Assembly (NCBI GenBank): GCA_964534895.1
Contig: CAZHQB010000002.1
Location: 1-45,946 of the forward strand
Direction of reading: 5' to 3'
Length of the DNA: 45,946 nucleotides
Origin: an uncultured Micavibrio sp.
GTDB taxonomy: Bacteria > Patescibacteriota > Minisyncoccia > Moranbacterales > GCA-2747515
The position numbers and the translations under genes were made by a program. Within the stretch, counting starts at the first letter, position 1, and the number at the start of each line of letters is the position of its first letter. Below, one piece after another: positions 1-45,946 of the stretch. Under the pieces are notes generated by a model that saw only the letters and a program-made list of their open reading frames with translations, did no database searches and was not told the origin of the DNA.

Positions 1-716
1 AAGAACGGCGGGAAAGTAATGAACGATTTTTTAAAACTGGGCCGGGAGAATATGGAGAGGGTGATATTTTTATTGGAGTGCGAGTGCCAAATATTAGAAA
101 GGTTGTGAGAAAGTTTATTGATTTAGATTTTAAGGAAATAGAAAAACTTTTGCAATCAGAAATTCATGAAGAGAGACTGGGAGCGTTGCTTATTTTAGTA
201 GAACAAAATAAATTGGCGATTAAGAATAAAGACCTAAAACAACAAAAAAAAATAGTTAAATTTTATTTAAAACCCAGAAATTTGCAACAGATAAATAATT
301 GGGACTTGGTTGATTTGTCAGCCCACTACATTTTAGGGCAGTCGATTTTAGATGAAATAATAGAAATAAAATTTTTAGACAAATTAGTTCAGTCAAAAAA
401 TATGTGGTCAAGACGGATAGCCATTATTTCTACTTTTGCTTTTATTCGTCAGGGTCAAATTGACACAACTTTGAAATTAGCTAAAAAGTTATTATCAGAT
501 CAAGAAGATTTAACACACAAAGCTACCGGTTGGATGTTGCGAGAAGCTTGGAAAAAGAATAATATAAAAGTAGAAGAGTTTTTAATCAAAAATTATAATA
601 ATATTCCACGCACAACTCTTCGCTATGCCATCGAAAGAATGGAAGAGAAGAAGAGAAAAAGATTTTTGAAAGGCATGTTTTCAAATATTATATGGATGTC
701 TACATTCAATAATTAA
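1..716 (+). CDS. DNA alkylation repair protein (AlkD/AlkC-like HEAT-repeat family), 5' end cut by the window edge
   Basis: The frame is open from base 3. Upstream of the listed GTG it reads ERRESNERFFKTGPGEYGEGDIFIGVRVPNIRK, a motif typical of the DNA_alkylation family. Stop at 714-716. Confidence 0.7.
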   Translation, partial: ERRESNERFFKTGPGEYGEGDIFIGVRVPNIRKVVRKFIDLDFKEIEKLLQSEIHEERLGALLILVEQNKLAIKNKDLKQQKKIVKFYLKPRNLQQINNWDLVDLSAHYILGQSILDEIIEIKFLDKLVQSKNMWSRRIAIISTFAFIRQGQIDTTLKLAKKLLSDQEDLTHKATGWMLREAWKKNNIKVEEFLIKNYNNIPRTTLRYAIERMEEKKRKRFLKGMFSNIIWMSTFNN

Positions 717-915
717 ACGCAACAGACTTATAAATATCAATTTCATTATTTTCATAAAACACAAAGAATAATACTTAACTTTATCGTGCAGGAGCGAGGT
801 TATACCTCGGTCCGTAACCTTTACCGCATCCGTCACATTTTTCAAACATATGGAACTGGTTACAAACCAGTTCATACAGTGATTTCAGGTGTTGCAATTA
901 ATTATTGAACTTATC

Positions 916-953
916 ATGTCATAAATTGACATTTTACGACATAGTGATATTAT
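916..953 (+). promoter_or_regulatory. Putative parDE promoter with operator-like inverted repeats
   Basis: TTGACA (926-931), 16-nt spacer, TATTAT (948-953). ATGTCA (916-921) and TGACAT (927-932) form an inverted repeat overlapping the -35, and a third GACAT half-site lies at 938-942. This fits ParD autoregulation. Confidence 0.35.
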
Positions 954-980
954 AAATATATAATTTGGTAATATAAAATT

Positions 981-1238
981 ATGGCTTCAAAAGCACAATC
1001 TCTACATGTTACACTACCTCCAAAATTGCGAAGTTATGTAGATAAACAAGTCAAGAATCAGGGATATAGTACAAATAGTGAATATATTCAATCTTTAATT
1101 CGTCGTGAAATTGAACTGCAAGAAGAAAGGAAGTTGGAAAAGATGTTATTGGAGGGGTTGGCATCTGGCAGCAAGGCATATTCTCAAAAAGAGTGGGATG
1201 AATTTCATGATGATATCGTAAAACAATATAGTAAATAA
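981..1238 (+). CDS. parD: Type II antitoxin, ParD/CopG ribbon-helix-helix family
   Basis: 85 aa. The N-terminus LHVTLPPKLRSYVDKQVKNQGYSTNSEYIQSLIRRE is RHH-like. The stop lies 1 nt before the start of the toxin gene. Confidence 0.8.
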   Translation: MASKAQSLHVTLPPKLRSYVDKQVKNQGYSTNSEYIQSLIRREIELQEERKLEKMLLEGLASGSKAYSQKEWDEFHDDIVKQYSK

Positions 1239-1239
1239 T

Positions 1240-1575
1240 ATGAAATATTCCTTGACTGAAGATTCAAAAAATGATTTACATGAAATTCTCTTTTATTTAT
1301 CAAAAAAAGACAAAAGTCTTGTGAAAAAATTTGATGAAGATTTCAAAGATACATGTAAAATGTTAGCGAGTATGCCAGGAATGGCATCTGAAATTACAGA
1401 TAATATGCAAAGAATATCGCCATTTCTTAAAAATGTCCATAAATGGCAAATGAAAATTTTCAAGCAATATACTGTTTTTTATAAAATGGAAGGTAAATAT
1501 GATATTTTGATAATTAGAATTGTAAATAGTAAGAGGGATATTCCAAATTTATTTTTGAATTGGGAGATTGAATAA
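1240..1575 (+). CDS. parE: Type II toxin, ParE/RelE family
   Basis: 111 aa. The pattern is ParE-like (DL.EI..YL ... YTVFYK ... ILIIRIVNSKRDI) and the gene is tightly coupled to parD. Confidence 0.75.
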   Translation: MKYSLTEDSKNDLHEILFYLSKKDKSLVKKFDEDFKDTCKMLASMPGMASEITDNMQRISPFLKNVHKWQMKIFKQYTVFYKMEGKYDILIIRIVNSKRDIPNLFLNWEIE

Positions 1576-1579
1576 TTTT

Positions 1580-3355
1580 ATGATGAAACAAATACTAAAA
1601 AACAAAATATTTTGGATAATTTTGGTTATTACACTTGTTGGTGTGTTTTTGCGTGCTTATCATTTTGAGGATTGGATGCATTATCAACTTGATCAAGCTC
1701 GTGATTATCGTGTAATTCACGCTGCTATTGAGTATGGACCAGGAGAATTACCTCTCCAAGGTCCTCGTGCGGCTGGTTCATTTCTTAGACTTGGTCCGCT
1801 TTTGTATTATTTGGAATATGGTAGTGCGCTGATATTTGGAGATAGTCCTGCTGGGAGTATCGTGATAATTTTGATTTTGAATATTTTGGCGATACCTTTG
1901 TTTTATGTATTTTTGAGGAGATTTTTTGATTGGAAATTGTCAGCTGGGTTGTCTGGAATCTTTGCGGTGTCGCTTTTTATGATTGTGTATAGTAGATTTG
2001 GTTGGAATCCTACACTTATACCGTTTTTTATGATATTTTTTGCTTATGGATTGCTGCGTGTATCTGATAATAATAGAAAATCAGGCTGGTGGCTAATTGG
2101 TGCGTCTGGTGCATTAGCATTTATTGCAAATATGCATTTTGTGGCATTTGTTACTGTGCCAATTATTGCAGTAGCTTATTTTGTGTGGGCTCGTCCCAAA
2201 GTCGGACTTAAATGGTGGTTTTTTGCTGTGCTGTTTTTTGTACTTTTGAATATTCCGCTTATCGTAAATGATGTAAAAACTGGTGGTGAGAATATAACAG
2301 AATTTATTGATGTCGCACTTAATCGGGGCGGAGGAGGAGATAATGAAGGCTCAACGCATAATATAGTAGACAAAGTAGTAAAAAATATAGATGCTCATAC
2401 TCAATACTATTGGTTGATTCTAACAGGAGATCAATTTGCAGGTTTGCCAGAATTAAAAGGGAGCGATGTGCAGTGCAATTATGATTGTCGTAAAGGACTT
2501 GTGAGAAGCATGGCATCTTTTGTTATGATATTTTTGGGAATTGTTGGTTGTGTGTGGTTGTATAGAATTGAGGAAAGTGTTAAAAAGAAGAACTTTTTAC
2601 GATTGATTATGCTTTGGGGTATGATAGTGTTTTTGGTTTATACTCCGCTTGCATATGATATTGCACCTAGGTTTTTCTTGTTAAATGCGCCACTAATGTT
2701 TGTATTACTGGGATTTGTGTCAAAAGCAATTATGACAGAGCACAAAAAACCTGGACGAATTTTTGCAATTGTTGTTATTTTACTTTGTGTTATATCAAAT
2801 TTATTTTTTGTAGGTAGATATTATAGTGAGCTTGCTAGTGCAACAGATGCAAATTTCACACTGGATTATAGAGATAGAATATTAAAAGAAAAAACTAGAG
2901 TAACATTCGGACAAATGATGGCAATTACTGATTGGATGACATCAAAATATAAGCAGAATAATGAGCCAATATTTATACATGCTCAAGCAGAATACAAGAG
3001 GGCTCTGTGGGAAAGGATTGATGTGCAAAATATTCCTAGATATCACATACCTAGAGATTTCAGTAGTTTATACAATAAAGGTAATTATTTTATTATCATA
3101 AGAACGCAATCAAACCAAGATACGTATATGGATAAATTCTATGAAAAAATGAATTTATTGGAAAAGAAAAATTTTGGTACGATGACAGGATATTATCTAA
3201 AACCGAAAAAAGAATTTGTAACAGAGGAAGAGAAGAAATTAGAACCACAATCGAGAGATCCAAAATTTAGCAAAGATGTGCAACCAAGATACTTATGGAG
3301 ACAAGTTTTTGAAGGATGTACATATAACACAAAAACAGACAAGTGTGAAAAATAA
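1580..3355 (+). CDS. Polytopic membrane glycosyltransferase, ArnT/PMT-like (GT-C fold, tentative)
   Basis: About 590 aa with many TM helices followed by a soluble C-terminal domain. The N-terminal region (LRAYHFEDW...QLDQARDY) resembles PMT_2-type proteins. ATG at 1580 is preferred over the listed TTG at 1568, which overlaps the parE stop. Confidence 0.55.
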   Translation: MMKQILKNKIFWIILVITLVGVFLRAYHFEDWMHYQLDQARDYRVIHAAIEYGPGELPLQGPRAAGSFLRLGPLLYYLEYGSALIFGDSPAGSIVIILILNILAIPLFYVFLRRFFDWKLSAGLSGIFAVSLFMIVYSRFGWNPTLIPFFMIFFAYGLLRVSDNNRKSGWWLIGASGALAFIANMHFVAFVTVPIIAVAYFVWARPKVGLKWWFFAVLFFVLLNIPLIVNDVKTGGENITEFIDVALNRGGGGDNEGSTHNIVDKVVKNIDAHTQYYWLILTGDQFAGLPELKGSDVQCNYDCRKGLVRSMASFVMIFLGIVGCVWLYRIEESVKKKNFLRLIMLWGMIVFLVYTPLAYDIAPRFFLLNAPLMFVLLGFVSKAIMTEHKKPGRIFAIVVILLCVISNLFFVGRYYSELASATDANFTLDYRDRILKEKTRVTFGQMMAITDWMTSKYKQNNEPIFIHAQAEYKRALWERIDVQNIPRYHIPRDFSSLYNKGNYFIIIRTQSNQDTYMDKFYEKMNLLEKKNFGTMTGYYLKPKKEFVTEEEKKLEPQSRDPKFSKDVQPRYLWRQVFEGCTYNTKTDKCEK

Positions 3356-3362
3356 ATATGAT

Positions 3363-4784
3363 ATGTTTAAAAAAATTTTAAATTCAAATTATTTAATCTA
3401 TGGCATCATAGTGTTAATAGGAGTCTTTTGGTTTTGGGTTACTTATCAACAGTATTATCAGTTTGCTTTTCGAGTTGGGGATAGTGCTGTAGCTGAAAAT
3501 GCTCTTTGGAATACAATTCACGGAGATTGGTTTTATCAAAGTTTTTTAAATACTTCTAATAACTTTCGTGAACATTTGGGATTTGCACAAGCTTGGTACT
3601 TACCTTTTTATTATTTTGTGCCACACACATTGACACTGTTTTTTGTTATTCAATCAATGTTTGTTTTGGCTGGTATTTTGTTGTATCGTTTTGCATTGCA
3701 CCGTATTGATAAATTAGGTGCGATTATTGTGACAGTACTTTTTCTTTTTCATCCACTTGTTGCATCGCAAGTTGTGGGGCCTATGCACGTGGTAGCTATA
3801 GGTGGTCCATTTTTTCTTTTTATGCTTATGGCATATATGAAAAAGCATTATAAATATTTTTTGATTGGAATATTGCTTTTGGTTTTTCTTTCTGAATTTG
3901 CTGCGCCTACTATATTTATGATTGGCATTTTAGCACTCTGGGATAGGAGAGGGTGGAAGTGGGTTGTTCCACCATTTATTGGTAGTATTGCGTTGTATAT
4001 GGCTGCAAAATATTATATTACTATTGGCTTTAGCAAACATAATAGTTTATTAAAACATTTTAAGCCTGAGTCTATAAAAAATATTTACAAACTACCAAAG
4101 CGAATAGAATTTGTGGGCGATTTCCTTAAGCCAATGATGTATATCTTTCCATTTTTTTCTAGATATGTAATATTATTAATACCATCAATTATTCTTGCAA
4201 TTTTTATCGTTGTGCCAGGCAGACTTAAGGGAGGTGCACATATTTTTATATTTGTACCAGCGATATTATCAATTATTTTTATTGATATTGCAATACGTTG
4301 GGGTGGATGGAAAAAGAAAATTTTATACGGAGCAGTTATTGTTGGTATAGTATTATCATTGCATCCATGGTGGAAGTGGATGGAAATTGATGGCAGTGTA
4401 CATGCTGATAAATTGGGTCGGGCTATTGCATACATTAAAGATGGTGGTAGTCTGACAAGTGATTCACAAACTGGTCCGCAATTGTGTCGTCGCAAGGAAT
4501 TTTATTTGACGTCAAACAAAAAAAATACAGATTATGTTGTTGTGAAGCTTAGTAAAAATAAAAAGAAGAAGTTGGCTCAAGGTCAATTGAGATATGTGGA
4601 TACAATAGCTCAAAATAAGGATTATTTGGAGGTTTTTAGGGAAGACAGAGTTATTATTTATATCAAAAAAGACAAGATATCTAAATTATTAAATAAACCA
4701 GTTTGGAAAATTAATCAAATGTTACAAAAAGAGATACAGCAAGAGATATTAAAATTAGAAAAAGTTGATTATAACATTAAGTAG
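3363..4784 (+). CDS. DUF2079-like polytopic membrane protein
   Basis: The in-frame ATG at 3363 (MFKKILNS) lies just after the upstream stop. The motif AENALWNTIHGDWFYQSF resembles the DUF2079 signature. Multiple TM helices. Confidence 0.55.
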   Translation: MFKKILNSNYLIYGIIVLIGVFWFWVTYQQYYQFAFRVGDSAVAENALWNTIHGDWFYQSFLNTSNNFREHLGFAQAWYLPFYYFVPHTLTLFFVIQSMFVLAGILLYRFALHRIDKLGAIIVTVLFLFHPLVASQVVGPMHVVAIGGPFFLFMLMAYMKKHYKYFLIGILLLVFLSEFAAPTIFMIGILALWDRRGWKWVVPPFIGSIALYMAAKYYITIGFSKHNSLLKHFKPESIKNIYKLPKRIEFVGDFLKPMMYIFPFFSRYVILLIPSIILAIFIVVPGRLKGGAHIFIFVPAILSIIFIDIAIRWGGWKKKILYGAVIVGIVLSLHPWWKWMEIDGSVHADKLGRAIAYIKDGGSLTSDSQTGPQLCRRKEFYLTSNKKNTDYVVVKLSKNKKKKLAQGQLRYVDTIAQNKDYLEVFREDRVIIYIKKDKISKLLNKPVWKINQMLQKEIQQEILKLEKVDYNIK

Positions 4785-4829
4785 TAAATCTGTGTTATAA
4801 TTAAAACATAATTAAATAATAAAAAATAT

Positions 4830-5582
4830 ATGGAGATGAAATCATCTACTATGACGAATATATTCCTAGCTGGTATGTTTGTTATGATGGCGTATTTAGT
4901 TTTTTCAAGTAGAGATGTTACGATAAATAGTAACACAATGGCAGATAACAATACTATTGCAGTGGATGGTACTGCAAAGACATTTGTAAAACCTGATACT
5001 GCGTCTGTGTCATTTAATATTACTAAAAAAGCGCCCACAACTGATACTGCTATGAATTCTGTAAATAAAAGAATGGCGGAACTTATAGGACAATTAAATA
5101 AAATAGGGGTAGCAAAAAAAGATATTAAAACTACCAATTATAGTGTTTATCCAGAGTATTCATATAATAATGGAAAACAAAATTTTGAGGGATATCGTGT
5201 TTCAAATAGTGTAAAAGTTATTATAAGAGATTTGAAAAGGTCATCAGATGTGTTGGCGTTGGTTAATACTGCTGGGGTAGATAATTTGTCACAACTTGTT
5301 TTTTATGTAGATGATGTAGACAGTATTAAGGAACAATTACGTACAGAGGCTATAAATGATGCAAAAGATAAGGCTAAAAAAATAGCAAAAGATTTAGGTG
5401 TAAAACTTGGATCAGTTGTGCGATTTGATGAGTTTGGTGATAATGAAGAATCGGAGCCATACGCTATGGCGGATAAAGCTTTTGGTGTGGCTCGTGCTAG
5501 TGCTGATGCAGTAGCAGCTACAGTATCACCTGGACAAAATCAATTTAATAAAACTGTGACTTTGATATACCAAATTAAGTAA
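4830..5582 (+). CDS. SIMPL/DUF541 domain protein with N-terminal membrane anchor
   Basis: 250 aa. One TM helix, then a SIMPL-like pattern: TFVKPDTASVSFNI...NSVNKRMAELIGQLNKIGVAKKDIKTTNYSVYPEY...GYRVSNSVKVIIRDL. Confidence 0.7.
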   Translation: MEMKSSTMTNIFLAGMFVMMAYLVFSSRDVTINSNTMADNNTIAVDGTAKTFVKPDTASVSFNITKKAPTTDTAMNSVNKRMAELIGQLNKIGVAKKDIKTTNYSVYPEYSYNNGKQNFEGYRVSNSVKVIIRDLKRSSDVLALVNTAGVDNLSQLVFYVDDVDSIKEQLRTEAINDAKDKAKKIAKDLGVKLGSVVRFDEFGDNEESEPYAMADKAFGVARASADAVAATVSPGQNQFNKTVTLIYQIK

Positions 5583-5610
5583 GTAAAATAATTATTAATT
5601 TTTTTGAAGA

Positions 5611-6306
5611 ATGAGTGTTTTATTTGAAGTGAAAAATTTGAGTGTTAGATTTGGCGATAATAGAATTATTGATAAGTTATCTTTTAAAGTTAAAGAAGAA
5701 GATAATTTTATAATCTTAGGACCAAATGGGGCTGGAAAGTCGGTCCTACTAAAAACTTTGCTGGGATTTATACCATATCAAGGAGAAATTGTTTGGCATA
5801 AAAAACCAAAATTAGGTTATTTGCCACAAGGTTTAACACAAATGAGAGTAAAAGATTTTCCTTTGACTGTGCAAGATTTTTTTGCTTTAAAGTATAAAAG
5901 TGTTTCCATCGATGAGGTTGTGCATTTTTTAGAATTAGTTGGTTTAGATAAATCAATATTACAACAGAGGGCTGGACATTTATCAGGGGGACAATTTCAA
6001 AGAATGCTGATTGCTTGGATACTTATTTCCCATCCAAATGTGGTATTTTTTGACGAGCCTACTACTGGGATAGATATTGGCGGAGGAGAGACGATTCATT
6101 CTTTGTTGCATACTATTCAATTGAAAGAAAAAATTACTATTATTTTGGTTACACATGATTTGAGTGTCGTATATAAATATTCTAGTAATGTTTTGTGTTT
6201 AAGTAAAAAAAAGCATATTTGTTCTGGTCCACCAAAAGAAATTTTGACACCAAAAATGTTGGAAAATGTATTTGGAGAGGAGATCAAGTTTCATCATCAC
6301 CATTAA
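5611..6306 (+). CDS. Metal (Zn/Mn-type) ABC transporter ATP-binding protein
   Basis: Walker A GPNGAGKS, signature LSGGQFQR, Walker B VVFFDEPT. C-terminal KFHHHH tail. Confidence 0.85.
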   Translation: MSVLFEVKNLSVRFGDNRIIDKLSFKVKEEDNFIILGPNGAGKSVLLKTLLGFIPYQGEIVWHKKPKLGYLPQGLTQMRVKDFPLTVQDFFALKYKSVSIDEVVHFLELVGLDKSILQQRAGHLSGGQFQRMLIAWILISHPNVVFFDEPTTGIDIGGGETIHSLLHTIQLKEKITIILVTHDLSVVYKYSSNVLCLSKKKHICSGPPKEILTPKMLENVFGEEIKFHHHH

Positions 6307-6323
6307 ATTATTAAATAAGATTA

Positions 6324-7121
6324 TTGACTATGAGTAATATATTTTCGCAACAATTAATACTTAGCTTGATTAGTGGTGTTTTTATTAGTGGTATAGCTGG
6401 TTATTTAGGTACTTTGATGTTATCTAAGAAAATGTCTATTGTTGCAGGCCCATTGGCACATCTTTCATTTCCTGGGGTTGCTATTGCCATTATTTTTGGT
6501 TTTAATATTTATCTGGGAGTATTTCCATTTGTTTTAATAGGAGCATTTTTAATTTGGCTATTGGAAGAAAAGACTAAATTACCAGTAGAAAATTTAGCGG
6601 CTATTATTTTTGCAGCTGGTATTGGAACAGCATTTTTATTCTTGCCAATTGATCAAGCAGAGGCGGCGTTGGTGGGCAGTATTGGCACAATAACATTACT
6701 TGAAACTATTATAGTAATTATAATAAGTTTACTTATCTTTTTAGTTATTAAAGTATTGTATAAACGGATGATGCTTATAAATGTTGATGAAGATTTGGCA
6801 ACAATTGAGGGGGTGAATGTTAAAAAATATAATTTAATTTATTTACTAAGCATCGCAACTGTTGTGGCGCTTGGAGTTTATTTAGTAGGAGGATTAATTA
6901 CTGCAGCTCTTATAGCTATACCAGCGGCATCATCAAAGAATATTAGTAATACAATGCAGGCTTACAAAGTATGGGCAGTTATTTTTGGAATCATTTCAAC
7001 TATTGCAGGTATTGTAATTGCTAATTATTTTAAATTGCCAATTGGGCCTATGGTTATAATTGTGGAAGTGGTTGTTTTTCTTGTGTCTATTATCTATCGT
7101 TCACTGGTACAATATAAATAA
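6324..7121 (+). CDS. Metal ABC transporter permease (ABC-3 / ZnuB-like)
   Basis: 265 aa polytopic protein directly downstream of the ATPase gene, with an ABC-3-like hydrophobic pattern. The true start may be the ATG at 6330. Confidence 0.8.
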   Translation: MTMSNIFSQQLILSLISGVFISGIAGYLGTLMLSKKMSIVAGPLAHLSFPGVAIAIIFGFNIYLGVFPFVLIGAFLIWLLEEKTKLPVENLAAIIFAAGIGTAFLFLPIDQAEAALVGSIGTITLLETIIVIIISLLIFLVIKVLYKRMMLINVDEDLATIEGVNVKKYNLIYLLSIATVVALGVYLVGGLITAALIAIPAASSKNISNTMQAYKVWAVIFGIISTIAGIVIANYFKLPIGPMVIIVEVVVFLVSIIYRSLVQYK

Positions 7122-7122
7122 A

Positions 7123-8388
7123 TTATTTTACTTGTCTAAAAAATTTAAGATACATAAAAAGTAAAGCAGCGAGTCCCATAAATGTTGCAGTGCAGGAAAA
7201 AGTAATTGCTGTAGCTGTAATGCCATAGATTGGTAAAAAGTGTATATTTGCACTAATGCCACTAATCAGAGCAATAACAGTAATAGATGCTGGAATCCTG
7301 GTCATATCAGCGCCGTTGAACACTGAAGCTAAAACAAAAAATATTGTGATAAATATTGTACCACCTAGTAACAAAGGTATAAGTGGTGCAGCAGATATAA
7401 ATTTATCTCCAAAAAACATAGTGATTAAAAATTCTGGCATTATTGCTATAATAATTGCGCTCGGTATTAAAATTACAAACAAAAATGCAATAACCTTTTT
7501 GAGTAAATCTCTGATTTGATGATGGTCTTTTTTCTTTGCCAAATCTGACATGGTAGGAAACAATATGAAAGTAAGAGCAAACATTACATAATAGGGAATA
7601 AGTGCGATGGTAAAAGCAGCATTGTAGAGTCCGGTATTCACATCACTTCCGGTGATAGTTTTGATAAGGTACATATCTGCTCTTATATAAAATTCATAAA
7701 AAATTAAAAATAGTATAAATCCACCAGCGTAAGCAAGGATTTTTTTGTGTGAATAACTTTCTTTTTTATAGGTATATTTAGATTCTTCTTTTTTGATAAA
7801 AAACATCTCAATAATAATTGCAACAATAAATACGCTCAAAGGTGCAAGTATTGAACCATAAATCGCACCATTTAGCCCTGTTATATAAGCAAGTCCTATA
7901 ATCCATGCAATACGAAATATACCACGAGCAATTTTCATAGTGGTCATGGCCTTGAAGTACTTGAGTCCATTGAAATATAAAACATGAAAAGAGGAGATAG
8001 CAAAGGCAGGTATTACAAGTGCACTAATTTTGAATAGTGGTGTGAGTGTTGTGTCATTGAAAGCTTGTGCTATAAGTGGCGCAAGAACATAAAATATAAT
8101 AGTGAGTGAAGTGATGATAATAATTTGCAAAAAAGCAGCACTTCGTCGGATTGCTCGTATGCGAGGCCAGTTGCCGATATTTTCACTGATGCGTTTCATC
8201 ATGGCTGTTGGGACGGAGCGTCCAGCTAGTAGGATTATCATAGTAGTAAAGCCAATCACGAGGCTATACCGTCCATAATTAGCTACGCCAAGTATGCGAC
8301 CAAGTCCCATATTTACAACATAGCTTGAAATGTTGTAGGTGAACTCGGCTATAACAAGTATTATAAATGATGTTTTTAATTTGGACAT
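7123..8388 (-). CDS. Oligosaccharide/polysaccharide flippase (MOP superfamily, Wzx-like)
   Basis: 421 aa with about 12 TM helices. The N-terminus (NISSYVVNMGLGRILGVANYGRYSLV) is typical of polysaccharide biosynthesis flippases. Confidence 0.7.
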   Translation of the reverse strand: MSKLKTSFIILVIAEFTYNISSYVVNMGLGRILGVANYGRYSLVIGFTTMIILLAGRSVPTAMMKRISENIGNWPRIRAIRRSAAFLQIIIITSLTIIFYVLAPLIAQAFNDTTLTPLFKISALVIPAFAISSFHVLYFNGLKYFKAMTTMKIARGIFRIAWIIGLAYITGLNGAIYGSILAPLSVFIVAIIIEMFFIKKEESKYTYKKESYSHKKILAYAGGFILFLIFYEFYIRADMYLIKTITGSDVNTGLYNAAFTIALIPYYVMFALTFILFPTMSDLAKKKDHHQIRDLLKKVIAFLFVILIPSAIIIAIMPEFLITMFFGDKFISAAPLIPLLLGGTIFITIFFVLASVFNGADMTRIPASITVIALISGISANIHFLPIYGITATAITFSCTATFMGLAALLFMYLKFFRQVK

Positions 8389-8446
8389 GGTTTGTTAGTA
8401 TTTTAGTAATTAGTCTGCTTGTTAGTGTATGTTGGTAAGCAGTAGA

Positions 8447-8570
8447 GCTTCCCCTCCCTAAGGGAGAGGATTGAGGTAATGGGTCATTTATGATTATTTT
8501 GATGTGTAAAACATCTTATACTAAACCCTCATCCGCCCTATCGGACACCTTCTCCCATAGGGAGAAGAAG
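8447..8570. repeat. Pair of GC-rich hairpin motifs (YCTCCC-WTA-GGGAGR) flanking a ~75-nt AT-rich spacer
   Basis: Left copy: cttcccctccctaagggagagga at 8448-8470. Right copy: ccttctcccatagggagaagaag at 8548-8570. Both are GC-rich against an AT-rich background. Confidence 0.5.
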
Positions 8571-9158
8571 TTAAATTAGTGATTTTATTTTTTCAAAAAT
8601 TTCTTGTTTTGGTTTGTTCCCATCTATTTTATGTAATTTGAAAATTTTGTTGTATTCATTGAATAATTTATTTTTATCTTCTAAATATTGTAATCCTTGT
8701 GAGGGTTTATCATCTCTTTTCATAATTTCTTTTGGTTTAATTGATAGGAAAAATTTATAATTAGGAGAGGTGATGTGCGTGAAAAAAGATGGAATGTATC
8801 GCTTTTTGGATAAGTATGCGATATTTACTATCATATCATAAAAATACCTATCAGTAAGTATGTAATTATACCCATTCCTATCTAATTTTTTGATAAGAGA
8901 TTTGAATCTAAAAATATCAATGAGTAGTGCAACTTTGCGAAGCCAAATTTTGGACCATGATGCTTTTGTCACATCTTTTTGCTTTGTGTAGTGACAGGTT
9001 TGAAACCTGTCACTACGGTTTGAGATATTTGCAACGGAGAACTGGACAGCATGAAAATAGAATACCTTATTTTTGTTATTTTCCAAGTATTCTTGTAATA
9101 ATTGTATTTGAGTTGATTTACCAGAACCATCAAGTCCTGAAATTGAGATTATTTGCAT
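8571..9158 (-). CDS. Thymidylate kinase-like P-loop kinase
   Basis: P-loop GLDGSGKST close to the N-terminus and a DRY motif (LTDRYFYD). ATG at 9158 (MQIISISG) is preferred over the listed TTG at 9167. The CDS contains an in-frame palindromic repeat. Confidence 0.65.
   Translation of the reverse strand: MQIISISGLDGSGKSTQIQLLQEYLENNKNKVFYFHAVQFSVANISNRSDRFQTCHYTKQKDVTKASWSKIWLRKVALLIDIFRFKSLIKKLDRNGYNYILTDRYFYDMIVNIAYLSKKRYIPSFFTHITSPNYKFFLSIKPKEIMKRDDKPSQGLQYLEDKNKLFNEYNKIFKLHKIDGNKPKQEIFEKIKSLI
8970..9016. repeat. REP-like palindrome, family A, copy A1 (inside a CDS)
   Basis: The 29-nt palindrome gtagtgacaggtttgaaacctgtcactac is at 8988-9016. The 5' flank cacatctttttgctttgt is shared with copy A2. 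Confidence 0.85.
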
Positions 9159-9160
9159 GA

Positions 9161-9189
9161 TTGACAATTGTTTGATTATGTGCTAATAT
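9161..9189 (+). promoter_or_regulatory. Sigma70-like promoter
   Basis: TTGACA (9161-9166), 17-nt spacer, TAATAT (9184-9189), upstream of the 9281 gene. Confidence 0.45.
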
Positions 9190-9280
9190 GTATAGTCATG
9201 CTTGTACGCTATATAGTAATTGTACAGCATATAATCATTTTTATAAAGTTGTTTAAAAATCTACAATAGGGAGATTGATT

Positions 9281-9640
9281 ATGACTACTCAGAATTTAGC
9301 GGATTTTATGAGTCATGTTGGGGCAGTTGTGTCGGGTGCTGTCATTATGTTTCTAGTTTATTATCTAGTGACAACGATTATTCTTTGCAGAAACAATGAT
9401 ATTGAAATTGTAAGTACTGGTAAAAGTGCATACATTAAAAAAGACGGAAAAAAATATCCGATTACAGATAATGATATTCCAGGTATCGTTACGAATGGGC
9501 CTGGTAAGATTGTTTTGTACAATAATGATTGTCAACAGACCCTAAGAGTTTCTGGTTTTGAGAATGCGGGATTCGATATTATACAGGCTAATGGAATAAC
9601 CTGTATAAATGGCATTAATATTATAGAAATGTTAAGTTGA
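9281..9640 (+). CDS. Hypothetical membrane-anchored protein
   Basis: GGGAG RBS 7 nt upstream of the ATG at 9281. One TM helix. No recognisable domain. Confidence 0.5.
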   Translation: MTTQNLADFMSHVGAVVSGAVIMFLVYYLVTTIILCRNNDIEIVSTGKSAYIKKDGKKYPITDNDIPGIVTNGPGKIVLYNNDCQQTLRVSGFENAGFDIIQANGITCINGINIIEMLS

Positions 9641-9649
9641 GGTAATATT

Positions 9650-10057
9650 ATGAAAATAATAAGTTTAGTTGTCATCGGACTCATCTTGGTGACATTTGCA
9701 GAGAATAGTTTTGCTTCGTCCAAGAAAGTCATGGCTGTCCTTGATAATCTTGCAAAAACAATTGATAAAACAAGGCAACAAAATGCTAATCTTTCATATG
9801 TTAAATTTCAGATGTATGCAAAATTTAACATAACGCAGATTAAGAAAAAATATCAATCTGCATATGGAATCGTTCTCCTTCGTGAGGCCAAAGAAATATG
9901 CCATTGGTCATTAGGGAGAAAAAATGATATCAAATTTATGGATAATTTTGATATGATTCTGCTGGTGGATAAATCGCCAGGTGAACAAGAAAAAATTATT
10001 GAGGACCTGAAAGAAAAGGCAGAATACTGCCATAACAATTTTCAGTCATCAAAATAA
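9650..10057 (+). CDS. Hypothetical secreted protein
   Basis: N-terminal signal-peptide-like segment (MKIISLVVIGLILVTFAENSFA). Starts 9 nt after the upstream stop. Confidence 0.55.
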   Translation: MKIISLVVIGLILVTFAENSFASSKKVMAVLDNLAKTIDKTRQQNANLSYVKFQMYAKFNITQIKKKYQSAYGIVLLREAKEICHWSLGRKNDIKFMDNFDMILLVDKSPGEQEKIIEDLKEKAEYCHNNFQSSK

Positions 10058-10064
10058 ATTTACG

Positions 10065-10096
10065 CCAGTTAGTTTAAGATAAACTAACTGGTTTTT
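10065..10096 (+). terminator. Rho-independent terminator
   Basis: 11-bp stem ccagttagttt/aaactaactgg with loop aagat, followed by TTTTT. Confidence 0.7.
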
Positions 10097-10107
10097 ATTT
10101 TTATTGG

Positions 10108-10152
10108 CACATCTTTGCTTTATGTAGCGACAGGTTTGAAACTTGTCGCTAC
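10108..10152. repeat. REP-like palindrome, family A, copy A2
   Basis: gtagcgacaggtttgaaacttgtcgctac at 10124-10152, with the conserved 5' flank cacatctttgctttat. It ends 3 nt from the rtcB stop codon. Confidence 0.85.
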
Positions 10153-10155
10153 TTT

Positions 10156-11658
10156 TTAATAAACAATAACACTAACAGGTTGCATTTTAGCTACAACTTT
10201 TGCTATTCCATTTGCTTCTACTCCTTCTATTACACGATTTATGTTTTTGTATCTTGCGCTGTCTTGATTTAGTACAATATTTGATTTTGCATTGTATAGA
10301 TGTACTCCTTTTTCTTCCATTTTTGCAAATAATTCATCTTTGTTTTTAATACTTTTTTCATCGCTGTTAATTCCTTTTCCTGTGCCGTGTGGTGCTGAGT
10401 AAAAACTTTCTGCGTTGTCATCTGTGCCTACGCAAATAAAAGCGTCTGTACTCATAGATGATGGGATAAATGCAGGTTCACCTATGTCTTTATATAGAGA
10501 ATGGTGTCCCATACGACTTGGTCCATAAGCTCTGGAAGTATTTGAACGGTGTACCCAGACATCTTTGTTAAAGTGATTTTCTTTTGTTATTGATATGTGG
10601 GGCATATCATATATTAAGTCCATATCAGCATCACGATTTAGGGTTTGTTTAATTGTTTTTGCTATATTGTGTGTAATAGTTGTTCGGTTAGATGTACCAA
10701 AATTGGACGCTGCAGCACGTGCTGTCATATATAATTCTCCATCTGGTCCGTTTGCATCATATTTGAGCAAGGAATCATCACCAGCCATATGTTTTTTGAT
10801 AGCTTCTTGCATTTCATTGTACACATCTTTTTTTCTGGAATTAAAAGTCATTTTTCCCAGTGTAACCATGAGAGATTGTGAAAGATGTTCACGCTTTTTG
10901 GCTGTGTGTGTATACATTGTATATTGTCCCAAGATACCAGAACCAGTATGTATCATGAATAAGTACTGACCTTTTTCGATACCCATTTTTTTTGCTTTTT
11001 CTTCATCCACAATATCAGAGACTTTCATAAGGTCTAAGAAGTGATTTCCGGCAGCACCTAGTATACCAAGTCGATATTTTGCCATGTGTAAATATAATTT
11101 TGGTATTACATCAAAAATATCCTGACGCGACATTTTTTTATCAAAAAAATTTCCTCCATTTTGTGTATTCTCTAACTCATTTTTAGTACGGATACCTAGA
11201 TGTTCAATTATAGCAGATGTTCCTTTGCGACAAATATCAACTACCACATCAAATGGTACATAGGTACCCAAGTATGTTTTTGTGGGTACAGTACTAACGA
11301 GTTGTTTAAAAAGCATTTGAATTTCATCATCATCAATGTTGTTTTCATGCAAGTTGGTTTTTAGAAGCCTCATTCCACAGTTTGGATCTGAGTCATTTAC
11401 TTGGGGTAAAATATATTTATCAGATACAATTGTGGTGCCAGATGCATTTTTGCGTCCTGGTTTTGATGTGATATCGGGTAGTGATGCGGTGTGGCGGAAT
11501 AGCCCTTCATTTGATCCGATGTCTTCCACTTTTGCAAAAGTTTCATCATTTGGAAATAAATCTTTACTCATAAAAAACCGTGAAGGCACAGTCATTTTAT
11601 TAGTTTTGAATTCTGATTGATGTTCGGATATTTTTTTGATATTTTTGATATATTTCAT
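10156..11658 (-). CDS. rtcB: RtcB-family RNA ligase (divergent)
   Basis: RtcB active-site landmarks occur in order: DPNCGM, GNHFLDL, IHTGSG, TITHN, SAPHGTGKG. Confidence 0.75.
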   Translation of the reverse strand: MKYIKNIKKISEHQSEFKTNKMTVPSRFFMSKDLFPNDETFAKVEDIGSNEGLFRHTASLPDITSKPGRKNASGTTIVSDKYILPQVNDSDPNCGMRLLKTNLHENNIDDDEIQMLFKQLVSTVPTKTYLGTYVPFDVVVDICRKGTSAIIEHLGIRTKNELENTQNGGNFFDKKMSRQDIFDVIPKLYLHMAKYRLGILGAAGNHFLDLMKVSDIVDEEKAKKMGIEKGQYLFMIHTGSGILGQYTMYTHTAKKREHLSQSLMVTLGKMTFNSRKKDVYNEMQEAIKKHMAGDDSLLKYDANGPDGELYMTARAAASNFGTSNRTTITHNIAKTIKQTLNRDADMDLIYDMPHISITKENHFNKDVWVHRSNTSRAYGPSRMGHHSLYKDIGEPAFIPSSMSTDAFICVGTDDNAESFYSAPHGTGKGINSDEKSIKNKDELFAKMEEKGVHLYNAKSNIVLNQDSARYKNINRVIEGVEANGIAKVVAKMQPVSVIVY

Positions 11659-11673
11659 AATCTATCTTGATTT

Positions 11674-11702
11674 GTAGTGACAGGTTTTAAGCTTGTCCCT
11701 AC
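11674..11702. repeat. REP-like palindrome, family A, copy A3 (degenerate)
   Basis: gtagtgacaggttttaagcttgtccctac, lying between the RAYT stop and the rtcB start. Confidence 0.75.
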
Positions 11703-11710
11703 TGTTAAAA

Positions 11711-12196
11711 TTAAATGTTATATTTATCTTTGTTCCACTGTCTAGGGTTAATCATAATATATTCTCGGATTTTATTCAATGATTCATCCTTTCTAATTAT
11801 ATGGTCATAAAATGAGCGTTGCCATTGAAATTTGTTTGTTGGGTTAGTATCGTTAATTTTTCTGGATGAAAATGTTTTAAATCCTCGTATTATTTCAGAT
11901 AATCCATGTGTTGTAGGGACAGGTTTCAAACCTGTCCCTACGTTGTCATTTATTTCAATGATAACGTGAACATGGTTTGGCATAATTATGTATTCATCTA
12001 TATTTATATTATTATAGTGATTTGGTAAATTGGTTAAAACATCTTGTGCAATATTGCCATATTCATTTAATATCATCTTTTCATCAATTATTTTTCCGAA
12101 AAAATGTCTTTTATTTTTTGTGCAAATTGTTATGAAATACATGCCGTTTTGTGAATAATCGTAATTTGATAGTCTGGTTTTCTTGCGATGTTTCAT
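11711..12196 (-). CDS. REP-associated tyrosine transposase (RAYT; IS200/IS605-like Y1 HUH family)
   Basis: N-terminus RLSNYDYSQNGMYFITICTKNKRHFFG, HUH motif MPNHVHVII, Tyr motif QRSFYDHIIR. The start is taken at MKHRKK (12196). The listed longer ORF reads through the upstream palindrome. Confidence 0.8.
   Translation of the reverse strand: MKHRKKTRLSNYDYSQNGMYFITICTKNKRHFFGKIIDEKMILNEYGNIAQDVLTNLPNHYNNINIDEYIIMPNHVHVIIEINDNVGTGLKPVPTTHGLSEIIRGFKTFSSRKINDTNPTNKFQWQRSFYDHIIRKDESLNKIREYIMINPRQWNKDKYNI
11913..11941. repeat. REP-like palindrome, family A, copy A4 (inside the RAYT CDS)
   Basis: gtagggacaggtttcaaacctgtccctac, identical 29/29 to A5. It encodes VGTGLKPVPT. Confidence 0.85.
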
Positions 12197-12208
12197 ATAA
12201 ATAATATT

Positions 12209-12237
12209 GTAGGGACAGGTTTCAAACCTGTCCCTAC
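12209..12237. repeat. REP-like palindrome, family A, copy A5
   Basis: gtagggacaggtttcaaacctgtccctac, lying between the GT4 stop (12252) and the RAYT start (12196). Confidence 0.85.
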
Positions 12238-12251
12238 GATTGAAATGATTA

Positions 12252-13424
12252 CTAATTGTAAATATTTTGATATTGACTTGCTGTGTTTTTGATATTAAAT
12301 GTTTGGTGGGCAAAATCGTATGCATTTTCGCCTAATGCTTTTCTTTTTTGTTCATTTTTTGCTAAGTCTAGTATTGCACTTGCTAATTCTTCTGAATTAT
12401 TTTGTTTTACTATTACATTTATTTTTTCATTGCTAAATTCTTTGAATAATTCTAAATCAGATGCAATTACTGGTTTTTTGCATGCGTAAGGTTCTATCAT
12501 AGCTAAGGGAACATCAAATTTGCCAGCCATATTTGTGACGGGGAATATCACAGTGTCAGACATATTATAAACAGCATTAACATCTGGGAATGTGTCTGTA
12601 AAAGCAACTTTGTCAATGTGTCCTGCATCTGTAATTTTTTTGATGACCTCTTGTTTTTTCTTTGCATCGGCTTTGTTCTTTATGCGACACGCACATAAAT
12701 ATTTTATGTGAGAATTGTCTGGATTTTGCCAGAGTTGGATAAATGTGTCTACTATTAAATCAGTAGCACCAAGTCGCACAAATTCACCTGGATAGGTGAC
12801 TACAAAATTTTTATCTGTTATATTCCATTTTTTCATCAATTTTGCGTCTTTTGAAGCTGGTACAAATTTTCTAAAATTAAATCCTGGATAAATTTGTGCT
12901 ACATTATTAAATCCTAAATTCTCTAATTTAGTTTTTGCCCATTTGGAGTAGGTGACTATTGTGTCGCCAAACATAAATTTTTTGATTTCAGTATCAGAAT
13001 ATATATCTTTACGAAGAGTAGCAACAGTTTGAATTGATTTTGTGTTGGAATTTTTGATGCATAGATTAATGGCAAGGCTATTGAGTCGTGCTGGTGTAAA
13101 CATATAATGAATAATATCAAATTTTTTTCTACTTATTATTTGAAATATAAATGAATAAATTTTTTGTAGAAGTGAAAAATGATTATCTGTATAAATTTTT
13201 TGTTGAGTGATGTGGCTGGGAATATTGTCAATATATTTATCAACTAAAATTGTAATATCTTGATTTGTGGTATTGCACGCCAAATCATAGGCAAAATTTT
13301 TACTAGCTTCATCCCAAGGAGGAGAAAGTGGGCGAGTGACGAATAATATCTTTTTTTGTGGTGCAGAGACTAAGTCACTAGGTCTAGTTACATGGTCTCT
13401 GTGTAGATTTGTGTTACTTGACAT
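12252..13424 (-). CDS. Glycosyltransferase family 4 (GT-B)
   Basis: 390 aa. KKILFVTRP near the N-terminus and a GT4-like C-terminal half. The N-terminal 22 aa overlap a family C repeat. Confidence 0.8.
   Translation of the reverse strand: MSSNTNLHRDHVTRPSDLVSAPQKKILFVTRPLSPPWDEASKNFAYDLACNTTNQDITILVDKYIDNIPSHITQQKIYTDNHFSLLQKIYSFIFQIISRKKFDIIHYMFTPARLNSLAINLCIKNSNTKSIQTVATLRKDIYSDTEIKKFMFGDTIVTYSKWAKTKLENLGFNNVAQIYPGFNFRKFVPASKDAKLMKKWNITDKNFVVTYPGEFVRLGATDLIVDTFIQLWQNPDNSHIKYLCACRIKNKADAKKKQEVIKKITDAGHIDKVAFTDTFPDVNAVYNMSDTVIFPVTNMAGKFDVPLAMIEPYACKKPVIASDLELFKEFSNEKINVIVKQNNSEELASAILDLAKNEQKRKALGENAYDFAHQTFNIKNTASQYQNIYN
13365..13400. repeat. Palindromic repeat, family C, copy C1 (degenerate, inside a CDS)
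   Basis: agagactaagtcactaggtctagttacatggtctct. It shares the flank gtgcagagac...catggtctct with C2 and has 6 internal mismatches. Confidence 0.65.
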
Positions 13425-13525
13425 AATGTATAATATATGATACAGTTAAGCGTTATATTTCATTGTGAAGTATAACATATTTTGTTGTTTTAGAATATAA
13501 TATATAGATTTAAGAGGAGGAGATT

Positions 13526-13756
13526 ATGGAGAAGGTTATAAAGTATACTTTATTTCCTACCTATTGCATGATCATGTTGCTCATATATTTTTGCGAGCGA
13601 CAACATTTAGAAAGTATGTGTTATACTATGTTTTGTATGTCAGTTTTTGTGATTTTTATTTTTATAGATCATTATACGGATAAAATCATCGCGGAGATTC
13701 GCAAAACTCAACCTAAAGTCAAAGAGGAGAAGGAATATGAGCATCTTTCAACTTGA
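13526..13756 (+). CDS. Hypothetical small membrane protein
   Basis: Strong RBS (aagaggaggagatt before the ATG). Two hydrophobic helices. Confidence 0.5.
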   Translation: MEKVIKYTLFPTYCMIMLLIYFCERQHLESMCYTMFCMSVFVIFIFIDHYTDKIIAEIRKTQPKVKEEKEYEHLST

Positions 13757-13958
13757 TTATTTGTTGCCAATATTGATTGCAATATTGGTTGTATTTATAT
13801 GGGGTTTTTATATTTTAGCAAAAAAGACGTTTAAAAAAATCCCATGGGAGTTTGTTGGGATTTTGGTAAAGAGTTTTTTTGCCACTATTTTAAAAATTTG
13901 GAAGAAAAATCTGCCGAAAATGTGGTTGGCAGAATACAATAGGAGGAGAAAAAAATGA
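13737..13958 (+). CDS. Hypothetical small membrane protein
   Basis: RBS gaggagaagg lies upstream of the ATG. One TM helix and a basic C-terminus. The stop overlaps the next ATG (ATGA). Confidence 0.5.
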   Translation: MSIFQLDYLLPILIAILVVFIWGFYILAKKTFKKIPWEFVGILVKSFFATILKIWKKNLPKMWLAEYNRRRKK

Positions 13959-14307
13959 AGAAAAAATTTCGCCCGATTGTGTATATTGATGACCTTAAAG
14001 GTCGTGGGGGACAAAGGAATTTGATGGCAGTAAAACAGATGAATTCCGGATCCACACAAAAGACATTTGTGGATTCGGAAAGTCTTGTACGGATCTAGGA
14101 ATCTTTCCGAGATATGAAGAATGCAATTTGCGATATAATTTGCATTGCATATTTCCATTCAGCAACGAGTTGCAAGTAGTGTTGAATGAATTTGTTGAAA
14201 ATTCAGATTACTTCGGCTATTGTGAATTTGTCCTTCAGGGCATGTCAAATGGCAAACAAAAGGATAAATTTGCAGCAGAAGTAAGGAGAGAAAAACTTCT
14301 CATTTAA
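13955..14307 (+). pseudogene. Hypothetical gene split by a 1-nt frame break at a G5 run
   Basis: Strong RBS (taggaggag) and ATG at 13955 give only a 47-codon ORF ending at 14098. The -1 frame is open from 13999 to 14307 but has no early start codon. One extra G in the run at 14006-14010 would fuse them into a ~117-aa ORF. Confidence 0.35.
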
Positions 14308-14425
14308 TTGAATATGAGCAGTATGCAAATTTGTGTGCTACTCTTTTTTTGTCTTTTCTCTATAACCTTAGTATTATCACCAATATTTACTACTATTTTT
14401 ATATTTTGATTATTAAATGTGGTGC

Positions 14426-14461
14426 AGAGACCAGGTCGCTAAGTCTAGCGACATGGTCTCT
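14426..14461. repeat. Palindromic repeat, family C, copy C2
   Basis: agagaccaggtcgctaagtctagcgacatggtctct, between convergent genes. It is followed by TTTTT and probably also acts as a terminator. Confidence 0.8.
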
Positions 14462-14467
14462 TTTTGA

Positions 14468-14821
14468 TTATTTTTTTTCAATTTGTTTATTACTATTATT
14501 ATGTGTAACTATAATTTTGATAGGGGAAGTATTTTGTTGTTTTTTTAATTCTATTAATTTTCTCTCGTCTTTTTTTATTTCTACATCTTTAGCATCTTTT
14601 GTCTCACCATTTAGTATAATTTCGTAGTGAAACGTTGCATCGGATTTTGTTTTGTTGTCAATTACGAAGCGGTTGTCTGAATTGGTCAGGGGTGCGATAA
14701 AATAGATGCTCCAAAAGTTTTGATTTTTACTCCGTTGGTCTTTTTCTGTTTGTGCCAAAAATAGCATACTTGCAGTAAGTGTGATAATGACTGTTAAAAT
14801 TATGATGTATTGGGATTTCAT
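14468..14821 (-). CDS. Hypothetical membrane-anchored protein
   Basis: 117 aa with an N-terminal TM helix and then a soluble beta-rich-looking domain. It lies downstream of the large membrane protein gene. Confidence 0.55.
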   Translation of the reverse strand: MKSQYIIILTVIITLTASMLFLAQTEKDQRSKNQNFWSIYFIAPLTNSDNRFVIDNKTKSDATFHYEIILNGETKDAKDVEIKKDERKLIELKKQQNTSPIKIIVTHNNSNKQIEKK

Positions 14822-14868
14822 TTTTTAGTATGTTAGTAATTATTAGGGTAGTGAGTAGTAATGTATTT

Positions 14869-14897
14869 GTAGTGATAGGTTTGAAACCTGTCACTAC
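14869..14897. repeat. REP-like palindrome, family A, copy A6
   Basis: gtagtgataggtttgaaacctgtcactac. It ends 3 nt from the stop of the 14901 gene. Confidence 0.85.
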
Positions 14898-14900
14898 ATT

Positions 14901-16889
14901 TTATTTGCGGACAAATACACTTAGTTCATTGTTTTGATATATTCTGTAAAAAATATCATTATTTAGGAATTGTCCAGCGTCTTCTGTTGTGTTTACTATT
15001 ACAGCGTGTACATTTAAGTTTTCAAAGCACTTAGTAGCAAAGTCGCTTTTTGGATTGCTTATCATTTCTCTAGTGCAAGTTTCTTTATCTGGATGAGTTT
15101 CGTACCTTTTGAAATAACTGCGGGAGAGTGGAAAGGAATAATCATAAGCATAAAAAACTTTGAGCCATGTGTCAGATACTATGTAATTGTGGTCTTTTAT
15201 AATCCAAAACTTGTTGGTTAGGATTTGTTTTTTGAATACTTTACTTGTGTAGTCACCTGTGTGAAAAGTCTGAAGTGCTTGATTTGTTTTTGGTTTGTCG
15301 TTCATACTTGTAGCGTTGTCACGTACTCCACTTACAAAGGTAAATGTGATAACTGCAAACAAAAAAGTTGTTATCAAAAACTGGGGAAGTGCTAGTTTTT
15401 TGTTTTTGGAAATTATGTGAATAGTCCAAATAATTGCAAGTCCAGATAAAATTGCTAGGGGGAATGCTGCGTAAGTTGCAATTCTGGTGGAGATGATATT
15501 GACTTTTAAATATTGTGGAACTGTTGACATAAGTAGTATCGCCCAACCCCATCCTAGCAAAAAAGCTGTTGCATAGGTATTGGTAGGTATGTTTTTTTTG
15601 CCAAGATGTGCAAATTTACCAAATCGCTTGAGTAGTGCAAATCCAGATAACATTAACAGTCCAATAACACCAAAAACAAAACGTGCACTTCCGAGCATAT
15701 ACATAAGTTGTTCAAATGGCACACCTGTGCGAGTAGATTTGGATGGCGTTCCGATGGATGAGGTAACTGCATCGCGGTTTAAGTACGAAGGTGGTGCGAT
15801 GAAAAAAAGTAGTCCAATAGACAAAATCAGTAGAGGTATGACATATGGATTTTTAAGTAAAGTAAAAAGTTTTTTGTAGCCATCCCAGCCGTCTTTTTGC
15901 AATACAATAAAACCAAGCAAACTAAATATGAAAGTATAACCAAATATAAGAGTACTAAGATGGTGTGTGTAGGCTAATCCTGTTAGTAGTAAAATTGCAC
16001 CAACTAATAATGTAGATTTTTTTTCTTTGAATGCACGATATACAAAATATATAACAGCAGGAATAAGTAAATTACCTATAACATTTCCAACAACTCCACC
16101 GCTGACAAATTTTGTGCCAGCACCACTGATAGTCCAAAGAGGTCCGATAAAAAGAAGTGTGAGAATTGCTACGTGTGTGCCATAGCGATAGCGTTCAAAT
16201 AACCTGCGTGAAAGTATAAATAACATCAAAACACTAAAGATGTTTATAACAAAAAGTACAAGGGAAGGAAATGTGCTTACCACAGATTGCCCAGTAAAAG
16301 TTTTTACTACTGCAAAAATAATATGTTCACCTTCTATGAAATCTGCGATGTCTTGTGGTTGGCTAAAGGTGGGAGTGTTATCATTTGTTTCCAATTCAAT
16401 TTTTTTGTAATCTGGGAGCTTTTGGTCTGTGGTAATTTTTTGAACCCAAAACATATGATGTCCTAGATCAGTTGCAGTAGGGAAGATTGTATTTATGAGA
16501 AATAGTCCTTTTGCAACAATAGTAAAAATAATTAACAATGCAATTAAGACGGTTTGAATTTTGGAAAAAGTAAAGATTGTCGTAGTGGACGGACATGTCC
16601 GTCCACTACATTTGTGTTTAATAAAAATAGCAAAAACAAAAAATTGCAAAGTTACAACTGATATTGTAATGAGTAAGCTCTGCTGAGTAAGTAAGACGTT
16701 AAATAAGTCTAATAAGATAACGCAAAGAGTGATAATTGCAAAACTTATAGGCACGCTCAAGACAAATCTCTCAAAAGTGCTAAAAAAATCTTTGTGAAAA
16801 ACCGCACGCAAAAAGGCGTATCCTGGTAAAAATAAAAGCGCAAAAGTGACACTCAAGAAAAATAACTGTTGTGATAAAAATTCGTTCAT
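14901..16889 (-). CDS. Large polytopic membrane protein, probable GT-C-type glycosyltransferase (function tentative)
   Basis: 662 aa with more than 12 TM helices and a C-terminal soluble domain. Its context is an envelope glycosylation locus. It contains an in-frame family B palindrome. Confidence 0.55.
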   Translation of the reverse strand: MNEFLSQQLFFLSVTFALLFLPGYAFLRAVFHKDFFSTFERFVLSVPISFAIITLCVILLDLFNVLLTQQSLLITISVVTLQFFVFAIFIKHKCSGRTCPSTTTIFTFSKIQTVLIALLIIFTIVAKGLFLINTIFPTATDLGHHMFWVQKITTDQKLPDYKKIELETNDNTPTFSQPQDIADFIEGEHIIFAVVKTFTGQSVVSTFPSLVLFVINIFSVLMLFILSRRLFERYRYGTHVAILTLLFIGPLWTISGAGTKFVSGGVVGNVIGNLLIPAVIYFVYRAFKEKKSTLLVGAILLLTGLAYTHHLSTLIFGYTFIFSLLGFIVLQKDGWDGYKKLFTLLKNPYVIPLLILSIGLLFFIAPPSYLNRDAVTSSIGTPSKSTRTGVPFEQLMYMLGSARFVFGVIGLLMLSGFALLKRFGKFAHLGKKNIPTNTYATAFLLGWGWAILLMSTVPQYLKVNIISTRIATYAAFPLAILSGLAIIWTIHIISKNKKLALPQFLITTFLFAVITFTFVSGVRDNATSMNDKPKTNQALQTFHTGDYTSKVFKKQILTNKFWIIKDHNYIVSDTWLKVFYAYDYSFPLSRSYFKRYETHPDKETCTREMISNPKSDFATKCFENLNVHAVIVNTTEDAGQFLNNDIFYRIYQNNELSVFVRK
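16582..16609. repeat. REP-like palindrome, family B, copy B1 (inside a CDS)
   Basis: gtagtggacggacatgtccgtccactac, translated as CSGRTCPSTTT. Confidence 0.85.
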
Positions 16890-16905
16890 AAAAATAATTG
16901 GTATA

Positions 16906-16934
16906 TTGACATATAGTTAAAGTCTATGTATAGT
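16906..16934 (+). promoter_or_regulatory. Sigma70-like promoter
   Basis: TTGACA (16906-16911), 17-nt spacer, TATAGT (16929-16934), upstream of the 17014 gene. Confidence 0.5.
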
Positions 16935-17013
16935 AAAATATCAGTTCGTTAACAATAATTATCTAGTGATATTGTATCACTTTTTTTTAAAAAACAATAG
17001 GGAGGAGTAAGGA

Positions 17014-17613
17014 ATGGATTATATGAAAGAGATTGTGAATTTTGTGGAAAATAGCAATGTATTAATTATAATAATGCTGTTGTTGTGTGTTATGAGTGTT
17101 CAATTTGTATTTTTGTCTCAAAAATATAATAAATTGAAAAGTGATATTGAGGATGCTTATATAACTCAGCTAAGAGAAAAGATAGAATGGCTGTTGAGTG
17201 AATTTGTTGTGGTGTTAGAAGAAATTCCATCACAACTTCGATTTAATGAAACAGATACTAAAAAATTTTTTATTGAATTGGGAAGCATTAATGAAAATGT
17301 TAAGGTTGTTACAAAAAGTGGGTTGTTGTTGCCTCAGAAAGCATTCTGGGCATTTGAGATGTATAATTCATATATATTAAACAATTTTGGATATACATTT
17401 GCTCAAGAAAAAACATCTTTTGCTCTACTTAGAAGATTTTGTGATCAAGTACAAAGTCTTGCTGGTGTAGATGATGTAATTGTAATGCTTCAATTTTTGA
17501 AGCGTGGAAATGGAACATTGGAGAAAAATTTTCAAGAAGCTAAGACTTTATTAACAGAATTTGGGGAAATTCCAAACAAGTTTATAGAAAAAAGGAGGGA
17601 TAATAATGTTTGA
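17014..17613 (+). CDS. Hypothetical protein with N-terminal TM helix
   Basis: RBS gggaggag upstream of the ATG. 199 aa, helical-looking. No recognisable motif. Confidence 0.5.
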   Translation: MDYMKEIVNFVENSNVLIIIMLLLCVMSVQFVFLSQKYNKLKSDIEDAYITQLREKIEWLLSEFVVVLEEIPSQLRFNETDTKKFFIELGSINENVKVVTKSGLLLPQKAFWAFEMYNSYILNNFGYTFAQEKTSFALLRRFCDQVQSLAGVDDVIVMLQFLKRGNGTLEKNFQEAKTLLTEFGEIPNKFIEKRRDNNV

Positions 17614-18133
17614 GTCGAATTTGGCAGGTATATGTGGTGTAAGTATGTTAATAAACTTGTTTTTAGGGTTTGTGATTTATTTTATGCGTACAAATCAGTC
17701 GTATTTGCAGACAAGTTTGAAGCACGCATATGAGCAATCTCTGTATGCAAAAACTTGTGATATGTTAGGATTACTTCATAAATCTGCAAAAAGAATAACT
17801 CGTACCATAGAAGATGAAGAGTTGCGAGATGAATTTAATCATGGTTTAGGTGGCATTTCTCAGGAAAGAGTTGATTTATCTTCTAACAAAAAAAAGTTGA
17901 TTGAGAGTGGGCAATATATAGCCTTAAAGTATCTACAACTCTTCACAAAAGGCAACACACTGCTGTGTGCTGAATGTCATGAGGAAGTTATCAAGAATTA
18001 TTTTGAGTTCGTCTCTCATTTAAATGAGGACAGTAGTGATGCGGCAGTAATAATTGCTGTCATAGGGGATAAATATGACTTATTGACACAAAAAGAAAAT
18101 GCGTGTCGGGAGGTCGTAAAAAACATAGAATAG
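17606..18133 (+). CDS. Hypothetical protein with N-terminal TM helix
   Basis: 8-nt overlap with the upstream gene and RBS aaaggaggg. It has the same architecture as its neighbour. Confidence 0.5.
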   Translation: MFESNLAGICGVSMLINLFLGFVIYFMRTNQSYLQTSLKHAYEQSLYAKTCDMLGLLHKSAKRITRTIEDEELRDEFNHGLGGISQERVDLSSNKKKLIESGQYIALKYLQLFTKGNTLLCAECHEEVIKNYFEFVSHLNEDSSDAAVIIAVIGDKYDLLTQKENACREVVKNIE

Positions 18134-18146
18134 AGTCAGTAAAAGT

Positions 18147-18176
18147 CTAAGTTAAAAACTAACTTAGGCTTTTTTG
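18147..18176 (+). terminator. Rho-independent terminator
   Basis: 8-bp stem ctaagtta/taacttag with loop aaaac, then gcTTTTTTG. Confidence 0.7.
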
Positions 18177-18215
18177 TTTTGCTTTGCTAGTTTGTGGTGT
18201 TATGAGATATAAAAA

Positions 18216-18243
18216 GTAGTGGACGGACATGTCCGTCCACTAC
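18216..18243. repeat. REP-like palindrome, family B, copy B2
   Basis: gtagtggacggacatgtccgtccactac, identical to B1 and lying between convergent genes. Confidence 0.85.
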
Positions 18244-18249
18244 CAATGA

Positions 18250-19404
18250 TCAATGGAATAAAGATTTTAGTGTTTCTAAATAGTGTGCACTTATTTTATC
18301 CCATGTAAAATGTTGCAGTGTATATTCTTTTGCTTTTTTTGTAAATTTATTTTTATCAAAGTTTGTGCTTGTTATTTCTAATATTTTATTTTTCCACATT
18401 AGTTCATTTTCTGGTTCTAATAAGAAGCCGTTTACACCATCTTTGATGGCATCTTTTAATCCTTGCAAATTTGATGAGAGTACTATGCGATCACATACAA
18501 CAGCCTCTAAAGCGTTGAGTCCAAATCCTTCTGCAGAACCCTTTATCTTTATATTTGGCGATATATAGATATCTGCTGTGTTAAATAGGATGTTCATTTC
18601 TTCTTGTTCTATATTTGGAAATAATATTACTCTGTCTTCAAATGAATGTTTTTTGATATATTTTTTGCATAGTGTATAATTTTCACTGTCACCAACTGTG
18701 CGTGGATTGTAGCCACCAGCACCTACAAGTATAAAGTCATTTGGTAGTATTGGCATAACCCTATCAATAAACCAGTGCAATCCCTTGTGAGGAACAAAGC
18801 GACCAACTCTTAAAATTATTTTTTTATTCTTGTAATAGTCAATATCTTTTTTAGTGGTATTGGAAAGTAATTTTTCTAATTCTTCTCTTGTGTGTTTTTC
18901 ATATACTTTTTTTATATTAACTCCATTTGGTATAAATGTACATTTATTCTTATCAATTCCGAGTCTAATTGCTTCTTCTATTGCATAATTACCAACCATG
19001 ATTAGTTTATCAAAATTTTTGAGGGCTGGGATATTGAGAAATTTATATATTTTGCCCATCGGAGAATTTTTGTATGCAAAAGTTAAATCAAGCGCATGTA
19101 TGACACTGACAAATTTTTGTTTGTGATAAAATAATTTGAAAAATTCTCCAATAGGCGCAAGTGTGCCGTCCCCAAAAAGCACAACTTTGTATTTGTGTAA
19201 GATAAAAGGGAGTTTTATAAATAAGTAGAATACAAAAGGTAAAAAGTTTCTTTTGCCTTTTGTGTTTGCAATTAGTTTGATTGAGGTTATTTTTGATAAA
19301 TATTGGTATAAATTATAATTTTGGTCTTCTATGCCACCTTGTGTTGGTGGGTATGATTTTGAAATAAAAAGTATTTTTAAATCAGACTTATTTTGTTTTG
19401 TCAT
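18250..19404 (-). CDS. Glycosyltransferase family 4
   Basis: 384 aa. N-terminus KILFISKSYPPTQGGIE and a C-terminal EGFGLNALEA motif (E-x7-E type). Confidence 0.8.
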   Translation of the reverse strand: MTKQNKSDLKILFISKSYPPTQGGIEDQNYNLYQYLSKITSIKLIANTKGKRNFLPFVFYLFIKLPFILHKYKVVLFGDGTLAPIGEFFKLFYHKQKFVSVIHALDLTFAYKNSPMGKIYKFLNIPALKNFDKLIMVGNYAIEEAIRLGIDKNKCTFIPNGVNIKKVYEKHTREELEKLLSNTTKKDIDYYKNKKIILRVGRFVPHKGLHWFIDRVMPILPNDFILVGAGGYNPRTVGDSENYTLCKKYIKKHSFEDRVILFPNIEQEEMNILFNTADIYISPNIKIKGSAEGFGLNALEAVVCDRIVLSSNLQGLKDAIKDGVNGFLLEPENELMWKNKILEITSTNFDKNKFTKKAKEYTLQHFTWDKISAHYLETLKSLFH

Positions 19405-20344
19405 ATTTTTGTTTCTTTAGTGAATATAACAAGTCTTCTGTTATTTGACGATTGGTCTTTATCATATCTGCCATAAGTGCAAATACTACAAATTGTAATC
19501 CAACTAAAAAAAGTACGATGGCAACTAATAAATGGTTTCTGTATGGTGTAATTTGTAATTCTGGTAAATATAAGCTTAAAAATATTCCAAATACCACAAA
19601 AGATGCAATGATTAAAATAAGACCCGGAATTCCAAAAAATTTCATAGGTCTAACATCGCGTATTGCTTTTATGATTATTTTTGTACTATTATTTACAAAT
19701 GACCAGATGCTTTTAACTATTCTAGATTTTCTATTTTCAAAATAAGTTACTTTTACAGGAATCCATTTTAATTTTAATTTTTTTCCAATAGCATCAATAA
19801 TTGTTTCTTGGGTATAAGTAAAACCAGTAACTTTATTTAACCTTAGCAAGGCTTCTTTGCTGTGTGCTCGAAAACCACAGGTTAAATCATGTATTTGTAC
19901 GTTTAAAAAACTACCAACTATTTTAGCAGCTATTCTGTTAAGTAAATTTTTTAAAAAGGGAATACCATCAGCTGTGCCTTTATTGAATCTATCTCCAATA
20001 GTAATATCCACTTCATTATCTAGTATAGGTTGAATCATTTCTTGAATTTGTGCAGAATCAAATTGCCCGTCAGCATCTATATTCACCATTATATCAGCTT
20101 GATGATTTATAGCGCTCTCTACTGCTGTATTAAACGTTGCTCCCAATCGTCGATTGGTTGAATGTGAAATTACAATGTCAGCCCCTGCTTTTTTAGCGAT
20201 GCTGGCAGTGTCATCCTGGGAACCGTCATCAATTACTTGAATTAATGTTTCAGATATACCCTCAAATTTTCGAGGCATATTTTGTGTAGTTTGTGCTATT
20301 GCATCAGCTTCGTTATATGCAGGAATGTTGATGATAAGTTTCAT
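19388..20344 (-). CDS. Glycosyltransferase family 2, polyprenyl-phosphate sugar transferase-like (GtrB/DPM1 type)
   Basis: N-terminus IPAYNEADAI, motifs DDGSQDDT and DADGQFD, and two C-terminal TM helices. Confidence 0.85.
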   Translation of the reverse strand: MKLIINIPAYNEADAIAQTTQNMPRKFEGISETLIQVIDDGSQDDTASIAKKAGADIVISHSTNRRLGATFNTAVESAINHQADIMVNIDADGQFDSAQIQEMIQPILDNEVDITIGDRFNKGTADGIPFLKNLLNRIAAKIVGSFLNVQIHDLTCGFRAHSKEALLRLNKVTGFTYTQETIIDAIGKKLKLKWIPVKVTYFENRKSRIVKSIWSFVNNSTKIIIKAIRDVRPMKFFGIPGLILIIASFVVFGIFLSLYLPELQITPYRNHLLVAIVLFLVGLQFVVFALMADMIKTNRQITEDLLYSLKKQKYDKTK

Positions 20345-20377
20345 ATGTTTATTTAATAATTATATTATTTTTTTATT

Positions 20378-21652
20378 TTATCTTCCAATGCCTTTATATA
20401 ATATTTTATTTTTTGTGATGTCATCTTTATTTAAGATGTTTTTCCCATCAATTATAACTTTTATACCGTTTTCTTTTAATAGCATGCCATCAATATTGTC
20501 AAATTCTTTGTGATTTGTTACTAGAATTATTGCATCTGATTTTTTTAGTAGTGTTGCTAATGTTTTTACAGATGATTTCTCTTTGATATGCGGATCAAAT
20601 GAATGGACTTTTGCTCCATGATGTTTTAAGGCTTTTACGATATCATAGTAAGGTGATTCTCTATCATCATCCACATTTGCTTTATATGCAATTCCCAAAA
20701 TACCCACATTTGTACCATTTACTGGCATTTTGACTTCGTTCAATTTATCTTGCAATAATTCAACGGTGTACTCTGGCATGGAGTTGTTGATTGTGCGAGA
20801 TGTACGCAAAAATTTGTGATCAAAACCAGCCCGTTTTGCACGTTCTATCAAATAATAAGGGTCAACAGGTATGCAGTGACCACCGATTCCACAAGAAGGG
20901 TAGTGAGCCATAAATGCAAAAGGTTTTGTACTTGCTCCGTCAATCACATCTTTTACATCTATATTAAGTGCATCAAAAGATTTAGCAAGTTCATTTACAA
21001 ATGCGATGTTTATATCTCGGAAAGAATTTTCTACCACCTTGCAAGCCTCTGCTTCTCGGATATGCTTCATTGGGCGAATTTCTCCATCGATTATTGATTC
21101 ATAAAAATCAACAGATTTTTTTAAACCTTTTTTAGTGAATGCTCCTACAACTCTAGGTATATTAGTTACGTTCCATTTAGGGTCACCTGGATTGATACGT
21201 TCTGGACAATGTGCAATAAATACGTCAGAACCAATTTTGTGTCCATATTCTTCAAAAACTGGGCGTACTATTTCTTCACTAACGCCTGGGTTTACTGTAG
21301 ATTCCAAAACTACTAATGCTCCTTTTTTTAGATTTTTTGCACTCATCTCACATGCACCACGTACAGGCAGTAAGTTTGGTGTATAGAATTCATCTACTGG
21401 AGTAGGCACGCAAATTAGTACAATGTCTGCTTTTTTAATTTGTGTTGTGTCAGAAGTTGCCTTCATAGGAAATTTTGGTAAATTTTCATAAAGATATTCT
21501 TCTTCAATAGGGGAAATTTGTTTGTTGATAAGTTTAACCTTTTTTTCATCAAGTTCAATTCCTATAACATTATAACCACGCTCCTGTGCTCGCACAGCAA
21601 GCGGAAGTCCAACATAACCTAGTCCTATAACAGCCACTGTTTGCTTTTTCAT
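20378..21652 (-). CDS. Nucleotide-sugar dehydrogenase (UDP-glucose/GDP-mannose dehydrogenase family)
   Basis: N-terminal Rossmann motif VAVIGLGYVGLPLA. A conserved catalytic Cys region (CGIGGHCIP). Confidence 0.9.
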   Translation of the reverse strand: MKKQTVAVIGLGYVGLPLAVRAQERGYNVIGIELDEKKVKLINKQISPIEEEYLYENLPKFPMKATSDTTQIKKADIVLICVPTPVDEFYTPNLLPVRGACEMSAKNLKKGALVVLESTVNPGVSEEIVRPVFEEYGHKIGSDVFIAHCPERINPGDPKWNVTNIPRVVGAFTKKGLKKSVDFYESIIDGEIRPMKHIREAEACKVVENSFRDINIAFVNELAKSFDALNIDVKDVIDGASTKPFAFMAHYPSCGIGGHCIPVDPYYLIERAKRAGFDHKFLRTSRTINNSMPEYTVELLQDKLNEVKMPVNGTNVGILGIAYKANVDDDRESPYYDIVKALKHHGAKVHSFDPHIKEKSSVKTLATLLKKSDAIILVTNHKEFDNIDGMLLKENGIKVIIDGKNILNKDDITKNKILYKGIGR

Positions 21653-21802
21653 AATATTTAGTATATTAGTTATTAGTTAGTAGTGTACAAACATTTTAGG
21701 ATTTTTGCAATACAAAATTGATTTGGGTGCTTGCATTAATTATTGTATAATGATAACATCATACAGTTTTGAATAATGTTAATTATTTTAGAGGGAAAAC
21801 TT

Positions 21803-22957
21803 ATGCATATAGGAATAAACGTATCATTTTTAAGAAAGCCTTATACAGGTATAGGACAGGTTACATTACATTTACTCAACGAATTAATAAAACAAGCACA
21901 AAATAATAAATCGATGAAAAATTATAAATTTTTTCTTTATTTTGAGGAGGAGTGTGATATTGATGTGCCAAAGAATTTTCATAAACGAAAGTTTCTTCCA
22001 GGATTTTATAGAAGAGATGATTTGTTTCGCAAATTGCTTTGGGAAAAGTTTTATTTACCCAAAAGGGCCAGGCAAGATAAATGTGATGTATTGTTGAGTC
22101 TGTATCAGTCGGCAACTGTTATAAAATATACTGATATGAAACATATTATGTTGGTGCATGATGTCATACCACATATTTTGGTAGAGTATTTGGATAATTT
22201 TCGTAAAAAAATATATTGGGAGATGGTAGAGAAGGGGATATATAGTTCAAACAAAATTATAACTGTTTCAGAACATACAAAAATTGATTTGGAAAAAAGA
22301 TTAAATATCAAACCAGCAAAAATTATAGTAGACAAAATTGCAGTTGATCCTATTTTTAATCAAGATTTGTCTGATAAAGATATTGATAAAGTACTACAAA
22401 AATATAAATTGGATAGGGGATATATTTACAGTGGTGGAGGTTTAGAATTACGCAAAAATGTAGAAGGGACACTTGGAGCGTATAGATTACTTTTGGATAA
22501 GTGGAGTGACGCTCCTGATTTGGTGATTTCTGGAAAACTAATGCCAGAATTATCTCCTATGATTACAGATGTGGAGAAAATAGTAAAAGAATTAAATATA
22601 AAAGACAGGGTGCATATTTTGGGTTTCGTAGAACAACAGGATTTGCCTGCACTCTACAGAGGCGCAAAGTTGTTTGTATTCCCATCTAATTATGAGGGAT
22701 TTGGTATGCCAGTACTTGAAGCAATGAGTGTGGGAACACCAGTACTTACAGCTCGTAATTCTTCACTTGAAGAAGTGGGCGGTGAAGTGGTGGCTTATGT
22801 AGAGACTGGCGAAAAACAAGAAATTTTTGAAAAAATGTTTGAATTATTAAAAGATGAAAAACAATTACAAAAGATGAGTACTGAGGGCAAAGAGCGAGCT
22901 AAGCACTTTTCATGGGACAAATTTACAACAAATCTTTGTAAAATAATTTGCAAATAA
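21803..22957 (+). CDS. Glycosyltransferase family 4
   Basis: ATG at 21803 is preceded by agaggga. C-terminal motif EGFGMPVLEAMSVGTPV. Confidence 0.85.
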   Translation: MHIGINVSFLRKPYTGIGQVTLHLLNELIKQAQNNKSMKNYKFFLYFEEECDIDVPKNFHKRKFLPGFYRRDDLFRKLLWEKFYLPKRARQDKCDVLLSLYQSATVIKYTDMKHIMLVHDVIPHILVEYLDNFRKKIYWEMVEKGIYSSNKIITVSEHTKIDLEKRLNIKPAKIIVDKIAVDPIFNQDLSDKDIDKVLQKYKLDRGYIYSGGGLELRKNVEGTLGAYRLLLDKWSDAPDLVISGKLMPELSPMITDVEKIVKELNIKDRVHILGFVEQQDLPALYRGAKLFVFPSNYEGFGMPVLEAMSVGTPVLTARNSSLEEVGGEVVAYVETGEKQEIFEKMFELLKDEKQLQKMSTEGKERAKHFSWDKFTTNLCKIICK

Positions 22958-23046
22958 GATGCTATAGCAAAAAGCAGTCCAACCTTCGGATGCTTGAATG
23001 TTTGACTTTTGGGATGTAGAGATTATTTTGTGTATCGAATATTATA

Positions 23047-23080
23047 GCAACCAGGTCGCTAAGTCTAGCGACCTGGTTGC
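23047..23080. repeat. Palindromic repeat, family C, copy C3 (perfect)
   Basis: gcaaccaggtcgctaagtctagcgacctggttgc: a 15-bp stem with a 4-nt loop, followed by tgtttt. Confidence 0.8.
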
Positions 23081-23094
23081 TGTTTTAAGATAAA

Positions 23095-23151
23095 CAAAAA
23101 ACCAGCAGGGACTTCACACAATTACTGTGGTGTGGTATGCTGGTAGTTTTT
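23095..23151 (-). terminator. Intrinsic terminator for the minus-strand small-gene operon (possibly bidirectional)
   Basis: Outer stem accagca/tgctggt encloses the inner pairing cacac/gtgtg. It is flanked by an A-run and a T-run and lies immediately after the stop at 23152. Confidence 0.55.
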
Positions 23152-23529
23152 TTAGCAAATTATTTTATTATCGGGAGCTATGGCTAATGACAACGAAAGC
23201 TTACTCCCGACATCTCCTGTTGCCGACGCCATTACCTTCACATTACAGCGAAAAACTTGCCACCCATAAGCTTGAAGCAATCTTTCGATTTTTTCACCTA
23301 CGGCGCCCATGTGAATTCGCAGTTCGTCTGCCTTACCATTGTATGGTACTGCGGACAGTTCCACTTTTTGCTTCGCGCTTTTTTTTAGTAATTGAATATC
23401 AATTACAGACGGCAATTTTTTTAGAAGTTCTCTTATCAGCTTTGCCGTTATTGGCTCAATCTTAGATTCAATTGCAGCCTCCAAAAGTTCTTGAGGCGTT
23501 ATGAATTCCAAGTGTTTTTTTGTTTTCAT
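23152..23529 (-). CDS. Hypothetical protein (125 aa)
   Basis: RBS aaaggag lies 7 nt before the ATG at 23529 (MKTKKHLEF). The region is visibly more GC-rich than its surroundings. No recognisable motif. Confidence 0.5.
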   Translation of the reverse strand: MKTKKHLEFITPQELLEAAIESKIEPITAKLIRELLKKLPSVIDIQLLKKSAKQKVELSAVPYNGKADELRIHMGAVGEKIERLLQAYGWQVFRCNVKVMASATGDVGSKLSLSLAIAPDNKIIC

Positions 23530-23551
23530 GACAAATCTCCTTTTGTCCAAA

Positions 23552-23818
23552 TTATTGTATAGACTTTTCCATATTTTCTGTTGTTAACAGTTGGAAGTAT
23601 TTTTTGAGCACTTCAAGATTAAAGTCTAATTCTTCTTCACTCTTGATGCTTTGTGGAATTGAGATTATTCCAAGTGAATATGGAATGTGATCCAAAATTT
23701 CCTCAAATGCATGTCCAATCATAGGTGATTGGATTTCATTAAACCTATTATTCCTCTCTTGTAGAGTTGTGATAAATGCTAAACATAAAATCGAATTTAC
23801 ATTTTTTTCCTGTTCCAT
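23552..23818 (-). CDS. Hypothetical protein (88 aa)
   Basis: RBS gggaga upstream of the ATG. Acidic protein with no recognisable motif. Confidence 0.5.
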   Translation of the reverse strand: MEQEKNVNSILCLAFITTLQERNNRFNEIQSPMIGHAFEEILDHIPYSLGIISIPQSIKSEEELDFNLEVLKKYFQLLTTENMEKSIQ

Positions 23819-23864
23819 TTTTTTGTCTCCCGCTTCGTGATGAATTTTCTTTTACTAAATTAAG

Positions 23865-24035
23865 TCAAAAAAATCCATCAGGTTTAATAAATCCGAGACC
23901 ACGCAAAAAGCCTTCAATAAATCTACGACTTTTGTTTGGCCCAGCAACTACACTTATGCTAAGCATAATTATTCCAGTTAATATAAATACTATACTGGCT
24001 ATTATTGCTTGCAAATATTCTTTTAAGATAATCAT
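23865..24035 (-). CDS. Hypothetical small membrane protein (56 aa, not in the ORF track)
   Basis: Hand translation: MIILKEYLQAIIASIVFILTGIIMLSISVVAGPNKSRRFIEGFLRGLGFIKPDGFF. RBS gggagg. The start overlaps the upstream stop (ATGA). Confidence 0.4.
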   Translation of the reverse strand: MIILKEYLQAIIASIVFILTGIIMLSISVVAGPNKSRRFIEGFLRGLGFIKPDGFF

Positions 24036-24235
24036 TTTTCCTCCCGAAATTCTTCTTCAGACATTTGTCCTAAATAGGACAAATGCAATATTATCATATC
24101 ATCTTTTGTGTAATGGTCGATGGTTGATTTTTTTACATTTTTGGTGGTCGTTGCGAATACATCTGTTTTCTCATAAGAACCAAAGCAATCGCTTCCCCGA
24201 ACAGTAATTAACCACCAATGTAACTTTATTCCTCC
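24032..24235 (-). pseudogene. Paralogue of the 24226-24483 gene with no canonical start codon (frame-broken tandem duplicate)
   Basis: Open frame of 67 codons: GGIKLHWWLITVRGSDCFGSYEKTDVFATTTKNVKKSTIDHYTKDDMIILHLSYLGQMSEEEFREEK. It aligns with KLYWWMITI...ISHLGEMSKKEFCEEE of the upstream gene and lies in the -1 frame relative to it. Confidence 0.35.
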
Positions 24236-24483
24236 TCACAAAATTCTTTTTTGCTCATTTCACCTAAATGTGAAATACTCAATAATGCACTAGTCGAATC
24301 CAAATCTCTCATAGCTTTAAGTATTTCTTTTTTTGTGATATTTGGTTTGTTGGTTGATACAAATTCATTTACCACACGAATTTGTACTCCCAAAGACGAT
24401 GATTTACAAATAATTGTGATCATCCACCAATATAGTTTTTCTTCCGGTGGATGTGGTTTGGGTGTTCTTGGTATAATTGGCAT
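24226..24483 (-). CDS. Hypothetical protein (85 aa), first gene of the small-gene operon
   Basis: RBS aggagg lies 5 nt before the ATG. No recognisable motif. Confidence 0.5.
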   Translation of the reverse strand: MPIIPRTPKPHPPEEKLYWWMITIICKSSSLGVQIRVVNEFVSTNKPNITKKEILKAMRDLDSTSALLSISHLGEMSKKEFCEEE

Positions 24484-24580
24484 CTTTTCCTCCTATATTA
24501 ATTGTTTTTGTGATATACTAATGTTAAAGAGCCGTTAAATAACTGATAGTTAAATATAGGATAATTTTATATTTTTGTCA

Positions 24581-26122
24581 ATGAATGAGTTAACAAAACA
24601 CAAAAGAATATTGACGGTTTTGAATGTGGTTGTGGTTACGGGTTTAATTGTTTTGCAACACATTGGTTTTTTTGATAGTGGTGAGTGGTTTGGGTTTGTG
24701 CTTTTTTGTGCAGGGCTTTTTGTTTTGGCACTGTACCGGCCTTGGGTTGTATTTGTTTTACTTGTGGGAGTTGTTCCTATTGAGATTATAAATATAGCTC
24801 CTGATATACTGCCTATAGATCTGCGGCCATATCAATTACTTACTACACTTTTGGTCTTGGCTGTTATTGTTCGTAGGATTTTTGGTGGTGAAAAATTTAT
24901 TTTTAAAGCAGGTATATTTGATATTTTGGTTAGTGTTTTGATAGTTTTGGGATTTGTTAGTGCTTTTTTGTCTCCTTTTGACAATAGTGCTATCAAACAA
25001 GCGTTAGTAGTTTTTTCTTTTGGGCTTTTGTATTTTGTAGTGCGGTTTTTTGTACGCAAAAAAGATGATGTTTTGGCATTGTTTCCAATTATGGTGTCCA
25101 GTGGCGTGGTGATAGGAATTTATGCGATTGTGCAAAATATTTTATTTACTAGTGGTGGAGTACATGCAGAAGTGATGCCGGGACGGCCAAATGCTACTTT
25201 TGCTGAACCTGATTGGCTGGGGATATATTTAGTGTTTGTTTGTGCTGTGATTTTGGCGTATTTGTATTATAGTGTACGACACAAACATTTATGGAAATTT
25301 TTTGATATTGCTCTTTTTGGTTCGGCCACTGTAGTGGTGACAGCACTTATTATTACAGTTGCTCGCAGTGCTTGGGTTGGATTTGTGGCTGTGGCTTTTG
25401 CTTATCTTTTGAGTGTGTTTTTGCAAAAGAAATATAAATTGTTTGGAATGCATAGTTTTTGGATTGTTAGTGTGGGAGTGTTTAGTTTGATTATTGTGAG
25501 TGTGTTTAGTTTGACTAATTTTGAATTATTACATAGAGCTAGTAGCACTAGTTCAGGTTTGCAAGAAATTACAATCGCCTGTGATTGTAGTGGACAGACA
25601 TGTCTGTCCACTACAACTGTGATTGAAAATGTAGAAGAGTTAACTCAATATAATTGCAAACACATAAATTTAGAAGATGTAGAAAGTGAAAAAACAAAAG
25701 GCTTAAGCGTGCTAAAAATTTATCGCAAAGATCCAAATGTAGTAGTGCGTACAGATGTGTACAACAAGACAATTACACTCATAAAACAAAGTCCAGTTTT
25801 GGGGTATGGTTGGGGCAGTAGTGGACAGATGTTAGGCAATGATGAAAACGGCACACCTCTCAATGCAAGTAATATATTTTTGGAGACTGCACTTTCAGTT
25901 GGGTTGCTTGGAGTAGGTGTTTTGATTGCAATTTTTATACTTGGTGGCTTTTATGCTGTCAGAAGTATCCAAAAACTAAAAAACACAAAACAAAAAAGCG
26001 TAGCAATCTTTGTGCTTGTGGGACTGGTAGCAATAATTGTACCAAATCTATTTAATGCAGGATTGTTCTTGGGATTGGTATGGTTGTTTATGGGAATGCT
26101 TGACGGTTTGCGTAAAGTGTGA
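24581..26122 (+). CDS. O-antigen ligase/polymerase family membrane protein (Wzy_C-like)
   Basis: Polytopic protein. The motif TVARSAWVGFVAVAF is typical of the O-antigen ligase domain. A large loop contains a family B palindrome. ATG at 24581 is preferred over the TTG at 24575. Confidence 0.7.
   Translation: MNELTKHKRILTVLNVVVVTGLIVLQHIGFFDSGEWFGFVLFCAGLFVLALYRPWVVFVLLVGVVPIEIINIAPDILPIDLRPYQLLTTLLVLAVIVRRIFGGEKFIFKAGIFDILVSVLIVLGFVSAFLSPFDNSAIKQALVVFSFGLLYFVVRFFVRKKDDVLALFPIMVSSGVVIGIYAIVQNILFTSGGVHAEVMPGRPNATFAEPDWLGIYLVFVCAVILAYLYYSVRHKHLWKFFDIALFGSATVVVTALIITVARSAWVGFVAVAFAYLLSVFLQKKYKLFGMHSFWIVSVGVFSLIIVSVFSLTNFELLHRASSTSSGLQEITIACDCSGQTCLSTTTVIENVEELTQYNCKHINLEDVESEKTKGLSVLKIYRKDPNVVVRTDVYNKTITLIKQSPVLGYGWGSSGQMLGNDENGTPLNASNIFLETALSVGLLGVGVLIAIFILGGFYAVRSIQKLKNTKQKSVAIFVLVGLVAIIVPNLFNAGLFLGLVWLFMGMLDGLRKV
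25587..25614. repeat. REP-like palindrome, family B, copy B3 (inside a CDS)
   Basis: gtagtggacagacatgtctgtccactac, translated as CSGQTCLSTTT. It shows a compensatory G-C to A-T change relative to B1 and B2. Confidence 0.85.
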
Positions 26123-26187
26123 TATTGTTGTTTATTGTGTAAAAGTTGTTTAACAGGTCAACAAGTATAAAATTTGGGAGGTATATT

Positions 26188-26322
26188 ATGTCTGATGGTG
26201 TTATTATGACGAGTATAATTGTTGCTGGTATCGTTTGTTGTACTGGCATAGGAGTTTTTACTGCAATAATTATATATGTAGTAAAACAATTTTTTAATGT
26301 TATAAAAAAATTGGAGAAATGA
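26188..26322 (+). CDS. Hypothetical 44-aa membrane peptide (not in the ORF track)
   Basis: RBS gggagg lies 7 nt upstream. Translation: MSDGVIMTSIIVAGIVCCTGIGVFTAIIIYVVKQFFNVIKKLEK. The stop is 1 nt before the next ATG. Confidence 0.4.
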   Translation: MSDGVIMTSIIVAGIVCCTGIGVFTAIIIYVVKQFFNVIKKLEK

Positions 26323-26323
26323 A

Positions 26324-26530
26324 ATGACAACAAATGCAACAATAGTTGGCAGGCATGTTCACGTATTTATTGGTAGCGGATATCAGTTCTGTACAATTTT
26401 GGTAAGAAAAGGTAGTCGATTGCCATTTGAGGCTCGTTCTCAAAGAAATGGGTTTCGAGTATATTTTTCTGCCAGTGTCGCAAAAGAATTGCGTACTACT
26501 GGAAAGGCAATTAATATGACATTGATATAG
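26324..26530 (+). CDS. Hypothetical protein (68 aa)
   Basis: Translationally coupled to the upstream peptide gene. Locally higher GC. No recognisable motif. Confidence 0.45.
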   Translation: MTTNATIVGRHVHVFIGSGYQFCTILVRKGSRLPFEARSQRNGFRVYFSASVAKELRTTGKAINMTLI

Positions 26531-26554
26531 TTATATTAAAATAGGAGAAATTGT

Positions 26555-26749
26555 ATGAATATTATAGAAAGAGAAAAACAAAAGCGTTTGGGCGTAAAGG
26601 CAAAACGACAAATGGCTTTTGTGCGTAATAATCCTGTTGCGAATGAAAATCAGCGATTTAGCTTGCAGATGAAGTGTCAAATTAAAGGTTGTCCAGACAA
26701 AGTTGTAGCTATGAAAAATAAAATTCCAGTTTGTGATAGGCATACTTAA
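26555..26749 (+). CDS. Hypothetical small protein with CCCH zinc-ribbon-like C-terminus
   Basis: RBS aggaga. Basic N-terminus, then C-x4-C...C-x2-H (CQIKGCPDKVVAMKNKIPVCDRH). Confidence 0.45.
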   Translation: MNIIEREKQKRLGVKAKRQMAFVRNNPVANENQRFSLQMKCQIKGCPDKVVAMKNKIPVCDRHT

Positions 26750-26780
26750 TCATAATAAAGAGCTGGTTCAACATAATACG

Positions 26781-26807
26781 GGACTATGATAATCATAGTC
26801 CTTTTTT
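26781..26807 (+). terminator. Rho-independent terminator
   Basis: 9-bp stem ggactatga/tcatagtcc with loop taa, followed by TTTTTT. Confidence 0.7.
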
Positions 26808-27019
26808 GAACCTGCTGGAATTAGTTTGTAACAAGTTTTGAATGTTTTAAAATCATAAGAAATATAGGAATATTACGAATCGAGGCACGCTCTTATTCTT
26901 GTTTTTTTATTTACTGTGTGATAGTTTAGTTTCCTTTTGTTACATGTATATAGTATAGTTTTGTTTTTCTTTTTGTATAAAATTTGTTAGTATATGTAAC
27001 ATAAATAATAATTTGAAAT

Positions 27020-28411
27020 ATGGAGAAGAACTTGCAAAAAACATATTATTTTATAGAAGCTACTACTAGCATTTGTGATGAATGCAATGAGCGTGTTGGA
27101 GCAAAAATTATTTTGGAAAACAATTCGGTTTTTATAGTAAAGCAGTGTTTAGAACACGGTGAAAAAAGAGAGTTACTAGAAACAGATGGAGAATATTATT
27201 TGGCAAGAAAAAAGTATGATAAACCAGGTACAAAATGTAAAATCCAAACAAAAATTAAAAATGGTTGTCCTTTTGATTGTGGACTTTGTCCTGATCATGA
27301 ACAGCATACTTGTATTGGTTTGATTGAAATTACTAACAAGTGTGATTTGGGATGTTCTCTTTGTTATGCTTCTTCTGGTGAGGGAGATTTTTTGAGTTTA
27401 GACAAAATAGAAAAAATGATGGATTTTTATATAGACTCGGAATATGGCAAGGCAGAGATTTTACAAATTACAGGTGGAGAACCAACAACTCATCCAAAAA
27501 TTTTGGAAATAATGCAATTGGCGAGGGATAAGAAATTTAAATACGTAATGCTCAATAGTAATGGCATTCGTTTAGCTGAAGATGAAGAATTTGTAGAAAG
27601 TATTGCTGGAATTTTCAGTAAAGGATTTGAGGTTTATTTGCAATTTGATGGATTTGATGTAGAAGCTATGCAAAAAATTAGGGGAAGAGATTTAACTGAT
27701 GTCAAAAAGAAAGCTATAGACAATTTAACAAAATATAATATACCAATTACATTAGTTGCTACTATTGAACAAGATATTAACGACAAAGAAATCGGTAATA
27801 TTGTAAAATTTGGTTTGAAGCAAAAAATGGTGCGAGGTATAAATTTTCAGCCAGTGGCTTTTTTTGGCAGAGTGCCACGTAGAAAAACTATTAACAGGAT
27901 GACATTGACTGGAATACTTCAAAACATAGAGGAACAAACGAACAAAATGATTAGTAGAGATGATTTTATTCCGCTTCCTTGTGATGTAGATCGAGTAGCA
28001 ATCACTTATCTCAAAAAACAAAAAGATGATAATTGGCAATCAGTAATGAAAGATATTGAATTTGAAAAATATTTGCCGGCCATAAAAAATACACTTTCTT
28101 TTACTATGGAAGAGATAGCCAAAGATGTTATTAAGCCAATTTTTAAGTGTAGTGGTTCTGGCGGATGTATGAATTCTATGAAAAAAATGTCTACAATTAT
28201 TGATCCAAAAATTCTTTTGAAGTCAAAAGCCCAAAAAGTCAAATATGTAAATGAAAATTTTTTCAGAATTACTGTGACTTCTTTTATAGATGTCTATAAT
28301 TTTGATATTAAATCTGTGAAAAAAGATTGTGTACATGTTATAACTTCAAATTTGAAAAAAATACCATTCGGCACCTATAATATGTTTTATCGTCAACAAA
28401 AAAATGATTAA
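27020..28411 (+). CDS. Radical SAM enzyme with N-terminal zinc-ribbon/rubredoxin-like and extra Cys-cluster motifs (GDGT-MAS/Tes/MJ0619-like architecture, tentative)
   Basis: Radical SAM motif CDLGCSLC. N-terminus TSICDEC...FIVKQCLEHGE, followed by GCPFDCGLCPDHEQHTC. Assignment to the radical SAM superfamily is firm. Assignment to a subfamily relies on recalled motif architecture only. Confidence 0.8.
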   Translation: MEKNLQKTYYFIEATTSICDECNERVGAKIILENNSVFIVKQCLEHGEKRELLETDGEYYLARKKYDKPGTKCKIQTKIKNGCPFDCGLCPDHEQHTCIGLIEITNKCDLGCSLCYASSGEGDFLSLDKIEKMMDFYIDSEYGKAEILQITGGEPTTHPKILEIMQLARDKKFKYVMLNSNGIRLAEDEEFVESIAGIFSKGFEVYLQFDGFDVEAMQKIRGRDLTDVKKKAIDNLTKYNIPITLVATIEQDINDKEIGNIVKFGLKQKMVRGINFQPVAFFGRVPRRKTINRMTLTGILQNIEEQTNKMISRDDFIPLPCDVDRVAITYLKKQKDDNWQSVMKDIEFEKYLPAIKNTLSFTMEEIAKDVIKPIFKCSGSGGCMNSMKKMSTIIDPKILLKSKAQKVKYVNENFFRITVTSFIDVYNFDIKSVKKDCVHVITSNLKKIPFGTYNMFYRQQKND

Positions 28412-29003
28412 TTTTGTGCCTATTGAAATAAATGTTGTATTTATTATCAACCTTGTAGTTGGTCTGTGTATTTTTGCTATCTTAATAGCAGTACTGCTTA
28501 ATTTTATAGATGATTCTGATTATAAGCACAAAACACAAAAAGAAAAAAAGAGTATTGTGGAGACTGGGACAATGACTTTGTTTTTTGTGGGGGTGTATTT
28601 TTTGTTGAAAATGAGAGTTGGCGTTTTTGAAAGTAACAATGTTGTACTTGTAATTAGTGGGTTAATTATTATGATTATTGGTGCTTGGTTTAATATTTGG
28701 GGTAGGTATTATTTAGGTAAAAATTGGGCTAATCAAATCAAAATTTATAATGATCATCAATTAGTAACAAGTGGTCCATATAAAATCGTACGTCATCCGT
28801 TGTATGCTTCGCTTATTTGGATGTTCTATGCTTCTGCGTTTATTTATGCTAATTGGGCAGTAGTGATTGCTACCAGTACAGTATTTGTGCCTTTTATGTA
28901 TTATCGCGCCAAACAAGAAGAAAAATTGTTATCGGGACAATTTACAAATTATAAAGAATATATCAAAAAAACTGGTATGTTTTTTCCAAAAATTATTAAA
29001 TAA
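28404..29003 (+). CDS. Isoprenylcysteine carboxyl methyltransferase (ICMT)/phospholipid methyltransferase family membrane protein
   Basis: Motif LVTSGPYKIVRHPLYASLIWMFYA and several TM helices. 8-nt overlap with the radical SAM gene. Confidence 0.75.
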   Translation: MINFVPIEINVVFIINLVVGLCIFAILIAVLLNFIDDSDYKHKTQKEKKSIVETGTMTLFFVGVYFLLKMRVGVFESNNVVLVISGLIIMIIGAWFNIWGRYYLGKNWANQIKIYNDHQLVTSGPYKIVRHPLYASLIWMFYASAFIYANWAVVIATSTVFVPFMYYRAKQEEKLLSGQFTNYKEYIKKTGMFFPKIIK

Positions 29004-29009
29004 AATAAA

Positions 29010-29771
29010 ATGTTTGATTTACACACACATAAACATTTAGCGGGGTGGGGAATTAGACCAGAGCTATTTACCGTTGGGAATTTTACTGTTCCGTCGTATT
29101 CTTTTTTTGTGTTACTGGGTATTATTGTTGGTATTTTAGTAACATATCTTTATAGTAGGAAAAATGGAAAGAGTGGATATATGTTTGAAATCGTATTAGC
29201 AGCTTTAGTTGGTGGCACTTTAGGGGCAAAATTGCCAATTTGGATTTATTATTTTCCTCAAATTATTACTAGCCTACCTGATGTGAGTATGATTTTGTCA
29301 GGGCGTACCATTGTGGGTGGACTGATCGGTGGTACGATTGGCGTTTGGTATGTCAAAAAGAAAATGAATATAAATACACGGTTAGGAAATGCTATAGTGC
29401 CGGGAGTAATTACAGGTATTGCCATCGGTAGAGTTGGGTGTTATTTAAGAGGTTGTTGCTATGGACAACCAACAAAATTACCTTGGGGAGTTGATTTTGG
29501 TGATGGTATTATGCGTCATCCAACACAGATTTATGAAATTATTTTTTTGATTGGGATGTTTATTTGGGTTAATTTAAAATTGAGAAATAATCCAAAAGAT
29601 GGAAAAGTATTTGATGTTTTTATGATATCTTATTTTTCTTATCGTTTTGTGGTAGAATTTATAAGAGTGGAACCGCAAATCTTTTTGCACCTAACGATGT
29701 TTCAATGGTTGTCATTGTTGATAGTGATCTATTTTGTATTTTTTAAAAAAATAATTTTTAATAATAAATAA
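29010..29771 (+). CDS. lgt: Prolipoprotein diacylglyceryl transferase-like (Lgt family, divergent)
   Basis: Polytopic protein. GRVGCYLRGCCYGQPTKLPWGV...HPTQIYE resembles the Lgt signature region, but with Cys residues replacing the usual GNF.NGE. Confidence 0.7.
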   Translation: MFDLHTHKHLAGWGIRPELFTVGNFTVPSYSFFVLLGIIVGILVTYLYSRKNGKSGYMFEIVLAALVGGTLGAKLPIWIYYFPQIITSLPDVSMILSGRTIVGGLIGGTIGVWYVKKKMNINTRLGNAIVPGVITGIAIGRVGCYLRGCCYGQPTKLPWGVDFGDGIMRHPTQIYEIIFLIGMFIWVNLKLRNNPKDGKVFDVFMISYFSYRFVVEFIRVEPQIFLHLTMFQWLSLLIVIYFVFFKKIIFNNK

Positions 29772-29772
29772 T

Positions 29773-30267
29773 ATGGTACAACAAACCAGAATACAACAAG
29801 TTATCGATTACTTGCAAAAAAATAAAAATGAATATGGTAAGGAAAGTTTAATTATCGAATTAAAAAAAGTTGGATATACTGAAGATGAAATTCAATATGG
29901 GGTGGATGTAGCATATAATGGTGCGAGTATGGATTTGGGAACAACTCAAAATAATTCAGCGGTAGAAAATGCTAATAAAAAATCTCGTAAGCAAAAACGA
30001 ATAGATATATTTATTGGTATTATCTTAGGTTTTGTATTACCATTTGTATATCTTACAATTGTGGCGGGTATGGATTCTTTGAATATGACTCCTGGCACTG
30101 TATTTGGTTTATTTAATGTATTGGTGGTAGTTTTGTTTATTCTAGCTTGTGTGTACTTAGTCAGAAAAGGTAGAGAATTTATAATTCTGGGTATTTTAAT
30201 AGATATGCTATTAGTTCCATTATTATTGTTTGGAGCATGTATTGTTATGCTTAGTGGTGGATGGTAA
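29773..30267 (+). CDS. Hypothetical membrane protein
   Basis: Soluble N-terminal ~70 aa followed by three TM helices. It starts 1 nt after the lgt-like stop. Confidence 0.5.
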   Translation: MVQQTRIQQVIDYLQKNKNEYGKESLIIELKKVGYTEDEIQYGVDVAYNGASMDLGTTQNNSAVENANKKSRKQKRIDIFIGIILGFVLPFVYLTIVAGMDSLNMTPGTVFGLFNVLVVVLFILACVYLVRKGREFIILGILIDMLLVPLLLFGACIVMLSGGW

Positions 30268-30270
30268 ATT

Positions 30271-31404
30271 ATGAGAATAGCAATTGATATACGAAATATT
30301 GGCAAAGGGCGCACCGGTGACGAGGTGGTATTTTTTGAGTTGGTAAAAAATTTGGCTCTTATTGATGATAAGAATAATTATAGATTATTAATTGATAATC
30401 GTAAGGATGAAGAAATACATAAAATAATTCGACAATTAAAAATAAAAAATAAAGATAATTTTGAAATAGTACAATTAGGAAACGGTAATAAATTTATATG
30501 GAATGTTTGGAGTGTACCCAAGTATTGCAGAAGGAGAAAAATTGATATTTATCATACGCAATATATTATTCCGTTTTTTATGCCTAAATATACTAAAATT
30601 TTTACACATATTCATGATGTTTCGTTTAGGGTCCATCCGGAATTTATTTCAAGAGTAGATGCTTTCTTTTTAAATACACTTATTCCTAGAGCTATAAAAA
30701 AATCGGATAAAGTTATTGCAGTATCACAATTTACAAAAGATGAAATTATTAAATATTATAAAGTTAATCCAGAAAATGTTGTGGTAATTTATAATGCAGT
30801 GAGTGAAGAATATAAAAATGCTAAAATAAATAGTGGTGTGCAAAAAAAGTATAATTTACCAGACAAATATATTTTAGCCTTAGGAACAATGCAACCGCGT
30901 AAAAATATCCCATTTCTTATAGCAGTATTTGCACAGATTTCTAAAAAAAATAATGATTTGTATTTAGTGCTTGTTGGCAAGCAAGCACATAATTTTGATG
31001 ATAAGATTACAAAAGTAATAAATCAATATCCTAAAATCAAAAATAAAGTATTGTTTACGGGATATGTAGATGAAAAAGATAAACTAACTATATTTAAAGG
31101 TGCAGAGATTTTTGTATTCCCGTCCATTTATGAGGGTTTTGGTGTGCCAATTTTAGAGGCTTTTGAAGCAGGCGTGCCAGTTGTGGCAAGTGATATAGCT
31201 GTGCATAGAGAGGTAGGAGGAGAGGGTGCCATGTATTGTGATGATAATAATATTGACCAATGCAAAAAAGTATTGTATGATACTCTAGTTAATGTTAAAA
31301 TAAGAGAATACGTGCTCAATGAGAGTCAAAAACAAAAAATAAAATTTTCTTGGTTTGAGTCTGCAAAGAAATTGCAAAAACTTTATCAAGAAAATTTAAT
31401 ATAA
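30271..31404 (+). CDS. Glycosyltransferase family 4
   Basis: C-terminal motif EGFGVPILEAFEAGVPVVASD. Confidence 0.85.
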   Translation: MRIAIDIRNIGKGRTGDEVVFFELVKNLALIDDKNNYRLLIDNRKDEEIHKIIRQLKIKNKDNFEIVQLGNGNKFIWNVWSVPKYCRRRKIDIYHTQYIIPFFMPKYTKIFTHIHDVSFRVHPEFISRVDAFFLNTLIPRAIKKSDKVIAVSQFTKDEIIKYYKVNPENVVVIYNAVSEEYKNAKINSGVQKKYNLPDKYILALGTMQPRKNIPFLIAVFAQISKKNNDLYLVLVGKQAHNFDDKITKVINQYPKIKNKVLFTGYVDEKDKLTIFKGAEIFVFPSIYEGFGVPILEAFEAGVPVVASDIAVHREVGGEGAMYCDDNNIDQCKKVLYDTLVNVKIREYVLNESQKQKIKFSWFESAKKLQKLYQENLI

Positions 31405-31427
31405 TTAATTATAACTAAATTTTTAAT

Positions 31428-32621
31428 ATGATATTTGGACGGAAAAAAACAAGTGACAAAGCATTGGAAGTAGAAAGTGTAAAAGAGATAGCGGAACCAC
31501 CAAAGAACAAAAAAAGAAAATGGATTATTATTGGAATTATAATAATTTTGTTAGGAACTGCTGTTTTTGGTACATCAAAAGTTATTAACAAATTTGCACC
31601 AAATAGTAAAGTCTTAAAGAGTTTGGTAAAATCATTGCCTTTAGTAGAAAATAAACTTGATGGAGAGGAAGAGGGACGAATTAATATTGTCCTTTTAGGT
31701 ATGCGTGGCAAGGGTGTTACTGGTGGCGGTACGCTTGCTGATACAATTATGGTAGCTAGTATAAAAATAGATAAAAATGCTGAGGGTAAAGATGTTTATA
31801 AAGTATCAATGATATCAATTCCAAGAGATTTGTATGTAACGATGCCTGGTACAACGTCAAATATGAAAATTAATACTGTATATCATTATGGTGAAGAAAA
31901 AGGCGAAGGACAGGGGATGGAAGCTATGAAACAGATTTTGGAAAATATTACTGGACAAAAAATGCATTATGGTATTGAAGTTAATTTTGCAGGGTTTAAA
32001 CAAATTGTTGATGCATTGGGAGGTGTAGAGGTTAATTTAGACAAGTCTTTTATTGAGCCTATGCAATTTCATGAGGAAAAAGTATGTGATGGCAACAAGG
32101 GAGGTGTATTTACAGTAAAAAGTGGACATTTTGATACAAAAATTGATCACAGGGGCAAGGTAGTTGCACAGTATCCTCTTTGTTATAATAAAACAGAAGA
32201 ATGCGGTGGAATATTTAAGGTACCTGCAGGTGTATCTATCCTTGATGGTGAAAAAGCACTTTGTTATGTACGTGCTCGAGTAACGAGTAGTGATTTTGAT
32301 AGGGCTAAGAGACAACAGGAAATTATTGGTAAAATTAAAGACAAAGCAACTTCAATGGGAGTATTGACAGATTTTAGTAAAGTAAAAAAATTATTTGATG
32401 CTGTTAACGGTAATATGCGGACTGATATGGAATTGTGGGAGATGCAACGATTTTTCGATTTATATAAAAAGATGGGTGATGTCAAAGTGATTCATAAGGG
32501 GTTGGATAATTCTGAGGAAGGACTCCTCTATTCTCATGAAGGGGATGCGCGTGGCTATATCTTGATGCCACGAGGTGATACTTATGACAGAATTCGTGAG
32601 CTATTTGCAAATATTATTTAG
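31428..32621 (+). CDS. LCP (LytR-CpsA-Psr) family protein
   Basis: TM anchor, then INIVLLGMRG...TLADTIMVASI...ISIPRDLYV and VRARVTSSDFDRAKRQQE. Confidence 0.8.
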   Translation: MIFGRKKTSDKALEVESVKEIAEPPKNKKRKWIIIGIIIILLGTAVFGTSKVINKFAPNSKVLKSLVKSLPLVENKLDGEEEGRINIVLLGMRGKGVTGGGTLADTIMVASIKIDKNAEGKDVYKVSMISIPRDLYVTMPGTTSNMKINTVYHYGEEKGEGQGMEAMKQILENITGQKMHYGIEVNFAGFKQIVDALGGVEVNLDKSFIEPMQFHEEKVCDGNKGGVFTVKSGHFDTKIDHRGKVVAQYPLCYNKTEECGGIFKVPAGVSILDGEKALCYVRARVTSSDFDRAKRQQEIIGKIKDKATSMGVLTDFSKVKKLFDAVNGNMRTDMELWEMQRFFDLYKKMGDVKVIHKGLDNSEEGLLYSHEGDARGYILMPRGDTYDRIRELFANII

Positions 32622-32682
32622 TATATTAGTAAGTAGTAATAGGTGGTGAGTAGCCGTATTGTTTCACTAGTATATTAGTTAC

Positions 32683-33495
32683 ATGTTAAAAGTTTCAATT
32701 GCAGTACAAAGTTATAAAAATCCAGAGATGCTTTCTTTGTGTCTAAAGTCAGTGCAAAAATATTGTGCCGGGCTTGATTATGAAGTTATTGTTGCAGATG
32801 GAGAAACTGGAGAGGATACAAAGATGATGATGAGAGAGGATTTTGGTGATGTTATATTTATACCTCACGAAAAAAATGTTGGATTTGGTGCTATGGTGAA
32901 TGCATGTATTGATAAAGCGCAAGGTGAATACATATTTTTTATAAATTTTGATACAATTTTAGAAGAAAATACTGTGAGAAAATTTATTGAGTTTATGGAT
33001 GCAAATCAAAAAATTGGCATAGCTGGTCCAAAACAAAAAAATTTTAATGGTAATTATGAAAATACTAGATTTCGATTTTATCAGCCTCAGACGATTCTTT
33101 ATCGCAGAACTTTTTTAAAGCAATTTAATTTTGCTAAGAAACATTTAGATTTTTTTGAGATGAAAGATGTGAAAAATGATAAGCCGTATTCAGTTGATTG
33201 GGTCATTGGAAGTGCAATGTTTGTCAGAAAAAGTGCTATGGAGAAGGTGGGAAAGATGGATTCTAGATTCTTTATGTATATGGAGGATGTTGATTGGTGT
33301 AGGCGATTTTGGGAAAATGGATATATCGTGTGTTATAATCCACAGATAACCATGTACCATTTTTACGGTAAAGGAAGTGCAAAAGGTGGATTAAAAGGAT
33401 TATTTTTTAATAAATTAACGTGGGTACATATTTCAAGTGGAGTTAAATATTTTTGGAAATATCGAAATAAAAAAAAGCCTAATATACTAAATTAA
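32683..33495 (+). CDS. Glycosyltransferase family 2
   Basis: N-terminus VSIAVQSYKNPEMLSLCLKSV, plus the VADGETGED and MEDVDWCRR motifs. Confidence 0.8.
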   Translation: MLKVSIAVQSYKNPEMLSLCLKSVQKYCAGLDYEVIVADGETGEDTKMMMREDFGDVIFIPHEKNVGFGAMVNACIDKAQGEYIFFINFDTILEENTVRKFIEFMDANQKIGIAGPKQKNFNGNYENTRFRFYQPQTILYRRTFLKQFNFAKKHLDFFEMKDVKNDKPYSVDWVIGSAMFVRKSAMEKVGKMDSRFFMYMEDVDWCRRFWENGYIVCYNPQITMYHFYGKGSAKGGLKGLFFNKLTWVHISSGVKYFWKYRNKKKPNILN

Positions 33496-33504
33496 ATTAA
33501 TATT

Positions 33505-34794
33505 ATGGAACAATATCAAGAAAAAAAAGAAATAGAGAACACAAAACAATCAGAGCAACCACAAAAACATTCATCACGAATTCTGATCGTTTTTGTTGCA
33601 TTATTTTTTTCAGCAGTTTTTTTTATTTTTGGATTTAGTGTTGGTAAAGGACAACATCCAGTGTCAGTGCCACTTGATCTTGCAGTGGTTAAAAATAAAC
33701 ATAGTGATGATAAAGTAGATTTTAAATTATTTTGGGATGTGTGGGATTTAGTGAAAAAAAAGTATGTTGATCATGATTCACTGAAAGCACAAGACATGAT
33801 AAATGGAGCTATAAATGGGATGCTTAGCGCTACTGGAGATCCTTACACTATATTTTTGGATGAAAAACATTTAAGTGCATTAAACGAAGAGTTAAATGGA
33901 AGTTTTGAAGGTATTGGGGCAGAAGTTGGGATAAAAGACAATATTTTGACGGTTATAGCTCCGCTAGAGGATTCGCCAGCACAAAAAGCTGGATTAAAGG
34001 CTGGGGATAAAATTATAGAGATAGAAGGTCAACAGACGGGAGAGTTAACGATTGATGAAGCGGTTGAGAAGATGCGTGGTAAAAAAGGTAGTGAATTACA
34101 TTTAAAAATATTTCGTGTTGTTGGTGAGGATACTCAAACAAAAGATATTGTGATTGTACGTGATACAATTCATATTGATAGTGTACGTGTTGACTTTTTA
34201 GAAAATGATATTGCACATGTTAAACTTATGCAGTTTGGAGAAGACACAATTAAAGAATTTAATAAAGTTATTTCACAAGTAAAGTTACATAAATCAAAGG
34301 GTATAATTTTAGATATGAGAAATGATCCCGGTGGGATTTTGCATACCGCAGTTGTGATTGCTAGCAAATTTTTACCTGAGCATTCTATCGTTGTTATGGA
34401 AGAAGATGCTCAAAAGAAGCGTACAAAACTTTATACTACAGGAGCACATCCACTCATTGATGCGCCAATAGTTATTCTTTTAAATGAAGGAAGTGCTAGT
34501 GCATCAGAAATTTTGGCAGGAGCATTGAGAGATAATCGTAGTGATGTAATAATAGTTGGTAAACAATCATTTGGCAAAGGTTCAGTACAAGAATTAATAC
34601 CAACAAGTGCAATAACCGCGGCAAAAATAACAGTAGCAAAGTGGTTGACTCCAAATGGTGAACAAATAAATAAAAAAGGGATTAAACCAGATGTGAAAAT
34701 AGAATATACTGAGGATGATTACAAAAATAATGTGGACCCTCAACTTGACAAAGCAATTGAGATTATGTTAAAAAAGATTAAAGATAAGAACTAG
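33505..34794 (+). CDS. S41 family C-terminal processing peptidase
   Basis: TM anchor, PDZ region (GIGAEVG...SPAQKAGLKAGDKIIEIEG), and catalytic region (GSASASEILAGAL...GKQSFGKG). Confidence 0.85.
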   Translation: MEQYQEKKEIENTKQSEQPQKHSSRILIVFVALFFSAVFFIFGFSVGKGQHPVSVPLDLAVVKNKHSDDKVDFKLFWDVWDLVKKKYVDHDSLKAQDMINGAINGMLSATGDPYTIFLDEKHLSALNEELNGSFEGIGAEVGIKDNILTVIAPLEDSPAQKAGLKAGDKIIEIEGQQTGELTIDEAVEKMRGKKGSELHLKIFRVVGEDTQTKDIVIVRDTIHIDSVRVDFLENDIAHVKLMQFGEDTIKEFNKVISQVKLHKSKGIILDMRNDPGGILHTAVVIASKFLPEHSIVVMEEDAQKKRTKLYTTGAHPLIDAPIVILLNEGSASASEILAGALRDNRSDVIIVGKQSFGKGSVQELIPTSAITAAKITVAKWLTPNGEQINKKGIKPDVKIEYTEDDYKNNVDPQLDKAIEIMLKKIKDKN

Positions 34795-34822
34795 TTCTTT
34801 ATATAAAAAGGAGTTGATTAAG

Positions 34823-35017
34823 ATGAATGAGAATATTAGAGTATTTCCAGAATTTTGTCCAAGAGAGACAAGAAAATTTATGCAAGCAATGCAGTGGACA
34901 ATAAAATATTTGCCATATCAGATTGCTATTAAAGTTGATATAAAAAATATCGTATATGCCTGCGTTGGTTGTGTGGAGGGAAAATGTAAATTTAGAAAAT
35001 GTGAATATAAGTTATAG
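34823..35017 (+). CDS. Hypothetical small Cys-rich protein
   Basis: RBS aaaggag lies 9 nt before the ATG at 34823. C-terminus CVGCVEGKCKFRKC. Confidence 0.4.
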   Translation: MNENIRVFPEFCPRETRKFMQAMQWTIKYLPYQIAIKVDIKNIVYACVGCVEGKCKFRKCEYKL

Positions 35018-35021
35018 ATAT

Positions 35022-35055
35022 AACCGGCAATGGTAGTAACAATGCCGGTTTTTGT
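35022..35055 (+). terminator. Rho-independent terminator
   Basis: 8-bp stem aaccggca/tgccggtt followed by TTTTTG. Confidence 0.6.
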
Positions 35056-35059
35056 TAAA

Positions 35060-35086
35060 TTAGCACTGTACTTGACGGAGTGCTAA
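35060..35086 (+). promoter_or_regulatory. CIRCE operator (HrcA binding site)
   Basis: TTAGCACTG-N9-GAGTGCTAA compared with the consensus TTAGCACTC-N9-GAGTGCTAA. It lies directly upstream of groES. Confidence 0.85.
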
Positions 35087-35099
35087 TATTTGGTATAAT
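35072..35099 (+). promoter_or_regulatory. Sigma70-like groES promoter overlapping CIRCE
   Basis: TTGACG (35072-35077), 16-nt spacer, TATAAT (35094-35099). Confidence 0.55.
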
Positions 35100-35134
35100 T
35101 ATATATGTTTAATAAGTATTAATTAAATAATGAT

Positions 35135-35410
35135 ATGAGTACAAAAATTATACCACTTGGTGATAATGTATTAATCAAACCAAAATCACAAGAAACTAAA
35201 ACTGCGTCAGGAATTTACATTCCAGATACAGCCTCAAATGAAAAATCAGCAGAAGGCGAAGTAATTGCAATTGGAGAAAATGAGAAAATTTCTGTATCTA
35301 AGGGACAAATGGTAATGTTTAAAAAATATGGAGGCGAAGAAATAAAAGTGGATAATGAAGATTATATTATTGTAAAAAATGGAGATATAATTGCAATTGT
35401 AGAACAATAA
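35135..35410 (+). CDS. groES: Co-chaperonin GroES
   Basis: 91 aa: IIPLGDNVLIKP...TASGIYIPDTA...GEVIAIG... Confidence 0.9.
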   Translation: MSTKIIPLGDNVLIKPKSQETKTASGIYIPDTASNEKSAEGEVIAIGENEKISVSKGQMVMFKKYGGEEIKVDNEDYIIVKNGDIIAIVEQ

Positions 35411-35420
35411 AAAAATAATA

Positions 35421-35449
35421 AAATTTGGGCAAGTTGCCCAAATTTTTTA
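35421..35449 (+). terminator. Rho-independent terminator after groES
   Basis: 12-bp arms aaatttgggcaa/ttgcccaaattt followed by a T-run. Confidence 0.7.
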
Positions 35450-35489
35450 TATTGATGATAAAAAATTTGGTGTCAAATATATCAAATAT

Positions 35490-36467
35490 ATGAAATATAC
35501 GGATATACTTTATGGGGAGGTGAATATTCTAGAGAATGTTATTGTGGATATTATAAATACAAAAGATTTTCAGCGATTGGAAGGAATAGATCAAGCTGGT
35601 TATTTTGAAGTGTATTTTCCAGGCACTAAACATTCGCGTTTTGAGCATTCGTTGGGGTGTTATTTATTGTTGGAAAAGTTTAATGCTTCGATTGAAGAGC
35701 GGATTGCAGGACTTATACATGATATGTCACATAGTGCTTTTTCACATGTGGCAGATTATGTTTTTGAAGGTGGTAGAGGTGCAGATCATAATTATCAAGA
35801 TGATATTTTTAAAGATTTTATATTGCAAACTGACGTTCCAAAAATATTAAAGCGGTATGGATTTGATGTGAATTATATATTGGATGAGAGTAATTTTCCA
35901 CTGCAGGAGACAAAATTACCAGATATATGTGCTGATAGGATTGATTATTCTTTAAGAGGTGCCATCATTTTTAAAATTATTAATAAAAAGACAGCGAATG
36001 ACATATTAAATCATTTAAAAATACTTAATGAGAAGTGGGTTTTTGATAATTTTGAATATGCTAAAAAATATGCTCAGATATTTAAAAAACTAAATGACGT
36101 ATATTATTCAAATAAAGAGACCGCGGCAATGTTTTTGCGTACGAGTAATTGGATCAAATATGCAATAGATAAAAAATATATAACATTTGATGAATTATAT
36201 ACAACAGATGATAAAGTAATTAAAAAAATAAATAAGCATATAAATAAAGATGATAAACTTAGGGAATTATGGAAAATAATGAATAATTCAAAAATTGCAT
36301 TAGGAACAAAAAAAGATATTAATACAATTAAAGTTGTGGTAAAATCACGTATTGTAGATCCATTATTTATACAAGGCGATGATATAAAACGTATTTCAGA
36401 TTACGATTGCGATTGGAATAATATATTAAAAAAGGAAATACAACCAAAAACTTATTATTTGAAATAG
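35490..36467 (+). CDS. HD domain metal-dependent phosphohydrolase
   Basis: HSRFEHSLG and GLIHDMSHSAFSH (HD motif), plus DRIDYSLR. Confidence 0.8.
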   Translation: MKYTDILYGEVNILENVIVDIINTKDFQRLEGIDQAGYFEVYFPGTKHSRFEHSLGCYLLLEKFNASIEERIAGLIHDMSHSAFSHVADYVFEGGRGADHNYQDDIFKDFILQTDVPKILKRYGFDVNYILDESNFPLQETKLPDICADRIDYSLRGAIIFKIINKKTANDILNHLKILNEKWVFDNFEYAKKYAQIFKKLNDVYYSNKETAAMFLRTSNWIKYAIDKKYITFDELYTTDDKVIKKINKHINKDDKLRELWKIMNNSKIALGTKKDINTIKVVVKSRIVDPLFIQGDDIKRISDYDCDWNNILKKEIQPKTYYLK

Positions 36468-36598
36468 GCAAATTATTTTTAAACGGACGTTTGCAAGGAG
36501 GATAAAAATATGATATTATGAACTATGTCTATAATATGTGTGATTATATAAATGAACGTATTTTATTGATGTATTGAAAAGTATAAAAGAAAAAATAT

Positions 36599-37204
36599 AT
36601 GATAGAACAACAAAATGAACAAGAAAGTATGAAAGATTTTATTATTGAGGTAGTAAAAATGTTTTTATTGGCGCTTATTATTATTGTGCCTGTGAGAATG
36701 TTTCTTTTTCAACCATTTATTGTCCGAGGTGCAAGTATGGAGCCTAATTTTGTAGAAAAAAATTATCTCATTGTCAATGAATTTGGATATAAAAATACAC
36801 CAGTAAATATTTTTGGTAAAAATATTATTACAATAAAGCCTCGTAAAGAATTGAAAAGACAAGAGATTGTTGTATTTCGAGCACCTAGGGATGAGTCTCA
36901 ATATTATATTAAACGTGTAATAGGACTTCCAGGAGAAACAGTGAAAATTGATAATGGTGTTGTGATGATTTATAATAGTGATTCACCAAATGGTCGTGTA
37001 TTAAATGAGAAAGAGTATCTACCAGCAGGTCGCAAAACTAATGGTACTCGTGAAGTAAAACTTGGCAAAAATGAATATTACGTTTTAGGCGATAATCGTC
37101 CAGCAAGCAGTGATTCGAGATCATTTGGTCCAATAAAGAAAAAAAGTATTATAGGTAAAGTTGTTCTTAGGGCGTGGCCTGTGACAAATTTTACAATTTT
37201 TTAG
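36599..37204 (+). CDS. lepB: Signal peptidase I
   Basis: TM anchor, RGASMEPNF (catalytic Ser), YIKRVIGLPGE, and GDNRPASSDSR. Confidence 0.85.
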   Translation: MIEQQNEQESMKDFIIEVVKMFLLALIIIVPVRMFLFQPFIVRGASMEPNFVEKNYLIVNEFGYKNTPVNIFGKNIITIKPRKELKRQEIVVFRAPRDESQYYIKRVIGLPGETVKIDNGVVMIYNSDSPNGRVLNEKEYLPAGRKTNGTREVKLGKNEYYVLGDNRPASSDSRSFGPIKKKSIIGKVVLRAWPVTNFTIF

Positions 37205-37257
37205 TCACTATATTCAAAAGTTCGTTGGACATTAATTAATCTATAGATATAATTATT

Positions 37258-38766
37258 ATGGCACGAAGAAAAAAAGCTACAAAAAAAGTGGCTAACAAAA
37301 GAAAAGTGAGAAAAAAAATAACTAGAAAAAAAATAGCTAAGAAAAAAGCTACAAAAAAAAAGATAACAAATAAAATAACAAGAAAAACAATAAAAGACAT
37401 TTCAAATAATATTGAAAAGTCTATCAAACTCGTTAAATCATCCAACAATGATAGTGATCTTGCAAATGGACAAATAGCTTTGCAAACAGTACGTGGAATG
37501 AGAGATATTTTGCCAGGAGATCAGGCATATTGGCAACAAATTCGTAAAATTTTTGAAAAACGGTCAGTAGAATATGGTTTTTCGCGTGTTGATACACCTG
37601 TTGTAGAGTTAGAGAGTCTTTTTACAAAAGCGATTGGTAAAAATACGGATATAATTAATTCAGAATTATATGCCTTCAATGCAAAAAGTGGTGATAGGGT
37701 GGCACTTAGACCGGAATTGACGGCATCTGTTGTACGAGCATATATTCAGCATGGTATGACTATATTACCAAAACCCATCAAATTATTTTCTATGGGTTCA
37801 GTGTACAGATATGATAAACCTGGTGAAGGACGTTATAGAGAATTTCATCAAGCGGAATTTAATATTTTTGGAGAGGATGATGCCATTTTGGATGCACAAG
37901 TTATGCAAATTGCACATCGAGTTTTGAAAAGCTTGGGCATTAAAAATATTCAATTTCGTGTAAATTCAATTGGTACTGAAGAATCTCGCAGTGAATATTT
38001 AAAATTACTTACAGCATATTTTCAATCAAAAAAAAGTAAATTACCATTAAAGTATCGTGATATAATAAAAACTAATCCAATGCGTATTTTTGATGCAAAA
38101 GATGATAAGTGTATGCAAGTTTGTGCTGGAGCTCCTCAAGCCATTGATCATCTTGATAAAGAATCACGTGAGCATTTTAAAAATCTATTAGAATATTTAG
38201 ATGAACTAGACCTTGCCTACATAATTGATTCACATTTAGTTAGAGGACTTGATTATTACACAAGAACTGTATTTGAAATGTCTGTTGTTGATGAACGTGG
38301 GTTGAGACATTCTTTGGGCGGCGGCGGACGTTTTGATGGATTAGTTGAGTTATTTGGGGGTGAACCAACCCCAGCAATTGGTTTTGCGTTTGGAATTGAT
38401 AGGCTTGTTATAGAAATGAAACGTGTAAAAGCAAAGAAGTATCAGGCATCACAACCTCGTGTATTTTTAGCTCAACTTGGTGATTTGGCAAAAAAGAAAA
38501 GTTTGCAAATATTTGCAGATATTGAGCAATCTGGTATTTTGGTTGCGGAGAGTTTTGGTCGTGGAGCGCTTAAAGCACAATTGCGATACGCAAGTAAATT
38601 GGGTGTGGACCTTACATTAATTATAGGACAACAGGAAGCACTTGATGATACTGTTATTGTAAAAAATATGGTTACAGGTACACAAGAGACAATTACCAGA
38701 GATAAGACTGTGGCTTTTGTAAAAAAGGGTCTAAAAGAAATATCTAAACTTGTAAAAAGAAAATAA
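37258..38766 (+). CDS. hisS: Histidine--tRNA ligase with a ~72-aa Lys-rich N-terminal extension
   Basis: Core motifs RGMRDILP, LRPELTASVVRAY, FHQAEFNIFG and GGGGRFDGL. The N-terminus is MARRKKATKKVANKRKVRKKITRKKIAKKKATKKKITNKITRK. Confidence 0.9.
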   Translation: MARRKKATKKVANKRKVRKKITRKKIAKKKATKKKITNKITRKTIKDISNNIEKSIKLVKSSNNDSDLANGQIALQTVRGMRDILPGDQAYWQQIRKIFEKRSVEYGFSRVDTPVVELESLFTKAIGKNTDIINSELYAFNAKSGDRVALRPELTASVVRAYIQHGMTILPKPIKLFSMGSVYRYDKPGEGRYREFHQAEFNIFGEDDAILDAQVMQIAHRVLKSLGIKNIQFRVNSIGTEESRSEYLKLLTAYFQSKKSKLPLKYRDIIKTNPMRIFDAKDDKCMQVCAGAPQAIDHLDKESREHFKNLLEYLDELDLAYIIDSHLVRGLDYYTRTVFEMSVVDERGLRHSLGGGGRFDGLVELFGGEPTPAIGFAFGIDRLVIEMKRVKAKKYQASQPRVFLAQLGDLAKKKSLQIFADIEQSGILVAESFGRGALKAQLRYASKLGVDLTLIIGQQEALDDTVIVKNMVTGTQETITRDKTVAFVKKGLKEISKLVKRK

Positions 38767-38776
38767 TTATGTTAGT

Positions 38777-39133
38777 ATGAATCATTGTATATTTTGTAAA
38801 ATTGTAAATAAAGAATTGCCAGCAGAGATTCTTTATGAAGATGATAAAGTTTTAGCATTTCCGGACATCGCACAAATAGCACCTATTCATATTTTGGTTA
38901 TTCCTAAGGAACACATTGCTTCAATTAATGAACTTTCTGGTAATATTGGCGAGAAAATTGCGGGAAGATTGATTATGGTTGCAAAAAAGTTAGCAGAAGA
39001 GAGGAATATTAGTGAGAATGGTTATAAATTATTATTTAGAGTTGGTGAAGACGGTGGGCAAGAAGTTCCTCACATTCATTTACATTTAATAGGTGGTGCG
39101 CCACTTAGTGAAAAGATATATCCTTCAAAATAA
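38777..39133 (+). CDS. HIT family (histidine triad) protein
   Basis: N-terminus CIFCKIV and HIT motif VPHIHLHLIGG. Confidence 0.85.
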   Translation: MNHCIFCKIVNKELPAEILYEDDKVLAFPDIAQIAPIHILVIPKEHIASINELSGNIGEKIAGRLIMVAKKLAEERNISENGYKLLFRVGEDGGQEVPHIHLHLIGGAPLSEKIYPSK

Positions 39134-39225
39134 ATGATGATGTAAAGTAAATATATGAAGATGTTTGTTTAATCATCCACATTTAATTTGAGGTGGAATA
39201 AATTTATAGAAAGGAGTGTGACTCA

Positions 39226-39489
39226 ATGGTTTACGTATATAAAAAAGATGATCGAGAGACAACAGAAAATATGATTAAACGTTTTACGCGTCGTATGCAA
39301 CAAAGTGGTGTTCTTATGCATGTTCGTAGAAATCGGTTTGATATTCCCAAAAAAAGTAAGATAGCTCGTAGAGAAGAGGCTTTATACAAAAACAAGATGC
39401 GTAAAGAAGTCGATAAACTTAAAAAACTTGGTCGTTTTGATGATGATTCATTTAAGGAACTTAAGAAAAAGATTAAGAAAGAAAAATAG
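39226..39489 (+). CDS. rpsU: 30S ribosomal protein S21
   Basis: IKRFTRRMQQSGVLMHVRRNRFDIPKKSKIARREE is S21-like. RBS aaaggag. Confidence 0.85.
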   Translation: MVYVYKKDDRETTENMIKRFTRRMQQSGVLMHVRRNRFDIPKKSKIARREEALYKNKMRKEVDKLKKLGRFDDDSFKELKKKIKKEK

Positions 39490-39598
39490 GATTATAGTTT
39501 GATTGAGGTTTTGATGTAATTTGTTATGTATACAAATTCTTTTGGTAATTTGTATACAAAAAGAAATTTATATCTTTTAATAGTTAAAATAAATAAAT

Positions 39599-40054
39599 AT
39601 GACAATTTGTGAACAAATTTCAAGTGATATTAAGGAGGCAATGAAATCGAAAAATATTGAAAAGCGAGACGTTTTGCGTTCTCTTGATAATATGATAAAA
39701 AATGAAAAAATTGCACAGGGTAAGCAAAAAGATGATTTAGGTGATGACGCTGTTATCACTTTAGTCAAGCGTGCTATAAAACAAAGAAAAGATAGCGCAG
39801 AACAGTTTAAGAATGGTGGACGAGATGATTTAGCCAAAAAAGAGGAACGCGAAATTAATTTTATTGAAAAATATTTGCCAAAACAAATGACTAAGGAGGA
39901 AGTGCGTGTGATAGTGAAAAAGATTATAACTGACTTAAATGCAACAAATAATGGTGATATGGGTAGAGTTATGAGAGATGTTATGAAAGCTGTAGGTAAC
40001 GCAACTGACGGTAATACAGTTCGTAAAATAGTAGAGGATATTTTATCAGAATAG
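39599..40054 (+). CDS. GatB/YqeY domain protein
   Basis: I.SDIKEAMKSKNIEKRDVLRSL and KQRKDSAEQFKNGGRDDLAKKEEREI match the YqeY pattern. Confidence 0.8.
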   Translation: MTICEQISSDIKEAMKSKNIEKRDVLRSLDNMIKNEKIAQGKQKDDLGDDAVITLVKRAIKQRKDSAEQFKNGGRDDLAKKEEREINFIEKYLPKQMTKEEVRVIVKKIITDLNATNNGDMGRVMRDVMKAVGNATDGNTVRKIVEDILSE

Positions 40055-40063
40055 AATTTTTGT

Positions 40064-40513
40064 ATGAAAGTGAATGTTGAAATAAATGCAGCTATAAAAA
40101 ATAAATATGACAAAGAATTATTGATACAAATTGCACAAAAAACAATAGAAATTTCTGACATTGTTAATTGTGAGAATAAAGAAATAACTCTGAGTGTCGC
40201 TATAGTGGATGAGGTCGAAATGAAACGAATTAATAAACAATTACGTGGATGTAATGTTGTCACAGATGTTTTATCTATTGGAGATTATAGTGATGAAAAG
40301 AATATTGCAGAAGAAACTAAAATTGAGATATTCCTAGGCGAAGTAATTTTATGCTATAATTATATAGAAAGAAGTGCATGTGAAAATAATGATGACGTTG
40401 ATAAAGAATTTTTTACTATATATGCGCATGGTGTGTTACATTTACTTGGATTTGCGCATGGTAAAAAAATGTTTCGTTTGCAAGATAATATTGGTAAGAA
40501 ATTTGTAAAATAA
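40064..40513 (+). CDS. ybeY: rRNA maturation RNase YbeY
   Basis: Zinc motif HGVLHLLGFAHG. The upstream TDVLSI motif is also present. Confidence 0.8.
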   Translation: MKVNVEINAAIKNKYDKELLIQIAQKTIEISDIVNCENKEITLSVAIVDEVEMKRINKQLRGCNVVTDVLSIGDYSDEKNIAEETKIEIFLGEVILCYNYIERSACENNDDVDKEFFTIYAHGVLHLLGFAHGKKMFRLQDNIGKKFVK

Positions 40514-40519
40514 TATTTT

Positions 40520-40882
40520 ATGAAAAATCGTTCAATTAACTATAGTGTTAAAGCAGCTTTTCGTGGTATAATATTTACATTTCAGAATGAGAGAAATTTT
40601 CGTATAGAAATTTATATAGCAGTGTTTGTGTTTTTGTTTTTATTTATATTACATGCAACACTTGTACAAACTGCGATTATTGTAACCATGATTTTTTTGG
40701 TTCTTATGATAGAGCTTATGAATACTGCGATTGAACGTGTAGTTGATATACTCAAACCACGTAAACACCCATATGCAAGAGTGATTAAAGACGTGTCAGC
40801 TGCTACAGTTTTGGTTCTTAGTATTGGAGCTAGTATTGTGGGAGTTATTATTTTTGTTCCGCTTATTGCAAAAATACTTTAA
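40520..40882 (+). CDS. dgkA: Diacylglycerol/undecaprenol kinase (DgkA family)
   Basis: 120 aa with three TM helices, plus NERNFRIE and ELMNTAIERVVD. Confidence 0.8.
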   Translation: MKNRSINYSVKAAFRGIIFTFQNERNFRIEIYIAVFVFLFLFILHATLVQTAIIVTMIFLVLMIELMNTAIERVVDILKPRKHPYARVIKDVSAATVLVLSIGASIVGVIIFVPLIAKIL

Positions 40883-40896
40883 ATAAAAATAATTTT

Positions 40897-42147
40897 ATGA
40901 ATACAAATATCATTACAAGTATAGATTTGGGTTCTTCTGTTGTTAGGTGTGTTATTGCAACTATTGCAGATGAGGATGAGCAAATCCGAATATTAGGAGT
41001 AGGAATTGCAGAATCAAAAGGCATGCGTCGTGGAGCAGTTATTGATGTAAATGATGCTGCTGATTCTATTGCAGAAGCTGTTGAAAAAGCGGAACAAATG
41101 AGTGGTGAAAAAGTAAAGAGCGCCATTGTAAGCATTGGTGGGGCAGGTATTATTGTGACAGAGTCGCAGGGAGTTATAGCAATTGGTCGTGCTGATGGTG
41201 AAGTAAATGAAGATGACGTCATACGTGTTATAGAAGCAGCACAAGCAGTATCAATTCCAACAAACAATGAAATCATACATGTTATTCCAAGATCATTTCG
41301 CCTTGATGATCAAAGAGATATTAAGGAACCAATCGGTTTACGTGGTGTGCGATTAGAAGTTGATGCGGTTATTATAGAGGCTCCAAGTACACATGTCAAA
41401 AACTTAACAAGTGCGATGGAACGAGCTGATATCACAATCACTGACTTTATAATTGAACCTCTTGCAGCAGCAGAATCAACTTTGACGAAAAAACAAAAAG
41501 AGTTAGGAGTTATTCTAATAAATTTAGGAGCAAGTACAACTTCAATTGCTGTATATGAAGAAGGTGAGTTGTTCCATACAGCAGTTTTGCCAGTTGGGTC
41601 TGATTTTATTACACACGATGTGGCGATAGGACTTAGAACGGAAATTGATATTGCTGAAAAAATTAAATTTGAATATGGCAGTGCAAATATGGAAGGTATT
41701 AATAAAAAAGATATGATTGATCTATCACATATTGATGAATCAGAAATAGAACCAATATATCATTATTATGTTTTGGAAATTATACAAGCGAGGCTTGATG
41801 AAATCTTTAATCTTGTTGTAGAAGAGTTAAAGTCTATTGGTAAAGATCAACTATTGCCAGCGGGTGCTGTGCTTACTGGTGGAGGAGCCCATATGCCTCA
41901 TATTGTAGAATTTGCAAAAGATAAGTTACGTTTGCCAGTGAGTATTGGTCAACCAGCAAATCTTTTGGGAGTTGTGGATCACGTTGATGATTCATCATAT
42001 GCAACAATAATTGGACTTGTTTTATGGGCAATGGAAGATGATAGTTTACAGTCTTTTGGAGGAAGAGATACAATGGGCATAATTGGTTCTGGAGCAAAAG
42101 AAATCAGTAATAAAATACGAAATATATTTGGTAAGTTTTTACCATAA
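40897..42147 (+). CDS. ftsA: Cell division protein FtsA
   Basis: Actin-fold motifs (IDLGSS, INLGASTTSIAV, LTGGGA). Located upstream of ftsZ. Confidence 0.9.
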   Translation: MNTNIITSIDLGSSVVRCVIATIADEDEQIRILGVGIAESKGMRRGAVIDVNDAADSIAEAVEKAEQMSGEKVKSAIVSIGGAGIIVTESQGVIAIGRADGEVNEDDVIRVIEAAQAVSIPTNNEIIHVIPRSFRLDDQRDIKEPIGLRGVRLEVDAVIIEAPSTHVKNLTSAMERADITITDFIIEPLAAAESTLTKKQKELGVILINLGASTTSIAVYEEGELFHTAVLPVGSDFITHDVAIGLRTEIDIAEKIKFEYGSANMEGINKKDMIDLSHIDESEIEPIYHYYVLEIIQARLDEIFNLVVEELKSIGKDQLLPAGAVLTGGGAHMPHIVEFAKDKLRLPVSIGQPANLLGVVDHVDDSSYATIIGLVLWAMEDDSLQSFGGRDTMGIIGSGAKEISNKIRNIFGKFLP

Positions 42148-42255
42148 AAATGTATATTTGGCAAGCAAACATTGACAGTTATCTAAAACACATGGTACAG
42201 TAGTAAACTGTAAGGATAATTTTTTGAAATATTATTTAATTAGTAGATTAATGAT

Positions 42256-43638
42256 ATGGCAGAGGTAAAAACGGATATTGAAACATTTTCACGAATTAAA
42301 GTGATTGGAGTTGGAGGAGGAGGAGGGAATGCAATTTCTCGAATGATTGATGCTGATTTAAAAGGTGTCGAGTTTGTTGCAATTAATACAGACACACAAG
42401 CATTACATCATTCAAAAGCAGAAGAAAAAGTACACATAGGCAAAAGTTTAACAAAAGGACTTGGTGCTGGTATGAATCCAGAAGTTGGTCGTCAGGCTGC
42501 AGAAGAAAGTCGTGAAGAAATTCAAAATATACTTAAGGGTGCAGATATGGTTTTTGTTACTTGTGGATTGGGTGGAGGTACAGGAACAGGTGCCGCACCA
42601 GTTGTTGCCGAAACAGCAAAAGAATTAGGCATACTAACTGTTGCTGTGGTAACAAAACCGTTTTCTTTTGAAGGTGCTCGTAGACGTTCTATTGCAGAAG
42701 AGGGGTTGGCAGCGCTTAAAAAACGTGTTGATACTATTATTTCAATTCAAAATGATAAAATTCTTTCTATAATAGATAAAAAAACGAGTTTAGTTAATTC
42801 TTTTCGCATTGTTGATGATGTACTTAGACAAGGGGTACAAGGCATTTCTGATATTATATGTAATAGTAGTACAGAAAGTGTTAATGTTGATTTTAAGGAT
42901 GTGGAAACGACTATGTCGAATAGTGGTGATGCTCTCATGGGTATCGGTATAGCAACAGGAGAAAACCGTGCAGCAGAGGCAGCAAAAGCGGCAGTAAATA
43001 GTCCACTTTTAGATCTTTCAATAGATGGGGCAAGACGAGTTCTATTTAATATTACAGGAAGCAATGATATTACTATGTTTGAGGTTGAAGAAGCTTCAAA
43101 TGTTATTACTGAATCAGTAGATCCTGATGCGCGAATTATTTTTGGTACAGTTATCGACGATAAAGCAGATAAAGGAGAAATACAAATTACAGTAATAGCT
43201 ACAGGATTTGAAGATGAAAACGATATAATTGATGAATCTGTAGATAAAAAAATACATGAAGTTGAAGAATTTGCAAAAAATGGTGGTTTTGTAACTACAA
43301 CACATACACATGGAATAGTGTCACAAGAAAAATCGAAAAATATGGAATCTGAAATAAACAATAATCAGTTTGAGCGACGAAGTGTTAATATGGATACAAA
43401 ACATATAGATAGTACACAAGATGGTAATATGATAATCAGTGATGATATGCAACAAAAAACAGTAACAAAAAACACAATTCCACAGTCAAGTGTGATGAAT
43501 TCGAGGATGATTATTAATGAACCAATTAATCATAAATCAAGACCAATTACTCAATCTGCAAAAAAAATAGTTACGGATAGTGAAGAAGAAGATTTTGATA
43601 TCCCAGCTTTTATTAGAAAAAAGATGAAGAAAGAATAA
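42256..43638 (+). CDS. ftsZ: Cell division protein FtsZ
   Basis: [13 protein letters not shown] and the tubulin signature [14 protein letters not shown]. Long disordered linker, with a C-terminal peptide [11 protein letters not shown]. Confidence 0.95.
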
Positions 43639-43750
43639 AAATATATTTTTTTGAAAAAATTTTATTTTATATAAAACATAAAAACCCTCAGAACGCTGCT
43701 GAGAGTTTTTATGTTTATAAAGAACAAAATGTTTTTGTATAAATACTTTT

Positions 43751-44482
43751 TTAAAAGACTGAAACGTTTTGTGCGTATTTATCGAGATTGTTTAATTGAC
43801 TGTTTGTAAGAGTTCTAGATTTTTCTATAGCAGAATTGATTAATGTATTAGAAAAATCTAGTTCTGTTCCAGAATGAATGCTAGTTGCATTAGTTGCTTT
43901 TTGAATATAATCTTCAATATAAATTTTATGAGCTGGTGTTAATCCGCTAATATTATTTGCTATCATATATTCTGCAGTAGCTTTACGTGCCATTGTTGTT
44001 TTGGAATCCCCTGGGACTGCAATTACAACAGTTACACCTTCTTTTTGTCTGGAACGTGATTCAATGACTTCTTTCACAACATTTTTTGCTGATTGCTGTT
44101 CTTGTTCTGTTATGGCTCTATTATTTTCTGTTTTTTTAGATATATTATTTCCTTCTTCTGTTGATTCCATTATTACATTTTCTGTTTGTTCTTGAACAGC
44201 TGTTGGTGTTTCTTCTTTTTTGCTAGTCGCGTCTTCTGATTCAGTGTTTGTTTTCTCTTCATCTTTGATTTCGTCAATTATTCCATTAATTTCAGTATTA
44301 TCATTATTTCCAGTTGTTGTAGCCACCTCTTCGATTTGAGAGTCATCTGCGACAATATTTGTACGAGAATTTCGTTTAGAATAAGAATATATTGCAAAAA
44401 CGAGCAGTACAACTATACCAATACTAATGATAATACGAAGATTGTCTTGAAACCAGTTTAACATACTATTTTCTTCAGTCAT
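43751..44482 (-). CDS. Hypothetical membrane-anchored protein with an acidic low-complexity linker
   Basis: RBS aaggaaggtg. One TM helix, an E/T/N-rich linker, and a C-terminal globular region. Confidence 0.5.
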   Translation of the reverse strand: MTEENSMLNWFQDNLRIIISIGIVVLLVFAIYSYSKRNSRTNIVADDSQIEEVATTTGNNDNTEINGIIDEIKDEEKTNTESEDATSKKEETPTAVQEQTENVIMESTEEGNNISKKTENNRAITEQEQQSAKNVVKEVIESRSRQKEGVTVVIAVPGDSKTTMARKATAEYMIANNISGLTPAHKIYIEDYIQKATNATSIHSGTELDFSNTLINSAIEKSRTLTNSQLNNLDKYAQNVSVF

Positions 44483-44666
44483 ATTTTCACCTTCCTTTCT
44501 AGTTTTAAATTGTTAAAAGCTTACGTTGAAGCCGTCTCTTAAAAGGAGACAACGAAATTACTCTATAATTGTACAATTATTTAAATTGTAGTCAATATAG
44601 ACAAAAGAGGTTTTTTTTGGTGTAATACATATTATTAGAAGATATATTACAATTTATTTTTATTTT

Positions 44667-45149
44667 ATGATAGAAATTTTATTATTAATAATAGTAGCAA
44701 TATTTTTTTTAGTGGGAATCGCTGGAATCATTTTGCCTGCTATTCCAAGTCTTCCTATTATATGGGTTGGTATTTTGTTATATGCTATTTTGACTGATTT
44801 TCAAAATGTTACAATTTTTATTGTTATAATTACAGGTGTCCTAACAATTATTGGCACAGCATTTGATTTTATTGCTGGAATATTTGGAGCAAGAGCTTAT
44901 GGAGCAAGTTGGGCGGGAATAATAGGCGCATTGGTTGGCAGTATTATAGGTTTTATTATATTTAATATATTGGGATTATTTGTAGGAACATTTTTTGGGG
45001 CTTTTCTAGGGGAATACTTAAAATATAAAAAAACACATCCAGCAATAAAAGCTGGAATTGGCACAATACTAGGATTTGTATTTGGAATAGTATTAAATTT
45101 TTTTATTTCTTTTTTAATGATAGGGATTTTTATTTTTTCATTTTTTTAA
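44667..45149 (+). CDS. DUF456-like membrane protein
   Basis: 160 aa with four TM helices. The IILPAIPSLPIIWVG pattern is typical of DUF456. Confidence 0.6.
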   Translation: MIEILLLIIVAIFFLVGIAGIILPAIPSLPIIWVGILLYAILTDFQNVTIFIVIITGVLTIIGTAFDFIAGIFGARAYGASWAGIIGALVGSIIGFIIFNILGLFVGTFFGAFLGEYLKYKKTHPAIKAGIGTILGFVFGIVLNFFISFLMIGIFIFSFF

Positions 45150-45433
45150 ATATGTAGATTTCTATTTTGATTTTTTAAAAAAAATGTTTTATAATAAAAA
45201 TATAAAACAAAATTATTTTTTATTTTCTTTTCTTTTGGTTTTTGATTTTTTATATTGGAGGAGGATTGAAACAACGCTTTAAATTAAATTTCAAAAGAGA
45301 GAATTTCATAAATATCATGAAATAAAAAAATAGGAAACATAGTTAAAAAATATTTTGTAAGATAAATAGATTAAAAGTCATAATTGATATAATAATCATG
45401 ACATGACAGACTAGAAAGGTAAGGTGAAAAATA

Positions 45434-45664
45434 ATGGCTAAATGTAAACCAAAAAAGAAAAAAGTTACTAAGAAAAAGGTAACGCGACGTAAAACTGCAA
45501 AGCGTAAAGTAGCAAAGAAAAAGACAACCAGAAAAAAAGTTGTACGCAAAAAGGCAAAGCGTAAAGTTGCAAAAAGAAAGACAGCAAAAAAGACACCTAG
45601 AAAAAAAACAAAAAAAACTACAAAACGTAAAGTAGTAAAACGTAAAAGAGCAAAACGTAAATAA
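45434..45664 (+). CDS. Lys/Arg-rich histone H1-like basic protein
   Basis: 76 aa composed of (K/R)K(V/T)(A/T)K(K/R)K-type repeats. RBS aaggtgaaaaataATG. Followed by a strong terminator. Confidence 0.6.
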   Translation: MAKCKPKKKKVTKKKVTRRKTAKRKVAKKKTTRKKVVRKKAKRKVAKRKTAKKTPRKKTKKTTKRKVVKRKRAKRK

Positions 45665-45683
45665 CAAAATTTGAACACAAAAT

Positions 45684-45713
45684 ACAAAACTACAGCAATG
45701 ACTGTAGTTTTGT
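45684..45713. terminator. Rho-independent terminator between convergent genes
   Basis: 12-bp stem acaaaactacag/ctgtagttttgt with loop caatga. Confidence 0.65.
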
Positions 45714-45771
45714 GTGTTAATGATTGTAAGATTTAGAAGTTGTTTTTATGTTTTTAATTTTTAAATATTCT

Positions 45772-45946
45772 TTAAAATGTCCATTTGAGCACTCTATTTT
45801 TCATAGATAAGTCTTTAAAATATCTTATATTAAAATCATTATCAGATAACTTTGAATTTAAATATTTAGTCAGTGGCTCTAATTGTTTTGAATCTATTTC
45901 ATAGAAGGAAATTATATTTATATTTTTTAGACTATTATTTGAAATG
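45772..45946 (-). CDS. 3' end of a hypothetical gene continuing beyond the window
   Basis: Minus-strand frame is open from the window edge to the stop at 45772-45774 (...ISFYEIDSKQLEPLTKYLNSKLSDNDFNIRYFKDLSMKNRVLKWTF). The start lies outside the window. Confidence 0.3.
   Translation of the reverse strand, partial: ISNNSLKNINIISFYEIDSKQLEPLTKYLNSKLSDNDFNIRYFKDLSMKNRVLKWTF

Follow-up and report, generated by a model that had tools for sequence, protein, structure and literature searches.

REP–RAYT systems are already known, and earlier work has described double-foot REPs as well as REPs lying in frame within tnpA_REP, between HuH and Y (Quentin et al. 2018, PMC6006769). We analysed a 45,946-nt stretch of DNA (hereafter, the window) in which twelve palindromes are, with a probability of roughly 0.85, REP elements of a bacterium whose genome is small and AT-rich, with an associated RAYT, that is, a known type of system in an unusual host. 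The named homologues indicate that this host probably belongs to the Patescibacteria/CPR, near Moranbacteria. Several copies are translated within ordinary genes.

By layout, not by phylogenetic placement, the RAYT of the window resembles TnpA_REP subclass 2.4 (Quentin, Siguier, Chandler and Fichant 2018, PMC6006769), which likewise has 5' GT[AG]G and 3' C[TC]AC feet and gene-flanking REPs. That subclass was described mainly from Cyanobacteria and Bacteroidetes, as opposed to a probable member of the Patescibacteria, and its insertion region is highly variable in length and sequence, whereas the internal REP occupies one fixed position in the window's clade. E. coli YafM (TnpA_REP, PDB 4ER8; Nunvar 2010, Ton-Hoang 2012, Messing 2012) has the same Y1 HUH fold with aligned HUH motif and Tyr, a GTAG-tagged hairpin and a single-copy gene with REPs on its flanks; by contrast, the REPs of E. 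coli are single-footed, imperfectly paired in the stem and oriented in a defined way, and form BIMEs, and the E. coli RAYT gene lacks an internal REP. The Pseudomonas REPIN–RAYT system (Bertels and Rainey 2011, PMC3116915) is similar in its fixed chromosomal RAYT locus, apparently vertical inheritance and separate repeat family for each RAYT, but its mobile unit is a REP doublet (REPIN) rather than a single symmetric palindrome of 28-29 nt. Intragenic GTAG REPs have been reported (Di Nocera 2013, PMC3733652), and these, like the Rickettsia palindromic elements (Ogata 2000), are also translated in frame in functional genes, often in loops; Rickettsia RPE-1 measures 100-150 bp and comes without a RAYT, whereas copies in the window measure 28-40 nt. 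IS200/IS605 elements have the same enzyme fold and, presumably, the same hairpin-guided ssDNA chemistry, but the window system has neither IS ends nor tnpB, and its short hairpins appear to multiply while the gene does not.

Three families of palindromes

All six family A and three family B copies listed in a sequence-only reading of this DNA were recovered by pattern search (Table 1), as were family C cores at 14430 and 23050; the third, degenerate family C copy is discernible in the sequence. The number of matches expected by chance was zero (100 shuffles), and blastn-short brought up no other full copies of A, B or C anywhere in the window. Two of the families, A (29 nt) and B (28 nt), consist of double-foot REPs (GTAG...CTAC), their 12-14 bp stem closed by the tetranucleotide GTAG and its complement CTAC. 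The third hairpin repeat, family C, has ATAG/AGAG-type ends; it stands as a family, but at 36-40 nt the unit is longer than the 34-36 nt first given, its full form being ATAGCRACCAGGTCRCTA-N4-TAGYGACCTGGTYGCTAT. Folded as ssDNA, each of the 12 copies forms a single hairpin, with z-scores of -5.9 to -10.2 in ten and about -2.4 in the degenerate copies 11674 and 13365. The elements are, as claimed, richer in G+C than the host DNA (44-57% versus ~32% for the window). An assembly artefact is refuted by finding the sequences again, 99.96-100% identical, in assemblies from ENA, Logan and JGI, identical palindrome copies being present in three independent assemblies; contigs of other assemblies terminate exactly within family A copies, as expected of a genome-wide repeat. 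Seven of the 12 copies lie between genes, near gene ends, the majority near stop codons, and the distances of 3-16 nt noted earlier hold (for example at 10124, 12209 and 18216). The other five lie within reading frames and are translated (tmk, DUF6541, Wzy, glycosyltransferase and RAYT), a point absent from the sequence-only reading.

Table 1. Coordinates of the RAYT gene and of the palindrome copies in the window.
Feature	Position	Strand	Remarks
Family A REP in thymidylate-kinase-like gene (8571-9158, -)	8988..9016		in frame; encodes SDRFQTCHY
18-nt flank common to copy 10124, CACATCTTT[TT]GCTTTRT	8970..8987		native tmk coding sequence (KQKDV) here
Family A REP (10124-10152) with 16-nt tmk-like flank	10108..10152		between convergent genes, 3 nt from RtcB stop
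Family A REP, RAYT 3' flank	11674..11702		8 nt after RAYT stop, 15 nt before RtcB ATG
RAYT / TnpA_REP gene, 161 aa	11711..12196	-	HUH motif PNHVHV (H75, H77), conserved Tyr146
Family A REP inside RAYT gene	11913..11941		in frame; encodes VGTGLKPVPT between HUH motif and putative catalytic Tyr
Family A REP, RAYT 5' flank	12209..12237		12 nt before RAYT ATG, 14 nt after GT1 stop
Degenerate family C copy	13365..13400		N-terminal coding part of glycosyltransferase 12252-13424 (-)
Family C copy	14426..14461		6 nt after stop of gene 14468-14821 (-)
Family A REP	14869..14897		flanked by minus-strand genes, 3 nt past DUF6541 stop
Family B REP in DUF6541 membrane-protein gene (14901-16889, -)	16582..16609		in frame; encodes SGRTCPSTT
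Family B REP	18216..18243		6 nt after stop of glycosyltransferase 18250-19404 (-); T-run next on that strand
Family C copy, full 40-nt form	23044..23083		between convergent genes
Family B REP in Wzy/O-antigen-ligase-like gene (24575-26122, +)	25587..25614		in frame; encodes SGQTCLSTT

The RAYT gene and its probable partner repeats

The RAYT gene, besides which no other was found in the window, matches Pfam Y1_Tnp above the cutoff (E=9e-12) and, as its best NCBIfam match, REP_Tyr_transpos (72.5 bits, under the equivalog cutoff of 80). A profile match to TnpA_REP in PDB 4ER8, weak in similarity (E=4e-4), aligns its HUH motif and Tyr146 with PEHMH and Tyr115. The best 30 Foldseek matches to its AF2 model (pLDDT 86) are all Y1 transposases (IS200/IS608/ISDra2/TnpA_REP), with the highest query TM-score for 4ER8 (0.60), and the REP-encoded peptide occupies a loop, modelled with lower confidence, that separates strand 75-82 from helix 99-116. 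Since this Y1 HUH nuclease gene is bracketed by family A copies and carries an in-frame A copy in a surface loop, it is, judging by layout, a REPtron of subclass 2.4 type with family A as its partner. That the RAYT moves or copies REPs is putative, as suggested by its enzyme family.

The layout (REP, RAYT with internal REP, REP) is built from family A in the window and in L139, and from family B in L123 and L137. The gene lies between the same glycosyltransferase and RtcB in the window, L139 and L123, and the L137 contig stops at the 3' REP. As the RAYT at this syntenic locus of related genomes has family B copies in each of the three positions, family B has its own RAYT type; the idea that it might is thus borne out in related genomes, not in the window, and the B-type RAYT of the window's host genome is outside the window or lost. 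The REP-encoded peptide within RAYT is kept in 106 of the 120 best homologues, and in 104 of these 106 the residue pairs correspond to codon complements, with eight different pair types. Several A-type RAYTs in other genomes have the internal copy only, without flanking REPs, which counts against a RAYT–REP explanation, as does the window's lack of an enzyme for families B and C.

The family A 29-mer recurs nearly unchanged at at least 119 loci across many phyla, at least 18 of them in one Omnitrophota MAG, and only about six of the listed copies sit in RAYT genes. Across these loci, variation is confined to pair 5/25 and the central base. The proposal that selection does not act on primary sequence fails on this recurrence and on the near-invariant GTAG/CTAC feet; conserved REP primary sequence fits sequence-specific recognition by a protein (RAYT) as well as a structural need.

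Compensatory change and intragenic copies

The statement that differences between copies are mostly paired holds for families B and C and is overstated for family A in the window, where pair 5/25 does covary (T-A, C-G, G-C), against four one-sided transitions yielding G.T and one true mismatch; 11674, the most degenerate family A copy, has two G.T pairs and one mismatch. In copy sets that take in metagenomes as well as related genomes, family B (11 distinct copies, six genomes or contigs) is paired in 96% of cells, with both sides changed in 4 of 12 pairs and a covariation score of 0.327 versus 0.133 in shuffles. Family C (11 copies) is 93% paired, with four pairs altered on both sides and a score of 0.222 versus 0.127; neither score was reached by any of 500 shuffles. 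Together with the orthologous Wzy site and the RAYT-internal copy across the 106 homologues, this covariation places pairing under constraint. Of the suggested selection on structure in ssDNA or RNA, the structural constraint is upheld. As to ssDNA or RNA, all four G.T pairs of the window are on the + strand, and two of the three copies bearing them lie between minus-strand genes (antisense to local transcription), the third between convergent genes, a placement that weakly favours ssDNA, or plain mutation bias, n=4 being too few to decide.

Some intragenic REP sites are common to related species. Three genomes have a perfect palindrome at the Wzy site, in one of them with A-T replaced by G-C, and a fourth has a decayed copy; this decayed B copy is in a genome with an A-type RAYT. 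The Wzy REP is identical to that of L124 at 30/30 nt, against 65% identity in the rest of the gene, and to that of L125 at 28/30 nt, where the two differences are mutually compensatory. The DUF6541 REP (16582) has orthologues in L125, L137 and, in decayed form, L123, and is not clearly better conserved than its gene (24-25/30 nt versus about 70%). The tmk REP peptide (8988) falls at an alignment gap relative to PDB Tmk, in a loop where orthologues carry different REP families. In Wzy and tmk, the REP-coded stretch adds no protein length over more distant homologues, so that a simple recent insertion is not established; a better fit is replacement, or else insertion long ago into a variable loop.

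Proposed REP activity and rival explanations

We propose that the REP hairpin forms on single-stranded DNA such as the lagging-strand template, and that the RAYT would bind it, read the GTAG foot, cut via its tyrosine and rejoin, so that REPs would be copied, moved or replaced; both the catalysis and its ssDNA substrate are putative, as is the direction in which copying runs. Copies without pairing would no longer be substrates, which would leave paired substitutions in surviving lineages. Frame-keeping insertions could persist in tolerant loops of host proteins, and stop-adjacent intergenic copies may act secondarily as terminators or mRNA 3' stabilisers.

Alternatively, the hairpins could primarily serve the host as RNA elements, either intrinsic terminators or stabilisers of mRNA 3' ends, under host selection, the RAYT being incidental. 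This is unlikely, even though the positions near stops would suit it, 6 of the 9 A/B copies conform to the stem-plus-T-run terminator consensus, a T-run also follows 14426, and metagenomic family C copies often lie 8-22 nt past stops, in some cases flanked by A/T tracts on either side. Of those six, only 18216 conforms on the strand of the preceding gene, and the T-run of 14869 is on the untranscribed strand. The five copies in reading frames are read through, 11674 and 12209 lie directly upstream of start codons, family C copies also occur between divergent genes, the G.T pairs are placed as described above, and Rfam returned no match to the hairpins; the GTAG feet and the triad around RAYT are left unexplained. 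A terminator or stabiliser role may be secondary for some copies. Palindromy might instead be upheld by a mutational process (template switching within a strand, or gene conversion that acts between arms or copies) without selection on the hairpin, in keeping with the many perfect palindromes, old intragenic ones included, and with the three REPs of each REPtron being alike within a genome (all A or all B) and different between genomes, which resembles concerted evolution. We consider this improbable, as it explains neither the conserved feet, nor the link to RAYT type, nor the decay of the Wzy B copy beside an A-type RAYT, and quasi-palindrome correction would hit any palindrome, yet only these families are kept. 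Least plausible is conservation of the intragenic copies for the Cys-containing peptides they encode (for example CSGQTCLSTT) and not as DNA: six Wzy orthologues retain the peptide, as do DUF6541 orthologues, but synonymous positions are conserved 10/10 within the REP versus 58% outside, the sole changes are complementary at the DNA level, and this 28-mer is found again between genes and, read in two different frames, in proteins unrelated to one another.

It is conceivable, if doubtful, that family C in particular is not a REP but an unrelated hairpin family (a bidirectional terminator or protein-binding palindrome) of its own origin. It lacks a GT[AG]G foot, no RAYT was found near any copy, its stem is longer (16-18 bp) with a freely varying 4-nt loop, and its post-gene position is conserved between the window and L123. 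Conversely, its dispersal is REP-like, with one in-frame intragenic copy and divergent intergenic copies, the string TAGCGAC/GTCGCTA is common to family C and the family A copy 10124, and in L129 a distance of 24 nt separates a family C copy from a B REP. Copy 14426 has an orthologous copy in L123 with a different outer stem, and copy 13365 constitutes a 36-nt in-frame extra segment relative to a glycosyltransferase orthologue.

A REP–RAYT system of a published type

The twelve palindromes are real and their structural signal is genuine. A pattern search retrieved every A copy (six) and every B copy (three) of the sequence-only reading and its two intact C cores, against 0 matches expected in shuffled sequence, and the C copy at 13365 can be recognized though degenerate. 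The copies lie within 17 kb of the window, seven of them between genes, and a sensitive sweep of the window gave no further full copies, the sole extra being a 12-nt half-site. With a G+C content of 44–57% against about 32% for the window, the palindromes are, as claimed, richer in GC than the host DNA. Folded as ssDNA, each copy forms a single hairpin, with z scores of −5.9 to −10.2 for ten copies (−11 to −20 kcal/mol) and of about −2.4 for the two degenerate copies 11674 and 13365. The unit lengths (29 nt for A, 28 nt for B and 36–40 nt for C) fall within the 20–40 nt expected of REPs. A and B open with a GT[AG]G foot on the 5' side and close with a C[TC]AC foot on the 3' side; neither foot was found in C, the ends of which read ATAG or AGAG and CTAT or CTCT.

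The elements are not an assembly artefact, because the region recurs in an ENA contig that shows 6 differences over 16.4 kb (0 of them within a REP), one Logan contig and two JGI contigs, so that three independent assemblies agree on the same sequences. Samples containing the organism are ERZ27262668, SRR33214772 and JGI 3300028398. Two contigs of the same organism from other assemblies (L002 and L003) stop exactly inside A copies (window 8988 and 11913–11941), which is the behaviour of assemblers at genome-wide repeats; REPs break short-read assemblies.

Family A surrounds a gene for a RAYT (TnpA_REP) protein, located between genes for a glycosyltransferase and RtcB. Pfam model PF01797 (Y1_Tnp) scores 45.6 bits on its product against a cutoff of 23, and the top NCBIfam model is REP_Tyr_transpos at 72.5 bits, a score below the equivalog cutoff of 80 that restricts a strict equivalog claim, not family-level RAYT membership; the IS200 model of NCBIfam is far behind (32 bits against a cutoff of 55). 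H75, H77 and Y146 are unchanged across 30 homologues, and PNHVHV and Tyr146 align to PEHMH and Tyr115 of Escherichia coli TnpA_REP (PDB 4ER8), Tyr115 being the catalytic tyrosine of that enzyme. A single-sequence PDB search was marginal (E=0.32), and the match needed profile and fold searches. When the AlphaFold2 model (pLDDT 86, pTM 0.80) was searched with Foldseek, the top 30 PDB matches were all Y1 transposases (IS200, IS608, ISDra2 or TnpA_REP), with 4ER8 giving the top query TM-score (TMq 0.60, rmsd 4.7, E=9e-7). No second RAYT-like gene was found within the window.

One A copy stands 12 nt 5' of the RAYT start codon and another 8 nt 3' of the stop codon, and a third, inside the gene and in its reading frame, codes for VGTGLKPVPT between HUH and Tyr, a stretch modelled as a lower-confidence loop joining the HUH strand to the following helix. 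A RAYT gene flanked by its own REPs is thus seen for A in the window, and for B only in two syntenic loci of relatives (L123 and L137). An in-frame REP between HuH and Y, as in the window RAYT, is a trait of TnpA_REP subclass 2.4, which was described together with this layout by Quentin, Siguier, Chandler and Fichant (2018; PMC6006769), and GTAG-tagged REPs near 3' gene ends, with G.T pairs in their stems, as well as in-frame intragenic REPs in several species, were reported by Di Nocera et al. (2013; PMC3733652). Because the layout matches these descriptions, families A and B together with the RAYT gene are a REP–RAYT system of an already published type, in a new host.

Gene callers picked a 161-aa form of the RAYT over a longer ORF running through the 5' REP, and REPs can lengthen ORF predictions. 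Most work on REP/RAYT systems concerns Proteobacteria and Cyanobacteria, and among the papers listed by our literature search none mentions both RAYTs and Patescibacteria. In such genomes the REPs account for odd predicted peptides (VGTGLKPVPT, SGRTCPSTT and RRDAINRVST), contig breaks and some over-long ORF calls.

Coordinates of the palindromes, their host genes and accompanying features in the window and in retrieved loci (L-handles)
Feature	Location	Strand	Remarks
Family A copies	window, starts 8988, 10124, 11674, 11913, 12209, 14869
Family B copies	window, starts 16582, 18216, 25587
Family C copies	window, starts 13365, 14426, 23044/23047
RAYT/TnpA_REP ORF	window 11711-12196	-	Y1 HUH protein, Pfam Y1_Tnp
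Start of longest RAYT ORF (204 aa)	window 12197-12325		begins upstream of 5' REP, would translate it as RRDRFETCPY
tmk	window 8571-9158	-
Glycosyltransferase	window 12252-13424	-
DUF6541	window 14901-16889	-
Wzy	window 24575-26122	+
Half-site GTAGTGGACAGA	window 25818-25829		left B arm, within Wzy some 200 nt past the full copy; may be a relic, or chance
Partial feet GTAGTGAGTAGTAATG	window 14848-14868		just upstream of A copy 14869; may be the leftover of a neighbouring REP
AT-rich hairpins with T-runs	window 10064-10092, 18141-18173, 26780-26802		right behind genes, distinct from REP families; look like ordinary intrinsic terminators
ORF pair	window 981-1575	+	85-aa ORF, 1-nt gap, 111-aa ParE-toxin-family ORF (Pfam label); resembles a toxin-antitoxin pair
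Fourth double-foot REP family, GTAGAGACGCGATTTATCGCGTTTCTAC	L124 8884-8911		peptide RRDAINRVST; also in tmk orthologues P0245, P0251, P0253
Footless (no GTAG) palindromes, AACAAGGTTCAACCTAGGGTCGACCCTAGGTTGAACCTT and GGTAACGTTAGGGTAACGTTACCCTAACGTTACC	L125 9352-9393; L126 5976-6009		long, GC-rich and perfect; in relatives
TAG stop codon of upstream glycosyltransferase	L137 7660-7663; L139 about 584-589		inside the GTAG foot of the 5' REP
Family B REP and family C hairpin	L129 730-757 and 782-821		24 nt apart on one metagenome contig
C-terminal RAYT half	L034 3919-4161 (Kuenenia hertensis); L076 4539-4784 (a MAG)		starts exactly at the internal REP

Compensatory change and intragenic copies

The paired changes reported between copies proved thinner within the window than claimed and became solid once relatives were added. 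Specifically, family A in the window shows one covarying pair (5/25), four one-sided transitions giving G.T and one mismatch, and family B shows one double change. With related copies taken as independent, which overstates the number of events, 11 distinct B-type copies have 96% of cells paired, 4 of 12 pairs changing on both sides and a covariation score of 0.327 against 0.133 in shuffles (0/500 reach it) and at most 0.10 in slid controls, and 11 C copies (from the window, L123 and seven metagenome contigs) have 93% of cells paired, four pairs changing on both sides and a score of 0.222 against 0.127 (0/500). Two of the double-changing C pairs fall beyond the search pattern, and the 4-nt loop is freely variable.

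The cleanest evidence for compensatory change is the orthologous Wzy site, at which a perfect palindrome is present in the window and in two relatives (L124 and L125). Between the window and L124, all 30 nt of this REP are identical as against 65% of the remainder of the gene, and third codon positions are identical in 10 of 10 cases inside the REP versus 58% outside; the L125 copy has two substitutions, complementary to each other. At the DUF6541 site, the window copy is perfect and orthologous copies have G.T pairs or mismatches, with conservation of the REP not clearly above the gene background.

The RAYT-internal copy repeats the pattern at scale. Among the 120 best homologues, a list that favours proteins sharing 5-residue words with the query and hence gives no prevalence, 106 carry x-x-x-G-[LF]-K-P-x-x-x at the corresponding position. 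The codons of residues 3 and 8 complement each other in 104 of these 106, as N/F, T/V, E/S, D/S, A/A, M/I, V/T or K/F, and the central L or F just reflects the middle base. Other homologues carry different palindromes at the internal site, such as the B-type VGDRHVCPL and VVDGHDRPL.

Five of the twelve copies are translated, with A in tmk and RAYT, B in DUF6541 and Wzy, and C at the N-terminus of the glycosyltransferase, where copy 13365 adds a clean segment of 36 nt that the L123 orthologue lacks. We dropped the notion that the Wzy and tmk REPs are clean recent insertions of 10 residues: REP-free homologues have a similar loop length, and alignments of 60 homologues each revealed no net length gain at either REP. 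The loop of tmk is a hot spot for REPs, with close orthologues holding A, B, a third type (RRDAINRVST, equivalent to the GTAGAGACGCGATTTATCGCGTTTCTAC type at L124 8884) or two to three tandem REPs. Its window REP (A, 29 nt) and its L139 REP (B-like, 28 nt) have their 5' boundary at precisely the same base. Copy 10124 and the tmk copy have 16–18 nt of flank in common and, since this flank is native tmk coding sequence, copy 10124 seems to have been made along with adjacent DNA.

Possible exchange of REP families at a syntenic RAYT locus

MAGs of Moranbacteria, Parcubacteria and Patescibacteria supply the closest named homologues of the window proteins, and these names make a Patescibacteria host probable. 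Four syntenic loci from relatives were compared, namely L123/L124 (GCA_029940505.1), L125 (GCA_027031945.1) and L137, and L126/L139 (GCA_029938745.1), with neighbouring proteins 65–89% identical to those of the window. The RAYT gene directly follows the same glycosyltransferase gene in L123, L137 and L139, and RtcB comes next in L123 and L139, the L137 contig stopping at the 3' REP. At the same three syntenic sites (5' flank, interior and 3' flank of RAYT), L139 has family A, as does the window, and both L123 and L137 have family B throughout, in the local variants ACAGACATGTCTGT and ACGGTCATGACCGT. Family B thus goes with a RAYT type of its own, and the earlier idea of a separate cognate enzyme for B is borne out in these relatives. 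The window genome holds three perfect B copies, no B-type enzyme occurs within the 46 kb of the window, and the B copy in Wzy is decayed in GCA_029938745.1, a genome with an A-type RAYT. The fourth double-foot family, seen in relatives, is absent from the window.

The window RAYT was also compared with six listed homologues having a non-A palindrome at the internal site, of which P0008 and P0028 come from the syntenic locus of relatives, as does P0003 among the non-A-type RAYTs of the hit list. Identity to these non-A homologues is 60–70% over residues 1–82 and 73–94% over residues 126–158, and only 23–40% over residues 83–125. Against 111 A-type enzymes of other lineages, the corresponding mean identities are 54%, 59% and 70%. 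The central 43 residues, that is, the REP-coded loop and the next helix, thus go with the REP family, and the N- and C-terminal parts go with the host lineage, a pattern that suggests recombination. Building on this mosaic enzyme, double-foot REPs might be exchangeable cassettes, with one family replacing another at fixed sites and the RAYT changing partner by swapping its central module; we give this reading a probability of about 0.25. If it holds, the gene-internal REP and its helix would form a specificity module moving between RAYTs, one that could reseed a REP family after transfer. The syntenic relatives offer a natural experiment, in which the RAYT locus and the intragenic sites stay the same and the REP families on them vary, some copies being intact and others decayed. 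Instructive for comparison are the intragenic REPs at orthologous sites, the switch of family at a constant RAYT locus and the mosaic enzyme, and the set could reveal RAYT–REP co-evolution and whether REPs are replaced in place.

Family C, element classes and distribution across genomes

In its full form, C is a hairpin of 40 nt whose stem measures 18 bp, ending in ATAG...CTAT in most copies and in AGAG...CTCT in two window copies. Related metagenome contigs carry it dispersed past stop codons, ahead of start codons and between divergent genes, and window copy 14426 has an orthologous counterpart in L123 that differs in its outer stem. No Y1/RAYT gene was found near any C copy examined. We file family C as REP-like and consider it somewhat unlikely that C is a hairpin family unrelated to REPs. 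As C has TAGCGAC/GTCGCTA in common with copy 10124, we also considered that it might be the junction of two head-to-head A-like REPs. Among other element classes, a CRISPR array was rejected on account of irregular spacing (239 nt to several kb) and the many copies within genes. Rickettsia palindromic elements and MITEs (70–300 bp, with terminal inverted repeats) were likewise rejected: the units here measure 28–40 nt, and the flanks display only a weak T/A preference at −1/+1, without target duplication. An Rfam scan of the whole window at gathering thresholds gave no match.

A role in transcription was weighed alongside. The intrinsic-terminator arrangement, in which a GC-rich hairpin precedes a U-run in the transcript behind a gene, would fit copy 18216 on the minus strand and copies 10124 and 14426 on the plus strand; it is absent from 14869, 11674 and the five intragenic copies. 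Since several intergenic copies fit the terminator consensus, a secondary role of such copies at transcript 3' ends is plausible, and termination is no general explanation, given the intragenic copies and those with T-runs on the wrong strand. The four G.T pairs in the window are all found on the plus strand, where GC skew is positive; at two of the three copies with such pairs, this strand is antisense to the genes nearby. This placement weakly favours ssDNA over mRNA, or reflects a C-to-T bias, and four cases decide nothing.

The proposal that selection acts on structure and not on primary sequence held in its first half, as covariation supports the structural signal, and was not supported in its second, as the sequence of the A 29-mer is conserved too. 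In a scan of one genome per species with 20 fixed bases and all four variable stem pairs left free, the 29-mer was found at no fewer than 119 loci, all outside the window genome. The matches listed include Brocadiia (Kuenenia), Omnitrophota, Patescibacteria, Dehalococcoidia, Cyanobacteria, Nitrospirota, Bacteroidota and others, and the 131 copies among them vary appreciably only at pair 5/25 (G-C or A-T) and at the middle base. Just over half of these A copies are flanked by T at −1 and by A at +1, with no other preference, which identifies the 29-mer itself as the mobile unit. Long open frames hold about 19% of the A copies among the listed matches in other genomes, compared with 63% of random positions; REPs are depleted from genes yet not excluded. 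Families B and C had no matches in viral contigs. About six copies among the matches listed sit in RAYT genes or fragments and the remainder are dispersed; the half-RAYTs of Kuenenia hertensis and a MAG suggest truncation or rearrangement at the REP.

What the first reader, a model, noticed from the sequence alone, without database searches (positions are those of the whole stretch)
8970..9016. Family A palindrome and its conserved flank translated in frame inside a thymidylate-kinase-like gene
- **The insert.** The P-loop kinase CDS (8571-9158, minus strand) reads straight through copy A1. The segment SNRSDRFQTCHYTKQKDV is encoded by the palindrome plus the 18-nt flank cacatctttttgctttgt.
- **Shared flank.** The same flank precedes intergenic copy A2 (10108-10123). 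The unit therefore looks like a mobile ~45-nt element, not native coding sequence.
- **Location in the protein.** It sits between the P-loop region and the DRY motif without breaking the frame.
- **Precedent.** This recalls Rickettsia palindromic elements, which are known to insert in frame into protein genes. Classical REPs are extragenic.
Basis: partly seen in the sequence, partly recalled or inferred. Interest (0 to 1): 0.62.

Follow-up and report, generated by a model that had tools for sequence, protein, structure and literature searches.

The report
In-frame REP hairpin in kinase loop
A 29-base mobile-type DNA hairpin (a REP element, with its transposase-like gene 2.6 kb away) is read through in frame as a floppy surface loop of a thymidylate-kinase-like protein in a tiny Patescibacteria genome; this behaviour is already described in other bacteria, so it is a clear but fairly ordinary case.

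Summary
A perfect 29-nt palindrome, GTAGTGACAGGTTTGAAACCTGTCACTAC (8988-9016), lies in frame in an intact 195-aa Tmk-family gene and encodes R48-Y57.

It is a "double-foot" GTAG...CTAC REP. The genome holds about 19 copies, six of them within 6 kb. Its cognate RAYT (TnpAREP subclass 2.4, 11711-12196) is flanked by this REP and also carries it in frame.

The REP peptide is the only low-confidence stretch of an otherwise confident AlphaFold model. It sits in a loop that is hypervariable among orthologues.

There is no net 15-aa insertion. The REP replaces about 11 native codons.

Sister species carry other REP families (B, C, and a long inverted repeat) at the same slot. One relative carries a decayed family A copy and lacks the neighbouring RAYT.

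The "conserved flank" is not part of the element. Half of it is the native K-D-V codons. Only copy A2 shares it, which is beyond chance, so A2 was probably copied from the gene together with some flank.

In-frame GTAG REPs (Di Nocera 2013) and REPs inside subclass 2.4 RAYT genes (Quentin 2018) are already published. I class this as a new member of a known kind. The added points are the Patescibacteria host and the turnover of REP families at one slot.

The parts
8988..9016 (.). REP copy A1: a perfect 29-nt double-foot palindrome (GTAG...CTAC). With the preceding C it is read on the minus strand as R48-S-D-R-F-Q-T-C-H-Y57 of the Tmk-family protein.
   Evidence: identical to three other genome copies. 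RNA hairpin of 13 bp, region MFE -23.6 kcal/mol, z = -5.2; pLDDT below 50 at residues 47-60.
8970..8987 (-). The 'flank', encoding T-K-Q-K-D-V. It is coding sequence of the gene, not part of the repeat. K-D-V is conserved in REP-free orthologues. ACAAAGCA is lineage-specific junction sequence.
   Evidence: orthologue protein and DNA alignment; only A2 shares it.
8571..9158 (-). Intact 195-aa Tmk-family P-loop kinase gene, a divergent paralogue. A more canonical Tmk lies elsewhere in the genome.
   Evidence: PF02223, 38.5 bits. TIGR00041, 42 bits, below the cut-off of 83; pLDDT 88.9, and the top folds are dTMP kinases; second Tmk at C1:14269-14901, 77.9 bits; all 53 invariant family columns are kept.
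10108..10152 (.). REP copy A2 (10124-10152) plus 16 nt resembling the A1 flank (10108-10123). It is extragenic, 3 nt after the rtcB stop between convergent genes. It carries a compensated stem change (T-A to C-G).
   Evidence: sister genomes have ordinary non-REP terminator hairpins at this place.
11711..12196 (-). RAYT / TnpAREP gene (161 aa), subclass 2.4 type, with motifs NHVH, WQ and YIMINP.
   Evidence: Y1_Tnp, 46.5 bits. REP_Tyr_transpos, 72.5 bits against a cut-off of 80. (homologues). (published subclass features).
11913..11941 (.). Family A REP in frame inside the RAYT gene. It encodes V-G-T-G-L-K-P-V-P-T just after the HuH motif.
12209..12237 (.). Family A REP at the 5' flank of the RAYT gene, identical to the internal copy.
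11674..11702 (.). Family A REP at the 3' flank of the RAYT gene, 8 nt after its stop codon.
14869..14897 (.). Family A REP, extragenic, directly downstream of the DUF6541 membrane-protein gene.

Best explanation
**What it is**
- The palindrome at 8988-9016 is a copy of a GTAG-tagged, double-foot REP element. Its family belongs to the RAYT (TnpAREP subclass 2.4) gene encoded 2.6 kb away in the same window.
- It sits in frame in a hypervariable loop of a Tmk-family kinase paralogue. That loop is predicted to be disordered.
- There the REP is translated as ten passenger residues (RSDRFQTCHY). These stand in place of about eleven native loop codons.

**Why it is tolerated**
- Two of the three reading frames on each strand of the palindrome are free of stop codons.
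- The loop accepts almost any sequence.
- The REP plus one base comes to exactly 30 nt.

**The loop as a REP slot**
- Sister species carry other REP families at the same codon position.
- One relative that lacks the neighbouring RAYT carries a decayed family A copy there.

**Inferred steps**
- The RAYT acts on single-stranded hairpins, probably preferentially near its own gene. I infer that it placed, and keeps renewing, the perfect copy in this genome.
- The extragenic copy A2 is a secondary copy of A1 that took 16-18 nt of the gene's flank with it.

**Shown versus inferred**
- Shown: repeat-family membership, the RAYT association, the intact reading frame, loop variability and disorder, and other families at the same slot.
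- Inferred: RAYT-mediated insertion or renewal, translation of the peptide, neutrality of the peptide, and the A1-to-A2 direction of copying.
For: **Repeat family**
- About 19 copies in the genome, and none in shuffles.
- Six copies lie within 5.9 kb around the RAYT in a 1.08-Mb genome.
- Position 5 of the stem covaries with its partner: T-A, C-G and G-C.

**RAYT**
- Y1_Tnp scores 46.5 bits and REP_Tyr_transpos 72.5 bits.
- The REP-RAYT(REP)-REP layout is present here, and the same layout occurs in G002:C12.

**Gene is intact and in the Tmk family**
-.

**Loop**
- pLDDT is below 50 only at residues 47-60.
- The orthologue alignment shows the segment between FSxAN and KDVTKASW to be variable in length and sequence.

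**Other REP families at the same slot**
- DNA of G003, G001, G005, G002 and G006 shows them.
- These families are dispersed repeats in those genomes, with zero control hits.
- REP-free genus members have the loop ILN-AGKKRSSDGKT-KDV.

**Relative with a decayed copy**
- L028 has a decayed family A REP at the slot (21 of 27 positions; alignment score 14 against a null maximum of 12).
- It has no RAYT between the GT4 and RtcB genes.

**Further in-frame REPs in real genes of this genome**
- UvrC, DprA, a DUF6541 protein, a Wzy_C-like protein, the RAYT, and a large open frame predicted to be secreted.

**Junctions**
- Both are confirmed in three metagenome runs.

**Published precedent**
- PMC3733652 and PMC6006769.
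Against: - No allele of the same species without the REP (an empty site) was found. The closest orthologue is only 73% identical, so the insertion event itself is not observed.
- There is no RNA or protein evidence that the gene is expressed or that the hairpin is translated.
- The RAYT scores just under NCBIfam's equivalog cut-off (72.5 against 80), and its activity is untested.
- Family copy number is low for a classical REP family (12-19 against more than 100).
- Whether one ancestral insertion was converted in place, or the families inserted independently, cannot be decided. The protein tree is poorly resolved at its base.
- The A1-to-A2 copying direction rests on one 18-nt similarity.
Confidence: 0.8

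Rival explanations
1. One reading: a ~45-nt Rickettsia-RPE-like mobile unit, made of the palindrome plus the 18-nt flank, inserted as a whole into native coding sequence and added 15-16 residues.
For: A1 and A2 share the flank beyond chance. The element is translated in frame.
Against: Of 19 family copies, 17 have unrelated flanks. K-D-V in the flank is conserved in REP-free orthologues. Loop length is 17 codons against 15, so there is no 15-residue gain. The element has a RAYT and GTAG feet, so it is a REP and not an RPE.
Confidence: 0.04
2. The REP in the loop is selected and not a passenger. It could act as an mRNA or DNA hairpin that tunes expression of the kinase gene, or as a docking site that lets the RAYT act on this locus. 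Alternatively the encoded Cys/His-containing peptide could contribute to the protein's function.
For: The copy is a perfect consensus palindrome, whereas the relative without the neighbouring RAYT has a decayed one. REPs of several families persist at exactly this slot across species. The hairpin is strong: the MFE of the 86-nt region folded is -23.6 kcal/mol, z = -5.2.
Against: The peptide differs completely between families (RSDRFQTCHY, CSGRACPSTT, RRDAINRVST), so no peptide function is conserved. Most orthologues, including half the genus, have no palindrome. The same REPs sit in many unrelated genes. A perfect sequence is equally explained by recent insertion or gene conversion.
Confidence: 0.1
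3. The gene is a decaying pseudogene or a dispensable paralogue that the REP has inactivated. The open frame survives only because the palindrome lacks stop codons in this frame.
For: A second, more canonical Tmk exists in the genome, so this copy need not be essential. There is no expression evidence.
Against: The full-length frame is open, and all 53 invariant and 15 nearly invariant family columns are kept. The fold is confident outside the loop (pLDDT 88.9). The family is conserved in 36 of 41 related genomes. Orthologues with REPs in the loop are likewise intact.
Confidence: 0.05
4. The palindrome is native sequence that matches the repeat family by coincidence or convergence.
For: None beyond the fact that the frame is open.
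Against: It is identical at 29 of 29 positions to three other genome copies, and shuffles give none. REP-free orthologues have unrelated sequence at the slot.
Confidence: 0.01

Closest known systems
Intragenic GTAG-tagged REPs (Di Nocera, De Gregorio and Rocco 2013, BMC Genomics 14:522; PMC3733652)
   Same: Both are 20-40-nt palindromes with a GTAG tag, dispersed and mostly downstream of genes. A fraction is inserted in frame in known genes, often DNA-repair genes (UvrC and DprA here), and is presumed to lie in loops or linkers.
   Different: The host here is a reduced Patescibacteria (Moranbacteria-type) genome with only about 20 copies. About a third of the copies are intragenic. Different REP families occupy one orthologous slot in sister species.
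TnpAREP (RAYT) subclass 2.4 = Bertels group 4, with 'double foot' REPs and REPs inserted in the tnpAREP gene itself (Quentin, Siguier, Chandler and Fichant 2018, BMC Genomics 19:475; PMC6006769)
   Same: The motifs NH[IFV]H and WQ are present, and the Y motif is of the YIxNNP type. The REPs have GT[AG]G...C[TC]AC feet. [quoted passage not shown]
   Different: As quoted, the paper names Cyanobacteria, Bacteroidetes and 'various phyla'; I did not see Patescibacteria named. The Y motif here is YIMINP. The score is 72.5 bits, under NCBIfam's cut-off of 80.
Rickettsia palindromic elements (RPE)
   Same: Both are palindromic repeats found in frame inside intact protein genes, typically in surface loops.
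   Different: From my own knowledge, RPE-1 is about 100-150 bp and has no known transposase. The short intragenic R. conorii repeats are CGTC-tagged. The element here is 29 nt, GTAG-tagged, and has a RAYT.
REPIN/RAYT systems of Pseudomonas and REP/BIME of E. coli
   Same: Both involve a hairpin repeat family tied to a single-copy, vertically inherited Y1 HuH transposase that is flanked by its own REPs.
   Different: Those families have hundreds of copies, are asymmetric (one foot), are commonly arranged as inverted doublets, and are essentially extragenic. Here the copies are single, symmetric and frequently intragenic.

Membership tests
GTAG-tagged REP superfamily | Short (20-40 nt) palindrome able to form a stem-loop | tested here: met
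   29 nt with 14-nt arms. The predicted hairpin has 13 bp, z = -5.2.
GTAG-tagged REP superfamily | Conserved GTAG tetranucleotide at the end of the element | tested here: met
   GTAG at the 5' end and CTAC at the 3' end ('double foot') in all good copies.
GTAG-tagged REP superfamily | Multi-copy and dispersed in the genome | tested here: met
   12 copies at up to 2 mismatches and 19 at up to 6, spread over 11 contigs. Reversed-pattern controls and shuffles give none. The copy number is low compared with classical families.
GTAG-tagged REP superfamily | Association with a RAYT/TnpAREP gene flanked by the same REP | tested here: met
   The RAYT at 11711-12196 has family A REPs at 12209, 11913 (internal) and 11674.
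TnpAREP subclass 2.4 (for the associated transposase) | Key motifs: HuH = NH[IFV]H, then WQ, then Y motif YIxNNP | tested here: met
   NHVH, FQWQ and YIMINP; the last has I where the consensus has N.
TnpAREP subclass 2.4 (for the associated transposase) | Variable insertion between beta3 and alphaC that holds REP sequence in frame | tested here: met
   VGTGLKPVPT is encoded by the REP directly after NHVHVIIEINDN.
TnpAREP subclass 2.4 (for the associated transposase) | Score above the curated cut-off of the REP-associated tyrosine transposase model | tested here: inconclusive
   NF047646 scores 72.5 bits against a cut-off of 80. Pfam Y1_Tnp scores 46.5 bits against a cut-off of 23.
TnpAREP subclass 2.4 (for the associated transposase) | Binds and cleaves its cognate REP hairpin | not testable with these tools
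   This needs a biochemical assay.
Rickettsia palindromic elements (RPE) | Element of roughly 100-150 bp (RPE-1 type) or CGTC-tagged short repeat (RPE-4/6), without an associated transposase | tested here: not met
   The element is 29 nt, GTAG-tagged, and a RAYT is present. It behaves like an RPE but is not a member.
Rickettsia palindromic elements (RPE) | Inserted in frame in intact protein genes, in surface-exposed segments | tested here: met
   The gene is intact and the loop has pLDDT below 50. Exposure is predicted, not measured.
Thymidylate kinase (dTMP kinase) family, for the host gene | Pfam PF02223 above the gathering score, with P-loop and DRY motif | tested here: met
   38.5 bits against a cut-off of 27; GLDGSGKST and TDRYFYD are present.
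Thymidylate kinase (dTMP kinase) family, for the host gene | Equivalog-level match to bacterial dTMP kinase (TIGR00041) | tested here: not met
   42 bits against a cut-off of 83.25. A better Tmk lies at C1:14269-14901. The gene is a paralogue of unknown substrate.

The most novel reading that the evidence does not exclude
The loop of this kinase may be a fixed REP 'slot' at which the RAYT swaps hairpin cores between the conserved GTAG and CTAC feet. This would be a cassette exchange. Families A, B and C would then replace one another in place across species, always keeping the frame. The copy would stay a perfect palindrome only while a cognate RAYT is present, and would decay into ordinary coding sequence once the RAYT is lost, as in L028. 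That would be in-vivo evidence for REP-to-REP replacement and RAYT-dependent maintenance. It would also show a route by which REPs become permanent protein sequence.
Probability: 0.25. Interest if true: 0.6.

Novelty: new member of a known kind. Interest (0 to 1): 0.35.

Why it matters
- It adds a clean, well-anchored example of REPs being read through as protein loops outside Rickettsia and Proteobacteria, in a reduced Patescibacteria genome. About a third of the REP copies in this genome are intragenic.
- The comparison across the genus is the useful part. One orthologous loop carries family A, B, C or a long inverted repeat, depending on the species. A relative without the adjacent RAYT holds a decayed copy.
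- That is a natural series for asking two questions. How do RAYTs place, replace and maintain REPs? How does repeat DNA become ordinary coding sequence?
- For annotation, peptides such as SDRFQTCHY, VVTGLKPVTT and CSGRTCPSTT in Patescibacteria proteins should be recognised as REP-encoded and not mistaken for functional motifs.

Tried and rejected
- **REP-less allele or population variant.** Logan contigs of three runs show only the REP-bearing form. Two pattern scans of the JGI metagenome contigs returned nothing.
- **Expression evidence.** No RNA run holds the gene.
- **Flank as part of the element.** Rejected, because only A2 shares it. A plain local-alignment comparison of flanks was not decisive (13 against a next-best 12). 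The boundary-anchored edit-distance test was decisive.
- **Genome copy at C12:17899.** I suspected it lay in an rRNA or another RNA gene because the spanning frame looked non-coding. Rfam and ARAGORN found nothing, and the copy is simply intergenic between two genes.
- **Sole, essential Tmk.** Rejected, because a better Tmk is present.
- **Monophyly of REP-bearing orthologues.** The tree with the loop masked shows clustering, but its base is unresolved. One origin versus several cannot be decided.
- **Exact empty site for A2.** Sister genomes were too diverged to define one. Only the replacement of an ordinary terminator hairpin could be seen.

Full report
**1. Observation**

- The + strand reads cacatctttttgctttgt (8970-8987) followed by GTAGTGACAGGTTTGAAACCTGTCACTAC (8988-9016).
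- The only long frame through it is the minus-strand ORF 8571-9167. Its ATG at 9158 gives a 195-aa protein that begins MQIISISGLDGSGKST, like all its homologues.
- On the coding strand the palindrome plus one preceding C makes exactly ten codons: CGT AGT GAC AGG TTT CAA ACC TGT CAC TAC = R48-S-D-R-F-Q-T-C-H-Y57. The codons ACA AAG CAA AAA GAT GTG (T-K-Q-K-D-V) follow.
- The palindrome recurs in the window at 10124, 11674, 11913, 12209 and 14869, with none in shuffles.
- The 1.08-Mb draft genome (31% G+C) holds 19 copies at up to 6 mismatches. Three of them are identical to this one.
- Logan contigs from three public runs reproduce both junctions and show no REP-less joint. Two of the runs are labelled hydrothermal-vent metagenomes.

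**2. What the palindrome is**

- Every good copy starts with GTAG and ends with CTAC. Position 5 of the stem varies together with its partner: T-A in A1, C-G in A2, G-C beside the transposase. The pairing itself is therefore maintained.
- A Y1 HuH transposase gene lies 2.6 kb away at 11711-12196 on the minus strand. It scores Pfam Y1_Tnp 46.5 bits and NCBIfam REP-associated tyrosine transposase 72.5 bits against a cut-off of 80.
- A family A copy lies 12 nt before its start (12209-12237). Another lies 8 nt after its stop (11674-11702). A third lies in frame inside it (11913-11941), encoding VGTGLKPVPT right after NHVHVIIE.
- The motifs NHVH, WQ and YIMINP, the two-footed REP and the REP inside the gene are the published hallmarks of TnpAREP subclass 2.4, which equals RAYT group 4 (Quentin et al. 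2018, PMC6006769).
- Across homologues from several phyla the internal peptide reads VG(N/T/D/E)G(L/F)KP(F/V/S)PT. The pairings N-F, T-V, D-S and E-S go together, which is what a conserved DNA palindrome predicts.
- Six of the 19 family copies lie within 5.9 kb around this gene. About 0.1 would be expected for a random spread.
- The element is therefore a classical GTAG REP with its RAYT. It is not an RPE.

**3. The host gene**

- The protein matches Pfam Thymidylate_kin (38.5 bits). It falls well under the dTMP-kinase equivalog cut-off, at 42 against 83.
- The AlphaFold model is confident (mean pLDDT 88.9, pTM 0.83). Its best structural matches are dTMP kinases at about 19% identity.
- The genome also holds a more canonical Tmk at C1:14269-14901, scoring 77.9 bits. 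The REP-bearing gene is thus a divergent paralogue of unknown substrate.
- This paralogue is conserved in 36 of 41 related genomes.
- All 53 invariant alignment columns are kept, so nothing suggests a pseudogene.

**4. Where the REP sits**

- The only stretch with pLDDT below 50 is residues 47-60, which is the REP peptide plus TKQ.
- In the alignment of 26 orthologues, the segment between the invariant FSxAN and KDVTKASW varies in both length and sequence.
- REP-free members of the same genus (G004, G010, G011) read AN-ILN-AGKKRSSDGKT-(K/Y)DV, which is 15 codons. The window reads AN-ISN-RSDRFQTCHY-TKQK-DV, which is 17 codons.
- The REP therefore stands in place of about 11 native codons. It does not add 15-16 residues.

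**5. The same slot in relatives**

DNA of the orthologous genes shows other palindromes at the slot. In most genomes they begin three codons after AN, with (C/T)GTAG.

| Genome | What occupies the slot |
|---|---|
| G003 | a family C-like copy (GTAGAGACACATCGCGATGCGTCTCTAT) plus family B (GTAGTGGACGGGCATGCCCGTCCACTAC) |
| G001 | a split family C plus family B |
| G005 | family C plus a C variant |
| G002 | family B with mutated feet |
| G006 | a roughly 90-nt inverted repeat |

- Families B and C are dispersed repeats in those genomes, with 3-24 and 3-13 copies and zero control hits.
- Family A is present in G002, G005 and G006 but not at their slot.
- Among 120 database homologues, nearly all of those at least 59% identical carry REP-type or decayed REP-type loop peptides. 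More distant ones mostly have an ordinary 14-20-residue loop.
- A tree built with the loop masked clusters the REP-bearing proteins. It needs several family switches inside well-supported clades, but its base is unresolved.
- One apparently REP-free close homologue, P0007 (locus L028), has a decayed family A copy at the slot. Its loop is GTAATGACAAGTCGC-AACCTATCACT, matching at 21 of 27 positions, with alignment score 14 against a maximum of 12 in 5000 shuffles. Families B and C score only 4-6 against it.
- In L028 the GT4 stop and the rtcB region are 8 nt apart. In the window the 564-nt REP-RAYT-REP unit lies at that place.

**6. The shared flank**

- Only A2 shares the A1 flank.
- The similarity is 3 edits in 18 when anchored at the REP boundary. 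That occurs in 5 of 200,000 random positions, giving 0.001-0.02 expected by chance.
- The flank contains native kinase codons, so the simplest reading is that A2 was copied from A1 with 16-18 nt of one flank. The 45-nt stretch is not the mobile unit.
- A2 lies 3 nt after the rtcB stop. Sister genomes have ordinary terminator hairpins at that place.

**7. Generality in this genome**

About 20 strict GTAG palindromes were found. These lie in frame in verified genes:
- the Tmk-like gene;
- the RAYT gene;
- UvrC, inside the RNase H endonuclease domain;
- DprA, after the DprA domain;
- the DUF6541 membrane protein (14904-16889);
- the Wzy_C-like protein (24575-26119).

A seventh copy lies in frame in a 934-aa open frame on contig C30, predicted to be secreted, which was not run against Pfam. 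Two of three frames on each strand of these palindromes lack stop codons, which makes read-through easy.

**8. Mechanism**

- Shown: family membership, the RAYT association and its local clustering, the intact frame, the disordered and hypervariable loop, occupancy of the slot by several families, and a decayed copy where the RAYT is absent.
- Inferred from what is established for TnpAREP and the IS200/IS605 enzymes, which cleave and rejoin single-stranded hairpins next to a guide tetranucleotide:
  - the RAYT inserted or renewed the copy, probably preferentially near its own gene;
  - selection kept only events that preserve the frame in a permissive loop;
  - the peptide is a neutral passenger.
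- Whether the slot reflects one old insertion followed by in-place exchange of cores, or repeated insertions, remains open.

**9. Comparison with what is known, and novelty**

- In-frame GTAG and CGTC REPs in known genes were reported by Di Nocera et al. 2013. Many were in repair genes, and a position in loops or linkers was proposed.
- Double-foot REPs and REPs inside subclass 2.4 tnpAREP genes were reported by Quentin et al. 2018.
- Earlier notes of this scan describe the same pattern in many Patescibacteria genomes. I used them only as leads and re-derived each point here.
- This is therefore a new member of a known kind.
- Three points are specific to this case: the host, the turnover of REP families at one orthologous slot, and the perfect-versus-decayed contrast that tracks the presence of the neighbouring RAYT.
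- Interest is moderate to low, at 0.35.

Noticed in passing
window 11674-12237: REP-RAYT-REP unit, with the same REP also in frame inside the RAYT gene (VGTGLKPVPT after the HuH motif). Relative L028 has an 8-nt spacer at this place, which serves as an empty site for the 564-nt unit. The layout itself is published for TnpAREP subclass 2.4.
   Followed up: yes
window 16582-16609 and 25587-25614: Family B palindromes (GTAGTGGAC(G/A)GACATGTC(C/T)GTCCACTAC) lie in frame in the DUF6541 membrane protein (KCSGRTCPSTT) and in the Wzy_C-like O-antigen-ligase-type protein (CSGQTCLSTT). An extragenic copy lies at 18216-18243.
   Followed up: partly
genome contigs C12:7171-7199, C32:11070-11097, C30:9913-9941: In-frame REPs in UvrC (inside the RNase H endonuclease domain), in DprA (in the linker after the DprA domain), and in a 934-aa open frame predicted to be secreted. 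The last also contains two further REP-like peptides (MTGTRPVTT).
   Followed up: partly
window 13357-13400, 14418-14461, 23038-23083: A third palindrome family of longer type, with no GTAG feet (AGAGACCAGGTCGCTAAGTCTAGCGACATGGTCTCT). One copy lies at the 5' end of the GT4 glycosyltransferase ORF.
   Followed up: no
window 8450-8470 and 8536-8562: Two CCCTCTCCC...GGGAGAGGG-type palindromes lie in the spacer between the flippase gene and the Tmk-like gene. Similar palindromes are found on at least six other contigs.
   Followed up: no
alignment of Tmk-like homologues, e.g. P0060, P0066, P0077, P0069, P0074: More distant orthologues carry other unusual loop contents at the same slot. Examples are SCHSER...ESRNL-type peptides, which look like another translated palindrome, and a KKYCLICK..G.C Cys-rich motif. 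The loop seems to accept insertions widely.
   Followed up: no
genome contig C1:14269-14901: A second, more canonical thymidylate kinase gene (PF02223, 77.9 bits). The REP-bearing gene is thus a divergent paralogue. It lies next to polysaccharide-synthesis genes (a flippase and glycosyltransferases).
   Followed up: partly
L002 703-730 and L004 2810-2837: A REP variant (GTAGAGACGCATTGCAATGCGTCT(C/T)TAC) lies about 1.1 kb from the Tmk-like gene in both G003 and G001. This may be an orthologous extragenic REP retained in two species.
   Followed up: no

Follow-up and report, generated by a model that had tools for sequence, protein, structure and literature searches.

We conclude that the stretch of DNA analysed here contains a 'REPtron' of TnpA_REP subclass 2.4 (RAYT group 4) in a Candidatus Moraniibacteriota genome, a reading to which we assign a probability of about 0.8. 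The element consists of a RAYT gene and its cognate 29-nt REP, which is found upstream of the gene, downstream of the gene, and inside it. The window, by which we mean the whole 46-kb stretch that was analysed, was placed in Candidatus Moraniibacteriota because the RtcB encoded beside the RAYT shares 93% and 92% identity with that of Candidatus Moraniibacteriota MAGs. The palindrome within the coding sequence is not a protein motif but an insertion at the DNA level, as it is absent from homologues with a short loop at this position, and it is a cognate REP, which co-varies with the REPs that flank the same gene.

By sequence and by fold, the gene encodes a Y1/HUH transposase of the RAYT/TnpA_REP type. 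An initial annotation of this DNA, made from the letters alone, had named this family, and profile and structure searches bear it out. Pfam Y1_Tnp (PF01797) matched the protein with E = 4.9e-12 and 46.5 bits (cut-off 23) over profile positions 4-119 of 121. The top NCBIfam family was REP_Tyr_transpos (NF047646), although its score of 72.5 bits is below the cut-off of 80. A phmmer search against PDB sequences gave 0 matches, and PDB entry 4ER8 and the IS608 and ISDra2 structures were reached by fold search only. An AlphaFold2 model built from 37 homologues had a mean pLDDT of 86.7, and its top 30 Foldseek matches were all to IS200, IS608, or ISDra2 TnpA or to 4ER8 (E 3e-7 to 3e-5). The match to 4ER8, the E. 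coli REP-associated tyrosine transposase with a bound REP hairpin, had a TMq of 0.61 and an rmsd of 3.9 A at a sequence identity of only 18%.

In the model, the HUH strand (residues 75-82) is followed by a loop of low pLDDT (83-98) and a helix (99-117). Y146 lies within helix 137-158, and the C-terminal end is reached 3 residues beyond this last helix. The initial annotation had taken QRSFYDHIIR for the catalytic tyrosine motif. This segment is instead the conserved WQ strand, in which the Tyr is replaced by His in some homologues (L031 and L039), and the catalytic residue is Y146. A 204-aa version of the ORF that starts from an upstream ATG was rejected; it overlaps the preceding gene, and homologues begin at the same MxxRK. 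The intact ORF, the full set of catalytic residues, and the conserved arrangement rule out a disrupted pseudogene. The window contains one copy of the RAYT gene, which lies between a glycosyltransferase gene and RtcB and has no tnpB partner. Within the 46 kb covered, and with a syntenic locus in four related genomes, these features fit a vertically inherited RAYT and not an IS.

The REPs of this gene, termed family A, have the form GTAG-N21-CTAC with a 14-bp stem. As ssDNA, a perfect copy folds at -13.2 kcal/mol (z=-7.7), and no match to GTAGGGACAGGTTTCAAACCTGTCCCTAC arose in 100 shuffles of the sequence. The positions that the initial annotation gave for the ORF and for the three palindromes at the RAYT gene were all confirmed (Table 1). 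The upstream copy lies 12 nt before the RAYT ATG and 14 nt past the stop of the upstream glycosyltransferase gene. Read along the coding strand, the internal copy is GTA GGG ACA GGT TTG AAA CCT GTC CCT AC, which is translated as VGTGLKPVPT (V86-T95), and these residues fall in loop 83-98, which separates the HUH strand from the helix that follows. The downstream copy differs from the perfect one at 4 positions and has 3 mismatches in its stem, and it folds at only -3.8 kcal/mol. Positions 5 and 25 of family A form a G-C, T-A, or C-G pair depending on the copy, so that changes at one position are compensated at the other. Three further copies occur elsewhere in the window (8988, 10124, and 14869), and the palindrome recurs in many genomes. 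The initial annotation had overlooked these three copies and the whole of the second family described below. A CRISPR-like or tandem array was rejected because the palindromes are irregularly spaced and some lie within genes. An Rfam scan of the 46-kb window gave no matches.

Table 1. Coordinates of the RAYT gene, its motifs, and the REP palindromes of families A and B in the window
Feature	Position	Strand	Remarks
RAYT / TnpA_REP gene, intact	11711..12196	(-)	161 aa, starts MKHRKK
HUH motif H75-V-H77	11966-11974	(-)	Invariant in alignments A1 and A3
Catalytic Tyr Y146 (in REYIMINP)	11759-11761	(-)	Invariant in alignments A1 and A3
N150, polar metal ligand at Y+4	11747-11749	(-)	Invariant in alignments A1 and A3
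WQ motif of RAYT, W125-Q126		(-)	
Upstream REP, family A	12209..12237	.	Perfect 14+1+14 'double foot' palindrome GTAGGGACAGGTTTCAAACCTGTCCCTAC
Internal REP, family A	11913..11941	.	29/29 identical to upstream copy, in frame in RAYT
Downstream REP, family A, decayed	11674..11702	.	8 nt past RAYT stop, 15 nt before RtcB start
Family A REP	10124..10152	.	3 nt 3' of RtcB stop; compensated C-G pair at positions 5/25
Family A REP	8988..9016	.	In frame inside thymidylate kinase gene 8571-9167(-), read ..RSDRFQTCHY..
Family A REP	14869..14897	.	3 nt 3' of stop of DUF6541 membrane-protein gene
Family B REP GTAGTGGACGGACATGTCCGTCCACTAC	16582..16609	.	In frame in DUF6541 gene 14901-16889(-), read CSGRTCPSTT
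Family B REP	18216..18243	.	Intergenic, 6 nt 3' of stop of glycosyltransferase gene 18250-19404(-)
Family B variant	25587..25614	.	Compensated pair GGACAGACA/TGTCTGTCC; in frame, read CSGQTCLSTT

A second GTAG-footed palindrome of 28 nt, GTAGTGGACGGACATGTCCGTCCACTAC, is present in three copies in the window and was termed family B. The gene that carries the variant copy is Wzy_C O-antigen-ligase-like (24575-26122(+)). Three REPs thus lie in frame inside genes other than the RAYT: family A in the thymidylate kinase gene (tmk), and family B in the DUF6541 and Wzy_C genes. The Pfam Thymidylate_kin match covers the entire tmk ORF. The tmk orthologue in genome L081 carries a family-B-like palindrome that begins at the same nucleotide as the family A copy of the window, and the DUF6541 orthologue in L083 still contains its REP insert in decayed form. 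A second RAYT, for family B, was sought in the 46-kb window and was not found. A hairpin at 23046-23081 was considered as a further REP and rejected, as it looks like an ordinary terminator.

The same question can be put to the REPs themselves, which might be ordinary transcription terminators or mRNA-stabilising stem-loops with no tie to the transposase. Six of the nine copies were called terminator-like (four of these are intergenic) and have T-rich sequence behind them, five copies lie 3-8 nt past stop codons, and REPs are known to have terminator and mRNA-stabilising side effects (Di Nocera et al., 2013). However, four copies are in frame inside ORFs, the sequence of the palindrome co-varies with the adjacent RAYT gene between genomes, and the GTAG/CTAC feet are conserved though termination does not need them. 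We therefore consider this explanation very improbable.

The survey of homologues covered DNA from 80 genome loci in over 15 phyla (there were at least 585 genome matches). At the 76 loci with recognisable motifs, the region between the HUH and WQ motifs was scored for palindromes. A strong palindrome, defined by a score of at least 11, was present in 41/76 loci, as against 13 of 1520 control segments of the same length (0.9%). The internal palindromes of homologues nearly always have GTAG...CTAC feet and otherwise differ widely, as illustrated by GTAGGGGCGGGTTTGAAACCCGCCCCTAC, GTAGGGGCACGGCATGCCGTGCCCCTAC, GTAGGGGCGAAAAATTTTTCGCCCCTAC, and GTAGAGACGTTGCATGCAACGTCTCTAC. At least two reading frames are involved, such that the same DNA gives VGARHAVPL in one case and CRGTACRAP in another, and three loci (L012, L050, and L003) carry two or more copies in tandem. 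Two homologues with a short loop (L021 and L022) have a gap where the REP-coded segment would be. Among 19 distinct 29-mers, stem positions 5, 7, 8, and 9 showed fully compensated changes.

The relationship between the internal palindrome and the REPs around the gene was assessed at the 41 loci with a GTAG..CTAC internal palindrome, a match being a copy with no more than 5 differences within 700 nt. The internal palindrome matched the flanks of its own gene at 18/41 loci, whereas 57/1640 cross-locus pairings matched (3.5%), which supports the proposal of the initial annotation that the GTAG palindrome is the REP of this RAYT. The flanking copies lie at -285 to -394 and +239 to +344 from the internal one, just beyond the start and stop codons. 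At about half of the loci, the internal copy is present and there is no flanking copy within 700 nt. The same 29-nt REP, often in many copies per assembly, was found in Omnitrophota, Kuenenia and other Planctomycetota, Patescibacteria, Thermodesulfobacteriota, and others, and it occurs together with related RAYTs in distant phyla.

If the protein needed the peptide VGxGLKPxPT, the palindrome could be a coincidence of coding. The 36 closest homologues, which come from Moranbacteria, Omnitrophota, Thermodesulfobacteriota, Parcubacteria, and Desantisbacteria, do keep the peptide as V-G-x-G-[LF]-K-P-x-P-T, with hardly any variation at V86, G89, K91, P92, and T95. However, the variable residue pairs of these homologues co-vary (T..V, N..F, E..S, V..T, and G..P to E..S, with L and F alternating), as predicted by the DNA palindrome GTAGGGNNNGGTTT[G/C]AAACCNNNCCCTAC read in this frame, and the DNA was palindromic in each case checked. 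More distant homologues have unrelated palindromes in another frame at the site, the same 29-mer is also found outside genes, and the REP-coded residues fall in a disordered loop of the model. The covariation of residue pairs, the variation in frame, and the matching to own flanks refute a coincidence of coding, for which we see next to no chance. The homologue alignment suggested by the initial annotation thus identified the VGTGLKPVPT-type segment as an insertion whose DNA is palindromic in the homologues checked, with other palindromes and frames further out. That annotation had held that its reading would fall if the protein matched no such family, if the segment were conserved at the protein level alone, or if there were no further copies of the palindrome; we found a family match, conservation as a DNA palindrome, and further copies.

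The arrangement of a glycosyltransferase gene (GT1), the RAYT gene, and RtcB is syntenic in L081/L204, L083, L203, and L205. Family A occupies all three sites (upstream, internal, and downstream) in the window and in L081, and a palindrome of the family B type occupies all three in L083 and L203. In L205, a third variant is found upstream of the gene and within it. Sister genomes have exchanged all three copies jointly for a different REP type. Among more distant Moraniibacteriota, whose RtcB is 73-86% identical and which include a complete genome, the RAYT is absent from this locus; the related sequence CP175956.1 lacks it there. Between genomes whose RtcB proteins are 92-93% identical, the RAYT proteins are only 61-78% identical; this difference in identity suggests that the gene and its REPs may have been replaced as a module, or that they may have co-evolved fast.

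IS200/IS605 enzymes such as IS608 and ISDra2 excise ssDNA that lies between two hairpin ends. The initial annotation proposed, among other consequences, that the 5' half of the RAYT gene might be excised between its two identical palindromes, and in such a self-inactivating switch the upstream and internal copies would mark the ends of a 296-bp segment excised by the RAYT or by recombination. The two copies are identical at 29/29 positions and are separated by 296 bp, and a spacing of approximately 300 nt was seen again in 17 loci. Against this proposal, the gene is full length in all assembled relatives (P0001, 99% identical, and L081, L083, L203, and L205), among which no truncated or deleted allele was seen, and in many loci the upstream copy is absent or unlike the internal one. 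Excision of this kind is improbable in our view.

A further possibility is that the internal REP is a selected cis element, either a self-sensing hairpin that limits expression (as ssDNA or mRNA) or a built-in 'seed' copy that travels with the gene. Most members of the family, across more than 15 phyla, carry a palindrome at one fixed site, and its palindromy survives the constraints of coding through compensatory changes. The internal REP has no more than 1 stem mismatch in any of the orthologues examined from the Moraniibacteriota clade, in contrast to the decayed REP of the DUF6541 orthologue. Many loci hold only the internal copy, and the identical 29-nt REP accompanies related RAYTs in distant phyla. 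On the other hand, short-loop members without a palindrome exist (L021, L022, L028, and L040), and the internal copy is therefore dispensable for the protein. The frame, length, and number of copies at the site vary, as repeated insertion would give, and the same genome has in-frame REPs in unrelated genes. Perfect internal copies (0 stem mismatches) made up 32/42, but this count is biased by ascertainment, as the selection of loci required a good internal palindrome, and the relative perfection of internal and flanking copies was for this reason not counted as evidence. Taking these observations together, we regard selection on the internal REP as a possibility that is rather doubtful.

The simplest reading is that the internal copy may be a tolerated in-frame insertion in a permissive loop. 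Such an insertion would be sufficient to account for the internal REP, because the residues encoded by the REP belong to a surface loop modelled with low confidence and are absent from short-loop homologues. Self-targeting, regulation, or excision, which the initial annotation took to be implied, is thus not required. Two observations sit uneasily with a neutral passenger as the whole explanation: internal copies are so often perfect palindromes (subject to the bias noted above), and about half of the loci have an internal copy and no flanking one.

Quentin, Siguier, Chandler, and Fichant (2018; BMC Genomics 19:475, PMC6006769) defined TnpA_REP subclass 2.4, which is equivalent to RAYT group 4 of Bertels. 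Its features are the motifs NH[IFV]H, WQ, and YIxNNP, a variable insertion between beta3 and alphaC, and a long 'double foot' REP; in-frame REP insertions that separate the HuH motif from the Tyr motif are the predominant arrangement and a hallmark of the subclass (Quentin et al., 2018). The RAYT of the window has the NHVH and WQ motifs, a beta3-alphaC insertion of in-frame REP sequence, and a long double-foot REP with a 5' GT[AG]G and a 3' C[TC]AC, and, like subclass 2.4, it is without a conserved C-terminal tail domain. Its Y motif is YIMINP, which keeps the Y, the I, the N at Y+4, and the P of YIxNNP and has Ile for Asn at Y+3. The protein has 161 aa, whereas the median length in the subclass is 194. 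On the basis of motifs, insertion, and REP form, the locus would belong to subclass 2.4, and every testable feature fits except YIMINP. Quentin et al. (2018) describe the subclass as common in Cyanobacteria and Bacteroidetes and sporadic in other phyla, whereas the present host belongs to the Patescibacteria (Moraniibacteriota).

The layout was thus already described for subclass 2.4 in 2018, and the window is a clean, ordinary example of it. The initial annotation called a transposase gene that carries its own hairpin unusual; this is too strong, because the internal REP is a published and predominant feature of the subclass (Quentin et al., 2018). A full-text literature search for REPs inside RAYT genes found Quentin et al. 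(2018) alone: Nunvar et al. (2010), Corneloup et al. (2021), and Bertels et al. (2017) make no mention of intragenic REPs in RAYT genes, and the search found no later paper on the function of the internal copy.

Compared with E. coli TnpA_REP (RAYT group 2 / subclass 2.2; PDB 4ER8), the RAYT of the window shares the Y1 HUH fold and is likewise a lone, host-resident gene with its own REPs on both flanks. By analogy with the E. coli enzyme and its REP/BIME sequences, its substrate is presumed to be a GTAG-footed hairpin. The two systems differ in that E. coli REPs have a bulged stem and a single foot, whereas those of the window have a double foot. The E. coli gene has no internal REP and the RAYT gene of the window has one, and the C-terminal extension of the E. 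coli enzyme is not present in the protein encoded here.

Intragenic GTAG REPs and Rickettsia palindromic elements lie in frame in genes and give rise to short inserts in the encoded proteins (Di Nocera et al., 2013; Ogata et al., 2000, cited there). The palindromes in tmk, DUF6541, Wzy_C, and the RAYT are translated in the same manner. The elements described in those studies are inserted in host genes and not in the transposase gene itself, and the intragenic REPs reported by Di Nocera et al. (2013) are in host genes only, with none inside RAYT genes. Orthologous (syntenic) RAYTs of related strains that are flanked by different REP classes have been termed 'orthogroups' (Nunvar et al., 2013; BMC Genomics 14:385). 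The loci compared here conform to this pattern: the window and L081 have A, L083 and L203 have B, and L205 has a third variant. In contrast to those orthogroups, the switch of REP type here extends to the copy within the coding sequence, and a site in a host gene (tmk) is also of type A in one genome and B-like in another.

By analogy with E. coli TnpA_REP, IS608, and ISDra2, the RAYT would bind the folded REP hairpin on ssDNA, reading the GTAG foot, and would cut and rejoin ssDNA through Y146, with H75, H77, and N150 predicted to hold Mg2+. Such activity may spread or maintain the REPs. In a compact genome, REPs would settle in tiny intergenic spacers and in permissive protein loops, including that of the RAYT itself, and turnover or gene conversion may keep the internal copy similar to the flanking ones.

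These results extend the documented host range of the subclass to the small, compact genomes of Candidatus Moraniibacteriota, in which REPs also lie in frame in housekeeping and envelope genes. To the published description, our comparative data add that the internal palindrome is specific to the REPs that flank its own gene, that three copies can switch jointly, and that many loci have the internal copy only. They raise the question of why subclass 2.4 so consistently holds its substrate hairpin in its own gene. The Moraniibacteriota clade, in which A-type, B-type, and empty alleles occur naturally at a single locus, is a convenient system in which to address it. Tentatively, and with the odds against it, the internal REP may be something that the system retains, as a master or seed copy or as a self-sensing hairpin, and that is exchanged along with the flanking copies whenever the REP type switches. 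If so, enzyme and substrate would stay linked, and a single ORF could found a REP population after horizontal transfer.

Protein length varies among RAYT homologues owing to tandem REP-derived repeats in this same loop, at least two of which occur in some homologues (genome loci L003, L012, L015, L032, L050, and L059). In L012 the loop holds two copies of VGEGLKPSPT, and in L032 it holds four of GPCAVPK. At about half of the loci where the RAYT gene contains a strong palindrome, no similar palindrome lies within 700 nt of it, and the in-gene copy is the sole local REP in L003, L025, L026, L033, L035, L039, L041, and L043, among others.

REPs also lie in frame within three non-transposase genes of the window, all of which retain full-length Pfam matches. 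In the thymidylate kinase gene (tmk), a family A REP (the 29-nt palindrome associated with the RAYT gene) occupies the same nucleotide position at which the orthologue in L081, a syntenic relative, carries the family-B-like palindrome GTACGGGACGGACATGTCCGTCCCCCAC (4241-4268 of that locus); the two kinases are 66% identical. The presence of different REPs at one position reflects either replacement in situ or a highly specific insertion hot spot. Because the tmk copy and the family A copy at 10124 share a tail of approximately 10 nt, AYAAAGCAAA, beyond the terminal CTAC, the mobilized unit may at some sites extend past the 29-nt palindrome.

REP-related features of the window
Feature	Position	Details
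REP in tmk (family A)	8988-9016	adds ~10 residues, RSDRFQTCHY
REP in DUF6541 gene	16582-16609	adds ~10 residues, CSGRTCPSTT
REP in Wzy_C gene	25587-25614	adds ~10 residues, CSGQTCLSTT
Shared tail beyond family A palindrome	8978-8987, 10114-10123	read on - strand
Family B REP, GTAGTGGACGGACATGTCCGTCCACTAC	16582-16609, 18216-18243, 25587-25614	28 nt, GTAG-footed

No cognate RAYT for family B was found in the window. At the orthologous RAYT genes of two sister genomes (L083 and L203), B-type palindromes replace those of family A; the family B copies of the window may be leftovers of an earlier allele, or another part of the genome may encode the RAYT that acts on them. Two further hairpins have no sequence kinship to the REP families: these are ordinary terminator-like structures followed by T runs, at 23046-23081 (3' of the ORF at 21776-22957(+)) and at 10064-10092 (3' of the ORF at 9650-10057(+)).

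The RAYT of the window (11711-12196) is just 61-78% identical to those of L203 and L204, whereas the adjoining RtcB (10156-11658) is 92-93% identical between the same genomes, and RAYT is absent from the RtcB locus of relatives whose RtcB is 73-86% identical, including the complete genome CP175956.1. These observations indicate that the RAYT module has been gained, lost, or replaced as an allele. The 29-nt family A REP of the window, GTAGNGACAGGTTTNAAACCTGTCNCTAC, also occurs in very distant phyla (genome contig matches L084-L163), on many contigs in one Omnitrophota MAG and in several Kuenenia assemblies, a distribution that would imply horizontal spread of this RAYT/REP type.
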